From assembly GCA_038087875.1 (NCBI GenBank), contig CM075991.1:7132001-7196000 (forward strand): DNA of 64,000 nt, in the 5' to 3' direction. The number at the start of each line of letters is the position of its first letter. Position 1 is the stretch's first letter. Both the position numbers and the translations under genes were made by a program. The notes beneath the pieces are model-generated. The model searched no databases. It worked only from the letters and a program-made list of their open reading frames with translations, and was not told where the DNA came from. Source of the stretch: Malacoraja senta (taxonomy: Eukaryota). This document shows, one piece after another, positions 1 to 64,000 of this stretch.

Positions 1-343
1 TGGAAAAAGATTTGATGCGGGAAAAGCTTATCCACGACATATTATAGTGAAATTTCGAGACACTGCAGAACTGGAATATGTTATGACCCATATCAAATAT
101 GGTGTACAATTACGGCTGGACAAAGACACTATTAAGATATTCAGGGACTACCCACATGAAATTGTGCAAAAAAGAAACAAATTTGATAAGGTTAAAGATC
201 TTTTAAGAGGGAGAGAAGGGGTCAGATTCGGGGTTTTTTATCCCGCTAAAATGCGTATTTCTTTTAATGGTCTTGAAAAGTCATTTGTTAAGCCTGAAGA
301 CGCTTTCAAATATGCCCAAACGATTGTTGAAAGACAGAAATAA
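1..343 (+). CDS. L1 ORF1p C-terminal part (RRM/CTD), truncated by window edge
   Basis: Matches 61110-61452 of copy 2; motifs IFRDY and YPAKMRI; stop TAA at 341-343. Confidence 0.95.
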   Translation, partial: GKRFDAGKAYPRHIIVKFRDTAELEYVMTHIKYGVQLRLDKDTIKIFRDYPHEIVQKRNKFDKVKDLLRGREGVRFGVFYPAKMRISFNGLEKSFVKPEDAFKYAQTIVERQK

Positions 344-1148
344 AAGGGAGCTTTGGCAGATCTGAATAATTCTCAGCTATGTTTTGTCTGGGGATAGTTA
401 CATTGTTATCTCCGGAATGTTGAAGCAAGGACATTTTCTGTTCAAAACGTGTAAACAACTTTATAACGGGATATGAATTAGAAAATAATTGCTTATTGAT
501 TAAAATGTTATAACCAATTGTAAGAACTTATCCTATTAACAACTTTAAAAGTTATGCAGGTTAGATTAGAATACTAACAAAAAAAACAAAAAAATAAGGA
601 ACTAACATACTAATATGAATTTTTAATAAATTGTAACCTTGTCTATAAGCGGGAGGAGGGGATGAGAAACGAGCTCCTGGCTTATGTCCAGGAGCACGTC
701 TCGTTAACCCCTTCAACCAACAGCTGATTCTTATTGAAATCAAAAATATTGGTTTAATAATTAAACTCTGATATATATATATGTTATAAGGAAATATCAG
801 GGTAAAATTGTATTATATATATGAATGTGAGGCCTCGTTTTAATATTTTAATATGTTATGATTAACTAAGAGAGCGGAGCGAGTTGAGCAACAACGCAAT
901 GGAAGTCAAAATAAGGTTTTTTCCCACCTACAGGTGGGTCACTTGCTACAGTGCCGACTATAGACACTGTAGCCTCACTTTTTTAGTTTTTTTTTTATTA
1001 CATAAAATCACTTGTTTGTGTTTTGTGTTTAGTGATAAGAATAATATGGACATACCAACAAAAGTTAATAATTCAAAAACTCCCCCAATACCTAAAGACG
1101 TGGGATATGGACGCACCACAAGATTCAAAGGTACTATAATTATTCAAA

Positions 1149-4100
1149 ATGCATGACACCACACAAAAGAACCTAGGAGGAGTCTCATTTTGTAGTTGGA
1201 ATATAAGAGGTATTAATGAACCTATCAAAAGGGGTAAGATATTAGCTCAGCTAAAAATGTATAATTCTGACATTACCTTCCTACAAGAAACACACCTAAA
1301 ACCTCAGGACCAAGTTAGGCTGAGGGCGAAATGGATAGGTCAAACATACCACTCTTCATTCACTTCAAAATCTAGAGGCACGTCAATTATCATAAGAAAA
1401 GGTATACCATTTAAAGCAAAGAATATTATAACAGATATAGAAGGGAGATACCTAATAGTTAATGGAGAAATCCATGACACTCCACTTACTTTGGTAAATA
1501 TATATGCCCCTAACTTTGATAACCCCCACTTTTTCAATAAAATCTTCAATATAATTGCAGAGTCAAACTATCAAAATGTTATAATAGGCGGAGACTTTAA
1601 TTGTGTTTTAGACCCGTACTTAGATAAATCAAGTCAAAAACAGAGAGGGAATATGAAATCGAAAACTGGGGAACTCCTCAATACCTACATAAACAACACT
1701 AATATAGCAGATGTTTGGAGAATTGTGAATCCAACTGGCAGGGAATATTCGTTTTACTCAATGGTACATAAGACATACTCACGTATAGACTACTTTCTGC
1801 TGGATACAAAATTAATCCCCCAAACATCTAATGCAATATATCATACAAATTCAATTTCAGACCATTCTCCACTAACTTTCTTTTTAAAACTGGAAGGATT
1901 GTCTAAGAATAATTCATTCTGGAGATTTAACTCTCAAATTTTAAAAGATCCACAAGCGAGTATATATTTAAAAGAACAAATGGAGGTCTTTTTTCAAACA
2001 AATGATACTTCAGATATATCGCCTACTTTACTTTGGGAATCTTTTAAAGCATACATTAGGGGTATTATAATTTCATATCAAGCTTTTCAAAATAAAAAGA
2101 ATAAGAATGAACAAAGACAGTTAGAAGAACTTATTAGACAAATGGATATAGATAATGCTAAAGATCCAACAATAGATAAACATAATAAAATAATAATTTT
2201 AAAATTTAAATTAAATAAATTATTATCTGCCAAACTTATAAGACTTTTTCAAATTACAAAACAAGAGCACTTTGAATTTGGGGATAAACCGCATAAATTT
2301 TGGCTCGCCAGCTAAAAAAACGAGAAAAGGAACATACTATACAAAAGATCAAATCAGATAAAGGGGAATTATTAACAACACCGAAGGATATTAATAAAAG
2401 ATTTGCGCAATTTTACGAGAATTTGTATACATCTAAAACGATAATTGATTCCAATAATATCACAAAGTTCTTGGATACCTGTAATCTTCCAAAGTTAGAG
2501 CTGAAGGAACAAGAGGAACTGGGTGCACAAATCTCAATTAAGGAATTAGAAGATACAATAAACTCACTAAAAAATGGAAAAACACCAGGCCCTGATGGAT
2601 TTACTAATGAATTTTATAAAAACTTTTATGATAAAATAATACCAAGATTACAAAAAATGTACCAATACGCTTTTAAAAAACGAATACTACCTGATACATT
2701 AGCGGAATCAACGATTACATTAATACCTAAGAAAAATAAGGATTTAGAAGAACCTGGCTCATATAGAGCTATAGCATTGTTAAACACAGATCAAAAAATA
2801 TTAGCGAAAACATTAGCCAGAAGATTAAGTAAATACATTAGTAAATTAATAAACCCAGATCAGACAGGGTTTATCCCTAAGAGATACTCTTCTAATAATA
2901 TGAGACGTCTACTCAACATAATGCACTCACACAAATCTGAAGATCAAGAATTATCAATTATTTCGCTGGATGCTGAAAAAGCATTTGATCAAGTAGAATG
3001 GAATTATATGGATAAAGTATTACAAAAATTTCAACTGGGAGAGAATTTTATTTTATGGATTAAGTTACTATATAACAAACCTACAGCTAGAATACTTACT
3101 AATAACATATTATCCTCGAAATTTCAACTATCAAGGGGAAATAGACAAGGATGCTCATTATCACCACAGCTGTTTGCTCTCATTATTGAACCGCTAGCAG
3201 GAAAAATTAGAATACACCCTGATATTCATGGATATAATACTAAAGACTCATATAATAAAATATCTTTATACGCGGATGATATATTATTGTATATTACAAA
3301 ACCTCAAATCACTATACCAAATATATTAAATTTAATTGAAGACTTCGGATCTTTTTCTGGATATAGAATAAATTGGAATAAAAGTGAAATTATGTCAATA
3401 AAACCGAAAGATTCAACACATCTTTTAAAATTCCCTTTTAAAATAGCTACAGAAAAATTTAAATATTTGGGAATCGAAATTACCAGAGCATATCAAGGTA
3501 TGCTCAGGGCAAATTTTGACCCCCTACTTAATAAACTGAATACATTAATTAAATTCTGGAAAACGCTTCCGATGTCTTTAATAGGCCGAATAAACGCAAT
3601 AAAAATGATCTTTTTACCACAAATTTTATACCTATTTCAATCAATTCCTATATACTTACCTAAGAAGTTTTTTAAAAAACTCGACTCAGATATCACTAAT
3701 TTTATATGGGACTATAAATCACATAGAATACAAAAAACCCATCTGAATAAATCTAAAGTATTGGGGGGTCTAGCACTACCCAATTTTATGTATTATTATT
3801 GGTCAGTAAATATTAAAAACATGATTCAACTGATGGATAACTCCGCCCAGCAAGTAGACTGGATTGTAATGGAGAAAGAGGATTGCTCCTCTAGAAACAT
3901 TGGAGCGATCCTCCTCTCTCCAATGAAATTGAATAACATAAACTATAATAAGAACCCAATTATTCATAGTACAATCCGTATTTGGAAACAAATAAAACAA
4001 AATTTAAAATTAAGAAACTTATCACTTTTATTACCTATAGTCAATAACCCTTCGTTTAGTCCTTCTATTATAGATAAAGCTTATACACAATGGGATAGAC

Positions 4101-4939
4101 TAGGAATTAAAACGCTTGGTGACTTGTATGAAACTGGAAAATTACTTTCATTTCAACAATTACAAATAAAATATAAACTCGGAAATAATCAATATTTTAA
4201 ATACTTTCAAATATGCGACTATTTGAAAAAATATATAAAAGATCATCATAATAACCCAGCAGATGTACTGGACGAGGCAATGCAGACAAAAGCGGAATCA
4301 GCAAACTTAATATCATATTTGTACAATATTATCTTAAATGTACAAATACCATCTACGGAGGGTATCAGAAGAGACTGGGAACAAGAGTTAGCTATTAAAA
4401 TTTCAAAGGAAAGTTGGAATGAATACTTATTAAAAGTACATAAATGCTCGATTAATGTAAGACACACTTTAATACAATTTAAAATTTTACATAGATTATA
4501 TTATTCGAAAACTAAAATTCATAAAATTTTCCCAAACGTATCATCTATTTGTGATAAATGTCAATCCCAAGAAGCAACTATAGCGCACTCATTTGTCTTC
4601 TGTACAAAAATTCAAAAATTTTGGAATGAAATTTTTGAAATCTTTACAAAGTTATTTAAAACAAGACTGATACCCAAAGCAGAATGGATTATCTTCGGAA
4701 TAACGGAAGATGATCCAGAACTAAATGTGTTTCAAAAGAAATTAATGGATTATGGGTTAATAACTGGAAAAAAGCTAATTCTAAAATTTTGGAAGAAGGC
4801 TCCAATACCAACTATAAATATGTGGATTTCAAATATGTTTGAAACACTACACCTTGAAGAGATAAGACTCCTCCTAGCAGGTAAACCAGATCACTTCCAC
4901 CTGACGTGGTCTGCATTTATAGAATTATTACAAACATAG
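1149..4939 (+). pseudogene. L1 ORF2 (APE endonuclease, RT, C-terminal CCHC) broken by a 1-bp deletion at 2297/2298
   Basis: APE motifs SWNIRG, LQETH, GGDFN, SRIDY, SDH; RT motifs PGPDGF, LDAEKAFD, QGCSLSP, YADD, KYLG; CDKC..H..C. Copy 2 has an extra C (63407) that restores KPHKLLARQLK; the corrected ORF is 1263 aa. Confidence 0.93.
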
Positions 4940-6051
4940 GGTGCAAAAGTACTTTAAAAAAATAAAAAATTGAGGTCGGGTAAGGGGGGATGATAGTTGA
5001 AGAGTTGGTATGTCCTATTTACGTGATGCTCAAAAAAAAACATTTGTTTTTCTTTTTTTCTCTCTCTCTTTTCTTTTCTTAGGGCCTATTTCTTAACTCT
5101 TTTTCTTTTTGTTTTTAATTTCGCTCTCATAGGGTCCTCGTCCTTTTTTGTTGTTGTTACATTTTCTACACTTTTCTACACTTGCACTTTTTCCTTCACT
5201 TTCTTCTCTCTTTCAATCTTTTCTTTCTTTAGTGTAAAAAAAAAAAATAAAGGGAGTACATTAATTGTAAGAAGATATAAATGACGAGTATTAATGTATG
5301 TGGCTGTGATGTAATGTACTTCTAATAAATAAAAATTAAAAAAAAAAAAAAAAAAAATCAGGCCTAGTGACAGAAACAAGAACATTATCATCTGCGACAA
5401 GCATTTGAATTGTGTTTTTTGAATGAAATTAACAGCAGGATGCCATGAAAACACAAGCAATTGTGATATCTAAATGGAGCCAGGCTCATGTAAAGTATTG
5501 TACAGTAAATGGATAATGAGGGCACATTCAGAGGTGATTTAGACAAACATCACTGATTAAACTGAAAATGGCTCAAAACCATGGCCCAATTTGGATAAGT
5601 AGGGTTAAGTACAGTGAAAAAATTCCACACTGTGTGGAATATATTTAATAACGTTGCTGACACGATTTATGTGACCTACATTTTTTATAACAAATATTCA
5701 TGCAAAAGAATGCATTATAACAAGGCCAGGAGTGGTGTAAATCGCAGCTCGCTGCAGTTCAATGTTTTATGGCTGTGGCACGAAGGATGATTAATACTAT
5801 GGTATGTACGAGAAATTTTATAATATATTCAGTCTCGCTTTAAAGAATACTTAGTCATCAATTCAACACAAGAAGTTTAAGTATGTAACTTGGAGAATGC
5901 AAAACAATGGTAGATGCAAGGGTTTGATAATTACTCTTTGGAAACATGGTAATTTGTTTAAAGTCAATGTAGAAGAAGAATGTAAAGAAGGTTCAATAAT
6001 GAGAAGCCCTCCAGAAACGAATGAGTGACGGTTTCATGCTTCGTTTCATTT

Positions 6052-6347
6052 ACAGATACAGCGCGTAAACAGGGCCTTCAGCCCACCGACTCTGCGCCGA
6101 CCAGCGATCCCCATACACTAGCACTATCCTACACACGAAGGACAAATTACAAATGTACCAAAACCAATTAACCTACAAACCTGTACATCTTTGGAGGGTG
6201 GGACGAAGCCAGAGTTCCCGGATAAAATGCAGGCGGTCATGGGGAGAACGTACAAACTCCATACAGACAGCACCCATAGTCAAGGATCAAACCCGCGTCT
6301 CTAGCGCTGTAAAGCAGCAGCACTACCGCAGCGCCACTGTGCCACCC
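6052..6347 (-). mobile_element. HE1-like tRNA-derived V-SINE
   Basis: tRNA-like head, central GGAGTTTGTACGTTCTCCCC domain, CR1-like tail. Confidence 0.85.
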
Positions 6348-6825
6348 CTCTGGGAATTAAAAATTAAAAATTGTCTTAAAGGGTAACCTAAAAATATTTA
6401 AGGCGGGTAAATCTGACTTAAGACACAAAATGGTGGAGTAACAGCAGCATCCGTGGAGAGCATGGATAGATGACATTTCTGACATAAGAAGGGTCCCGAC
6501 CCGAAATGTGTTCCTGTCAATGTGATACTGCCTGTCACACTGAGTTACTCCAGCATTTTGTGTCTTTCCTCAGTAAACCTGCATTTGCAGTTCCTTGTTT
6601 CTACCTCTCTATTCGATAGATGGACTATCTTCCCTCTCCACTCTCAGTCCTGATGCAGGATCTTGTTTCTACAAATATGATGTTACATTGTGAGTGGGTT
6701 CATTTTGCAGAACACAATTGCAGTTAGTTTGGGTGCACCACACACAAAGGCAGAGCAGGGGAAATGACACAGATGCAAAGGGAACACAAAAAAATCTTGA
6801 ATCATTCTAGGGATGGATTGATTGA

Positions 6826-7125
6826 AAGATACAGCATGGAAACATGCCCTTCTGGCCCACCGAGTCCATGACGACCATTGATTCACAATAGTTCACACTA
6901 GCTCTTTATTATCCCACATTCACATCCACTCCCTACACACTAGCAGCAGTTTACAGAGACCAACTAACCTACAAACCCTTGCATCTTTGGGATGTGGGAA
7001 GAAATCAGAGGAAATCACAGGGAGAATATGCAAATTCCACACAGATGGCATCCAAGGGCAGGATCGAACCCTTGTCTTTGGCGCATTGAGGCCTGAGGCC
7101 TACCAGCTGCACCACTGTGCTGCCC
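6826..7125 (-). mobile_element. HE1-like SINE, diverged
   Basis: Same head, central domain and tail. Confidence 0.75.
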
Positions 7126-7978
7126 TCACAGGTCACAGGCATAAGGAAAGGTGAGCCTGTAAAGAAATTTGAAAAGAAGGAGGACAATTTTAACGAGGAA
7201 TAATAATCAGGAGGGGGATCGGCACCTACAGGGGTAATGGTGCAACACAGTCAAACAGAGGGCCATGGAGAGATACAGCATGGAAGCAGGCCCACTGAGT
7301 CCTCAATTAATATCAACCATACTTTTAACTGCAATTCTACATTAATCCTTTTCCCTTGCATTGTTATAAGCTCCTCCACTCACTTACACAATTTAGGCAA
7401 TTTACAGTGGCCAATTAGTTTCCCAGTCTGAAGAATAGGTCGAGACCCGAAACATTACCTATTCCTTCTCTTCAGAGATGCTGCCTGTCCCGCTGAGTAC
7501 TCTAGCATTTTGTGTCTATCTTCGGTTGAAACCAGCATCTGCAGTTCCTTCCTACACAAATTCCCATTCTGCATGTCTTTGGAGTTTGGGAAGAACTGGG
7601 ACCACCTAGATGAATCTCATAACACTGCGACTTGTGTTTGGACATGCGCTTGCATGATCTTGTTTGGAGGAGACAAATTACTTTGGATTTGGGGATCCTC
7701 TCAGGAGAACATTCTATCCTCACCTCCAATTTCATTGCCTTACTTGACCTTCAACAAATTGGAAGGCAAACTAGGGATAAGTCATAAATAAAACACAAAG
7801 TGCTGGGGGAACTCAGCAGGTCAGACGACATCCGTGGAAGGAAAGGGTAGGTAATGTGCTTGAGTAAAACACAAAGTGCTGGAGGAACTCAGAGTGTCAG
7901 GTCAGGTCTGTCACCTGTCCATTCCATCCACAAATGCTGCTTCACCCACTGAGTTCCTTCAGCACCTTCAGCAACTTT

Positions 7979-8262
7979 AGGGAGGCACGGTGGCGTGGCA
8001 GTAGAGTTGCTGCCTTAGAGCGCCAGAGACACGGGTTCTATCCTGACTACGGGTGCTATCTGTACGGAGTTTGTACTTTCTCCCCATGAACTGCGTGGGT
8101 TTTCTCCAAGATCTTTGGTTTCTTCCCACACTCCAAAGAGGTTCATTGACTTGGTGTAGTGTGTGTAGGATGGTGTTAATGTGTGGGGATCGCTGGTCGG
8201 TGCGGACTTGGTGGGCCAAAGGGCCAGTTTCCACGCCTTATCTCTAAACTAAAGCCAACTAA
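7979..8262 (+). mobile_element. HE1-like SINE
   Basis: GGCACGGTGGCG head through TATCTCTAAACTAAA tail. Confidence 0.85.
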
Positions 8263-10764
8263 ACCTTTCTCTAGGTTCCAGCAGTTCCTTGTGTTTTCTA
8301 GAGATAGACCATGGGTATTTTCAAGAAATGTTGTGCTTCTGGACCATTGCGATGTTGGTTAAAATGAGCACCATTGTTCTACTGCAAAAGTGAACAATTT
8401 CATAGTATTTGATTGGTATTCTGATAAATACAATGAGATAAATAAAGTTAAAGTCGTCGTACTAATTTCATAGTTGCCCTGGTGAGTTTCGCTGTCTGTA
8501 AAACTAATCACCTACCCACAGCCAACCATGGACCATTGTGGCTTCCACCTTTCGTTGATCATTGTTGCTTTTTGCACATTTTTCATTCATTTGTTTTATG
8601 TACCTTCTCTACCTCTGGTTTCCCTTTCCCCTGACTCTCAGTCCGAAGAAGGGTCTCGACCCGAAACGTCACCTATTCCTTTTCTCCAGAGATGTTGCCT
8701 GATCCAACTGGGTCACTCCAGCTTTTTGTGCCTATCTTCTAAATTAAGTTTATTTTCTCTGCTGAGTGAGTATTTTGAGGATGGAAGATTTTGTTCCCCC
8801 AACTCTCTCACTGTAGATTAGGTTGCACAATAACCCTTTTCCCTGTAGCTTTAAGTGTGAGAGTCTGGATATTTTGGTTGTGAATTGTGAATCCAGGCAT
8901 TTGCTGCTACTGGCAAACTTTCTACATTCTTAAATGACTGCCTTTGATTATAACTGTGATATAAATTTGCAGTTTGGTGTTTGAAGTGCTGAATGTATGA
9001 ATTGTGAGCAGTTTTTAATTACTTTTGTTGGTAAGGCACATGCCATTTGACACAAATAATATTGTAAAAATCTGCAGCGTGCCTTAAATTAGAATATTTC
9101 TGTGGAGCCTTTTGAACAGCTTTGATCCTGCTCATGGCATTAGGGTTATTAAATCAATTCTGTTTGAAAAGGGTCAATCTGTATCATAAGGTACCTTTCA
9201 AATGAAAAGGCAGATTTTTAAATAATTCATAAAGTGATATAAATTCATCACATGGGCTGTCTCACAATCGCAGCACCTCCAACAGAAGAGATGAAGCCAT
9301 CAGGAATAAAGTATGCAACTGCACAAATATGTACAAAATGTTCCATTTAAGAACATAGAATATTGAATAGTACAGCACAGGAACAGGCCCTTCAGCCCAC
9401 AATGTCAGTGCTACCAAACTTTGCAACCCACCCTAGACGTCCATCCTAAAGTTGTGTTACTTGAACTGATAGCCTTGCTAATTGTTCTATGGAAGTATAT
9501 TTGATCATATTTCTGCAAGAATTAGTTGAGCCTTATGACATTGACCACAATATACATGGTGTTTACGTCACTGGGCTGACAATCCACAAGCTTGGATGTC
9601 TGAAGATGGGCCTCGACCCGAAACGTCACCTCTCCATGTTCTCAAGAGATGCTGCCTGGCCTGCTGAATTACTCCAGCACGTTGCGTCCTTTTGTATATA
9701 GGCTGAAATCTCGCCATAGCATCCGGGGAATTTAAATTCACTGAGTTAAATAAATGAATAAAATGCCCCCATCAATATTTTGAGTGTGAGATGATCAGAT
9801 TGTTGAAGCCCCATCTGCTTCACCAGCATCTGCAATTCCTTGCGTCTACATTTTATTGCTTTGCCAGTATCGTTCAGGAAAGGAAAGGCAATGTGGAGTG
9901 TGTCCTACTCCAAACCAACAGCATTTGTATATGATGCTCAACTGCCCTCTGAAACGGCCCATTAAACCACTTGGTTCAAGACAATTAGGGATAGATAGTA
10001 AATACTGGCATTACCAATGGCCCCGAGTCTGTGAACAAATTATAAAAGAAACGGTTAATGACAAGAATGCTGTATTGGGCAATGGAGATGGATTGATCAT
10101 ATAATAATCTCCTTCTTAATAGACCTTTACCAATGAGCAGAGATATGAAAATCAGTGTTCCATGGAGATGGAACTGTGTTTTAAGTAGTTTCTGACTATT
10201 AAGACAATTTGTGTAAACAGCACAGTTCCTGAATTTGTGCTTTTAATTACTAACTCTTCCCCTTGGGGGAAGAAAGTGCTTAAATAACTATGTCTCAATG
10301 TCATTCTGGTACTGTTTCCAGGGCAAATTGAATCAGTAATGCTAGCCCTCTGCTTAACACTCAGGAAGGGTTTATTGACATCAAGACATTCTGGTTTTAG
10401 AAATCTTATCTTATAAGGAGAAACCAGCTTATCGCTGGCTGAATGAACACATAGGAATTAAGTTGCTTTTATTTTTCTCACTGTAATACTTGGGGAGAAA
10501 AAGTTGTTGTTATAAGCAGCCAAATATTTACAAGTATATAAAATTATGAGAGGCATAGATAGGGCAGTGAGTCAGAACCTTTTTATCCAGGGTGGAAATA
10601 TCAAATTAAAGGGCGCAGCTTTAAGGTCATTGGGGCACAGATTAAAGCAGATGCAAGGGGCAAGTTTTTTTTTAACTGTTTCTATGTTCCTTGCTTGATG
10701 TCATGTTTCAAGTGAAATATCTGCAGAGTGATGGTCATAACAAATGCAAACCTCCCTTGCCCTC

Positions 10765-11008
10765 AGATGCTGGTTTACACCAAAGATAGACACAAAAAAC
10801 AAGATTAACTCAGTGGGTCAGACAACATCTCTGGAGAAAAGGAATCAGTGACGTTTCAGGTCGAGTCCCTTCTTCTGACCTCGATCCGGTCTCGACCTAA
10901 AACGTCACCTATTCCTTTTCTCCAGAGATGCTGTCTGACCCGCTGAGTTACTCCAGGTTTTTGTGTGTACCTTAGGTGAAAACCAGCATCTGCAGTTCCT
11001 TCCTACAC
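10765..11008. repeat. Inverted pair of Penelope terminal repeats
   Basis: Two ~110-bp arms in opposite orientation; degenerate flanking repeat TCCCTTGCCCT / TCACTTGGCCT. Confidence 0.85.
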
Positions 11009-11811
11009 ATCACTTGGCCTTGCACGTACTCTCACAAGGTGTTCCATATTAATAAAACAAATGTAACAAGCACAGCATGTTTTAGATAAGAACCCCTTGC
11101 AAGCTGAAATTGCTAATTGCTTCATGTTTTGAAACTGAATGGTGAAAGCTAGGGCAATGGATAAGTGATTTTGATTAATAAATCAAATTAGAATGTGTGG
11201 ACCTTGTGGAAGTAGTGCTGCCGAATCAATAATATAGTCTATCCCTAAATGTTTGCAAGTTGTCCTTATTATTAGTTCTAACCGTGTGCACCAACTGCAC
11301 CCTGCAAAAATGTGTATGGAAATATCTGATTTTGATTCTATCTAACTGTAAATCAACTATTATTTACAACTGTGAAGTCATCGAGTCATACCGCACGGAA
11401 ACAGGCCCTTCAGCCCAACTTGCCCTTGGCGACCAGCATGCCCCATCTACGCTAGTCGCGCCTGCCCACATTAGCCGACATCCCTCCAAACCTCTCCTAT
11501 CCTTGTACCCGTCCATTATGGATATCTCATAACTTGACCAATGTCTTACAAAATAATTTGTTCTTTGAATTCTGTTCTTGGAAATAGTTCCTGTTTTACT
11601 CTCTTGACAATTACAGTTGTCCTCCTTTCAGTGCCGTTTTTCCCTCTCATCTGGTGGTTACTATATTAGGAAATATTTTCCATTGGGCTTAGATGCCCGA
11701 TATTTTGAAGTTGTGATATTGTTACTTCTGTTTTTGATTCCCGTTCAGCACACTGCAGACCTCACTTTCTTGCATTCAATCTACTATAAGAATCAAATCA
11801 TTTTGGCAGCT

Positions 11812-12098
11812 TTGGAAACAAGCCCTTCGACCCACCGAATCCACACTGACCAGCGATCCCCGCACATTAATGCTATCCTACACACACTAGGGGCAATTTT
11901 TATATTCATACCCAGCCAATTAACCTACAAACCTGTACGTCTTTGGAGTGTGAGTGGAAACCGGAGCACCCGGAGAAAATTCACACGGGTCACGGGGGAA
12001 CATACAAACTCCGTACAGACAGCACATGTAGTCGGGATTGAACCCGGGTCGCTGGCGCTTTAAGTGCTGTAAGGTAGCAACTCTCATGCTATGCCACC
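11812..12098 (-). mobile_element. HE1-like SINE
   Basis: Matches the other copies in the window. Confidence 0.85.
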
Positions 12099-12596
12099 TT
12101 TGAAAGACGAAAATAATCCCGAAACAACTTTGATAAGATTGGTTTGCATCTTTGATAATGAGCACTGACTGCGAGATGGAGAGCGCACACATTATCCTAA
12201 TTATACAGACAGTTTTTACTTTATTGTGTTTGTGCTAGGCTTGAATCTGCTGAATTATTTTTAGTGCATTCTAACTTAAATCTTGTTGCGGTTGTTAAAA
12301 AAATGTATGAAGTCAAGGTGAGGTTGAGTAAATCTCCCTATGATTAAAAGTGGCACAGGAAATATGTCATGGCAGGTGTTTTATGTCAGCCCTTCCATAG
12401 GTAGCGCATTGGTTTGGATGTTCACAGAAAAATTGGGCATTTTATAGGTTATTTTTATTTGTGCTATTTTAATTTAATACTTTGCCCCAGGCATTTGCAT
12501 TAGCCTATGCATCACTTCAGAAGGAAGTGGTTAAATAATAGTTATTAATTTTTTTTAGTTTAGTTTAACTTCCGAATTCCAAACTTCAAGGTATGT

Positions 12597-12900
12597 GGGC
12601 GACACCGTGGTGTAGCGGTTGAGCTACCGCCTTACAACGCCAGAGACCCGGGTTCGATCCCGACTACGGGTGCTGTCTGTACAGAGTTTGTACGTTCTCC
12701 CCGTGACCAGTGTGACTTTTCTCCGAGATCTCCGGTTTCCTCCCACGCTACAAAGACATACAGGCTTGTAGGTTAATTGGCTTGGTATAATTGTAAATTG
12801 TCCCTAGTGTGTAGGGTAGTGTTAATACGCGGGGATCACTGGTCGGCATGGACTCGGTGGGCCGAAGGGCCTGTTTCCGCGCTGTATCTTTAAGCTAAAC
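12597..12900 (+). mobile_element. HE1-like SINE, well preserved
   Basis: A box TGGTGTAGCGG, B box GGTTCGATCCC (12651-12661), central domain, GGGCCGAAGGGCCTGTTTCC tail. Confidence 0.9.
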
Positions 12901-13879
12901 GTGATATCTCTAAGTTTCCCAGCCATAATAACTTGCTTAGAACTGTCATAGATAGGATCTTCTCTCATATGATTGTCCACACTGACAATTTCCTTGCTTC
13001 TGCGCTAAGGAACAGAGGTATAGGTTTGAACAGTTTGAATAATATGACACAAATATCTTGGACGATTTTCTCAATTTTTCTGCTGCAGTCTCAGAGGAAG
13101 GAACTGAAGGAAGAAAAGAAGCAATATAAAGTAAAACAACAAGCTTTATGTGTTAATGAATCTATAGGACCCGCTTGGGAAGGCATTGTTGGATGGCAGA
13201 CGATATTGCTGAGAATTTTGTGGAGAGTTTTCTTTTAATTTAATGACTGTTGCTTCTTCTAGACAAGTTGTGGCCAATCTTCAATCCACCTAAACTGGAA
13301 AATATGATAAACCTGCCAAATTTTACCTCAGAATCAGCAGTAATGAAATATAAAAAATCGGCACTCTCTCTTGAGCACGTTATGGGAAAAAATTAATCAT
13401 GACATGGAAGATATACACAAAGAACAAATGTCCTTTTCCAAAGTTGAGCAACATAATTCCTTTGCTATGGAGAGAAGGAATGGGTGACATTTCGGGACTC
13501 AACTCGAAACGTCACCCATTCCTTCTCTCCAGAGATGCTCCCACTGAGTTACTCCAGCATTTTGTCTCTATCTTCAGTTTTGTCCCTATCTTCATTTTGT
13601 CTATCTTCAGCACCTACAGTTCCTATCTACATAATTCCTTTACTTGCAGTCTCTTTAATTATTATCTCATTACCGAGAAGGGTGTTATTATGCTCAAGGA
13701 AAATTGATTTGCCTGGATACAGTGGGCCGGAGGGCTTGTTTCTGCGTTCTATGATTTATATTAAAGATTTTGAACTTGTTTGCTGCAAATTTCTAGATGC
13801 ACATAACGGAATGAATTCCTTAGGACTTCCTTAACGACGGGATATTCTGAAAACCATTATGTAGTATCTCTGTCAGGTA

Positions 13880-14065
13880 GTCCACAGGCGGCTGTGGAGG
13901 CCAAGTCAATGGATAATTTTAAGGCAGAGTTTGATAGATTCTCGATTAGTACAGTTGCCAGAGGTTATGGGGAGAAAGCAGGAGAATGGGGTTGAGAGGT
14001 TAAGATTGATTAGCCATGATTGAATGGACTTGATGGGCCGAATGGCCTAATTCTGCTCCGATCAC
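13880..14065 (+). mobile_element. CR1 (HER1-like) LINE 3' fragment
   Basis: GTGGAGGCCAAGTCA..GATGGGCCGAATGGCCTAATTCTGCTCC tail. Confidence 0.75.
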
Positions 14066-14227
14066 TTGTGAACAGGTGCAAGCTGATGAGACCCTTTGTT
14101 GGGAATGGAGGGATATGGATCCTGTGCAGGCAGAGTTGATTACTTTAACATGGCATCATGTTTGCATGGACGTTGTGGGCCGATGGGCCTTGTTCCTGTG
14201 GTGTACTGTTCCATGTTCTGTTGTTCT

Positions 14228-15190
14228 AGAATTTAGAATTTTAGAATGCTATTTATTGTCATTCCAACCTAGGCTTGAACGAAATATCGTTACTACAGGT
14301 TTTAAATTTTTTTTTAATTTTTTTTTTTACATTACAAAAAAACCCAAGACCCACACTTAACACAGTTTACATAAACATCCATCACAGTGAGTCTCCAACA
14401 CCTCCTCACTGTGATGGAAGGCACTGTGATGGAAGTCTTATCTATTCCCTTTATTTTTCACTGCAGCGTCTAGGCGAACTGGGGCTCCGGTGTTAAAGCC
14501 CCCGGCGGACGATGGTAAGTCCTGTGGCCATTTAGCCACGCCGGGCGATGCCAGGCCCCGGCTCCGTGTCCTTCAAACCCCGCGGTTCAAGCAGTCCAAC
14601 CCGCAGTCCAACTGCAGCGTCTAGGCGAACTGGGGCTCCGATGTTAAAGCCCCCGGCAGACGATGGTAAGTCCCGTGGCCGCTAACCCGCGCCGGGCGAT
14701 GTTAGGCCTCACTCCGTGTCCTCCAAACCTCGCGATTCCAGCGGGAGAAGTTGCCGTTGCAGGAGCTCCGAAAAGCCGTCTCCCACCAGGGACCTGGAGC
14801 TCCCTATGTTCCTGTCCACCCGGCCCGCAGCCGGAGCTTCCGAAACTCCAAAGTCGGGCCACCACAGCTCTCCCCGCTCCAAAGTCGGCCAGCTCCGCGA
14901 TGTCAGGTCCCAGGCTCCGCGACTGGAGCCCTCAGGTTGGTCCCGGCCGGAGGCCGCCGCCGGCTCCACAATGTTAGGCCCAACGACATCGGAGATCCAA
15001 CAGGGAAAACGTCGGGTCCCCGTACAGGGAAGAGATTAACGGTTTCCCCAACATCCCCCCCTCCACCCCCCACATATACACAGCTAAAAATAATAAAAAC
15101 TAAGCTCAAGACATACATTTAACAAGACAAAATTTAAAAAAAAAGACGGACGACTGTAGTTGAACCGCTGCCGTTAGGTGCCGCCACTTC
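14228..15190 (-). mobile_element. Non-coding GC-rich retroelement with Rex/RTE-type tail and ~150-bp internal tandem repeat
   Basis: Minus-strand tail ATTTCGTT..GAATGACAATAAA plus ATTCTAA repeats; duplicated unit at 14460 and 14611; CpG-rich. Confidence 0.65.
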
Positions 15191-15371
15191 TATGGCAACG
15201 ACCGTCAATCCACACTAATTCACTATTCACTAAAGATTTAAATTTACTAATCGTAAGTGAAACTGTCATAAATTTAGCCGTTCCTCTAATGGTCCAGGGA
15301 TTATGAAATGAGTATTATTTTTTTCACAACCATATTTATTGTATGCATGAAACTGATCACTCATTAACCTA

Positions 15372-15776
15372 AAGATAGGCACAAAATGCGGGAGTAACTT
15401 AGCGGGTCGGGCAACATCTCTGGAGAAAAGGAATAGGCAACGTTTCAGGTCAAGACCCTTCTTCAGATGGAAGAAAGTTCCCGACTGGAAATGTCATCTA
15501 TTCTTTTTCTCCAGAGATGCTGCCTGACTCGCTGAGTTACTCCAGCATTATGTGTCTATCTTCGGTGTAAACCAGCATCTGCAGTTCCTTTCTACACGCT
15601 GGTGATTAACCCGATACTGCCACAATTGCAGACAAAGTGTGTTGGAAGGAACTGCAGATGCTGGTTTAAACTGAAGATAGACACAAAAAGCTGGAGTAAC
15701 TCAGCGGGTCAGGCAGCAACTCTGGAGAATAGGGATAGGCGTCTGAAGAAGGGTCTCAACCCGAAACATCACCTAC
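15372..15776. repeat. Cluster of Penelope terminal repeats in alternating orientation
   Basis: Arms at about 15372-15467 (-), 15470-15597 (+) and 15637-15776. Confidence 0.85.
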
Positions 15777-16065
15777 TTGACCCTGGAGTTGCTGCTTTTT
15801 GATAGAAGCACATACAAAATAAACTGAGGTGCTGTAATCAAAGTTTTTAATGTTTTCTAAGTCAACTTCTCAGTTGTACAATCAAGAATTAACAACGTGA
15901 CAGTACTTTGAGAACAATATTCCCAAAATCAATATGAAAAGTTGTGTAAATGGGCACCTCAGTACTGTCTGGAGATGTTGTGGTACACAGCAGTGCTGTT
16001 TGGTTTATCTGCATAATATTGCTTGAATATAATGTTATGTTCCGTGTATAATGACGGGCATATGA

Positions 16066-16743
16066 GTTTAGTTTAGTTTAGAGCGTAGAAACAGGCCCTT
16101 CGGCCCAGCGAGTCCGAGCTGACCAGCAATCACTCATTCGCTATTTCTATCCCACACACTCGGGACAATTTACAGAAGCGTGAAAAATATGCATCTTCTA
16201 GATGCTCTGGGATGCACCCTCAGTGATGTGACCTGGGATCATCGGGTGTATCAGGCCTCACAACATCAGACACCCTCGCCCAGACGACCCAGCCGGAGTT
16301 GATCAGGCCCCGACTTGCGTCCCAGCCGCAACCGCCCACGGATCAGCCATCTTAATAACTACTCTGCAGGGGTTTGGAGATCCTAGTGCGTGGAGGGACT
16401 GGGCTCTGTGGGGTGAGTCCTGGCCGGGCTCCTCCTGCATCTCACCAGGTTCAAGGCCTGTGCGATGCACCTCTTTCTCCTTCTCCGAGCATTTCATTCT
16501 CGCCTGATGGATTTTTAGGCCATGGTGGTTCATTAGGCCTTTCCTTAGCTTTATCGGAGCAAATTAACCTACAAACCTACACGTCTTTGGTATGTGGGAG
16601 GAAACCAGAGCACCCAGAGAAAACCCATGTGGTCACAGGGAGAACGTACAAACTCCATACAGACACCACCCGTAGTCAGGATTGAACCCGAGTCTCTGGC
16701 ACTATAAGGCAGCAACTCTACTGCTGCGCCTTTGTGCCGCCCA
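16066..16743 (-). mobile_element. HE1-like SINE split by a ~380-bp GC-rich insert (about 16179-16558)
   Basis: Tail half 16066-16178 and head half 16559-16743 rejoin as ACAGAAGC.AATTAACC. Confidence 0.8.
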
Positions 16744-18338
16744 AACGGGTATATGGGCAGAAGTGAGAAGGTAATCAACTTAAAAAATAATTATTACAGA
16801 GACAATTAGAAAGAAGAAGGATAATCAGTACAAGGAGAGTTGCAATATTGGTCATATGGCTGTATGATGTTTGGCTATATTTTTTGAGATACTTTGAAAT
16901 GTAGGCTAATTGTTAAAAAAGTTTTACTGAGCAACTTTATTGCAGATAGTGCAAAACCCGGGAGAGTAGAAAGGAAGACATTTCACAAGTCTATTTTCTT
17001 TGAAGTTATTTTGACAGCAATTATCAATGGATAAGAATGTTGGTTTCCAGTGGAATTAATCCAATCCTTCAAATGGGCAGGAGCCAAGAACATTTAGTTT
17101 GTGTTGTGAGATGCTATTGCGGAAAATACAAAAATAACTTGGCCCAAATGGATGAATTGCATGTTGTATATTTTACACAGTTGACTGGAAGTGTATATTT
17201 ACTTGCAATCCTTCCGAGCACCCTTGGTGCATAATGGGAACTTGAATCTAGCTTTGTGTAAATGTGGTTTGTCTTGACACGCAGACACTTGTCAAGTGTG
17301 ATACGTTGAATCACCATTCGGCACACATTGGCTGCTATGTTGGTGCTCGTGTAGGTGGCTGGGAAACAGTGTGAGACTTGCTGGAGGAGCACAGTCACGC
17401 AGTTTAGTTTATTGTCACGTGTACCGGGGTACAGTGAAAAGCTTTTGTTGCCTGCTATCCAGACAGTGGAAAGACAATACATGATTACAATCATGTCGTT
17501 TACAGTGTATAGACACGTGATAAAGGAATAATGGTTAGTGCGAGGTAAAACCCGCAAAGTCCGATCAAGGATAGTCCAAGGGTCGTCAAAGAGGATACCC
17601 AATACATGCCCTGTTGCGTTGAGAGGCAGTGCCCATTGAGAGTAATGGAACAAACTGATGTCCATTCCTTGTTCAGCAATATCGCAAAGAGGGTTGCAAT
17701 TTAAACGCCTAATTAGACCTTCCGCTGTGCTAGCACCAACCCCAAATCCATAGACTCCTTACAGCGCACAATGCCTGCATTTACCAATAATGACGAGATC
17801 CTTAGCCAAGGCATGAAAGAATTGCAGTGACTTTCAGAAAGAACTTTCCAAAAAGATGCCCAAGCAGTAGAAAAGAACACAAAGTTCTGGAGTAATTCAG
17901 CAGATCAAGCAGCATCTCTGGAGAACATGGATAGGCAACGAACTTTCGTTCAGATCGAAAGGTCTGAATGACAATAAAGGAATCTAAGTCTAAGTCATCT
18001 AAGTGACGTCTATTGACTGATTGAATGGACCCGACCCGAAACATCACCTATTCAGGTTCTCCGGAGATGCTGCTTGCCTCGTCGTGTTACTCCAGCACTT
18101 TGTCTTTTTTTTTAATGGTAAACCAGCATCTGTGGTTCCTTGTTTCTACCCAAGATTGAAGGGGCACAATTGCTTATTGAGAACTATTTTTTACCACTTG
18201 ACTTTCCAACTATTTAAGCCCCATTTGCTATTTTTTATAGATAGATTTGTTGATTACCTTCCTGTCAGGAACTGTGCAGTTATTTTCCAAAAGAAACAAA
18301 ATATTTCAAGGCACAACAACTTGCCGCTTTTATCCTTA

Positions 18339-18539
18339 AGGGTCTGTCCCACTTGGGCGTCATTTGCGCGTCACGCAGATGGCGCGCGAAGATTTTGCAC
18401 ATCACAAAATCCTGGGGCGCCGCTCGCGAACGCGCATCACTGCCTACGTCACCATGCACCATGCGCGCCTAATGCGCGCGTCGTGCGTCGTGACGCGTAA
18501 ATGATGTCGCGCAAATGACGCCCAAGTGGGACAGGCCCT
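18339..18539. mobile_element. PIF/Harbinger-like MITE, 201 bp
   Basis: 32-bp TIR AGGG(T/C)CTGTCCCACTTGGGCGTCATTTGCGCG; flanks TTA and TAA. Confidence 0.85.
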
Positions 18540-20599
18540 TAACCGTCCTTATCTGTCAACTTACTTGCTGCTGTGTCACAGTCAGATTACTGATCTAGAA
18601 AACACATTCAACATTAATAACATCAATTGATAAAGTGCACTGAAGGAAAATCTATCTCCGGTTGGTAGCTGGACTGGAAAAGCTGGATGTAAACGGTGTT
18701 ATCAAACATGCTTTACTATGGTTGTAGGATGCTGCTTAATTCTCCAAATTCCTTCCAGAAAGGACATCTCACAGATGGGAAAATGAAGGCACAGGTGTTA
18801 TTCCTGTAAGCTTCTTTGCCCCATGGGATCAAGCTGTGTGTTGTCTTCACTTGATCAGTCGCGTAACCTTCTGAAACTATTTTCTTTGTTGGAAACTCAA
18901 GTGTTCTTAAGGCATGTGTAGGAAGGAACTGCAGATAAAGCAAAGATAGGCACAAAAAAGCTGGAGTAACTCAGCGGGTCAGACAGCAATGCGAGAGAAA
19001 AGGAATAGGTAACGTTTCGGCTCGAGACCCCACACAGATAAAGCAGTTGTGTTGTGATTTGTATGAGAAAGAACAAGTTGTTCATGGTTAGCCCTTGAAG
19101 GTTTTCATTCACGGGACATAGAAATGAGTGGTTCGGTGACCGCAATGCAGTCAACGTTTACTGCTCTTCCCCAACTGAACAGAATGACTTGTAGAATCAA
19201 AGACACAAAGTGCTGGAGTAACTCAGCGGGTCAGGAGCATTCCTGGAGGACGTACAGAAGTGATGTTTTGGGTCGAAATCCTTCTCCAGACGGAATAAAA
19301 TGACTTGCTGGAGCTGCATGCAGGCGAGATTGGATGGTGACGGATTTCTTTCAAGAGTCAAGAGTGTGTTTTATTGTCATATTTCCCAAAATGGAACGAT
19401 GGAACAATGAAATTCTTTCTTGCAGCAGCACACAGATATGTAAACATAATACTCCGTACAATCCATTATAAACAATAAAAAAGTTCAGTATAGGCTTCGG
19501 TAAAAAAAAGAAATTGTCCTTATAAATTGTAATTGTCCTCAGGATAGTGCTCGTATATGGGATCACTGGTCGACATGGACTTGGTGGGCAGAAGGGCTTG
19601 ATTCCTCGCTGTATCTCTAAAATCTAAAGTCTAACTGCAATAGTTGTTATTTCACTTTTCTGGCATTTTTTTGCTCCTGTCTCTCTGCCTTTCCTCACTC
19701 ATCTATAAAGTAGACAGTACCAAAAGAATCATTTAGTTTAAACCACCTCCATCTCCACCCTATTGCAGACATTGCCTTTGTTCTCTTGACCCATCTTCCT
19801 CTCTGCCACTAGATACAGAATTGTTTTCACACGTTTCCAATTCCAAGGAAGAGTTATTGACCTGAAGTGTTAATTCTGTTTTTCTCTCTGACCTGCTGAA
19901 CATATCCACAGCTTTCAGTTTTTATTTTGTTTCCAGCATCTGTAGTTCGATTGTAGAAACAAGGAACTGCAGATGCTGGTAAATACACACAAGGACACGC
20001 GGTGCTGGAGTAACTCAGCAGGTCAGGCAGCATTGCTGGAGAACATGGACAGGTGATGTTTTGGGTCGAGACCCTTCTTCAGACTGATTGCAGAAGGAAG
20101 CTGTAAGAGGGGAGAGGCAGGACAGAGCCTGGCAGGTACTAGGCGGACATCGGCGAGGGGGGATTTTGATAGGCAAGAGGATGGAACAAAGGCCAGAAAT
20201 AATAGCAGGTGTAAGACAGGATTGAACAGCTCCAAATTATGAAGCCAGAGAGAGGAAGGAAAATCTCTGGTCTCCTCCCGCACTCCAAAGACGTACAGGT
20301 TTGTAGGTTAATAATTATAAATTGTCCCTAGTGTGTGTAGGGTCGTGTTAGTGTGCGGGGATTGCTGGTGGGTATGGACGCGATGGGCTGAAGGGCCTAT
20401 TTCCAGCTGTATCTCAATACTAAACCGAACGAATGTGCATGGCTCATGGCCGGAATCTGTTAACACCATGCTATAACTTATCCCTCATTTCATATTACAG
20501 TAAGCAGACTATCTGGTCAGCATCACTTATTTGTGATCTTGCTGTGCATACATTAGCTATATTGTTACACTGACTGCACAATGAGAGGACTTTAGACTT

Positions 20600-21105
20600 T
20601 AGACAATAGACAATAGGTGCTGGAGTAGGTCATTCGGCCCTGTGTGCCAACATCGCCATTCAATGTGATCATGGCTGATCATCCACAATCAGTACCCCGT
20701 TCCTGCCTTCTCCCCATATCCCATGACTCCGCTATCTTACAGAGCCCCATGTAGCTCTCTCTTGAAAGTATCCAGAGAACCGACCTCCACTGCCCTCTGA
20801 GGCAGAGAATTCCACAGACTTACAACTAACTCTCTGTATGAAAAAGTGTTTCCTCATCTCCATTCTAAATGGTTTACCCCTTATTCTTAAACTGTGGCCC
20901 CTGGTTCTGGGCTCTCCCAACATCGGGAACATGTTTCCTGCCTCCAGCGTGTCCAAACCCATAATAATCTTATATGTTTCAATAAGATCCCCTCTCCTCC
21001 TTCTAAATTCCAGAGTATACAAGCCCAGGCGCTCCATTCTCTCAGCATATGACAGTCCCGCCATCCCGGGAATTAAGCTTGTGAACCTACGCTGCACTCC
21101 CTCAA
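20600..21105 (-). mobile_element. CR1 (HER1-like) LINE 3' fragment
   Basis: EGVQRRFTSLIPGMAGLSYAERMERLGLYTLEFRRRRGDLIETYKI..RTRGH; tail of ATTGTCT repeats. Confidence 0.92.
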
Positions 21106-21398
21106 TAGAGATACAGCGCGGAAACAGGCCCTTTGACTCATTGTGCCCGTGCCGATCAGCGATCTCCCCGTACACTAGCACTATCCTACACATGAGGGAG
21201 ATTTTTTTACCGAAGCCAATTAACCTAAAAACCTGTACGCTTTTGGAGTGTGGGAGGAAACCAGAGCACCTGGTGAAAACCCACACGGTTATGGGGAGAA
21301 CGTACTAATTCCATACAGACAGCATCCATAGTCAGGATCAAACTCAGGTCCCTAGGACTGTAAGGCAGCAACTCTACCGCTGCGCCACTGTGCCGCCC
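21106..21398 (-). mobile_element. HE1-like SINE
   Basis: Matches the other copies; abuts a CR1 fragment. Confidence 0.85.
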
Positions 21399-22205
21399 GT
21401 TATTGATTGTAAAGTATCACGGGATATCCTGGGATTCGGAAATAATCGACATTACGTCTTTGTTTTCTATTAATCTTCATACTCACTACAAAGCTATCTT
21501 CGTATCAATTTATTTTTTCAGTCAGCCTCGACAACAATATTTGTGAGCAATCAAGTTCCTTTTTTTTGCACAGTGGTATACCAGTGAATTAATGAAGCAA
21601 TTCTTTTTTTTTCTTTTTGAATACGAATGGGACGAATTTTATTCCCACGTTTGACATGTATTTCTTTCTCCGGGAGAATGTAACCAACAAAAAACATGAA
21701 TCTGCAGCTGTGTTCCCTGCAATGCACCAGTATTTACGATCCTTAATGGGCAATTGTGGTTTGTAATCTGTTTCTGAGTATTTTTAGGTCTCTAGCTGCC
21801 AAGAAAGCTGCCAACAGGAACTAGAATTGTACCCATACTCTTTTCAAGTTTGCAAAATAACAACCAAAGACGACTTTCTATTGACCTATTACATGTTAAA
21901 AAATGTCTTAAGCCCCCAAATACACAAGGAGCCACTCCTTTGGATTTTAAAATCGATGTTAAAGAGAGTACCTCCACAAAATATGTACCAATTTTACTTC
22001 AGTTGTTGTGGATGACAATATTGTGCGCTCTTTCATGTCCTCTCGTTCTTTAATTCCTTCTCGAGATATATTTTTCATTTCCAGCCTAGTTTATTTGGTT
22101 TAAGTTAAAAAAGCAAACTGCTGGGAGAAACCAATTGGGTCCAATTTGCATCTTTGGAGGAAAAGGGACAGTTGATATTTTGGATTTGTTAAGCAATTTA
22201 CATTG

Positions 22206-22505
22206 GGGTAGCGCAGTGGTGCAGCGGGAGAACTGCTGCCTTAAAGCACAAGAGGCCCATGTTCGATCCTGACTACAGATGCTGTCTGTAAGGAGTTTGT
22301 ACATTCTTCCTGTGACCGTGTGGGTTTTCTCCGGGTGCTCTGGTTTCCTCCCACATTCCAAAGATGTACAGGTTTGTAGGTTAATTGGCTTTGGTAAAAT
22401 TGGAAATTGTCCCTTGTACGTAGGATAGTGCTAGTGTACGGGGTGATCGCTGCTCGGCGCGGACTCAGTGTGCTGAAGGGCCTATTTCCACGCTGTATCT
22501 CTAAA
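22206..22505 (+). mobile_element. HE1-like SINE
   Basis: A and B boxes, central domain, tail. Confidence 0.85.
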
Positions 22506-22694
22506 ATGTCTAAAGGGTTGAACCCCTGCATCTTTACCTTCACAAATGTTGCTTGACCCACTGAGCCCCAATAGCAGTTTTTCTTTGCTTCAGATTCCAG
22601 CATCTGCAGTCTCTTGTGTCTTGATCAAGTTCAAGTCTGAACTTGATCAAGACACAAACTCCTTGATCAACTCCTGAACTTGATCAACTTGATC

Positions 22695-22962
22695 GGAGCC
22701 TGAAGACTGCAACGACCAGGTTCAGGAACAGCTACTTCCCCACAGCCATCAGGCTATTAAACCTGGCTCGGACATAACACTGAACTTTATTAGCCAATAC
22801 TGTTATTTGCACTTTATCAGTATATTGACCATTGTGTATATATTTATAGAATGCCTTGTAGTAAATGCCTACTATGTTCTGTTGTGCTCAAGCAAAGCAA
22901 GAATTTCATTGTCCTACCAGGGACACATGACAATAAACTCACTTGACTTGACTTGACTTGAA
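22695..22962 (+). mobile_element. Rex1/Babar-type 3' end
   Basis: Encodes SLKTATTRFRNSYFPTAIRLLN; tail GACAATAAA plus CTTGA repeats. Confidence 0.8.
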
Positions 22963-23714
22963 GTCTTGGTCGACTGGGGATCCAGTGCAGTGGTGAAGAT
23001 TTGCCATTTTGCCAAAAGTCTCGCACTTCTCAGGAGACGTTTACATGGGGATCTCGTCTGCCTGTTTGAGTCACTCGGTTGAATGCTAAATACCCCCAAA
23101 TTGCCGTGAGAATAAATGTACAAAAATCTCCTTAACTGGAACCGTTACCGAAGCAAAACAGATGAAAATTGCCATGCATCTTATTAATGTTTGTGTGATT
23201 GTACTGCAATTAACATGGCTGCTCTATTTAGCAATACAACAATTAGGGTAAAGCATTTCTTGTGCAGATGGGCATGTTAAAGCAATTGATAAAAATTACT
23301 CTGACTATCTCGTAAATAAAACCAGATCCTTTTGACACTTTTCCTTTCTAAATCTCCTTCAATGTATTTGCTAAACACTGTATTGTGAAGGATTATAGGG
23401 AGAGCAGGGAAAACCTGGGTGTAGAGGGTGATGAGGTATCGGACACAGATTATGATTCATGGCTTCTCATATCGTAGCCTAACATTCCTCTGAGTCTTTG
23501 TCCTGACAGATAGTTTCAGTCAGACACTGGTAAAAATTATAGGCAGGAGGGGAGTTGAACTTTGTACAAGTTATAAAATGGTTTGCTGTGTCTCAGAGGA
23601 AAACCCCGCCAGCTAATTGGCGTTAGATCTGGGATATAACAACATCTGTGATCCGTGTGAATGTAGTGGCTGTTCAGAATCCTTGGTGGAACACAGAACA
23701 AAACAACACAGGAA

Positions 23715-24000
23715 TGGCCCCTTTGGCCCACGCTGTTGGTGTCAAATATGATGCCAAGTTAAATATGATCTCATCTGTCTGCACGTGATCCATATCCCTG
23801 TATTCTCAGCACTTCCATGTGTCTCTAAAAGCCTCTTAAACGCCAATATTGTTTCTACCACCACCACCCCTGGCAATGTTTTCCAGCCCTGCGTTACTCT
23901 CTGTGTAAAAAAACTTGACCCACATATCTCCTTAAATGACCTGTATTTTCCTCTCTCACTTATAGCTACGCCCCCTAGTGTTGGCAATTTCCACCCTGGC
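23715..24000 (-). mobile_element. CR1 LINE 3' fragment, older
   Basis: FFTQRV..W..LPG motif and CR1 tail. Confidence 0.7.
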
Positions 24001-24127
24001 TGTCTCCCCTAACTACTCCTCTCATAATTCTGCATACAAATGTATGTGTATACAAGTGCACTCTAAAGAAATGCTTACATGAGTGTATAGACTTGTGTGT
24101 ACAAGTGAAGGAGTGGGAAGCAGTTTA

Positions 24128-24358
24128 TACAATAGACAATAGACAATTGACAATAGGTGCAGGAGTAGGCCATTCCGCCCTTCGAGCCACCATCGCCATT
24201 CAATGTGATCATGGCTGATCATCGCCAATCAGTACCCCGTTCCTGCCTCCTCCCCATATCTACTGACTCCGCTATTTTTAAGAGCCCTATCCAGCTCTCT
24301 CTTGAAAGCATCCAGAGAACCTGCCTCCAGCGCCCTCTGAGGCAGAGAATTCCACAGA
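24128..24358 (-). mobile_element. CR1 LINE 3' fragment
   Basis: LWNSLPQRALEAGSLDAFKRELD; same family as 20600-21105. Confidence 0.88.
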
Positions 24359-24991
24359 CACACAGATCCACGTAAAGTGTATCTCATTTTTTTCTCCTTA
24401 CCACTTCTTCTCTCCCATGTCACATTCTACGGTACCATTTTTGTTTTCTTTTCCACTACCGCCTCTCCCTGGCATGACCATTTCCCTGCGAGAAAGAGCT
24501 ATCCATGTTCTCCAGAGATGCTGTGTGACCCGTTGAGTTACTCCAGCACTTTGTCTCTTTTTTTCTCAGCAGAACGGCAGCCCCAGTGAAATCATTGAGA
24601 AGAAACAGCTCTCCGCAGATCAATTGGTCGACAGTTTTATTTGATCTAATTAAGTTTTATAAGCATGTAAAATTATGCTTTAATTTATTAATAATTTAAG
24701 TGAATATTTTTGCTTTAATTTTATGCTTTAATTTATACATTTTTAAAAATATTTTACTTTTTTTAATCCTTTGGTGTGTTTTTGAATATTGGCGATTGCG
24801 TGAACATTCTTCTCAGCTTTCTCAGCCGGTTGAGAAACATCTGGGGATGTTTGCTCATTGGCTGTCTAAATGCCTCTTAATTGACTACATACTGGGACAG
24901 GGCCTCAAATAGCAGCTGGTCTTCCAACACAAGGCAGGAGTTGGAAGAAACTGTGCTCCAACGGCACTCTGTTGGCAGAAGACATTGTCCG

Positions 24992-25380
24992 TTTTTGTTG
25001 TTGTTTTTTTTTGTTTTTTTTGTTTTAATTTTTATTTATTAGAAGTACATTACATTACAACCACATACATTAATACTCGTCATTTGTATCTTCTTACAAT
25101 TAATGTACTCCCTTTATTTTTTTTTACACTAGAAAAGGAAAAGATTGAAAGAAAGAAGAAAGTGAAGGAAAAAGTGAAAGTGTAGAAAAGTGTAGAAAAT
25201 GTAACAACAGAAAAGGACGAAGACCCTATAAGAGCGAAATTAAAAACTAAAAAAAAAAAGTTAAGAGATAGGCCCTAGGAAAAAAAAAGAGAAAGAGAGG
25301 AAAAAAGAAAAAAATATATATATTTTTTTTTTGAGTATTACGTAAATAGGACATACCAACTCTTCAACTATCATCCCCCC
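24992..25380 (-). mobile_element. 5'-truncated 3' UTR of the same L1 family, more diverged
   Basis: Reverse complement of about 4984-5357 with a degenerate poly-A; begins at the GGGGGGATGATAGTTGAAG motif; no clear TSD. Confidence 0.93.
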
Positions 25381-25574
25381 AGTTCAGTGATAGAGTGTGG
25401 AAACAAGCCCTTTGACCCTTTGACCCACCGAGTCCGTGCCGATCAGCGATCCTCGCACGCTAACAGACTTCAGATGCTGGAATCTGATCAAAGACAAACT
25501 GCAGGAAGGACTCAGTGGGTCAAACGACATTTGTGAAGGTAAAGATGCAGGGTCTCAACCCTTTAGATTTTTTT

Positions 25575-25868
25575 GAGATACAGCGCAGAAACAGGCCCTT
25601 CGGCCCACCGAGTCCGCACTGACCAGCGATCACCCCATACATTAACATTATCCTACACACACTAGGGACAATATCATTATACCAAGCCTATCAACCTATC
25701 AACCTGCACGTGTTTGGAACGTAGGAGGAAACTGGAGCATCCGGAGAAAACCCACGCAGGTCACGGGGAGAACGTACAAATTCCGTACTGACAGCCCCCG
25801 TGGTCAGGATCGAACCCGGGACTCTGGCGCTATAAGGCAGCAACTCTACCACTGCGCCACCGTGCCGC
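25575..25868 (-). mobile_element. HE1-like SINE
   Basis: Matches the other copies. Confidence 0.85.
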
Positions 25869-26232
25869 TCACATTGTAAAAATATCAAATGCTGTCCATG
25901 GCACCTCTACCTCGCTATTTGTGGTTCAATGGTTTCTTCATTATCACATGCACCAAGATACAGTGAGGTTCTTATTTTGCATACAGATCATTACCATACA
26001 TGTGGACAATCCCCGGTGAAACAGCCCCACTGAGTCTATATGCAATAGTCGCCAGGTTTTGGCACCATTTCACAGTCCCAACTGCAGCTGGCCATAAAGG
26101 CCCATTACAGCCCTCACCTCCAGCCTGTCATCCCATCAATCATCATCCTCCCCCCTGCCAGGTCATCTTCAAACTTTGTGCCCCGGGGACGCGTCCTGCA
26201 GCCGACCTTGAGCGGCGCGGAAGGTAAGTTTG

Positions 26233-26437
26233 AGGGCGGCATGTTGGTGTAGCGGTACAGCACCAGACACCCGGGATCGATCCTGACTATGGGTGCTGTC
26301 TGTACGGAGTTGGTTTTTTCCGGATGCTCCGGTTTACTTCCACACTCCACAGACATGCTGTTTTGTAGGTTAATAGGCTTCCGCTGGGCTGAAGGGCCTG
26401 TTTCCACACTGTATCTTTCAAGTTTAAAGTTTAAAGT
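26233..26437 (+). mobile_element. HE1-like SINE with internal deletions
   Basis: Head and tail present, middle shortened. Confidence 0.75.
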
Positions 26438-26496
26438 AAGACCTTCCTAGTTCTTCCTATCGTCCCTTGTCCAACGTCTGCCACCAATGCTGAATC

Positions 26497-26696
26497 NNNN
26501 NNNNNNNNNNNNNNNNNNNNNNNNNNNNNNNNNNNNNNNNNNNNNNNNNNNNNNNNNNNNNNNNNNNNNNNNNNNNNNNNNNNNNNNNNNNNNNNNNNNN
26601 NNNNNNNNNNNNNNNNNNNNNNNNNNNNNNNNNNNNNNNNNNNNNNNNNNNNNNNNNNNNNNNNNNNNNNNNNNNNNNNNNNNNNNNNNNNNNNNN
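26497..26696. other. Assembly gap of exactly 200 N
   Basis: Round-number N run typical of a scaffolding join. Confidence 0.99.
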
Positions 26697-26844
26697 GTCA
26701 TGGTTTAATTGTCTGAAGAAGAGTCTCGATCCGAAACATTACCCATCCCTTCTCTCCAGGGATGCTGCCTGTCCCCTGAGTTACTCCAGCTCTTTGTGTC
26801 TATATTCAGTTTTAAAACAGCATCCTTCCGACACATGGTTTAAT

Positions 26845-27140
26845 TGTGGTGCAGCTGGTAGAGCTTCTGTCTCACAGCGGCAGTGACCGAGGTTCGATCT
26901 CCTGACCTTGGGTGCTGTTTGTGTGTTCGCACTTTCTCTCCCTGACCACGTGGGTTTCCCCCCACATTCCAAAGACGTGCGGGTCTGTAGGTTAATTGGC
27001 CTCTGTAAATTGCCCTTGGTATGTCGGGAGTGGACGAGTAAGCGGGATAACATATAACCAGCGTGACAATGGTCGGCGAGGACTTGATGGGCCGAAGGGC
27101 CAGTTTCCTTGCTGTATCTCTTAACGAAAACAAAACTAAA
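26845..27140 (+). mobile_element. HE1-like SINE
   Basis: B box GGTTCGATC, central domain, tail. Confidence 0.8.
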
Positions 27141-27167
27141 TAACTGAAATGGAGATGCCCGGAGATA

Positions 27168-27354
27168 GTGTAGGAAGGAACTGCAGACGCTGGTTTAGAC
27201 CGAAGATAGACACAGAATGGTGGAGTACCTCAGCGGGACAGGCAGAATCTCTGGAGATGGTCTGAAGAAGGGTCTTGACCCGAAACATCACCCATTCCTA
27301 CTCTCCAGACGTTCTGCCTGTCCCGCTGAGGTACTCCAGCATTTTGTGTCTATA
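27168..27354. repeat. Inverted pair of Penelope terminal repeats with TSD
   Basis: Flanked by CCCGGAGATA (27158-27167) and CCTGGAGATA (27355-27364). Confidence 0.85.
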
Positions 27355-27967
27355 CCTGGAGATAAGTCTGGAAATTATATGTGTCCCTACGTAGAAGGGA
27401 AGAAGCAGTTTTATTGTGAGTCTCTGGGTGGAGATATTCTATTGAATACTAAGGCCAAAACAGAATGGTGTACAGAATGGAGCACACCATGGAGGCTTTA
27501 CATGCTGCTCCCAATGCAGTAAATTAGACAATGGTGTGTAACTGAGATCCATGCCCAATATCCAAGATTCTGGCTGTTGCCATGTTTCATCCATGCATTC
27601 ACTGTAACCCACAGCAACATTCTTTCAGTTGCCTGAATGTCAATTTTAAAATGTATGCCATTTTGCGCTGAGATAGTTAAACAATTTAGGATCCTACTTT
27701 CTCTTCATTTGATAGAGATGCTCATCTCAATTTGGGGCAATCTGCAGCCACGGATTAAGAATGAAATGTCTCCAATGCTTGCAGAGAGAAAACAGTCGTG
27801 CAATGATCTGTGTGACTTTAATATCACTGCATTTGCTTTATTCAAATCTCATTACATTTTGCTTGGCGAAATGAGGCAACCGGAGGGTACATTCTAAAAG
27901 GGTACAAGAATGGAAAGGCTGGAATTACTTAGTACATATCTATTATGCAGAGTACAAAGTACTGAGT

Positions 27968-28695
27968 TGTGTAGGAAGGAATTGCAGATGCTGGTTTATA
28001 CTGAAGATAGGTTATACCGAAGATAGACATAACATGCTGGAGTAACTTAGCGAGTCAGGCAGCATCTCTGGAGAAAAGGGATGGGTGACGTTTCGGGTCA
28101 GAACCCTTCTTCAGACTCAAATTTCAGACAAATGGGAACCACCTCACTTGTAAATTTATTTGCATTTGAACACTCTTGAGACTTGGAGAAATAAAGAACT
28201 GCAGAGTGGAAGAAGGATCTCAACTTGAAACGTCACCCATTCCTTCTCTCCAGAGATGCTGCCTGTCCTGCTGAGTTACTCCAGCATTTTGTGTCTATCT
28301 AAAGAACTGCAAATGCTTGTTAATACATAAAAAGACACAAAGTGCTGGAGTAACTCAGTAGGCCAGGCAGCTTCCCTGGAAAACATGGATAGGTGATGTT
28401 TCGGGCCGAGACTGTTTTTGACAAATGTCTCCTATTCATAGTGTTTAAGAAGGAACTGCAGATGCTGGAATATCGAAGGTAGACAAAAGTGCTGGAGAAC
28501 CTCAGCGGGTGCAGCAGCATCTATGGAGCGAAGGAAATACGCAACGTTTCGGGTCGAGATCCTATTGAGTCTGAAGAAGGGTCTCGACCCGAACGTTGCC
28601 TATTTCCCGTGGCTCCATAGATGCTGCCTCACCCGCTGAGTTTCTCCAGCATTTTTGTCTACCTGCTGAGATACTCCAGCACTTTGTGTCCTATT
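27968..28695. repeat. Nested cluster of Penelope terminal repeats from two subfamilies
   Basis: TCTCTGGAG-type and TCTATGGAGCGAAGG-type arms; 28440-28663 is nested in another pair. Confidence 0.8.
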
Positions 28696-29397
28696 GTGAC
28701 TTGTAACAGTTGTCATCCCTATTCTCACTGCAGCATGGAACACTAATCAGTGGAATGAGACTAACAACACGGTTTATCAAGTTGTCTAATTGACTCTCGA
28801 GGAAGAACAATTATTGTACTTGAATTTATATATTGTCTACTCTCTACAAAGTTGCTTGATTTAGAATATTGGATAAGACATGTGTTTTAGCACTGAATTC
28901 CTGATGTGATGTATTATTAATGTTGCTTAACTCAAATTGTTGGGGTAATTCAATTTTCAAGTGTGAAAAACCCTCCTTTGATGTGAGGTGTAGACGTTAG
29001 CACCCCAGGGTGCCTCAAGGTGCCCTGCAGTCAACAAATTGATTTTTAAGTACTATCATTGATGCTATACTGGCAAATCCAGCAGTCGATATTTTTGCAT
29101 ATTGCAGTCATTACTGTCTTAATATTGAGCAATTCCATTATATTGTACGCATACAGCATAAGCTGTGTCCACTTGCTTATTCAAGTTTAAAGGAAATTAG
29201 GTAGGTGTTGCATTACATGGGAAACATCCTCCTCAGGGCCCTTGTATAGTGACACAGTTGCTAGAGTGCATCTCACAGCAAGCGTTCCTCCATCCCGGAG
29301 AGTGTACGGTGCTATCACATCAGTTTATATGTGGTCAGCTTGAATTTTCAACCCGCCTGATTCATAAACCCTGGATAGGCACAAAATGCTGGAGTAA

Positions 29398-29726
29398 AGC
29401 CCCTGTCCCACTTTCCCGAGTTACTCACGAACTCTCCCGAGTTTTCCCCTTGATTCAAACTCGGAGAATTTCGGTAATAGCCATTCGTAGGTACTCGGGG
29501 CTATTTCTTTTACTCGTGGACATTTTTCAACATGTTGAAAAAACGTCCCGACTTACCTGATGCCCCGAGTTCCTACGGCTGGCATTACGAGCCACTACGA
29601 AACATCTACGGACTCCTACGGCCTCCTACGAGCTTGCTACCGACATTCCCCGACATTCCCCGAGTTCGAATCAAGGGGAAAAGTCGGGAGAGTTCGTGAA
29701 TAACTCGGGAAAGTGGGACAGGGTCT
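29398..29726. mobile_element. PIF/Harbinger-like MITE, 329 bp, inserted in a Penelope repeat
   Basis: Long TIR starting AG(C/A)CCCTGTCCCACTTTCCCGAGTTA; splits GGAG-TAA-CTCAGC. Confidence 0.87.
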
Positions 29727-29829
29727 TTACTCAGCGAGACGGGCAGCATCTCTGGAGAGAAGGAATGGGTGATGTTTTAGGTCGAGACCCTTCTTCAGAC
29801 TACAGGTTTATATCCTGCAGAAGTTTTTA

Positions 29830-30683
29830 GATGACTCTGCAATTGTGGGCTGCATCAGGGAGGGGAGGGAAGGTGAATACAGAGATGAAGTCAACAACTT
29901 TGTTGAGTGGTGTGAGCTGAATCACCTGCAGCTCAACACCAACAAGACTAAGGAGTTGATGGTGGACTTTGGGATGAGAGGAACACCCCTGTCTCCATCA
30001 ATGGTGTGGATGTGCAGTTAACCAGGGAGTACAAATACTTTGGAGTGTACCTGGACAGTAAACTGGACTGGTCCAGGAACGCTGAGGCCCTGTACAAGAA
30101 GGGACAGAGCCACCTGCACTTTCTGAGGAGGCTCCGCTCTTTCAATGCCTACAGTAAGATGCTGCAGATGTTCTACCGATCGCTGGTGGCCAGTGCCATC
30201 TTCTTCACTGCCGTGTGCTGGGGCAGCATTGTGAAGGTTGCGGATGCCAAGAGGATCAACAAACTCATCAGGAAAGGCTGGCTCCGTCCTGGTGGGCAGA
30301 GTTGGATTCATGAGAGGTGGGTCTTGGAGGTGAGGATGCTCCTCAAACTGCAGAGCATCCTGGACAATACAGTTCACCCCCTCCATGACACACTGGTCAA
30401 CCTGAGGAGCACCTTCAACAAAAGACTAGTTCCACCAAGATGCAGCACACAACGCCACAGGAGATCCTTCTTCAAAGTGGCTATCAAACTGTACAACTCC
30501 TCCCCTTCTATCATGGGGTAGACTGTCTGACACCACCCCCCCCCCACCCCTCCAATCTTTGCACATCCCCCAAAGCTTTCCACTCGTCACTTTTATTTCA
30601 TGTTTCATGTATTTTGTGTTTTTAATGACTGTTGGCAAATCAATTTCCCTCGTGGGATAAATCTAGTTCTATCGTATCGTATT
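29830..30683 (+). mobile_element. Rex1/Babar LINE 3' fragment
   Basis: DDSAIVG, LQLNTNKTK, YKYFGVYLDSKLDW, HFLRRLRSF, HPLH; tail CAATTTCCC..GGGATAAAT plus TATCG repeats. Confidence 0.88.
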
Positions 30684-31396
30684 GTTGCTTTACAGATTCT
30701 GATTTTAACTGTCTGTACATTGCTAACTTTTTTACTGCATTTTAATTTTCTATTGCAACATTTCATGATGAGGGAATTGTTTTTATTCGAAACCGGGTCT
30801 CTGTTGCGCTGTTAGACAACATCTCTACTGCTGCGCCACCGTGCCGCCCATGTTCCAAAGTGCTTTGTGGCTGGTGATATATTTTCGAAGTGAAGTCACC
30901 GAAAGCTGCGGAAGGTGATAAAGCAGTGACAATATTCCTGAACTCTCAAGATCCACGTTCTGAGGATTAAGCCAAATCCTGTGGCTTGGGAAAATGTTCC
31001 AAGCCCCTGTGGTCGATATACAGAGAGGCTAAACAGCAGAGTGTCTCCCAACAGGGTTAGTATGAGGGAGATTAATTTATAAATGGCAGATCGAGTTTGA
31101 AGTGGACGTGTTTCCACGAATGTCACGCATTAAGCATTCACTGTGTATCTCGGAGGACAAGCTTAATGAGGTCATTATGTTTGTGTTCTCAGTGAGCAGA
31201 CTGCTGATGTAAACCTGTGTCATATTCACCCTGAAGAAAGTTAATCCGTTCTCTGATCGCTAAGTGATAGTGTCTTCTGTGAAATATCTGATGAGCTCCT
31301 CAAATCTTGGAGGCGAAGAACCTGCAGCTGTTCTTAATCTCATTGTTCTTAATCTCTCCACATCACCGCCTATCTCTCTCATTATCCCTAACCAGT

Positions 31397-31424
31397 CTGA
31401 AGAAGGGTCTCGACCCGAAACGTC
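31397..31424 (+). ncRNA. Minimal hammerhead-ribozyme-like core in a Penelope terminal repeat (best-preserved plus-strand copy)
   Basis: CTGAAGA-A-GGGTC-TC-GACCC-GAAA-CGTC: CUGANGA box, stem II, GAAA box, palindromic ACGU in place of stem III, GUC triplet. Confidence 0.65.
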
Positions 31425-31964
31425 ACCCATTCCTTCTCTCCAGAGATGCTGCCTGTCCCGCTGAGTTACTCCAGCTTTTTGTGTCTCTCTGCAGCTGTTT
31501 TACTTTGTGTCCCACATGTGGCTTTGCCCCATTGCTGGTGTGCATCACAGTCTAGAGGTCAGCATGTGTGATCGCTCCGCTACTGGAGGCTCAGGAGCAA
31601 CCTACACATGACTTCCACACTCAGACTTCAATAGCAATTGTAGTTTATAGATACAGTTCATTCGGCTTATCAAGTCTACTCTGCCATTCAATCATGGCTG
31701 ATCTATCTTTCCCTCTCAACCCCATTCTCCTGCCTTCTCCCCATAACCTTTACCAATCAAGTATCTGTAAATCTCTGCCTTAATGCTGTGTGACTATGAT
31801 TAGACGGAGGTAACTTAAATGAGGCCTCTTAGATCTCATTCCTACAGGGGCCTCATGTGAATCCCATTTGTTAGCTGCGTTTTGACTACTTGGTGACATT
31901 TTCAGTGTGTGGTACCCATTGTAAAGCACACTTGTAGCTTTCAATACTTAGTAGCATCATCCTT

Positions 31965-32283
31965 GTTTAGTTTGGTTTAGAGATACAGTGTGGAAACAGG
32001 CCCTTTGGCCCATCGAGTCCGCGCCGACCAGCGATCCCCACACATTAACACTATCCTACACACACTAGGGACATTTTACAATTATACCAAGCCAATTAAC
32101 CTACAAACCTGTACGTCTTTGGAGTGTGGGAGGAAGGCGAAGATCTCAGAGAAAATCCATGCGGTCACGGGGAGAACGTACAAACTCCGTACAGACAGCA
32201 CCCGTAGTCAGGATCAAACCTGGGTGTCTGATGCTGTTGGCTGGTAAAGCAGCAACTCCACCGCTGTGCCACCGTGCCGCCCG
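31965..32283 (-). mobile_element. HE1-like SINE
   Basis: Matches the other copies. Confidence 0.88.
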
Positions 32284-33596
32284 AATAGTGGATTCTGCTT
32301 TGCACTTTGCACTTTGGGGCCTAGGCAATGACCTTTGAAGTTCGACATGAGCGGTTGAGGGATCCAAAGCAGATTCCTCATCTCACCTTACAAGGAGGTG
32401 CCCAACAGGTCTTGGGGGGAGGTGACCAAGCCAGCTAGATGCGTGAAGGATGCATGGTACAATGTGATAATATGTTTACCTCTTGCCAATCTGTATGTTA
32501 GACAGTGAAATGGAGAAAACTACTCTACTGGAAGAAAAACTCTGTTCAAAGCTCTGGTGTAAAGATGTAGCAAGTTCACAAGTTCAGCCTTTAGTAGGAG
32601 GATCTACCATGGGCACCGTTTGTTGCTTGAACGTTGATCCAGGTCAGGGATTAAGTTGGAATCTGCTTTCAATTTGTGTGACATGGAAGTGGAAGCCAGC
32701 ACCACTACAAGGGTCACCGCTGAGTTTATGGGAGAATTAGCCCTCATTTTTAATGACACCATAACATGTGAGCAGCCAGGAAATCGGCGAGAGACCTGAA
32801 TGACTCATTGCTGGCCAACTAGGTATTGAATAAGGAAGGGTCTCGACCCAAAACATCACCCCTTCCTTCTCACCAGTCCCTTCTCCGCTTGTCCCGCTGA
32901 GTTGCTCCAGCATTTTGTGCCTATCTTGACTTGATTTGCCAACATGATTTGCTCTGAAGGTATAGAATCAGCCCCAATACCCTTCACATTACATCAAGCA
33001 GCGTTACAGGTGCAATTCACCTTAAGATTCAGCAGTTCTTTTGCCGCTTGCTCTCGGATACATCAGTTAATTCAGAGGAAACTAAACATCAGTTGCAAAT
33101 GTCAGAAAATGGAAGCTATTCCTTCAAATGCCCCGGAGCACAACTGGAAAATGTCTTCCTCTTGTTCAGCACCTGCCCACAACATTGCTCCCAGAGCAAA
33201 AGCCAAAGATACTTGGCTAATAAATGTTTACCTCATCATGTCCTTGGTGTAGATGCACAAACAATGAGTAACAGAATTGTTCATAGCCTCCAGCAATTTG
33301 CTGAAACTTTTGGATTGCTAAATTTATTGAGCCTCTGCGGATTTTGATTTGTTTTATTTTGCTTCTAGTATCCCCCTTTGATATTTTCAAGGAAAACTTC
33401 TAAAATTGTTTCATAATGTAAGAAGATTATACTGATGGTTGAGAGCACAGGACACACTCTGAGGCTTAAATGCATCCCAGGAGCTGCACAGAGCAACAAG
33501 ATGACTCACTAAAAGAAACAGGCAGTAAATGCTGGGCTTATCTCTAAATAAGATATCTGCAAAAACCCCACACAAAAACCTGATCCGATCCATAAC

Positions 33597-33845
33597 TGCT
33601 ACGGGTGCTGTTTGTACGGAGTTTGCACGTTCTCCCCATGACTGCGTGGGTTTTCCCCAGGTGCTCCAGGTTTCCTCCCACGCTCCAAAGACGTACAGGT
33701 TTGTAGGTAATTGGCCTTGGTAAAAATTGTAAATGATCACCAGTGTTTTGGATAGTGCTGGTGTACGGGGTTTGCTGGTCGGCATGGACCCGATGGGCCG
33801 AAGTGCCTGTTTCCCCGCTGTAACTCCAAACTAACTGGAACTGAA
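33597..33845 (+). mobile_element. HE1-like SINE, 5'-truncated
   Basis: Central domain and tail only. Confidence 0.8.
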
Positions 33846-34159
33846 CGCTGCACTGCGAAAGGTGCCGATCTTTGGAGGAAGTGTAGAGGCCCACTTTTTG
33901 GTTTAATAGGGACTTAATGATCTTAGCTCATTAATCAAACAACTGGGGAAATTGTCTTGTCTAACATTTGGCCCTTTGCATTAACAATGTATATTACCTC
34001 GTTATTTATCTTGAGTGCACAGAGTTTTTACCTTAGTAATAATGGATACACTTGAAAACCAAACCCTTTGGGATGTTTACACTAAATATGGGTGTAAATT
34101 GTGGGTTTGCAGTATGAGACTTGACTGACTCCAGCTCTTGACCTATGAGAGCATCTGAG

Positions 34160-34400
34160 AAGGAGGGAACTGCAGGCGCTGGTTTACACTGATGCTAAAC
34201 ACAAAATGCTGGAGTAACTCAGCGGATCAGGCAGCATCTCTGGAGAAAAGGAATAGGTGACGTTTCGGGCCGAGACCCTTCTTCACAGTGTGAAGAAGTC
34301 TCAAGTCCGAAGAAGGGTCTCAACCCGAAACGTCACCTATTTCCATTTCTCCAGAGATGCTGCCTGACCTGCTGAGTTACTCCAGCATTTTGTGTCTATC
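34160..34400. repeat. Inverted pair of Penelope terminal repeats
   Basis: 34196-34285 is the reverse complement of about 34308-34400. Confidence 0.85.
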
Positions 34401-35193
34401 TAGGAAAGTATCTCATTAATAATTAAAATCCATTGTGTTAATTTGTGATATTCAATTGTTTTTAATTCATTTGTGGGATTTAGGTATTGCTGGCAAGGCC
34501 ATGATTTATTAACCATCTGTAATTGCCATTGAGTAAAGGGTTGGTGAGACGCCTTCTTAAACTGTCGCAGATCTCGTGAAGATGCTCCCAAAGGTATATG
34601 AGCGGCGGTATATGGGACTAGGGGAGAATACGTGTTCGGCACGGACTAGAAGGGTCGAGATGGCCTGTTTCCGTGCTGTAAATTGTTATATGGTTATATG
34701 GGTTAGACGATGACGTTTTGACCCGGTGAAGGTAAAGGATGAAGGATATATTTCTCAGTCCGAATGATTTGGAGAGGAACCTGTAGGGGTCACCATATAG
34801 CTGCTTCCGTCAGTTGTTGGCGGTTAAAGCCATGGGTGTGTGCTGTGCACTGAAGTAGCCTGGGTGAGTAACAACAGTGGATTTCATAGGTGGAGTTAAG
34901 TGATACAGCGTGGAAACATCTCAACGTGAGGGCTAATCAAATGCCGCAAATGAGGACTAACACTGGATTTTAAATATAAATGAGATGCTCTTGTAGGTCA
35001 AAAGCTGGTGTTAGTCAAGTTTCATACTGCAAACCCACACTCAGAAACATCTCAAATGAAATTTACACTGATATAGTGTAAACATCTCAAATGACTTGGA
35101 TTTCTAGTGTATCCATTATTACTGAGGCAATAACTCTGGCTCTTCAGCCCACTGAGTTCACACCAACCATTAATCACTCCTGTAGAACTCCTG

Positions 35194-35538
35194 TTTAGAG
35201 ATGCAGCGTGGAAACAGGCCCTTTAGCCCACCGAGTCCGCACTAACATGATCACCCATACACGTGTTTGGCGTAGACTCGGTGGGCCAAAGGGCCTGTTT
35301 CCATGCTGCATCTCTCAACTAAACTAAAGGAGTGCTTAATAGTTGATGGAAACTCAGTCCTACGAACTAGAGACATTTTACAGAGGACAATTAACCCCCA
35401 AATCCACACGTCTTTGGAATATCGGAGAAAACCCATCCAGTCTCAGGGTGAACATGCAAACTCCGTACAGAATAGACAGAATTGAACCCGGGTCCCTGGT
35501 GCTTTAAGGCAGCAACTCTACCGCTGCACCACTGTGCC
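35194..35538 (-). mobile_element. HE1-like SINE with an internal inverted copy of its own tail
   Basis: 35196-35237 is inverted at 35275-35315. Confidence 0.8.
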
Positions 35539-36113
35539 TCTATTAATTTACTGTAATTTACTCTAATTCTGCACAAATCCTATATCATTCTCGCACATTC
35601 CTACCATGCAACTGCTGTCTATCAGTGGTGGAGGGCATGAATGTTTATTTGGTTGTTCGGGTGCCAATGGACAGCTTTGTTTTTGAAATATTGACCTTCT
35701 CGAGAGCTGATAGTACCAGTGAGAGGAGAGTATTCCTTCACATTCTGGCTTATGGATAGAGGGAGGCCTTGCGGTGTCAGGAGGTCATTTGCCATTGGAT
35801 ACCCAGCCTCTAGTCTGCTTCTAAGGCTATGGTACTCACAAAATGTGGCTTTTTCTGAAGAAGTGTCTCAACCCAAAATGTCACCTATTCCTTCTCTCCA
35901 GAAATGCTGTCTGTCCCGCTGAGTTGCTCCAACATTTAGTGGCTATCTACAATTTAAACCAGCATCTGCAGTTCCTTCCTACACTCTAAGGCCATGGTAT
36001 TGGATTTGTAAATAGGAATTTGAACTAATCTCTTCGGGTTTCTTATGGGTACATTGGTTAAAATTACCTTCTTAGGTTTCACAATCCATGGATCCAACTT
36101 TATTTAGGTAAAA

Positions 36114-36409
36114 TGTGTAGGATGGAACTGCAGATGCTGATTTACACCAAAGATAGACACAAAACGCTGGACTAACTCAATAGATCAGGCAGCATGTTTA
36201 AGAAGGAACTGCAGATGCTGGAAAATCGAAGGTAGACAAAAATGCTGGAGTAACTCAGCGAGTCAAGCAGCATCTCTGGAAATAAGGAATAGGTGACCCA
36301 TTGGTCAAGACGAGTCTGAAGAAGGGTCTTGACCCGAAACATCACCTATTCCTTTTCTCCAGAGATGCTGCCTGACCCGCTGAGTTACTCCAGCATTTTA
36401 CGTCCATCT
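36114..36409. repeat. Inverted or nested Penelope terminal repeats with TSD
   Basis: TTTATTTAGGTA at 36099-36110 and 36410-36421. Confidence 0.85.
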
Positions 36410-38825
36410 TTTATTTAGGTATAGATGTGTGGGTGTGAAGAGACGATTGTGGCTTATCAGCCTGGTGATAAAGTTCAACAAAGTATTCGACCACAGGCTT
36501 ATTCATGAAGTTTAGCGCTGTAACATATTTGGAATCCTGGAGACGCGATTGATTGTAATGTGAGAGTTCATTAAACGATCAATCTTTGCTGAAGCCAAGC
36601 TTTGTAGTGTAGCTACGTCCGATACTGGAGAGCATCACTTGCATCCTTCAACCACTCTTTCCACAAAAAGAACTATCCAGCTATTCAACTATCTTGAGTT
36701 TGCTGACTATCTATCTCCCAGTGTGTACCTGAGTCATTTGTCCACACAGGTACCAACCCAGAATGAGGTTAAATTTGATTTGCCAGCTCACCGTTGCTCA
36801 TCCGAGTTTGATTTCTCCGTGTCCCTTTATCCCTGCGGCAGTATCGAGCAGTGTTTCTTTTAACAAAGTAATCTGCGGGAGAGTGATAGGGAAAATATAA
36901 AAATGAAAAACAACTGCAGCGTTTTGAATGAGACAAAATTGATAGTCAATAAGCTGGGAAGAGAATGGGTATCAGAATGCAGCACGGATGTGCAATGGTC
37001 TCGTCTGAAGTGCAGGCAAAATTGAGAAATTGATAAGCTGACAGCAAAATATTGGAATAAATCCTCATTTCTTATGATTTTGCTTTAGTGACAGACAGCC
37101 TTATCAAAGTCATTGTTTCCAACATTCTGTTTAAATGCAAATTACATTGTTGAAGTGTCTGGTTTGATTTCTGCAGTGGGGCTTCATTCTGTCCGTGAAG
37201 GGAAAATAGCTACTACAGCTCCGTAGACTGACTGGAGGAATCAAACCTGACTGGTTAATCTGCATTAGAGTGAACAGTGATACAGTCTGCGGTGAATTCA
37301 AAAATCAACCAACACAAAGTCTGTGACTGTAGGCAATACTCAAACCTTAAATGAATTTTTCACTTCACGGTCTGTAGTATGATTTAAAATACCATCATTC
37401 AAAAAAGATGTTACTAGCAAAAGAGATTAACCGCAGCACCATTTGAAGCAGATGAGACTCATGAATATAATCGAGCGTCTTACCTGAAGATTTATTTTCC
37501 TTCCAGAGTAAATGACAAACCTCATTTCTGTCCAATCTGAAGTGCCAGAAATGCCTTTTTAGTTTACCTGATAGCAATGGTTTTATATGTCAAACTGGAA
37601 ATATCTTTCCATAGCAGCTTGTCCTTTCTAATCTCTCCTTCCTCCCTCCTGATTTCTCCTTTTTGAGTGTTGTACAACACTGAACGAGATGAAAGTTGAA
37701 AGTTGCGGAACATGTTCAGAACGGCAACGAAGGCTTTCTTGAAAATGGGAAAGTACTTCATCATTCCTAGCATGATCCGGGCACCAACCTCGTTTCTCCT
37801 AAATTCACCAGAGTGGACATCTGCAACTTGTATCCGCTCCTCTGACAACATCTGTGGTTGATTTGTACTTCATGCTTCATGGACATCTCCACGCTAGATT
37901 TGTATTCATGTGGATTTCAACTCCAATTGTTCCAAGGGAAATCCTTTGAAAATTGCAATGGAGAAAAGCAATTGTGTTCTTATCCTATTGGTTTTGGCTT
38001 TAAATTAAAATATTCTTTAAATTGTGAGACCCTCTGACACAACTGGTCATAGAATCATAGAGTCATACAGCACGGAAACAGGCCCTTCAGCCCACCTCGT
38101 CCATGCCGACCAAAATGATGGGGCCTCTGCTTGGAAAGATAACTGAACCAGACTGAGTGAAGAAGCTGAGGTTAGCCAACCGATTATCCTGTTGTTAGAC
38201 ACAACATGGTGGAGTAATTCAGTGGGTCGAGACACAAAATGTCAGCTATTCCTTTTCTCCAGAGATGCTGCCTGACCCGTTGATTACTCCAGCGTTTTGT
38301 GTCCATCTTCGGTGTAAACCAGCATCTACAGTTCCATCCTGCACAGATTATCCTGTTTGCCAGCTATATTCTGTGTATCTACTGCCACAAAGTATCATTC
38401 CTTCATCCTTTGTTGATCTCTAAATTGAAGTCACCATGGGCTTAACCGTAGAGTGCTGTAGTATGTCAGTGGGCTAGGCAGCATCTCTGGAGGGAATGGA
38501 TGGGTGACGTTTCAGGTTGCGACCCTTTTTCAGTCTCTGAAGAATTCTGAAATCTGAAGAAGGGTCCCGACCTACACTTCGTATATCCATTCCCACCATA
38601 AGAGAGACCCACTGAGTTACTCCAGCATGTTGTGTTTTACTCAAGGTTCCAGGATCTGCGATTTTAGTGTCAGCATTGGATTGTTTGACAGATATCATTG
38701 GCATATAGTGAGAAGTGGTCTTTACATGTTGAGAAGATGTTTTCTTAATTTCATACCATTGATCCCAAATACATGCTTGTACATTAACTGGCGACTGTAA
38801 ATGACCATCACTGTAAATAGGTTAA

Positions 38826-39162
38826 TGTTCATAAGTGATAGGAGCAGAATTAGGCCATTTGGCCCATCGTCTACCCTGCCATTCAATTATGGCTGATCTA
38901 TCTTTCCCTCTTAATCCCATTCTCCTGCCTTCTCCCCATAAGTGATAGGAGCAGAATTAGGCCATTTGGCCCATTGTCTACCCCACCATTCAATCATGGC
39001 TGATCTATCTTTCCATCTTAACCCCATTCTCTTGCCTTCTCCCCATAGCTCCTGATACCCATACTAATCAAGAATCTATCTATCTATCTCTGCCTTTAAA
39101 ATATCCCTTGACTTGGCCTTCACAGCCTTCTGTGGCAATGAATTCCACAGATTCACCACCCC
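38826..39162 (-). mobile_element. CR1 3' fragment with a ~107-bp tandem duplication of its terminus
   Basis: TAAGTGATAGGAGCAGAATTAGGCC at 38832 and 38939. Confidence 0.85.
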
Positions 39163-39709
39163 AGTAGGAGATTCAGAATGTGGGACAAATGTTGAAAGGT
39201 AAGTGAGAGGGAGTAGGTTGGAATGAGCTTGAACACCTGTGAGAGCCAGCATAACCTCAATAGGCCGAAGGGCCTCCTTCTGTGTCATCAGGAAATATGA
39301 ATAAAAAGTATCGCATCGTTAACCTGCTTTAAACAGATCATAAAATGCATTGTCAGTTAAGGTATACAACAGACTGTATGATTTGGTTGAAAGAGGCAAT
39401 AGATCACTTTGGAGATGATTAAATAGATTACGTCTTGTACTCTTCATGGAGGATAGATTCAAATTATAAGATGCATGCTGTTGTATGTAGATTGAAGTTA
39501 AGATGAAAATATGGTGTCAATGTTATCATTAAGATAATATGTAACTACAGAGTGGTATTTCTGTAATCAATACCTTATCCTCTCCATATCCTTGAAATAA
39601 AATAGTTTTGTGTACCCAGAGCAACCAACCATGGGAGATTGACAACAAACGTTATTAAGTTGCTGAAAAATCTTCTGGTGACAAAAGAAATCTTAAATAT
39701 CTGCAAGGT

Positions 39710-40794
39710 TTCAGAAAGAACTGCAGATGCTGGAAAAATCGAAGGTACACAAAAATGCTGGAGAAACTCAGCGGGTGAGGCAGCATCTATGGAGCGAAGG
39801 AATAGGCGATGTTTCGGGTCGAGACCCTTCTTCAGACTGATGTGGAGGTGGGGGGAGGACGGGGCGGGAAGAAGAAAGGAAGAGGTGGAGACAGTGGGCT
39901 GTGGGGGAGCTGGGAAGGGGAGGGGAAGGAGGGAGAAAGCAAGGACTACCTGAAATTGGAGAAGTCAATGTTCTTACCACTGGGGTGTAAACTACCCAAG
40001 CGAAATATGAGGTGCTGCTCCTCCAATTTGCAGTGGGACTCACTCTGGCCATGGAGGAGGCCCAGGACAGAAAGGTCGGATTTGGAATGGGAGGGGGAGT
40101 TGAAATGCTGAGCCACCGAGAGATGAGGTTGGTTAATGCGAACTGAGCGGAGGTGTTGGGCGAAGCGATCGCCAAGCCTACGCTTGGTCTCACCGATGTA
40201 GAGCAGCTGACACCTAGAGCAGCGGATGCAATAGATGAGGTTGGAGGAGGTGCAGCTGAACCTCTGCCTCACCTGGAAAGACTGCTTGGGTTCTTAGATG
40301 GAATCAAGGGGGGAGGTAAAGCGACAAGTATAGCATTTCCTGCGGTTGCAAGGGAAAGTACCAGGGGAGGGGATGGTTTGGGTGGGAAGGGACGAATTGA
40401 CCAGGGAGTTACGGAGGGAGCGGTCTCGGTGGAAAGCCGAAAGGGGAGTAGATAGGAAGATGTGGCCATTGGTGGGATCCCGTTGGAGGTGGCGAAAATG
40501 TCGGAGGATTATCCGTTGTATGTGATGGCTGGTAGGGTGGAAGGTGAGGACAAGGGGGACTCTGTCCTTGTTACGAGTGGGGGGGATGGGGAGTGAGAGC
40601 GGAGCTATGGGATATAGAGGAGACCCTGGTGAGAGCCTCATCTATAGTCGAAGAGGGGAACCTCCATTCCCTAAAGAATGAGGACATCTCCGATGCCCTG
40701 GTTTGGAACACCTCATCCTGGGTGCAGATGCGGCGTAGACGGAGGAATTGGGAGTAGAGGATGGAGTCCTTACAGGAAGCAGGGTGGGAAGACA
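39710..40794 (-). mobile_element. Penelope-like element (probably Neptune type), 5'-truncated: RT C-terminus, Cys linker, GIY-YIG, terminal repeat
   Basis: SSHPASCKDSILYSQFLRLRRIC; GTFPCNRRKCYTC; CTSSNLIYCIRCSRCQLLYIGETKRRLGDRFAQH; frameshifted. Degenerate TSD TTAAATATCTGCAAGGT (39693-39709) / TTAACTATCAGCAATGT (40795-40811). Confidence 0.9.
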
Positions 40795-41687
40795 TTAACT
40801 ATCAGCAATGTCTTTCAACTGAAATTGGGCTCACTGAACTCAACTGAAGATGATGGCATTGAAAATTTTTAAATGCAAACTGATTGTTTCAACTTACTTA
40901 TCGAATAATATGCAGAAATAAAGAACTGCAGATGTTGGTTTATACCATTACGCAGATGATATAAAATTGGAAAATCTGGCACAGAAATTTATCCTCAATG
41001 CAATATGATATGGCAGTGTGTTGTACACATCCAAATTTTGCATTCAATGAAGACATGAAGATCGATTACAACATAGCCGCTACTATTTACAGATATTAAT
41101 AATCGCGCCAAAAGAAATATTAAATGTGACCATATTTATTCATCTAACCTTGAACACAAACTGTGAATACCAATGGAAAATAGCATTCTGCTCAATCAGT
41201 GAGCAACAGAAAGGACATTGATTCGAGAAATTAATCTTCCTTGAACTAAGACAAGGTTCAGAGCTGGCTGCAAGTAAGGTAAAGTCTACACAGAGAATAT
41301 TAGATCAGAGACTGAGTCTCATCGTGTAAGTCACCAGCCAAGGCTACGTGGAAAGGTCATCTCTCAAAGAGAAAGATAATTAAATGGTGCCAGTCTTGGG
41401 TTATAAATGACTGGAGGTTCCGGGAAGAGGTGTATCAGTAACTAGTGCTGTCGGGTCTTGTTTAAGATTAAATAAAATGATTACCATTTGTGCACTGCAG
41501 AATATTTCCATTCAACCAATAACCCTTGTATAGTCATACACTGTATGCCTGCAGCAACACAGAGTAAGGCGGCACAGTGGCATAGCTGTTTGAACCACTG
41601 CCTCACAGAGCCAGAGACCTGGCTTCGATCCTGACCTCGGATGCTGTCTGTGCGGAGTTTGCATGTTCTACCTGTGACCACGTGTGA

Positions 41688-42590
41688 TTCCTCGAACGCA
41701 GCCCCCAGCGATGCATGTTGGCGTTGAACCGGCCGACCCCTGTACGGTGCCGGTTCAGGGCGACGCACTCTTTGCGGAGCAGGTCCAAGCCGGGTGGGGC
41801 TGTGGTGTTCGGTGCAACAGTGAATTACAGAGGTCGTGAAGTCTGTTCCCAGCTAGTTCTCCATGCTCCTCGTGTGTTGAAACCGGAGCCACACAGGGTC
41901 GCTGCGTGATGGGAGAAGGGGCGACGAGATGACAGGCGTTGAGGTCCTGGGCAAGGTGGTGCAAAGGATGTTTGGAATCCGATGGGGCCTTGCACACCAG
42001 CCTGTGGGTGAAGTACTCTCTGCGAAGCTTGGCGGGTGCAACACCTGCGAGCACCGGCAGAAGATCCGTCGGAGTGGGGCGTAGGCAGCCGGTGATGATC
42101 CGCAAGGTGTCGTTGAGGATGGTGCCTAGCTTGCTAGTATGAGCGCTGCTGCACCATGCTGGGGCGGTGTACTCAGCGGCGCTGTACACGCGTGCAAGAG
42201 CACTGGTTCGGAGATTAGATGTCCTGCCGTCCCATGATGATCCAGCCAAGCAACGCAGGGGGTTGTTCCGCGCCGAGACTTTAGCATGGAGAGCTTCCAG
42301 GTGTTGCTTGTAGGTCAGCTGCCGATCTAGTTTCACCACGAGGTATGTAGGAAATGGGTTATAGGGTAGGGGTGACCCATTGACGGTGACGGTTAACTGG
42401 CGTTGAGCTTCCTTGTTGTTCAGGTGAAAGCCGTTGTGGTGGTTTTTGCCACACTCAGTTTTAGTCTCCAGGTCCTAAGGTAGCCCGCGACAAGTTCCAT
42501 ATCCGCCGAGAGCACATCGTCCACGTTTGTCCAACTCCTGTCCGAATGCAGTCGGGCCAGGTCATCTGCGTCTCCATACTGGCTCATGTT
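41688..42590 (-). mobile_element. Vingi/Ingi-like LINE RT fragment next to an HE1 head (41568-41685)
   Basis: ADDLA, LDRQLTYKQH, KVSARNN..LAGSSW, VYSAAEY.APAW, TGVGRFNANMHRWGL; GC-rich and frameshifted. Confidence 0.75.
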
Positions 42591-43011
42591 GTCGACCTCC
42601 CCGTGGTGAGCCCTGTCAACTGACCTCAGTCAGGCGAGCGACAACAAGCAGAGGCAGCCGCAGAAATACAACTAAACTAAACTAAACTAAACACATTGTA
42701 GCCGAAGGAACAAAACAAATGAATAATTGGACTAGAATATAGACCAACATAATATTGACATCATTTTGAATTCCACCATAATGGTTGACAGCGTTTAAAT
42801 TCAATAAATCAGGAATGGATAACTGGAGTTGGTGACTTTATCTTGCACTAATGTTATTCCCTTTATCCTGTATCTGTATAGTGTGGGTGGCTTGATTGTA
42901 ATCATGTGTGGACTTTCTGCTGACTAGATGACAGACAACAAAAAAGCTCTTCACCTTTACCTCAACTAAACTAAACCCATCTGGTTTGTCAATGTCCTTC
43001 AGTGACCCTGG

Positions 43012-43310
43012 TTTGTTTAGTTTAGCCATACTGCGCGAACGCAGGCCCTTCGGCCCATCACGTCTGCGCCGGCCAGCGTTCCCTGTATACTAGCACTATC
43101 CTACACACGAGGAACAATTTACAATCTTTGCCAAAGCCAATTAAGCTGCAAACCTGTACGTCATTAGAGTGTGGGAGAAAACCGGAGCACCCAGGGAAAA
43201 CCTACTTGGACAAGGGGAGAACATATGAACTCTGTACAGACAGCACCCGTGGTCAGGATCTAACCCAGGTCTCTGGCGCTGTGAGGCTGCAACTCCACCG
43301 CTGTGCCGCT
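43012..43310 (-). mobile_element. HE1-like SINE
   Basis: Matches the other copies. Confidence 0.82.
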
Positions 43311-43383
43311 GGGTCTTCATTAATTAATTTCTAACTGCAGGCCACACAATTCAGGGGATGCACAATAAATATTGACCTTATTA

Positions 43384-43750
43384 GTGTAGGAAAGAACTGC
43401 AGATGCTGGTTTAAATCGAAGATAGACACAAAGTGCTGGAGTGACTCAGCGGGACTGGCAGCATCTCTGGAGAGAAGGGATAGGTGATGCTTTGGGTCAA
43501 GACCCTTCTTCAGACTGTCTCCAGTGATGCTGCCTGTCCCGCTGAGGCATTCCACCATTTTGTGTCTATCTTCAGTCTAAACCAGCATCTGCAGTTCCTT
43601 CCTACACTATCTCCAGGCATCTTCATCTCTGGATCATTTCAGTTATTTTTTGTCTGAAGAAGGGCCTCCGACCCGAAACGTCACCTATTCCTCCTCTTCA
43701 GAGATTCCGCATCTCCCGCTGAGTTACTCCAGCATTTTGTGTCTATCTTC
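43384..43750. repeat. Three-arm Penelope terminal-repeat insertion with TSD and captured sequence
   Basis: GACCTTATTAGTG at 43374-43386 and 43751-43763. Confidence 0.85.
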
Positions 43751-44646
43751 GACCTTATTAGTGATGTTCACATCACATGGACAAATAAAAAAAGTATTTC
43801 TGGCTAGTTTGCTGAAAGTTCTGCTTATTCCATACTGTTGAATATCAGAGAGCTGCAAATGCTTGTATGTTGTGAATTTAAATCAAGCAACTGTGAGCAA
43901 TTTTCTATCTTATGAACTCTGGCCCACTTCTCTTTTCAAAAGAAGAAAGACTCACTCGTTCAATCTTTATTGAGATCTCTCAGTCCTTGTACATGTTTGT
44001 GATTTTATCTCATCCTCTCTAGTGTCTTTAAATCTTTTTTAAAGACTTTAGAAAACTAATCAGTATAAGCCACTCAAATGTCCTTGTATTTTTTAATTAT
44101 AAATTTAACATACTTGTTCATTTCTGATGTGCAGTGTTCTTCACAATCGAACCCATCAAACAGTGGGAAATAAAGCTCATCTGTTCTTTACTGCTTTGTG
44201 TTGCTGATCAGTGATAGTTTTTCTACTCTCGTTCTCCTTTGACAAACAGTGTCTCCTTCATTCTGAAGCATGGTAATGCACTTATCTGCACAAGAAGCGT
44301 GGCCTCTGAAGTGAGCCAAAACTCAAGGTACTTGAGGAACAGCGGGTCAGGCAGCGTGTGTGGAGGGAATGGACAGGCAACGTTTTGGGTCGGGACCTTT
44401 CTTCAGACTCTGTGAGATATTAGCAATGTACATGAAAGAGGGAGAGTAGGTAATGGTTGTTGGGGGAAAAGGGAAAAACTGTGTAGTGGAGAAAGGGGTT
44501 CAGGGAGAGAAGGAGACTATCTTAGACATGCGAATTGGTAGATTTTGATGTGAACAGAACTGGGTCTGGAAGATTGGGGCTTGGGAAATGGGAAGGTTAA
44601 AACTAGGTACAAGATTGAGGTACACTTTGCTCAGGTCAATCAGTAA

Positions 44647-44956
44647 AGGCCCTGTCCCACTTTCCCGAGTTACTCACCAATTCTCCCGAGTTTTCCCCTT
44701 GATTCAAACTCGGAGAATTACGGTAATAGCCAGCCGTGGGTACTCGGGGCTATTTTTTTTACTCGTGGACATTTTTGCAACATGCTGAAAAAACCTCCCG
44801 ACTTACCGGATGCCCCGAGTACCTACGGCTGGCATTACGAGCCGCTATGAAATATCTACTGACTCCTACGGACTCACTATGGACATTCTCTGAGTTTGAA
44901 TATAGGGGGAAACTCGTGAGAATTCGTGAGTAACTCGGGAACGTGGGACAGGGCCT
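44647..44956. mobile_element. PIF/Harbinger-like MITE, 310 bp, same subfamily as 29398
   Basis: TIR AGGCCCTGTCCCAC; TAA on both sides. Confidence 0.88.
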
Positions 44957-46312
44957 TAACATGTTAGCATTTGTTCTTGAGAGCATTTGATAAACATCGG
45001 GCAAAGTCGTGCATGCAAGCTGTGTACTAAGTCTGGCTTCATCAGTCAATGCACCCATTGATTTCTCCAATTTCAAGTAGCTGTTGCATTCCCTCTCTCT
45101 CTGTCCTGCCCCCACCCTAGTGGTCCTGGTAGTTTCAATGTTCGTATCCCTTCGTCATCACCTTCTCCACAGCCAACAAGGGACCATTGTGGGCTCCTTG
45201 ACAGGTCTGAATTGTTCTGTACCTTTTCATACCTCTAGTTTCCCTCTCCCCTGACTCTCAGTCTGAAGAGATGTCACCTATCCCTTTTCTCCAGAGATGC
45301 TGCCCGACCCGCTGAGTTACTCCAACATTTTGTGTCTGTCTTGACTGAACACATGATTCTGTCACGTACATGCTCAGTGGACTGTGGATCCTACTTGAAA
45401 GAGCAGCTTTACACAGGAGCTGAGTCAAATCAAAATGCCAGGTGCAGTTGAGTCCTGTTTAAGGTTGCATCACTGCAGATCGCTGTTAACCAAAGGGTAA
45501 AAATGCAGAAGCATTTGAAGGGGATGGTAGCATGATGGACAGGGGCTCCTTTCAACACTGAGCAATAGAAAACTCGACAGTTGTGCAGAGAGCCAGAAAC
45601 GCAACAATAGAACAGTTACTTAAGACGCAATTAAAAAAAATCTTTCAGCACTTCACCATAGATTGTACTTTTCAAACGACTAGTCATAGATTCAGTGGCA
45701 TGCCCTCTGGTCACTGTCATGCTGCCACTTTGAAAAGGCTGCCGTCTTTATTTGGAAGGATGAGAGAATGGAACCAGCATGTGGATGAATAATGAATCTG
45801 GTGGGGTATTCACTGGGAGAGAAGCTGTGTCATGTCCTTTTAATACAGTTCCACAGACATCTGCAATCAACGTGAGCGTTAATGTGATTGTGCCTTCGAC
45901 AATAATGGAAAGCGCAGTCAATTTCTCTCTGCAGGCCGTTTGTTTGCTGCTATCAAAGGTGAGGGTCACCGATGCTGAGGAACAGATTTGGTTTTCTTTC
46001 TGTACTGTGCGTTCCCAGGTCAGCAAAGGCACGATTCAGTGGCAGAGCAAAGCTCTTCCTGCACGCTTCAAACCTCCAGCTTTTCAATTGGGATCATAAA
46101 TGCCTTTTGAATGTTGTCTGAACAGAGTAGGCTTGGTTGCGAGCATAATAAAACTGCCGCATTTCATTACAGTTATGTTTTTTGTGCTTTATTTCCCTGC
46201 CATGTGGCAATGAAATGGACACAGGCCCTTCGGCCCACTGAGTGCATGCTAGTCACTGATTGCCTATTTGCACTAATCCACTTTAATCTCCCCACATTCC
46301 CATTAGTTCCTT

Positions 46313-46845
46313 ACGCATTTGGAATATTGTGAGCAATTTTGGGCACCATAGCTGAGGAAGGATGTGCTGGCTCTGGAGAGGGTCCAGAGGAGGCTTACAA
46401 GAATGATCCCAGGAATTTAATAGGTTAACCTATGATGAGCATTAGTCGGCACCGGGCCTGAACTCGCTGGAGTTTAGAAGAATGAGGGGGGACCTCATTG
46501 AAACATACAGAATAGTGAAAGGCTTGGATAGAGTGGATGTGGAAACGATAGAGGTCATAGCCTCATAATAAAAATACGTTCTTTTACGAAGGAGATGAGG
46601 AGGAATTTCTTTAGTCAGAGGGTGGTGAATCTGTGGAATTCTTTGACACAGAAGACTGTGGAAGCAACGCCAGTGGATATATTTAAGATATAGTAGATAG
46701 ATTCTTGATTAGTACAGGTGTCAGAGGTTATGGGAAGAAGGCAGGAGAATGGGGTTAGGAGGGAGAGATAGATCAGCCATGATTGAATGGCGGAGTAGAC
46801 TTGATGGAACGAATGGTCTAATTCTACTTCCTTATGACTTTATGA
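46313..46845 (+). mobile_element. CR1 LINE 3' fragment
   Basis: Encodes LEYCEQFWAP..KDVLALERVQRR..GDLIETYRI, then the CR1 tail. Confidence 0.88.
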
Positions 46846-47639
46846 TTCTTCCGCTCATACCGTCAATTAATCTACTATCCCGCACATATTGGGGATATGG
46901 AGGGATACCAGAGCACTTGGAGAAACCCAACGAGAGAGACAACATATACTGAAAAATATGTATATCAGGTAGAATTAATGAACTGCAAATGGTAGTTTAC
47001 CACCGAAAGACACAAAATGCTGGAGTAACTCAGCGGGACAGGCAGCATCTCTGGATAGAAGGAATGGGTGATGTTTGGGAAGGGACTCTCCTTTGGACAA
47101 ATATATACAAACCTGCAAATTTATGAATAACAGTTTTTTAGAATCTGCCACGTTAAGTTGCTTCAGGAAGGATCAGCCTTGATGGATGAGTTTTAATATG
47201 GCATGTTTAAATATAATATGTTGCAGTGTATCTCATATACTTGCAGGCACAAACAGGCAGAATTGGTTCGTTTCACACTGTGTCATATACACTGTTGGTC
47301 TATTTTCATTGACATTTAGGCCAATCTGGATCCAGGAGTTTCTTCTGTGAAAGATATTAATTATTTCTCACTTCCAAAAAAATGATGTTCAAGTTGATGT
47401 GTGAGCATGGGCTGGACAATTAAACCTCTGTTTGATTGTTTGATAGAGTCAATATGTTTTGCCATTGCAATGAGGGGAATAATGCCTGGGCAACTTTTGG
47501 CACAAGTCATGTATGTATTGGACAGCCATGCATTGACATGAAATGCAGTCAAATGAAATTTGGTGCCATTCCCAATTTGGTGCTAGTCCCAGCAATTCTG
47601 GGCTATCGCTATCTGTTTCTCAGCTTAAAATGTTACATT

Positions 47640-47972
47640 TTAGTTTTAGTTTAGAGAAACAGCGTGGAAACGGACCGGTCGGCCCACCGAGTCCGCGCTG
47701 ATCAACGTTCAACAGTACACTTGGTCTATCCTTCACAGCAAGGGACAATTTACAGAGGCTGATTAACCTACAAACCTGCACATCTTTGAAATGTGGGAGG
47801 AAACCATAGCACCCGGAGATAGCCCACACAGTCACAGGGAGAATGTATAACCCACACAGTCACAGGGAGAATGTATAACCTCCATACAGACAGCACCGAA
47901 TCTGGACATAGTCAGGATCGAATCTGGGTCTCTGGAGCTGAAAGGCGGCAACTCTATCGCTACGACAATGTG
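47640..47972 (-). mobile_element. HE1-like SINE with a 28-bp internal tandem duplication
   Basis: CCCACACAGTCACAGGGAGAATGTATAA occurs twice at about 47823-47878. Confidence 0.82.
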
Positions 47973-48123
47973 CAATTGATTCTAATTGGCATTGTTCACC
48001 AAAAGGCCATTGACTGATGTTTAAGATGAAGAACATGTAATCTACAGACTGGGAATGCTGATTTATTAAAAGAGAAGCTCCAATTCACTTTTTTTTATCA
48101 AATTAATTTACATATTCATACAT

Positions 48124-48732
48124 ATGGGACCGCCGATGGGAACATCGTGGAGCCAGAACACCGGCTTTGGCGGCGGCGCAGACGTTTCCCTGGGGGGACC
48201 TGGCCAGAACACCGGCTTTGGCGGTGGCGCAGACGTTTCCCTGGGGGGACCTGGCCAGAACACCGGCTTTGGCGGCGGCGCAGAACATCGGCTTTGCCGG
48301 CGGTGCAGCGCTGGAGCGCTGTCGTGGAGCGGGCGATGCCTTTCCTGGGTCGCCGCGCTGGGACTCCAGCATGCTGGGACCGCCGATGGGAACATCGTGG
48401 AGCCGCGGTTCTGTGGAGCGGCCCAGCTGCGACGCTGAACGTTACATCTCGGAGCCTGGGCGAGAATATCGGGCGCCGTGGCGGGACTGTGGAGGCCTCA
48501 GTGGGCCCGACTCTGGGTGGACAAGAGGATGGGGACTGGACTTTGTGCCTTCCCCCACAGTGGGAACCATTGTGGGGGGATGTTTTTGTGTTGAATTTCT
48601 TTTTGAACACTATGTTGTATTTTTATTAGTGTGCTGCAAGGACATCTGAATTTCCCCTGAATAAGGGGATTAATAAAGTCTTATCTTAATCTTAATCTTA
48701 ATCTTAATCTTAATCTTAATCTTAATCTTAAT
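48124..48732 (+). mobile_element. Non-coding GC-rich retroelement with Rex1-type tail and 51-bp tandem repeats
   Basis: CCAGAACACCGGCTTTGGCGG units at 48153, 48204 and 48255; tail AATTTCCCC..GGGATTAATAAAG plus TTAATC repeats (about 48685-48732). Confidence 0.7.
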
Positions 48733-49044
48733 TTAGCCATGTTAAAAATTCTGTGCTGGGAGAAACTGCAGATGCAGGTTTAAACCGAAGACAGACACAA
48801 AAAGGGGCACTTCTGGTTGCAAATGAGCCTTGTACTAATAATGTAGTTCCCATGACATGCATGCATGACTTGATGTTATTCCACATGCAATGTGCGTTGG
48901 CCATAAAATCACATCATGCTGTTTCAACATTGTTGGTTCTGCTCATTAGCAACTATGCCTGTGTGATGATAGCATTGGAGTGCTGTCCGTTGGAAGAGCG
49001 ATCTGCCCAGCACTGAGAACACAATCATACAGCCTTGGGCAGCC

Positions 49045-49276
49045 AGAAAATGCTGGAGTAACTCAGCAGGTCAGGCAGCATCTCTGGAGAAATGGAATAG
49101 GTGACCTTTCGGGTTGAGACCCTTCTTCAGACTGAGAGTGGCTGAAGAAGGGTCTCAGTCTGAAGAAGGGTTTAGTCCCAAAACGTCACTTATTTATTTT
49201 TCCTGAACCGCTAAGTTAGTCCAGCATTTTGTGTCTCACTTCGATGTAAATCAGCATTTGCAGTTCCTTCCTACAT
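49045..49276. repeat. Inverted pair of Penelope terminal repeats
   Basis: GCCTTGGGC at 49032-49040 and 49280-49288. Confidence 0.85.
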
Positions 49277-49664
49277 AATGCCTTGGGCTTTGCTATCACT
49301 GGAATTTGCTGTGGGGCCAACAATGTAAAATCTTTTTTAATGCTTCCAAAGAGTTTTTTAGCCAAAGACAGGTGAACCAGTAAAATCAGACAGTATTTTG
49401 GGAATCAATTTTATTCCCAATGCATTAAATATTACATACATTTCAGAGAAATAACTATGTTGTTTTCTTAGGATAGCAGAAAATAGGATTATTTTAAAAC
49501 AAGTAACTTTAATCAGAGTGTCAAGTTTAATGGTACTTTATTTATCACAGGTACAGTGAAATTCACTTTTGTGTACAGTTCAGCATAGGTATTACTATAC
49601 ATAAGCACTTAGATACATCTTAGATAAGCATCCCAGATACAGTACAAGTGTATGGCAGCTATAG

Positions 49665-50085
49665 AGTCATAGTGTCATAGAGTGATACAGCATGGAAACA
49701 GGCCCATCGGCCCAACTTGCCCACACCGGCCAACATGTCCCAGTTACACTAGTCCCACCTGCCCGCGTTTGGCCCATATCTCTCCAAACCTGTCCTATCC
49801 ATGTACCTGTCTGACTGTTTATTAAACATTGGGATAGTCCCTGCCTCGACTACCTCCTCTGGCAGCTTGTTCCATACGCCCACCACCCTTTGTATGAAAA
49901 AATTACCCCTCAGATTCCTATTAAATATTTTCCCCTTCACCTTAAACCTATGTCCCCGGTCCTCGATTCACCAACACGGGGCAAGAGACTCTGCATCTAT
50001 TTCTCTCATGATTTTATACACCTCTATAAGATCACCCCTCATCTTCCTGCGCTCCACGGAATAGAGTCCCAGCCTACTCAACCAC
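49665..50085 (-). mobile_element. CR1 LINE 3' fragment with HE1-type tail
   Basis: FFIQRVVGVWNKLPEEVVEAGTI; tail GGGCCGATGGGCCTGTTTCCATGCTGTATC resembles the SINE tail. Confidence 0.85.
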
Positions 50086-50489
50086 TCAGATGTTCATCGC
50101 CTATAAGGAAGATGAATATAGACAAATGGAAAATGGTAAGACACAATTAAGAACTGGATTTCTTGTTGCAGTCAGTTCAATGGTTAATGTAATTTTCGTC
50201 TGAAATTCCCAGACTTTTGCACTGAATTTGTTTGGATTATACCCAGTGCAAACACTGCAGTGATGGATTAAAATATGCACTTGTCCTCTTCCCCACCACT
50301 GACATTTGTAATCTGGAGGAATGTTCATTTTTCACACAAACTGCTAACAACCTCTCGTATTGAGTGACAGTCTCTTTGTGCATTCACACCCTTCCACGTG
50401 CTTGACATATAATCCTGGATTTCATTCACTGCACAACAGTGTTGTCTTATTCTTCAATCACTAAACTCCTTTGGAATGAAAACAAGATG

Positions 50490-51210
50490 GGTTTCCTGCG
50501 GTTGCAAGGGAAAGTACCAGGGGAGGGGGTGGTTTGGGTGGGAAGGGACGAATTGAATCTATGTACGAAACTTTAAACTGGTTATCCCCCCACGCTCGAA
50601 GATACTACCACTGGTTCCAGTTCATCTTTAAATGCATCCATCTTAATTACCCCTCTTATTTAAAACAAGACCTATTACCATACACACCCTCATATTCACT
50701 AAGACACATTCAACAACCCTTCTTTTTCATTCCAAGAACTAACAAAGAAATTGGGAGACGTGCATTTAAGTATAAAGCTCCTTCTGACTGGAACACTCTG
50801 CCTAGTACCATAAGAACCATTAGTTCATTTCGTCTATTTAAAAATACACTTTTAACATTTCTCATAAAACCATGTACCTGTTTCTAGTATTAGAGTATTG
50901 CATAGCGACTAACATTATGCTGTAATACATAACTTTTGTTATTATTGGATTTAAGTTAATTAACAATTGTTATAAACTATAACAAGTGGGGATGGAGGGG
51001 TTTTGGGTTTGATGTGTGGGTAGGTGGGTCGATGAGAGCCTTTATGTATGTTATGTCTTGTGCTGTATGTTCTATGTTGGACCCCCTCGAAAATGAGATG
51101 ACTGTCCATCTCAAGGGGTTATCCATAAATAAACGTGTTGAATTGACCAGGGAGTTACGGAGGGAGCGGTCTTTGTGGAAAGCCGAAAAGGGAGGAGATG
51201 GGAAGATGTT
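50490..51210 (-). mobile_element. Internal Penelope-like fragment interrupted by an L2-like insertion
   Basis: 50490-50556 and 51140-51210 join to match 40337-40462. Confidence 0.85.
50557..51139 (+). mobile_element. L2/CR1-group LINE 3' fragment, AT-rich and apparently young
   Basis: Uninterrupted YETLNWLS..GRRAFKYKAPSDWNTLP..CTCF stop; 3' hairpin GAGATG/CATCTC; 7-bp TSD GAATTGA. Confidence 0.8.
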
Positions 51211-51404
51211 TCCTGCAGTTGCAACAGGAAATCGATTGAAAAAATTATGATCCTTTGCATAATATTCTGTGCTACAACCTGATAAATTATGTCAATGTGG
51301 AGGAAGCTCACCTGATATTCCGCTTGAGTACCTTGCAATTCAATGGTATGATCATTGAATTCTCCACTTTTAGGTAGCCTCTTGACTTGACATCTAATTC
51401 TCAG

Positions 51405-51870
51405 TGTGTCAGAAGGAACTGCAGATGCTGGTTTACATTGAAGATAGATACAAAATGTTGGAGTAACTCAGCGGGGACAGGCAGCATCTCTGGATAGAAG
51501 GAATGGGTGACATTTCAGGTCGAGACCCTTCTTCAGACTGACAGTCAGAGGAGAGGGAGACAAAGAGATAAAGAATGTAAGGTATGAAAATGAGACATCA
51601 GAGGGGACAAAGCTAAAGGAAAATGTAGAATAGATCTTTGTTAGCGAGGGGAAGGTGACAGTGAAGCATACAAAGATAAAAAATTAATCAAGGGGACAGT
51701 AAGACTGGTCGGAGAACTAGGATGGGGGAGGGATGGAGGGATGGAGAGAGAGGGAAAGCAAGGGTTACTGGAATTTAGAGAAGTCGATATTCATACCACT
51801 GGGTTGTAAGCAGTCCAAGTAAAATATAAGGTGCTGTTCCTCCAATTTGCATTGGGCCTCACTCTGACAG
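51405..51870 (-). mobile_element. Penelope-like 3' fragment (end of GIY-YIG, 3' UTR, terminal repeat)
   Basis: Similar to 39713-40045; flanked by TTCTCAG on both sides. Confidence 0.85.
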
Positions 51871-52462
51871 TTTCTCAGCCTTATGCCAGAGAGTGTTGGC
51901 ACAGCAACGACTGCTCGAACCATTTGTGTGGGATTCCCAACAGTGGGTTACAAAAAGTTTGTTCTCATTTAACTTTATTTTAGTTATTTATTAATATCAT
52001 GGTGCATAATTAATTAAATATACATTTGAATTGTTGATGTATAGTTTTAAATTATTTATCTCTCAGAACAGTTTCAAATTATCACTATCAGATGTAGTAC
52101 ATTTAAAAACAAATTTAAAATCCTTTGACAGCTTTCAAGGCAGTTCTGATGTCCACAGGATATGCCTGAGATGCAGTGGTCATTCACTGCCCACTTTGTT
52201 TGTTCTATGTACCTTTTTATTTCTTTCGGTTCTCTCTCTCCTGCCTCAGTCTGAAGAAAGGTCACTTAACCTTTTACTCCAGAGATGCTGCCTGACCCGT
52301 TGAGTTACTCCAGCTTTTTGTGTCTGTCTTCCGTGTAAACCAGCATCTGCAGTTTTGTCCCACCCATCATGTGCAGTGAGTCAACCTGTTGCTTCAACAC
52401 AAGTAGGATAGGCCTCAGTGTGGCGATCCCAATTCAAGAGCTGCCTTCAGGAAGTTCTGGAA

Positions 52463-52672
52463 CAAGGGTCCCAACCTGGGGTAAATTTACCCCAAGGGGG
52501 TAAATTTGTTGATTCTGGATTTGTACATATTTTTTCTCATCGACTGACTGTGTTTGGTTCTGGTATACTGGTATCTGTTCATCATTAGTTGTTCATAAAT
52601 AAGTGAAATAACATTTTTATATGCTATTAAAGTTGCCAGGGGTAAACGGGATGAAAAGATTGGGAACCCCTG
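52463..52672. mobile_element. hAT (Charlie-like) MITE, 210 bp
   Basis: Termini CAAGGGTCCCAA and TTGGGAACCCCTG; 8-bp TSD TTCTGGAA (52455-52462) / TTCTAGAA (52673-52680). Confidence 0.85.
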
Positions 52673-53266
52673 TTCTAGAACCAGCTTTTTTGCATTCTTC
52701 AGCATTCAGCAGTTTTTCATTGTGATATAGTTTTGTGATCTTTTATGGTTTGTTGTTGCATTACGATCTCTTCCAAATAAAATATTCTGCACTTGTATTT
52801 TTAAGCATGTTGCATACTATCACTAAATGATAGTCTGATGTGTTAAAAGTTGAATATAAATGTGGCATTGATGAAAAAGGGGAAATGGTGCAGATTTTCA
52901 GTATCATTTGAGCACCATGCATTCAACTCATTCTCGGTTGCTTTAACCATGGTTTTCGTTTTGGAAAAATATCCTAATGCAGATCCCAGAAGGTTTTTAG
53001 TACAAAGTATTTGTTGTGAGCCAGCCTAAATATTCACATGTTAGATCGAGGAAATTCTGGGGCGCCATGTAAATGCATTGGAAAGTACATAGAGAAATAC
53101 CATAACATCCAAGGAGCTCAACAAGATGTGTTCAAATTATTCAAGGATGCCATTCAGAGAGGCAAATATGATTGGCCAAATAAACTCAAGAACCCTGTGC
53201 TATTATATTATAGTATATTATATGCTGCTTTTGGAATATTGAAAAGTTTCTGACTGTGCAAGGTCA

Positions 53267-53970
53267 TTTGAGCCTCACATCCGCCATGTTGTCAAAACAT
53301 CATTTTTTCACCTCCGCAACATTGCAAAAATCAGATCGTCTCTCACACCCCCCGCTGCTGAAAGACTCATCCATGCCTTCATCTCCTCCCGACTGGACTA
53401 CTGTAACTCTCTTCTTTTCGGAATCAATTCCAGCAGCATCAAACGACTCCAACTGGTCCAAAATTCAGCCGGTCGACTCATCACCCACACCAAATCCTGG
53501 CACCACATCACCCCAGTTCTCAAAGAACTTCACTGGCTTCCCATTTCCAACCGGATCACCTACAAAATCCTGGTCCTCACCTACAAAGCCCTCAACAACC
53601 TGGCCCCCCCTTATCTCATTGACCTCCTCTCCCCCTACCAACCCTCACGGTCCCTCAGATCCACATCAGCTGGTCTCCTCTCCACTCCAAAATCAAACCT
53701 CTGCACTTTTGGAGGCAGAGCCTTCTCCAGGGCAGCTCCCAGGCTCTGGAATTCCCTCCCACAACCGGTCCGACATTCTGAGTCCCTCACCATCTTCCAG
53801 TCCCGCCTCAAGACCCATCTCTTCACCTCTGCATACCCGTAGTCCCATGTTCCCCTCCCCTCTGTCTTACTGCTCTATTTTGTTTTGTTTATTCCTGACT
53901 CTCAATTGTAAAGCGACTTTGAGTCCTGAAAAGCGCTATATAAATAAAATCTATTATTATTATTATTATT
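53267..53970 (+). mobile_element. L2 LINE 3' fragment
   Basis: Reads FFHLRNIAKIR..LIHAFISSRLDYCNSLL..HITPVLKELHWLP..AAPRLWNSLP..LKTHLF with stop at 53840-53842; tail TGTAAAGCGACTTTGAG..AAAGCGCTATATAAAT plus ATT repeats. Confidence 0.92.
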
Positions 53971-54875
53971 TCTCCACAAAGATGTGATTCTAACACCTGT
54001 TTAAAAAAAAAAGGCTTAAACAAATAATCACTGTCAAAATTAATATTACATTCAGACTGCATTGCTTTTATATAATATGCACAAACGTTGAGAAAAATCA
54101 TGTTCCAGTTTCTGAAATCCCATTTGCTTTACGGCAATGAAGATACAGAAATGAACCTCAAACATTTGTAATGGTTCCCCAGGAGAGATCATTCAAAGCC
54201 TAGAGGAATGGCAGTGGGTCAACGCCATTGTTCAGCGATTGCACTGGACATGCCACTATTATCAACCCTAAACCAAGACCAAATCAGGAGATCCATTGAA
54301 ATCCAGATCATGAGGAATAACTCAATGGATCAGGCAGCATCCCTGGAGGATATGGATAGTTGACGTTTCGGGTTGGGACTCTTCTGCTGTCTGAAGAAGG
54401 GTCCGACCTGAAACGTCGCCTATTCATGTTCTCCAGAGATGTTACTTGACCCACTGAGTTACTCCAGCACCTTGTGTCCTTTTGTGTAAACCAGCATCTG
54501 CAGTTCCTTCTTTCTGCAAAATTGGTTTTGAAAAAGTTGCGTGAACATGCATGCGTACTGTACTGATTTGGACACGTTTGGCTGAGTCAATGCCTACTTG
54601 TAGTCAATGCCTACTTTGTAGTCAATGCCTACTATGTTCTGTTGTTCTGAAGCAAAGCAAGAATTTCATTGTCCTATCAGGGACACATGACAATAAACTC
54701 ACTTGGGACTTGAACATAAAGGCTTTTCATCGCAGATAGTTCAAGCTGTTTGAAAATCAGGGCTAAGCTAAATAAGGTCACATATATATCTGTGAATTTA
54801 TACAATCCAGTGGAACATCTGCTGATGGTGCAGACAAATGCATGGCACAAGGAGCTTAGAACAAGATTTTTGTCC

Positions 54876-55280
54876 TGTGTAGAAGGGAAGTGCAGATGCT
54901 GATATGCTGAAGACACAAAGTGCACCTTTGGAGAAGAAGGATGGATGACTTTTTGGATCGGGACTCTTATTCAGACTGAAATTAGAGGGGACGGAACTGG
55001 AGGTATGAAAAGGCCAGAACATTGCAGGACCAGCACCAGATGACCAAGGAACGGTGGAGCCCATAATGGCCCATTGTTGGCTGGGGAAGGGGTGATAACG
55101 AAGGGATACGCGAACAGTGGAAATAGTAGGATGACTAGGGTGGGGGAGAGGGGGGAGGGAGGGAATGCAAGGGTTACCTGAAATTAGAGAAATGAGCATT
55201 CACACCCCTGGGCGTAAGCTCCCCAAGCAAAACATGAGGTGCCGTTCCTCCAATTTGTGCGTGGCCTCACTTTGACAGTT
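54876..55280 (-). mobile_element. Penelope-like 3' fragment
   Basis: TTACCTGAAATTAGAGAA..TTCCTCCAATTTG matches the GIY-YIG 3' end at 39946-40030. Confidence 0.8.
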
Positions 55281-55314
55281 GTCCTCTTCATTCAAGACTG
55301 ACTGAACTCTGGAA

Positions 55315-55510
55315 TATGCTGGAGTAACTCAGCGGGACAAGCAGCATTTCTGGATAGAAAGAATGGGTGACGTTTCGGGTCGAGACCCTTCTTCAGACCC
55401 AAAATATCACCCAATCCTTTTCTCCAGAGATGCTGCCTGTCCCGCCGAGTTACTCCAGCATTTAGTGTCTATCTTCAATGTAAACCAGTATCTGCAGTTC
55501 CTCCCTACAC
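55315..55510. repeat. Inverted pair of Penelope terminal repeats
   Basis: Arms at about 55315-55398 and 55398-55510. Confidence 0.85.
55368..55396 (-). ncRNA. Minimal hammerhead-like core, intact minus-strand copy
   Basis: Plus strand reads TGACGTTTCGGGTCGAGACCCTTCTTCAG, the reverse complement of the same core. Confidence 0.6.
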
Positions 55511-56254
55511 ATTGACATTCTGGAATTCTTGGTTAACATTTTTGTACTTTTGAAAGCAGTTAATCTCAAAGGGGTAACAGCTTTCAAGCAATAATTATCA
55601 CTTACAACCAATTTGATGTATATTACAATACCTGAAGATTTAAGAAGCAGAATTATGGAAGAACTCTGTGCAGAACAATTAGGCACAGTGAACATGTCTG
55701 CAGTAGCTAATGTCTTAACGTCTGACATGGAATAAGATTTGGAGGAGTTAGGTCTGCAGACTTCACCCACTGACAGATAAAGCCTCACACGTTCCTATCA
55801 TTCAGAGAAGCTGATGAGGAAAGCATTGTGAGCCTTTACCGCTTTGCATTTTTAAATGCCTGTTGCATGATGATAACAAGTGATTACATCTTACCATGCT
55901 GAAACAGGCCTTTTGTTTCGGAGGTTCGGCTTTGGAAAACTGAGTCAGGATGTAATTTGGATTGAATGCTCTCTTTTTGAATTTCTTCATTTGATTTTAT
56001 GCTTCGAAAACCTAAAGGATTAAACAAACTTAAAAATTCATATCAGTTCATTTGAGGATTGTTTCCTTCACATCGCTAGTCCAGATCATAAACCACTGTG
56101 GGAAGAACTGTGAGATTAAATACATGTAAATGCTGCATACGATTTTTTCTGGACAATATTTTTGAAGGGATTAGAAACATGTTTCTTTGATCTTACCTGA
56201 GGCAGAGTGACAATGCAGTAAGCCTCAGAGATAAACTGACAGCGATAAATATTT

Positions 56255-56550
56255 AAGATAGACACTAAGTGCTGGAGTAACTCAGTGGGACAGGTAGCAT
56301 CTCTGAAAAAGAATGTTATGTTGCATTTTGGGTTGGGACCCTTCTTCAGAGGGACTGAAGAAGGGTCCAGACCCAAAGTCTGAAGAAGGGTCCCAACCGG
56401 AAACGTCACCTATTCTTTTTTTCCAGAGATGCTGCCTGATCCGCAAAGTTACTATCTTTGGCATAAACCAGCATCTGCAGTTCTTTGTGTAGGAAGATAT
56501 TGCAGATGCTAGTTTAGACCGAAGATAGACACTGTGTACTGCAGTTCTTT
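56255..56550. repeat. Inverted Penelope terminal-repeat cluster
   Basis: Same consensus; doubled CTGAAGAAGGGTCC at 56355 and 56380. Confidence 0.8.
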
Positions 56551-57511
56551 GTTTTTACTATTAGGGATAAATATTTAGTTGAGTTGCCTGCTTGTAATAA
56601 GTTGGTGTCTCCTGATCTGTGATAGATTGGAGCGTATTTGTGATGGCCCCCACAGTTTAGTTGACCCACTAATGGCCATTATTTATAGTTTTATCAGAGA
56701 GAAATCTGAATAGAGAAACAGCAATGATTTAAAAACCCATGGAATTCACTCTCTATAAAGCAGGAAGAACAGAGAAGCAAAAAAGCCGGATGGGGATTTT
56801 TTTTAAATTTAAAGGGACATCCACTTCAAATAGCACACTGAACAAGGTTCCACAACACATTCTCAATATTTAAGTTTGTTTCTGTCTCTCGGGAAAAATA
56901 GGTGTTAATTCAGTGACGGGGCTGTGCTTCAGGTCAGAACTATTATTGGATGTTGTCAATCAGAAAACCTTTCATTTCATCCACAAAAAAACCCTCACCG
57001 TTGCAAATTCAATGAAATAATGCACAACACTTTGAACTTGCTCGTACATTTGTTAGCTTTCACTCATATTCTCACTCTGACAACCATTACCGAGGCTTTA
57101 TTATTCTCTCCTGATCACTGCATTCATGATTCAACAATCATTCCTCTATCGCATACCATTTCAAAATGCTTTGGATGTAAATGCAAGCTGCAGAATCTGT
57201 CTTCATAAATTTAACATCAGCTGAATCTGTGGAATGTCCAGCCAAGTAGAACTCGGCTCAATTGTTTGTGTTGTGCTTAGCAAAGCGCTGACTGTCAGAC
57301 TGGAGCAACGTAATTAAATAAATAAAGCAAAATAGACCCTACACTTTCCGAGATGATTGTATCATATTGGATTGCAACATGTAAGCATTGATTTTATTGG
57401 CCTGGACACTTTGGTTTGGATGCTTCAATTACATTTGGCACATACTGCTGTTCACAATGGTCTCGCAATCTCTGAAAAGAACTTTACTATTTCTGACGTT
57501 ATTCACGGTTG

Positions 57512-57897
57512 TTCAGTTCAGTTTAGTTTATTGTCACTTGTACCGAGGTACAGTGAAAAGCTTTTGTTGGGTGCTATTCAGTCAGCAGAAAGACAATACA
57601 TGATTACAATCGATCCATTTACAGTGTATATAAGGAAACAACGTTCAGTGCAAGGTAAAGCCAGCAAAGTCCGATCAAGGATAGTCCGAGGGTCACCAAA
57701 GAGTTAGATGGTAGTTCAGCTCTGCTCTCTGGTTGTGGGAGGATGATTCAGTTGCCTGATAGCAGCTGGGAAGAAATTGTCCCTGAATCTGGAGGTGTAC
57801 GTTTTCACACTTCTATACCTTTTGCCTGATGGGAGAAGGGAGAGGAGGGAGTGGCCATGGTGTGATTCGTCCTTGATTATGCTGCTGGCCTTGCCGA
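57512..57897 (-). mobile_element. Rex1/Babar-type 3' end (related tails at about 17400-17600 minus and 42838-42965 plus)
   Basis: KASSIIKDESHHGHSLLSLLPSGKRYRS..SRFRDNFFP.AIRQLN; tail GACAATAAACTAAAC. Confidence 0.83.
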
Positions 57898-58321
57898 GTT
57901 TGTGTGTCAGTTCGACAAGATTCCCAGAATTCGCCAACAGTGGGGTGAAGGTTCTTCACCCCATCGCCAAGGATGGGGTGAAGAAGCAATCACTCTGACC
58001 AATCCCCTCAAGTAGCAAAGCAAGAAGTGAAAAACACAATCTTTAACTAATAAAAGTTTGGATAGGCAAGGTTCAGGAAAGATCTGCGCCACCCAAAGGA
58101 AAAGTATTATTTTTACATCCCAATATATTTTTGAAATATTTCTTTGAGGAATTGCATTTCAAATAAATAAATGAATCTTTTCAGGGCCAGGGAGTTTGTT
58201 AAGCAGTAAATATCCCCCCATCTCAGAGGAGACACAAGGAACTACAGATGCTGGAATCTTGAGCGAAACGCAAAGTGCTGGAGTTACTCTCAACAAGTCA
58301 GGCAATATCACTGGAGTATAT

Positions 58322-58683
58322 AAGTTCATAAGTGACAGGAGCAGAATTAGACCATTTGGCCCATCAGGTCCACTCCACCATTCAATCATGGCTAGTCTAT
58401 CTTTCCCTCTCAACCTCATTCTCCTGCCTTCTCCCCATAACCCCTGACACCAATACTAATCAAGAATCTGTCAATCTCTGCCTTAAAAATATTAATTGAC
58501 GGCACCCACAGCCCGCTGTGGCAATAAATTCCATGGATTCACCACCCACTGGTTAAAACAATTCCTCCTCCTCCTCCTCATCTCAAAGATATGTCCTTTT
58601 ATTCTGAGGCCATGGCCTCTGGTCCTAGATTCTCCCACTGGTGGAAACATCCACTCCACTTCCACTCTATCCAGGCCTTTCAC
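58322..58683 (-). mobile_element. CR1 LINE 3' fragment
   Basis: KGLDRV..GESRTRGH..WNLLPQ. Confidence 0.85.
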
Positions 58684-59045
58684 GACTATTCACAGGTGGC
58701 GTTTCCGATCGGGACCCTTCTTTAGACTGACGTGAGACAACATGGTGGTGCAGGCAATACACGTGGCTCTGTTAGCGATTCTGGGTCACAACATGGAATC
58801 CGATGAAGGGTCCCGAACCAAAACATCGCCTATCCATTCCCTCCGGAGATGCTGCCTGAGTTATTCCAGCACTTTGTGCTTGGATTAAAATCTCAGTTAC
58901 ACCTCAAGCAACAAAATGTAACTGCCTGGAATTTCACCTTCCATCAGTCAGGTTAAACATGCTGTTTAGTTGCATCAGCACATCCTCTTACACCAAAATC
59001 ATGAATTTCAAACCAGGGTAAAACTTGCTGACGTATATATTTAAT

Positions 59046-59138
59046 CTGAAGAAGGGTTTCGTCCCGAAACGTTACCTATTTCCTTCGCTCCATAGATACT
59101 GCTGCACCCGCTGAGTTTCTCCAGCATTTTTGTGTACC
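59046..59138 (+). repeat. Solo Penelope terminal repeat starting exactly at the CTGAAGA core
   Basis: Perfect 12-bp TSD TATATATTTAAT at 59034-59045 and 59139-59150. Confidence 0.9.
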
Positions 59139-59411
59139 TATATATTTAATGCATTTTGTTAATGAAAAGAGATACATTTCCAAGTAAATATTTTCAGAGT
59201 ATTTACAGTGGAATTATTTCACATGCACCCGAACTTCACGTTCCAATTATGCGAGGGAAGATTTCAACACCATGCAATCTCTGCAATGTCGTGGAATCAC
59301 AGGCATTATCTTTTGCAATTTCTGCATGAAATTGTGAGCCCATCCTCACGATCGATTAAATGACTGAGTACCAGCGATTCTTGCAGTAGCCACCACCATC
59401 AAACCCAATAA

Positions 59412-59977
59412 AGGGGCTGTCCCACTGCGGCGACCTAATTGGCAAATTTAGAAGAGTTTAGGAGAGTTTGAAAAATGTCATGTTGAAGACCTCCTTCGAC
59501 TATGTAGAAGACCTCCTTCGACTACGTTGAAGATTAGCTACGACTTGCTTCGACTAGCTTCGGGAAAATTGGACACCGAATAGTGGAGAGTGAAGACGAT
59601 CTCCTTCGATCTCCTTCGACCTCCCTTCGACTATGTTGAAGACTATCTATGACTACCTTCGACTACCTTCGATTACCTTCGACTACCCTCGATTACCTAC
59701 GAATAATATGCCGACCTACTACGACCTACTTTGACTAAACCTACGAGTAAAAAAAAAAGAGATTTTTTTTTCCATGGCGATCTTTTTTTACTCGCGGGCA
59801 TTTTCCAGCACGTTGAAAAATACCTAGCGGAGGCCTCGAGTACGCGGGGACTACTCTCGAGCATGAAGGAGAGTTACAAAGACCTCCTAGGACCTCGTGT
59901 CGACCATGCTGCGAGTATGAGTCGAGGGCAAACTCTTCTAAACTTGCCAATTAGGTTGCCGCAGTGGGACAGCCCCT
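59412..59977. mobile_element. PIF/Harbinger-like MITE, 566 bp
   Basis: 48-bp TIR with two mismatches starting AGGGGCTGTCCCACTGCGG; TAA on both sides; internal TTCGACTA arrays. Confidence 0.88.
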
Positions 59978-60202
59978 TAAGCTTGATGAGCAATTAACCT
60001 TTCCTTCTGGGGAACCAAGACACTGAGAGAAAGACACTTGCTTTTATTGAATGGGTGTTGTGTGATCTCCAGTATCCACATGAAGCAACAGAAGAAGTGA
60101 AAAATGACTCATTTAGATTTTAATTCCAACACTAAGCCTTTGAAAATAGGAAAGTCTCAGTATGGTTCTGGTATATTAGCTCGGATCATCTCAAAATCAG
60201 GC

Positions 60203-60393
60203 CTTCCGGTGGCGTCATGTTAGACTAACAGACGTGCACCCAGCTCCTCTCCCGAAAAACTTCACGATTTATCGTGTAAAACGGGTCCGAAAATCGGGAT
60301 TGTTTTTAAAAACCTTACCGGAGCTTCTGGTTACCGCGCTGATGACGTCATCGTTAAACGCGATGTTTTAAACGGTGGTTTGAAGCCCTTTAA
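60203..60393 (+). promoter_or_regulatory. L1 5' UTR, probable internal Pol II promoter
   Basis: CpG-rich; ETS-like CTTCCGGT at 60203-60210; palindrome GATGACGTCATC containing a CRE at 60341-60352. Function is inferred from general L1 biology. Confidence 0.6.
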
Positions 60394-61452
60394 ATGAGTA
60401 AATTGACTCCAGCTGTGAGCCCTCAGAGAGCTGTGAATAAACTGTCGAAACAGTTCGAAATTGAAGTTACCTCTGAAGTCTCTGAAGTGGCTGCAGAAAT
60501 GGATACAAGATCTAAGAAAGACTTTGATGACTTGAAAAAATCAATGAAAAATTTGAAAGATGAGATCTCGGATAATAGGGTGGAAGATAAGAAGGAAATG
60601 AAGGAAAATTCGGCAAAAATGATGGAAGGAATGCAGAAGATGATGAAGGATTTAAATGCTGGTAACCAGAAGAATATGACGGATTTACTGGACACTATGA
60701 ATAAACGAATTGATGAGGTGAAAGATGGACTATCAGAGAAAATGGATAAGATGGATGTAATTACTACGGATAAGTTCACGGCTGTACTTGAAACAGTAGC
60801 TGCAAGTATGCAGACAATCACGGAATTGGAGAAAAATACGGCACGACTGGTTGAAGACATGGCGAAATTGAGGCAAGAACATGAGCAAATGAGGCGAGAA
60901 AACGAACAAGCATCACTACAAATGGGGACTCAATTAGAGAAAGTCTCATTCAAATGCCTGGACCTGGAAGCTCGTTCTAGACGCCAGAATCTGAGGATTC
61001 TTGGTGTTTCAGAGGGGGCAGAAGGGGAACAGGTACGTGAATTTGCCATGGGCTTGTTGAATCTTCCCAAGGAACCGAAAATCGAAGTGGCTCATCGTGT
61101 CCCAAGATTTGGAAAAAGATTTGATGCGGGAAAAGCTTATCCACGACATATTATAGTGAAATTTCGAGACACTGCAGAACTGGAATATGTTATGACCCAT
61201 ATCAAATATGGTGTACAATTACAGCTGGACAAAGACACTATTAAGATATTCAGGGACTACCCACATGAAATTGTGCAAAAAAGAAACAAATTTGATAAGG
61301 TTAAAGATCTTTTAAGAGGGAGAGAAGGGGTCAGATTCGGGGTTTTTTATCCCGCTAAAATGCGTATTTCTTTTAATGGTCTTGAAAAGTCATTTGTTAA
61401 GCCTGAAGACGCTTTCAAATATGCCCAAACGATTGTTGAAAGACAGAAATAA
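60394..61452 (+). CDS. L1 ORF1p (coiled coil, RRM, CTD), 352 aa
   Basis: Heptad-rich N-terminal half; DLEARSRRQNLRILGVSEG, IEVAHRV, PRHIIVKF, YPAKMRI. Confidence 0.96.
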   Translation: MSKLTPAVSPQRAVNKLSKQFEIEVTSEVSEVAAEMDTRSKKDFDDLKKSMKNLKDEISDNRVEDKKEMKENSAKMMEGMQKMMKDLNAGNQKNMTDLLDTMNKRIDEVKDGLSEKMDKMDVITTDKFTAVLETVAASMQTITELEKNTARLVEDMAKLRQEHEQMRRENEQASLQMGTQLEKVSFKCLDLEARSRRQNLRILGVSEGAEGEQVREFAMGLLNLPKEPKIEVAHRVPRFGKRFDAGKAYPRHIIVKFRDTAELEYVMTHIKYGVQLQLDKDTIKIFRDYPHEIVQKRNKFDKVKDLLRGREGVRFGVFYPAKMRISFNGLEKSFVKPEDAFKYAQTIVERQK

Positions 61453-62257
61453 AAGGGAGCTTTGGCAGATCCGAATAATTCTCAGCTATGTTTTGTCTGG
61501 GGATAGTTACATTGTTATCTCCGGAATGTTGAAGCAAGGACATTTTCTGTTCAAAACGTGTAAACAACTTTATAACGGGATATGAATTAGAAAATAATTG
61601 CTTATTGATTAAAATGTTATAACCAATTGTAAGAACTTATCCTATTAACAACTTTAAAAGTTATGCAGGTTAGATTAGAATACTAACAAAAAAAACAAAA
61701 AAATAAGGAACTAACATACTAATATGAATTTTTAATAAATTGTAACCTTGTCTATAAGCGGGAGGAGGGGATGAGAAACGAGCTCCTGGCTTATGTCCAG
61801 GAGCACGTCTCGTTAACCCCTTCAACCAACAGCTGATTCTTATTGAAATCAAAAATATTGGTTTAATAATTAAACTCTGATATATATATATGTTATAAGG
61901 AAATATCAGGGTAAAATTGTATTATATATATGAATGTGAGGCCTCGTTTTAATATTTTAATATGTTATGATTAACTAAGAGAGCGGAGCGAGTTGAGCAA
62001 CAACGCAATGGAAGTCAAAATAAGGTTTTTTCCCACCTACAGGTGGGTCACTTGCTACAGTGCCGACTATAGACACTGTAGCCTCACTTTTTTAGTTTTT
62101 TTTTTATTACATAAAATCACTTGTTTGTGTTTTGTGTTTAGTGATAAGAATAATATGGACATACCAACAAAAGTTAATAATTCAAAAACTCCCCCAATAC
62201 CTAAAGACGTGGGATATGGACGCACCACAAGATTCAAAGGTACTATAATTATTCAAA

Positions 62258-64000
62258 ATGCATGACACCACACAAAAGAACCTAGGAGGAGTCTCATTTT
62301 GTAGTTGGAATATAAGAGGTATTAATGAACCTATCAAAAGGGGTAAGATATTAGCTCAGCTAAAAATGTATAATTCTGACATTACCTTCCTACAAGAAAC
62401 ACACCTAAAACCTCAGGACCAAGTTAGGCTGAGGGCGAAATGGATAGGTCAAACATACCACTCTTCATTCACTTCAAAATCTAGAGGCACGTCAATTATC
62501 ATAAGAAAAGGTATACCATTTAAAGCAAAGAATATTATAACAGATATAGAAGGGAGATACCTAATAGTTAATGGAGAAATCCATGACACTCCACTTACTT
62601 TGGTAAATATATATGCCCCTAACTTTGATAACCCCCACTTTTTCAATAAAATCTTCAATATAATTGCAGAGTCAAACTATCAAAATGTTATAATAGGCGG
62701 AGACTTTAATTGTGTTTTAGACCCGTACTTAGATAAATCAAGTCAAAAACAGAGAGGGAATATGAAATCGAAAACTGGGGAACTCCTCAATACCTACATA
62801 AACAACACTAATATAGCAGATGTTTGGAGAATTGTGAATCCAACTGGCAGGGAATATTCGTTTTACTCAATGGTACATAAGACATACTCACGTATAGACT
62901 ACTTTCTGCTGGATACAAAATTAATCCCCCAAACATCTAATGCAATATATCATACAAATTCAATTTCAGACCATTCTCCACTAACTTTCTTTTTAAAACT
63001 GGAAGGATTGTCTAAGAATAATTCATTCTGGAGATTTAACTCTCAAATTTTAAAAGATCCACAAGCGAGTATATATTTAAAAGAACAAATGGAGGTCTTT
63101 TTTCAAACAAATGATACTTCAGATATATCGCCTACTTTACTTTGGGAATCTTTTAAAGCATACATTAGGGGTATTATAATTTCATATCAAGCTTTTCAAA
63201 ATAAAAAGAATAAGAATGAACAAAGACAGTTAGAAGAACTTATTAGACAAATGGATATAGATAATGCTAAAGATCCAACAATAGATAAACATAATAAAAT
63301 AATAATTTTAAAATTTAAATTAAATAAATTATTATCTGCCAAACTTATAAGACTTTTTCAAATTACAAAACAAGAGCACTTTGAATTTGGGGATAAACCG
63401 CATAAACTTTTGGCTCGCCAGCTAAAAAAACGAGAAAAGGAACATACTATACCAAAGATCAAATCAGATAAAGGGGAATTATTAACAACACCGAAGGATA
63501 TTAATAAAAGATTTGCGCAATTTTACGAGAATTTGTATACATCTAAAACGATAATTGATTCCAATAATATCACAAAGTTCTTGGATACCTGTAATCTTCC
63601 AAAGTTAGAGCTGAAGGAACAAGAGGAACTGGGTGCACAAATCTCAATTAAGGAATTAGAAGATACAATAAACTCACTAAAAAATGGAAAAACACCAGGC
63701 CCTGATGGATTTACTAATGAATTTTATAAAAACTTTTATGATAAAATAATACCAAGATTACAAAAAATGTACCAATACGCTTTTAAAAAACGAATACTAC
63801 CTGATACATTAGCGGAATCAACGATTACATTAATACCTAAGAAAAATAAGGATTTAGAAGAACCTGGCTCATATAGAGCTATAGCATTGTTAAACACAGA
63901 TCAAAAAATATTAGCGAAAACATTAGCCAGAAGATTAAGTAAATACATTAGTAAATTAATAAACCCAGATCAGACAGGGTTTATCCCTAAGAGATACTCT
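62258..64000 (+). CDS. L1 ORF2p N-terminal part (APE and start of RT), open to window end
   Basis: ATG at 62258 corresponds to 1149 in copy 1; no frameshift at 63407; absent from the ORF track only because no stop is reached. Confidence 0.93.
   Translation, partial: MHDTTQKNLGGVSFCSWNIRGINEPIKRGKILAQLKMYNSDITFLQETHLKPQDQVRLRAKWIGQTYHSSFTSKSRGTSIIIRKGIPFKAKNIITDIEGRYLIVNGEIHDTPLTLVNIYAPNFDNPHFFNKIFNIIAESNYQNVIIGGDFNCVLDPYLDKSSQKQRGNMKSKTGELLNTYINNTNIADVWRIVNPTGREYSFYSMVHKTYSRIDYFLLDTKLIPQTSNAIYHTNSISDHSPLTFFLKLEGLSKNNSFWRFNSQILKDPQASIYLKEQMEVFFQTNDTSDISPTLLWESFKAYIRGIIISYQAFQNKKNKNEQRQLEELIRQMDIDNAKDPTIDKHNKIIILKFKLNKLLSAKLIRLFQITKQEHFEFGDKPHKLLARQLKKREKEHTIPKIKSDKGELLTTPKDINKRFAQFYENLYTSKTIIDSNNITKFLDTCNLPKLELKEQEELGAQISIKELEDTINSLKNGKTPGPDGFTNEFYKNFYDKIIPRLQKMYQYAFKKRILPDTLAESTITLIPKKNKDLEEPGSYRAIALLNTDQKILAKTLARRLSKYISKLINPDQTGFIPKRYS

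Follow-up and report, generated by a model that had tools for sequence, protein, structure and literature searches.

An inside-out target-site duplication around a scaffold gap suggests that one vertebrate L1 insertion was assembled twice

In 2021 Rhie et al. (PMC8081667) and in 2022 Ko et al. (PMC9516828) described heterotype false duplications, also referred to as "flanking contigs" or end-to-end duplicated contigs, which the relevant passages of the two papers define by half depth, discordant pairs and 1-copy k-mers. In its passages on the subject the second paper lists a gap between the duplicates as a hallmark of false duplications, reports that gaps were not found at the true duplications examined and gives the share of residual false duplications lying on the same scaffold as 61–92% in three VGP assemblies (PMC9516828). 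The locus analyzed here has in common with the heterotype cases, as these passages present them, the near-identical tandem copies on one scaffold, the gap between them and the differences at the level of alleles (PMC8081667, PMC9516828); unlike in the published cases, its doubling was deduced from the order of a target-site duplication (TSD) and not from a dot-plot. Most likely it is a well-known genome-assembly error and not new biology.

Two further systems come close. Homotype false duplication at contig boundaries also yields a tandem duplicate with a gap, but in the part of the paper devoted to it the copies stem from one source sequence and have about the length of one read (PMC8081667), whereas the locus described here seems, from its two CpG transitions, to combine two biological sequences, and its overlap, with the contigs in order, would be about 61 kb. 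Segmental duplication via circular DNA gives the permuted (B-A) order of flanks that is also seen here (PMC7450558, PMC3245284). The cases in the relevant parts of these two papers are distant duplications with microhomology junctions, whereas our locus gives no sign of a distant acceptor site.

The window, by which we mean the whole stretch of 64,000 nucleotides that was analyzed, begins within one L1 copy and ends within another. Copy 1 (1..5357, + strand) comprises the 3′ end of ORF1, a spacer of about 0.8 kb, ORF2, the 3′ UTR, AATAAA and a tail of 20 A (5338–5357); its 5′ end is beyond the window, at a predicted position of about −904 if the copy is full length. Copy 2 (60205..64000, + strand) comprises the 5′ UTR, ORF1, the spacer and the first 581 codons of ORF2 and continues past the end of the window to a predicted end at about 66467. 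With both copies full length, the L1 would measure 6,263 bp. Between the copies lies a scaffold gap of exactly 200 N (26497..26696), which is the sole run of N in the window.

In an exact word count AAAATCAGGCCT occurred twice in the 64 kb, at 5354..5365 and at 60193..60204, both times on the + strand, and its reverse complement did not occur in the window. The 12-mer at 5354, the putative 3′ copy of a TSD, comes after AATAAA and the run of 20 A, the last bases of which are its own AAAA. The 12-mer at 60193, the putative 5′ copy, stands in the context TC|AAAA; it is preceded by ...GATCATCTC and followed by the 5′ end of the L1, TCCGGTGGCG. Since the relative L004 starts with a similar TTCCGGT...CATG...AGACG motif, we place the 5′ boundary of copy 2 at the end of the 12-mer. 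The poly-A and the short repeat of 12 bp expected of an L1 insertion are in this way divided between the 3′ end of copy 1 and the 5′ end of copy 2. Judged by this order, 5366..26496 (21.1 kb, repeat-rich, stopping at the contig end) would be the right flank of the insertion and 26697..60192 (33.5 kb, repeat-rich, starting at the contig end) its left flank.

When aligned, positions 1–2890 and 61110–64000 were 99.86% identical and differed at 4 of 2,891 columns, namely by three substitutions (copy 1/copy 2: 114/61223, 363/61472 and 2343/63453) and by a deletion of one base in copy 1 (about 2297/63407). Up to the deletion the copies are offset by 61,109 and beyond it by 61,110, both figures with the 200 placeholder Ns included. 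A sequence-only reading of the same DNA had given this offset of 61,109 bp and about four differences in 2.89 kb, had put AAAATCAGGCCT at 5354 and 60193, after the poly-A of copy 1 and directly before the 5′ end of copy 2, and had noted the 200-N gap between the copies; each of these observations was confirmed, and neither strand had a further copy of the 12-mer.

The divergence of 0.14% (95% CI 0.04–0.35%) falls inside the range of 0.1–1.1% quoted for the heterozygosity of VGP genomes. Among the three substitutions there are two CpG transitions, one in each copy (P about 0.003 assuming uniform sites), and the copies therefore appear to be two distinct biological sequences and not one sequence with errors. 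The differences as a whole are equally compatible with alleles and with young paralogues. The differences at about 2297 and at 2343 are 46 bp apart and lie beside A-runs in copy 1; these two could be consensus errors. At residue 402 of ORF2, the P of copy 2 is found in 13 of 54 relatives and the Q of copy 1 in 0 of 54. Because of the one-base deletion near 2297, ORF2 of copy 1 (1149..4939, + strand, the start being set by the ATG of copy 2) is read in two frames (ORFs 1140–2315 and 2297–4939), and Pfam recognizes in it an APE endonuclease, a reverse transcriptase and, weakly, zf-RVT. The near-identity of L1 bodies as such says little: two fish L1s, L001 and L002, reach 99.64% identity along 5,818 nt with different flanks at both ends, albeit in short-read contigs, in which flanks may be mixed.

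ORF1 of copy 2 (60394..61452, + strand; 352 aa) matches human L1 ORF1p with residues 194–336 (E 1.8e-06) and was on this ground assigned to the type II ORF1 proteins, a class characterized by a coiled coil, an RRM and a CTD; it has one cysteine and no CCHC knuckle, and Pfam Transposase_22 did not match it at E 0.001. ORF2 of copy 2 (62258..64000, + strand) is open to the end of the window, matches human L1 ORF2p (E 5.6e-101) and contains the Pfam domains Exo_endo_phos and RVT_1, as do the APE/RT proteins of vertebrate L1s. The human proteins that served as reference for these matches were ORF1p (PDB 2yko/2ykp) and ORF2p (PDB 8sxt). In its 5′ UTR, type II ORF1, APE-RT ORF2, poly-A and TSD at Y|AAAA the element is like vertebrate L1s in general, and in its layout it is like L001 and L002 (ORF1 of about 330 aa, long spacer, ORF2 of 1,270 aa), so that by these features it is evidently an ordinary vertebrate L1. 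It differs from known L1s in that its ORF2 is only about 53% identical to the best full-coverage relatives among the matches listed; it therefore probably forms a family of its own. The named relatives among the matches listed (at least 120) are nearly all from teleost fish, and no relatives were found in viral contigs.

This assignment bears on whether a sequence-specific endonuclease of the Tx1 type might send many copies of the element into AAAATCAGGCCT, in which case the shared 12-mer would reflect the choice of target. The Tx group is target-specific according to the passages concerned with it in PMC3747384, and ORF1 proteins with an RRM and a CCHC zinc knuckle are tied to the Tx1 clade in those of PMC5203782. 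The ORF1 in the window is of type II, with no CCHC motif. In an RT-region tree with 40 rows (the window copy and those 39 of 80 loci with a stop-free match of sufficient length), the element fell into a 100/100 clade of 11 rows, apart from all 13 rows with a CCHC-containing ORF1. Because the tree includes no named Tx1 and the label "type II" was set by similarity to the ORF1 of the window, we regard it as supportive and not conclusive. Next, the window holds an older, 5′-truncated fragment of the same L1 family (25007..25380, − strand; 3′ UTR only, 90% identical), the 3′ flank of which is not TCAGGCCT. This makes strict target specificity unlikely, on a very small sample, since no further fragment of the family occurs in the window (1 of 1). 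The common target of unlinked Tx1 copies is usually a multicopy RNA gene or a microsatellite; neither an Rfam match nor a tRNA nor a tandem array was found at the target studied here, and the whole window is without an Rfam match or a tRNA. One observation favors the Tx1-like explanation: L002 is located 13 nt downstream of a tRNA-Trp gene. It is, however, the only one of 13 close relatives with a tRNA beside it; its near-twin L001 is without one, and the two have no common flanks. We consider a Tx1-like endonuclease extremely unlikely; the sequence-only reading had called it less likely, and the type of ORF1, the RT tree, the flank of the fragment and the lack of an RNA gene in the window bear this out.

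The two copies might also have inserted independently of each other, as members of a young L1 family, with the match of the 12-mers due to chance and to the A-rich preference of the endonuclease. The AAAA part of the match is indeed expected at L1 sites, at its 3′ side the 12-mer could share up to a few bases with the start of the L1 as microhomology, and separate copies of a related family reach the 99.64% identity of L001 and L002. The score was restricted to the 8 bases beyond the A-run, because the four As coincide with the end of the tail and any L1 site would be expected to have them. The null model consisted of random pairs of sites from the inner flanks, self-matches excluded, and a match was defined as at least 8 nt beyond the A-run. 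Such a match was found in 35 of 427,557 pairs with the exact 5′ boundary, in 54 of 249,376 with a slack of ±2 nt and in 130 of 249,606 with a slack of ±6 nt. Among pairs of Y|AAAA sites, 121 of 95,703 had the same next 8 nt, nearly all of them from two repeat-derived words, and TCAGGCCT was not found at any inner Y|AAAA site. Hence chance alone would make the 8 informative bases agree in 8e-5 to 5e-4 of random pairs and in 1.3e-3 of Y|AAAA pairs, and the overall chance of so long a match between unrelated insertions is about 1e-4 to 1e-3. To this the gap between the copies would add one more coincidence. We therefore hold independent insertions to be very unlikely and the two copies to be very probably one insertion. 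For all models together in which one ordinary vertebrate L1 insertion is represented twice, our confidence is very high. The chance statistics, the 5′ boundary of copy 2 and the place of the element among ordinary L1s argue strongly for a single insertion, in agreement with the sequence-only reading, which had spoken of one insertion present twice.

How the one insertion came to stand twice in the window is most readily explained by a heterotype false duplication across the scaffold gap, with one locus on two contigs, and this we consider probable. A full-length vertebrate L1 of about 6.26 kb would have inserted once at a TC|AAAA site by target-primed reverse transcription, generating, as the anatomy suggests, a TSD of 12 bp. 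The same locus would then have been assembled as two contigs, each most likely derived from one parental haplotype, and the scaffolder would have joined both with a fixed spacer of 200 N. Contig A would end with 21 kb of right flank behind its L1 and contig B would begin with 33.5 kb of left flank in front of its own, so that the inner ends bear the TSD inside out. With the contigs in true order the overlap would be about 61 kb; with the contigs swapped, or with one haplotig nested inside the other, less sequence would be doubled, the minimum being the 6.3-kb L1. All three arrangements, in order, swapped and nested, are the same class of error. Of the duplication of about 61 kb that had been proposed before, the doubling is thus supported, but an overlap of 61 kb is not needed, since swapped or nested contigs give the same window.

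The size of the gap and the contig ends are in line with an artifact. In one YaHS-scaffolded, curated assembly 939 gaps total 187.8 kb, as stated in the pertinent section of its description, which corresponds to 200 each and lets 200 N be taken as a placeholder size (PMC13173280). At the gap the ends of the two contigs showed no terminal overlap, the longest exact repeats within 2 kb of the contig ends were 41 and 47 nt (in-window repeats only), and there was no long homopolymer within 1 kb of them. As far as the window shows, the contigs end in ordinary sequence and not in a long repeat or a low-complexity tract.

A real tandem segmental duplication of about 61 kb, containing one L1, with its junction in or near the gap and with a few private mutations since, would lead to the same inside-out TSD and to the same CpG-type differences, and real segmental duplications attract gaps too. 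Against it stand the fixed size of the gap between the duplicates, the contigs that end in ordinary sequence without an overlap, and the divergence at the level of alleles. If the sequencing technology delivered accurate long reads, these should have resolved a real tandem junction at about one difference per 700 bp; in the case of two alleles, we infer, there was no junction to span. We consider a real tandem duplication unlikely. The choice between a true tandem duplication and joined haplotigs had been left open by the sequence-only reading; the indirect evidence now leans clearly towards the haplotigs. From these circumstantial signs, the gap of 200 N between the pair (26497–26696) and the allele-level differences (4 of 2,891 columns) among them, that the doubling is an artifact can be stated with moderate confidence.

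An inside-out order with slightly different L1s is also predicted by a model in which a circle of about 61 kb, with the L1 and its two flanks in it and with its closing junction now inside the gap, was excised and recombined homologously into another L1 of the same family elsewhere. Circularly permuted duplications are known in humans (PMC7450558) and in tilapia (PMC3245284), but the human cases show microhomology and not long homology at the breakpoints, at least in the passages of PMC7450558 that deal with them. Moreover, nothing speaks positively for a circle at this locus, and its junction would have to coincide with an assembly gap. The model is in our estimation highly improbable. If true, it would mean a permuted segmental duplication between two hybrid L1s, the outer ends of which would bear a different common TSD and have outer flanks unrelated to the inner ones, and thus an L1-guided, circle-mediated duplication in the vertebrate germ line.

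If false duplication is the correct explanation, as much as about 61 kb of sequence, with one full-length L1, enters the assembly a second time, a matter of curation only that would inflate counts of young or intact L1s. A TSD common to both sides of a gap, inside out, could then serve as a read-free check that flags a locus assembled twice; such a check was not described in the titles or abstract openings among the literature matches listed. A real duplication would be a copy-number variant of an ordinary kind, in which no gene was found.

For host exons in the inner flanks, Pfam was run on 434 of 922 stop-free frames of at least 35 aa, mostly outside in-window repeats, and none was found in either flank among these frames, a search by which short exons could be missed. 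Neither these frames nor the in-window repeats, none of which crosses the reconstructed empty site, gave an independent sign that the inner flanks were once adjacent. A FANCL_d1 match at 28847–28996 (E 0.003) was dropped because it had no PDB match at E 10. Two frames scored above the curated Pfam cut-off, ALKBH8_N (29952–30518) and GIY-YIG (39949–40293), which we take to be remnants of a LINE and of a Penelope element, respectively. The landscape of SINEs and LINEs in the window presumably resembles that of cartilaginous fish.

The L1 coding sequence visible in the window (2297-4939 and 60394-64000) is open throughout, except for a one-base deletion in copy 1, and the insertion is therefore young. 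The spacer between the two ORFs of the window L1 is about 0.8 kb long (61453-62257); a long inter-ORF spacer is common to this element and to its relatives L001 and L002, in which it measures about 0.65 kb. At L002 (33-118) a tRNA-Trp(CCA) gene lies 13 nt upstream of the point where this close L1 relative begins. L001, a twin that is 99.6% identical to it, has no such gene directly upstream.

About 220 bp to the left of the target site ends a non-autonomous element (59413-59976) with the terminal inverted repeats GGGGCTGTCCCAC, 10-bp repeats inside and TAA flanking each end, which we take to be Harbinger-like. At the very start of the contig that follows the gap lies a repeat element of about 120 bp (span 26699-26848); the 14-bp direct repeats on its two sides, at 26699 and at 26834, look like an ordinary target-site duplication.

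A GC-rich tandem repeat is present at 48152-48284 (51-bp unit, 2.6 copies, 97% matches); several open frames of 150-200 aa overlap one another there, for which a Pfam search gave no credible match. On the reverse strand a GIY-YIG domain fragment (39949-40293, E 4.2e-05) passes the Pfam cut-off and is probably the remnant of a Penelope-like element.
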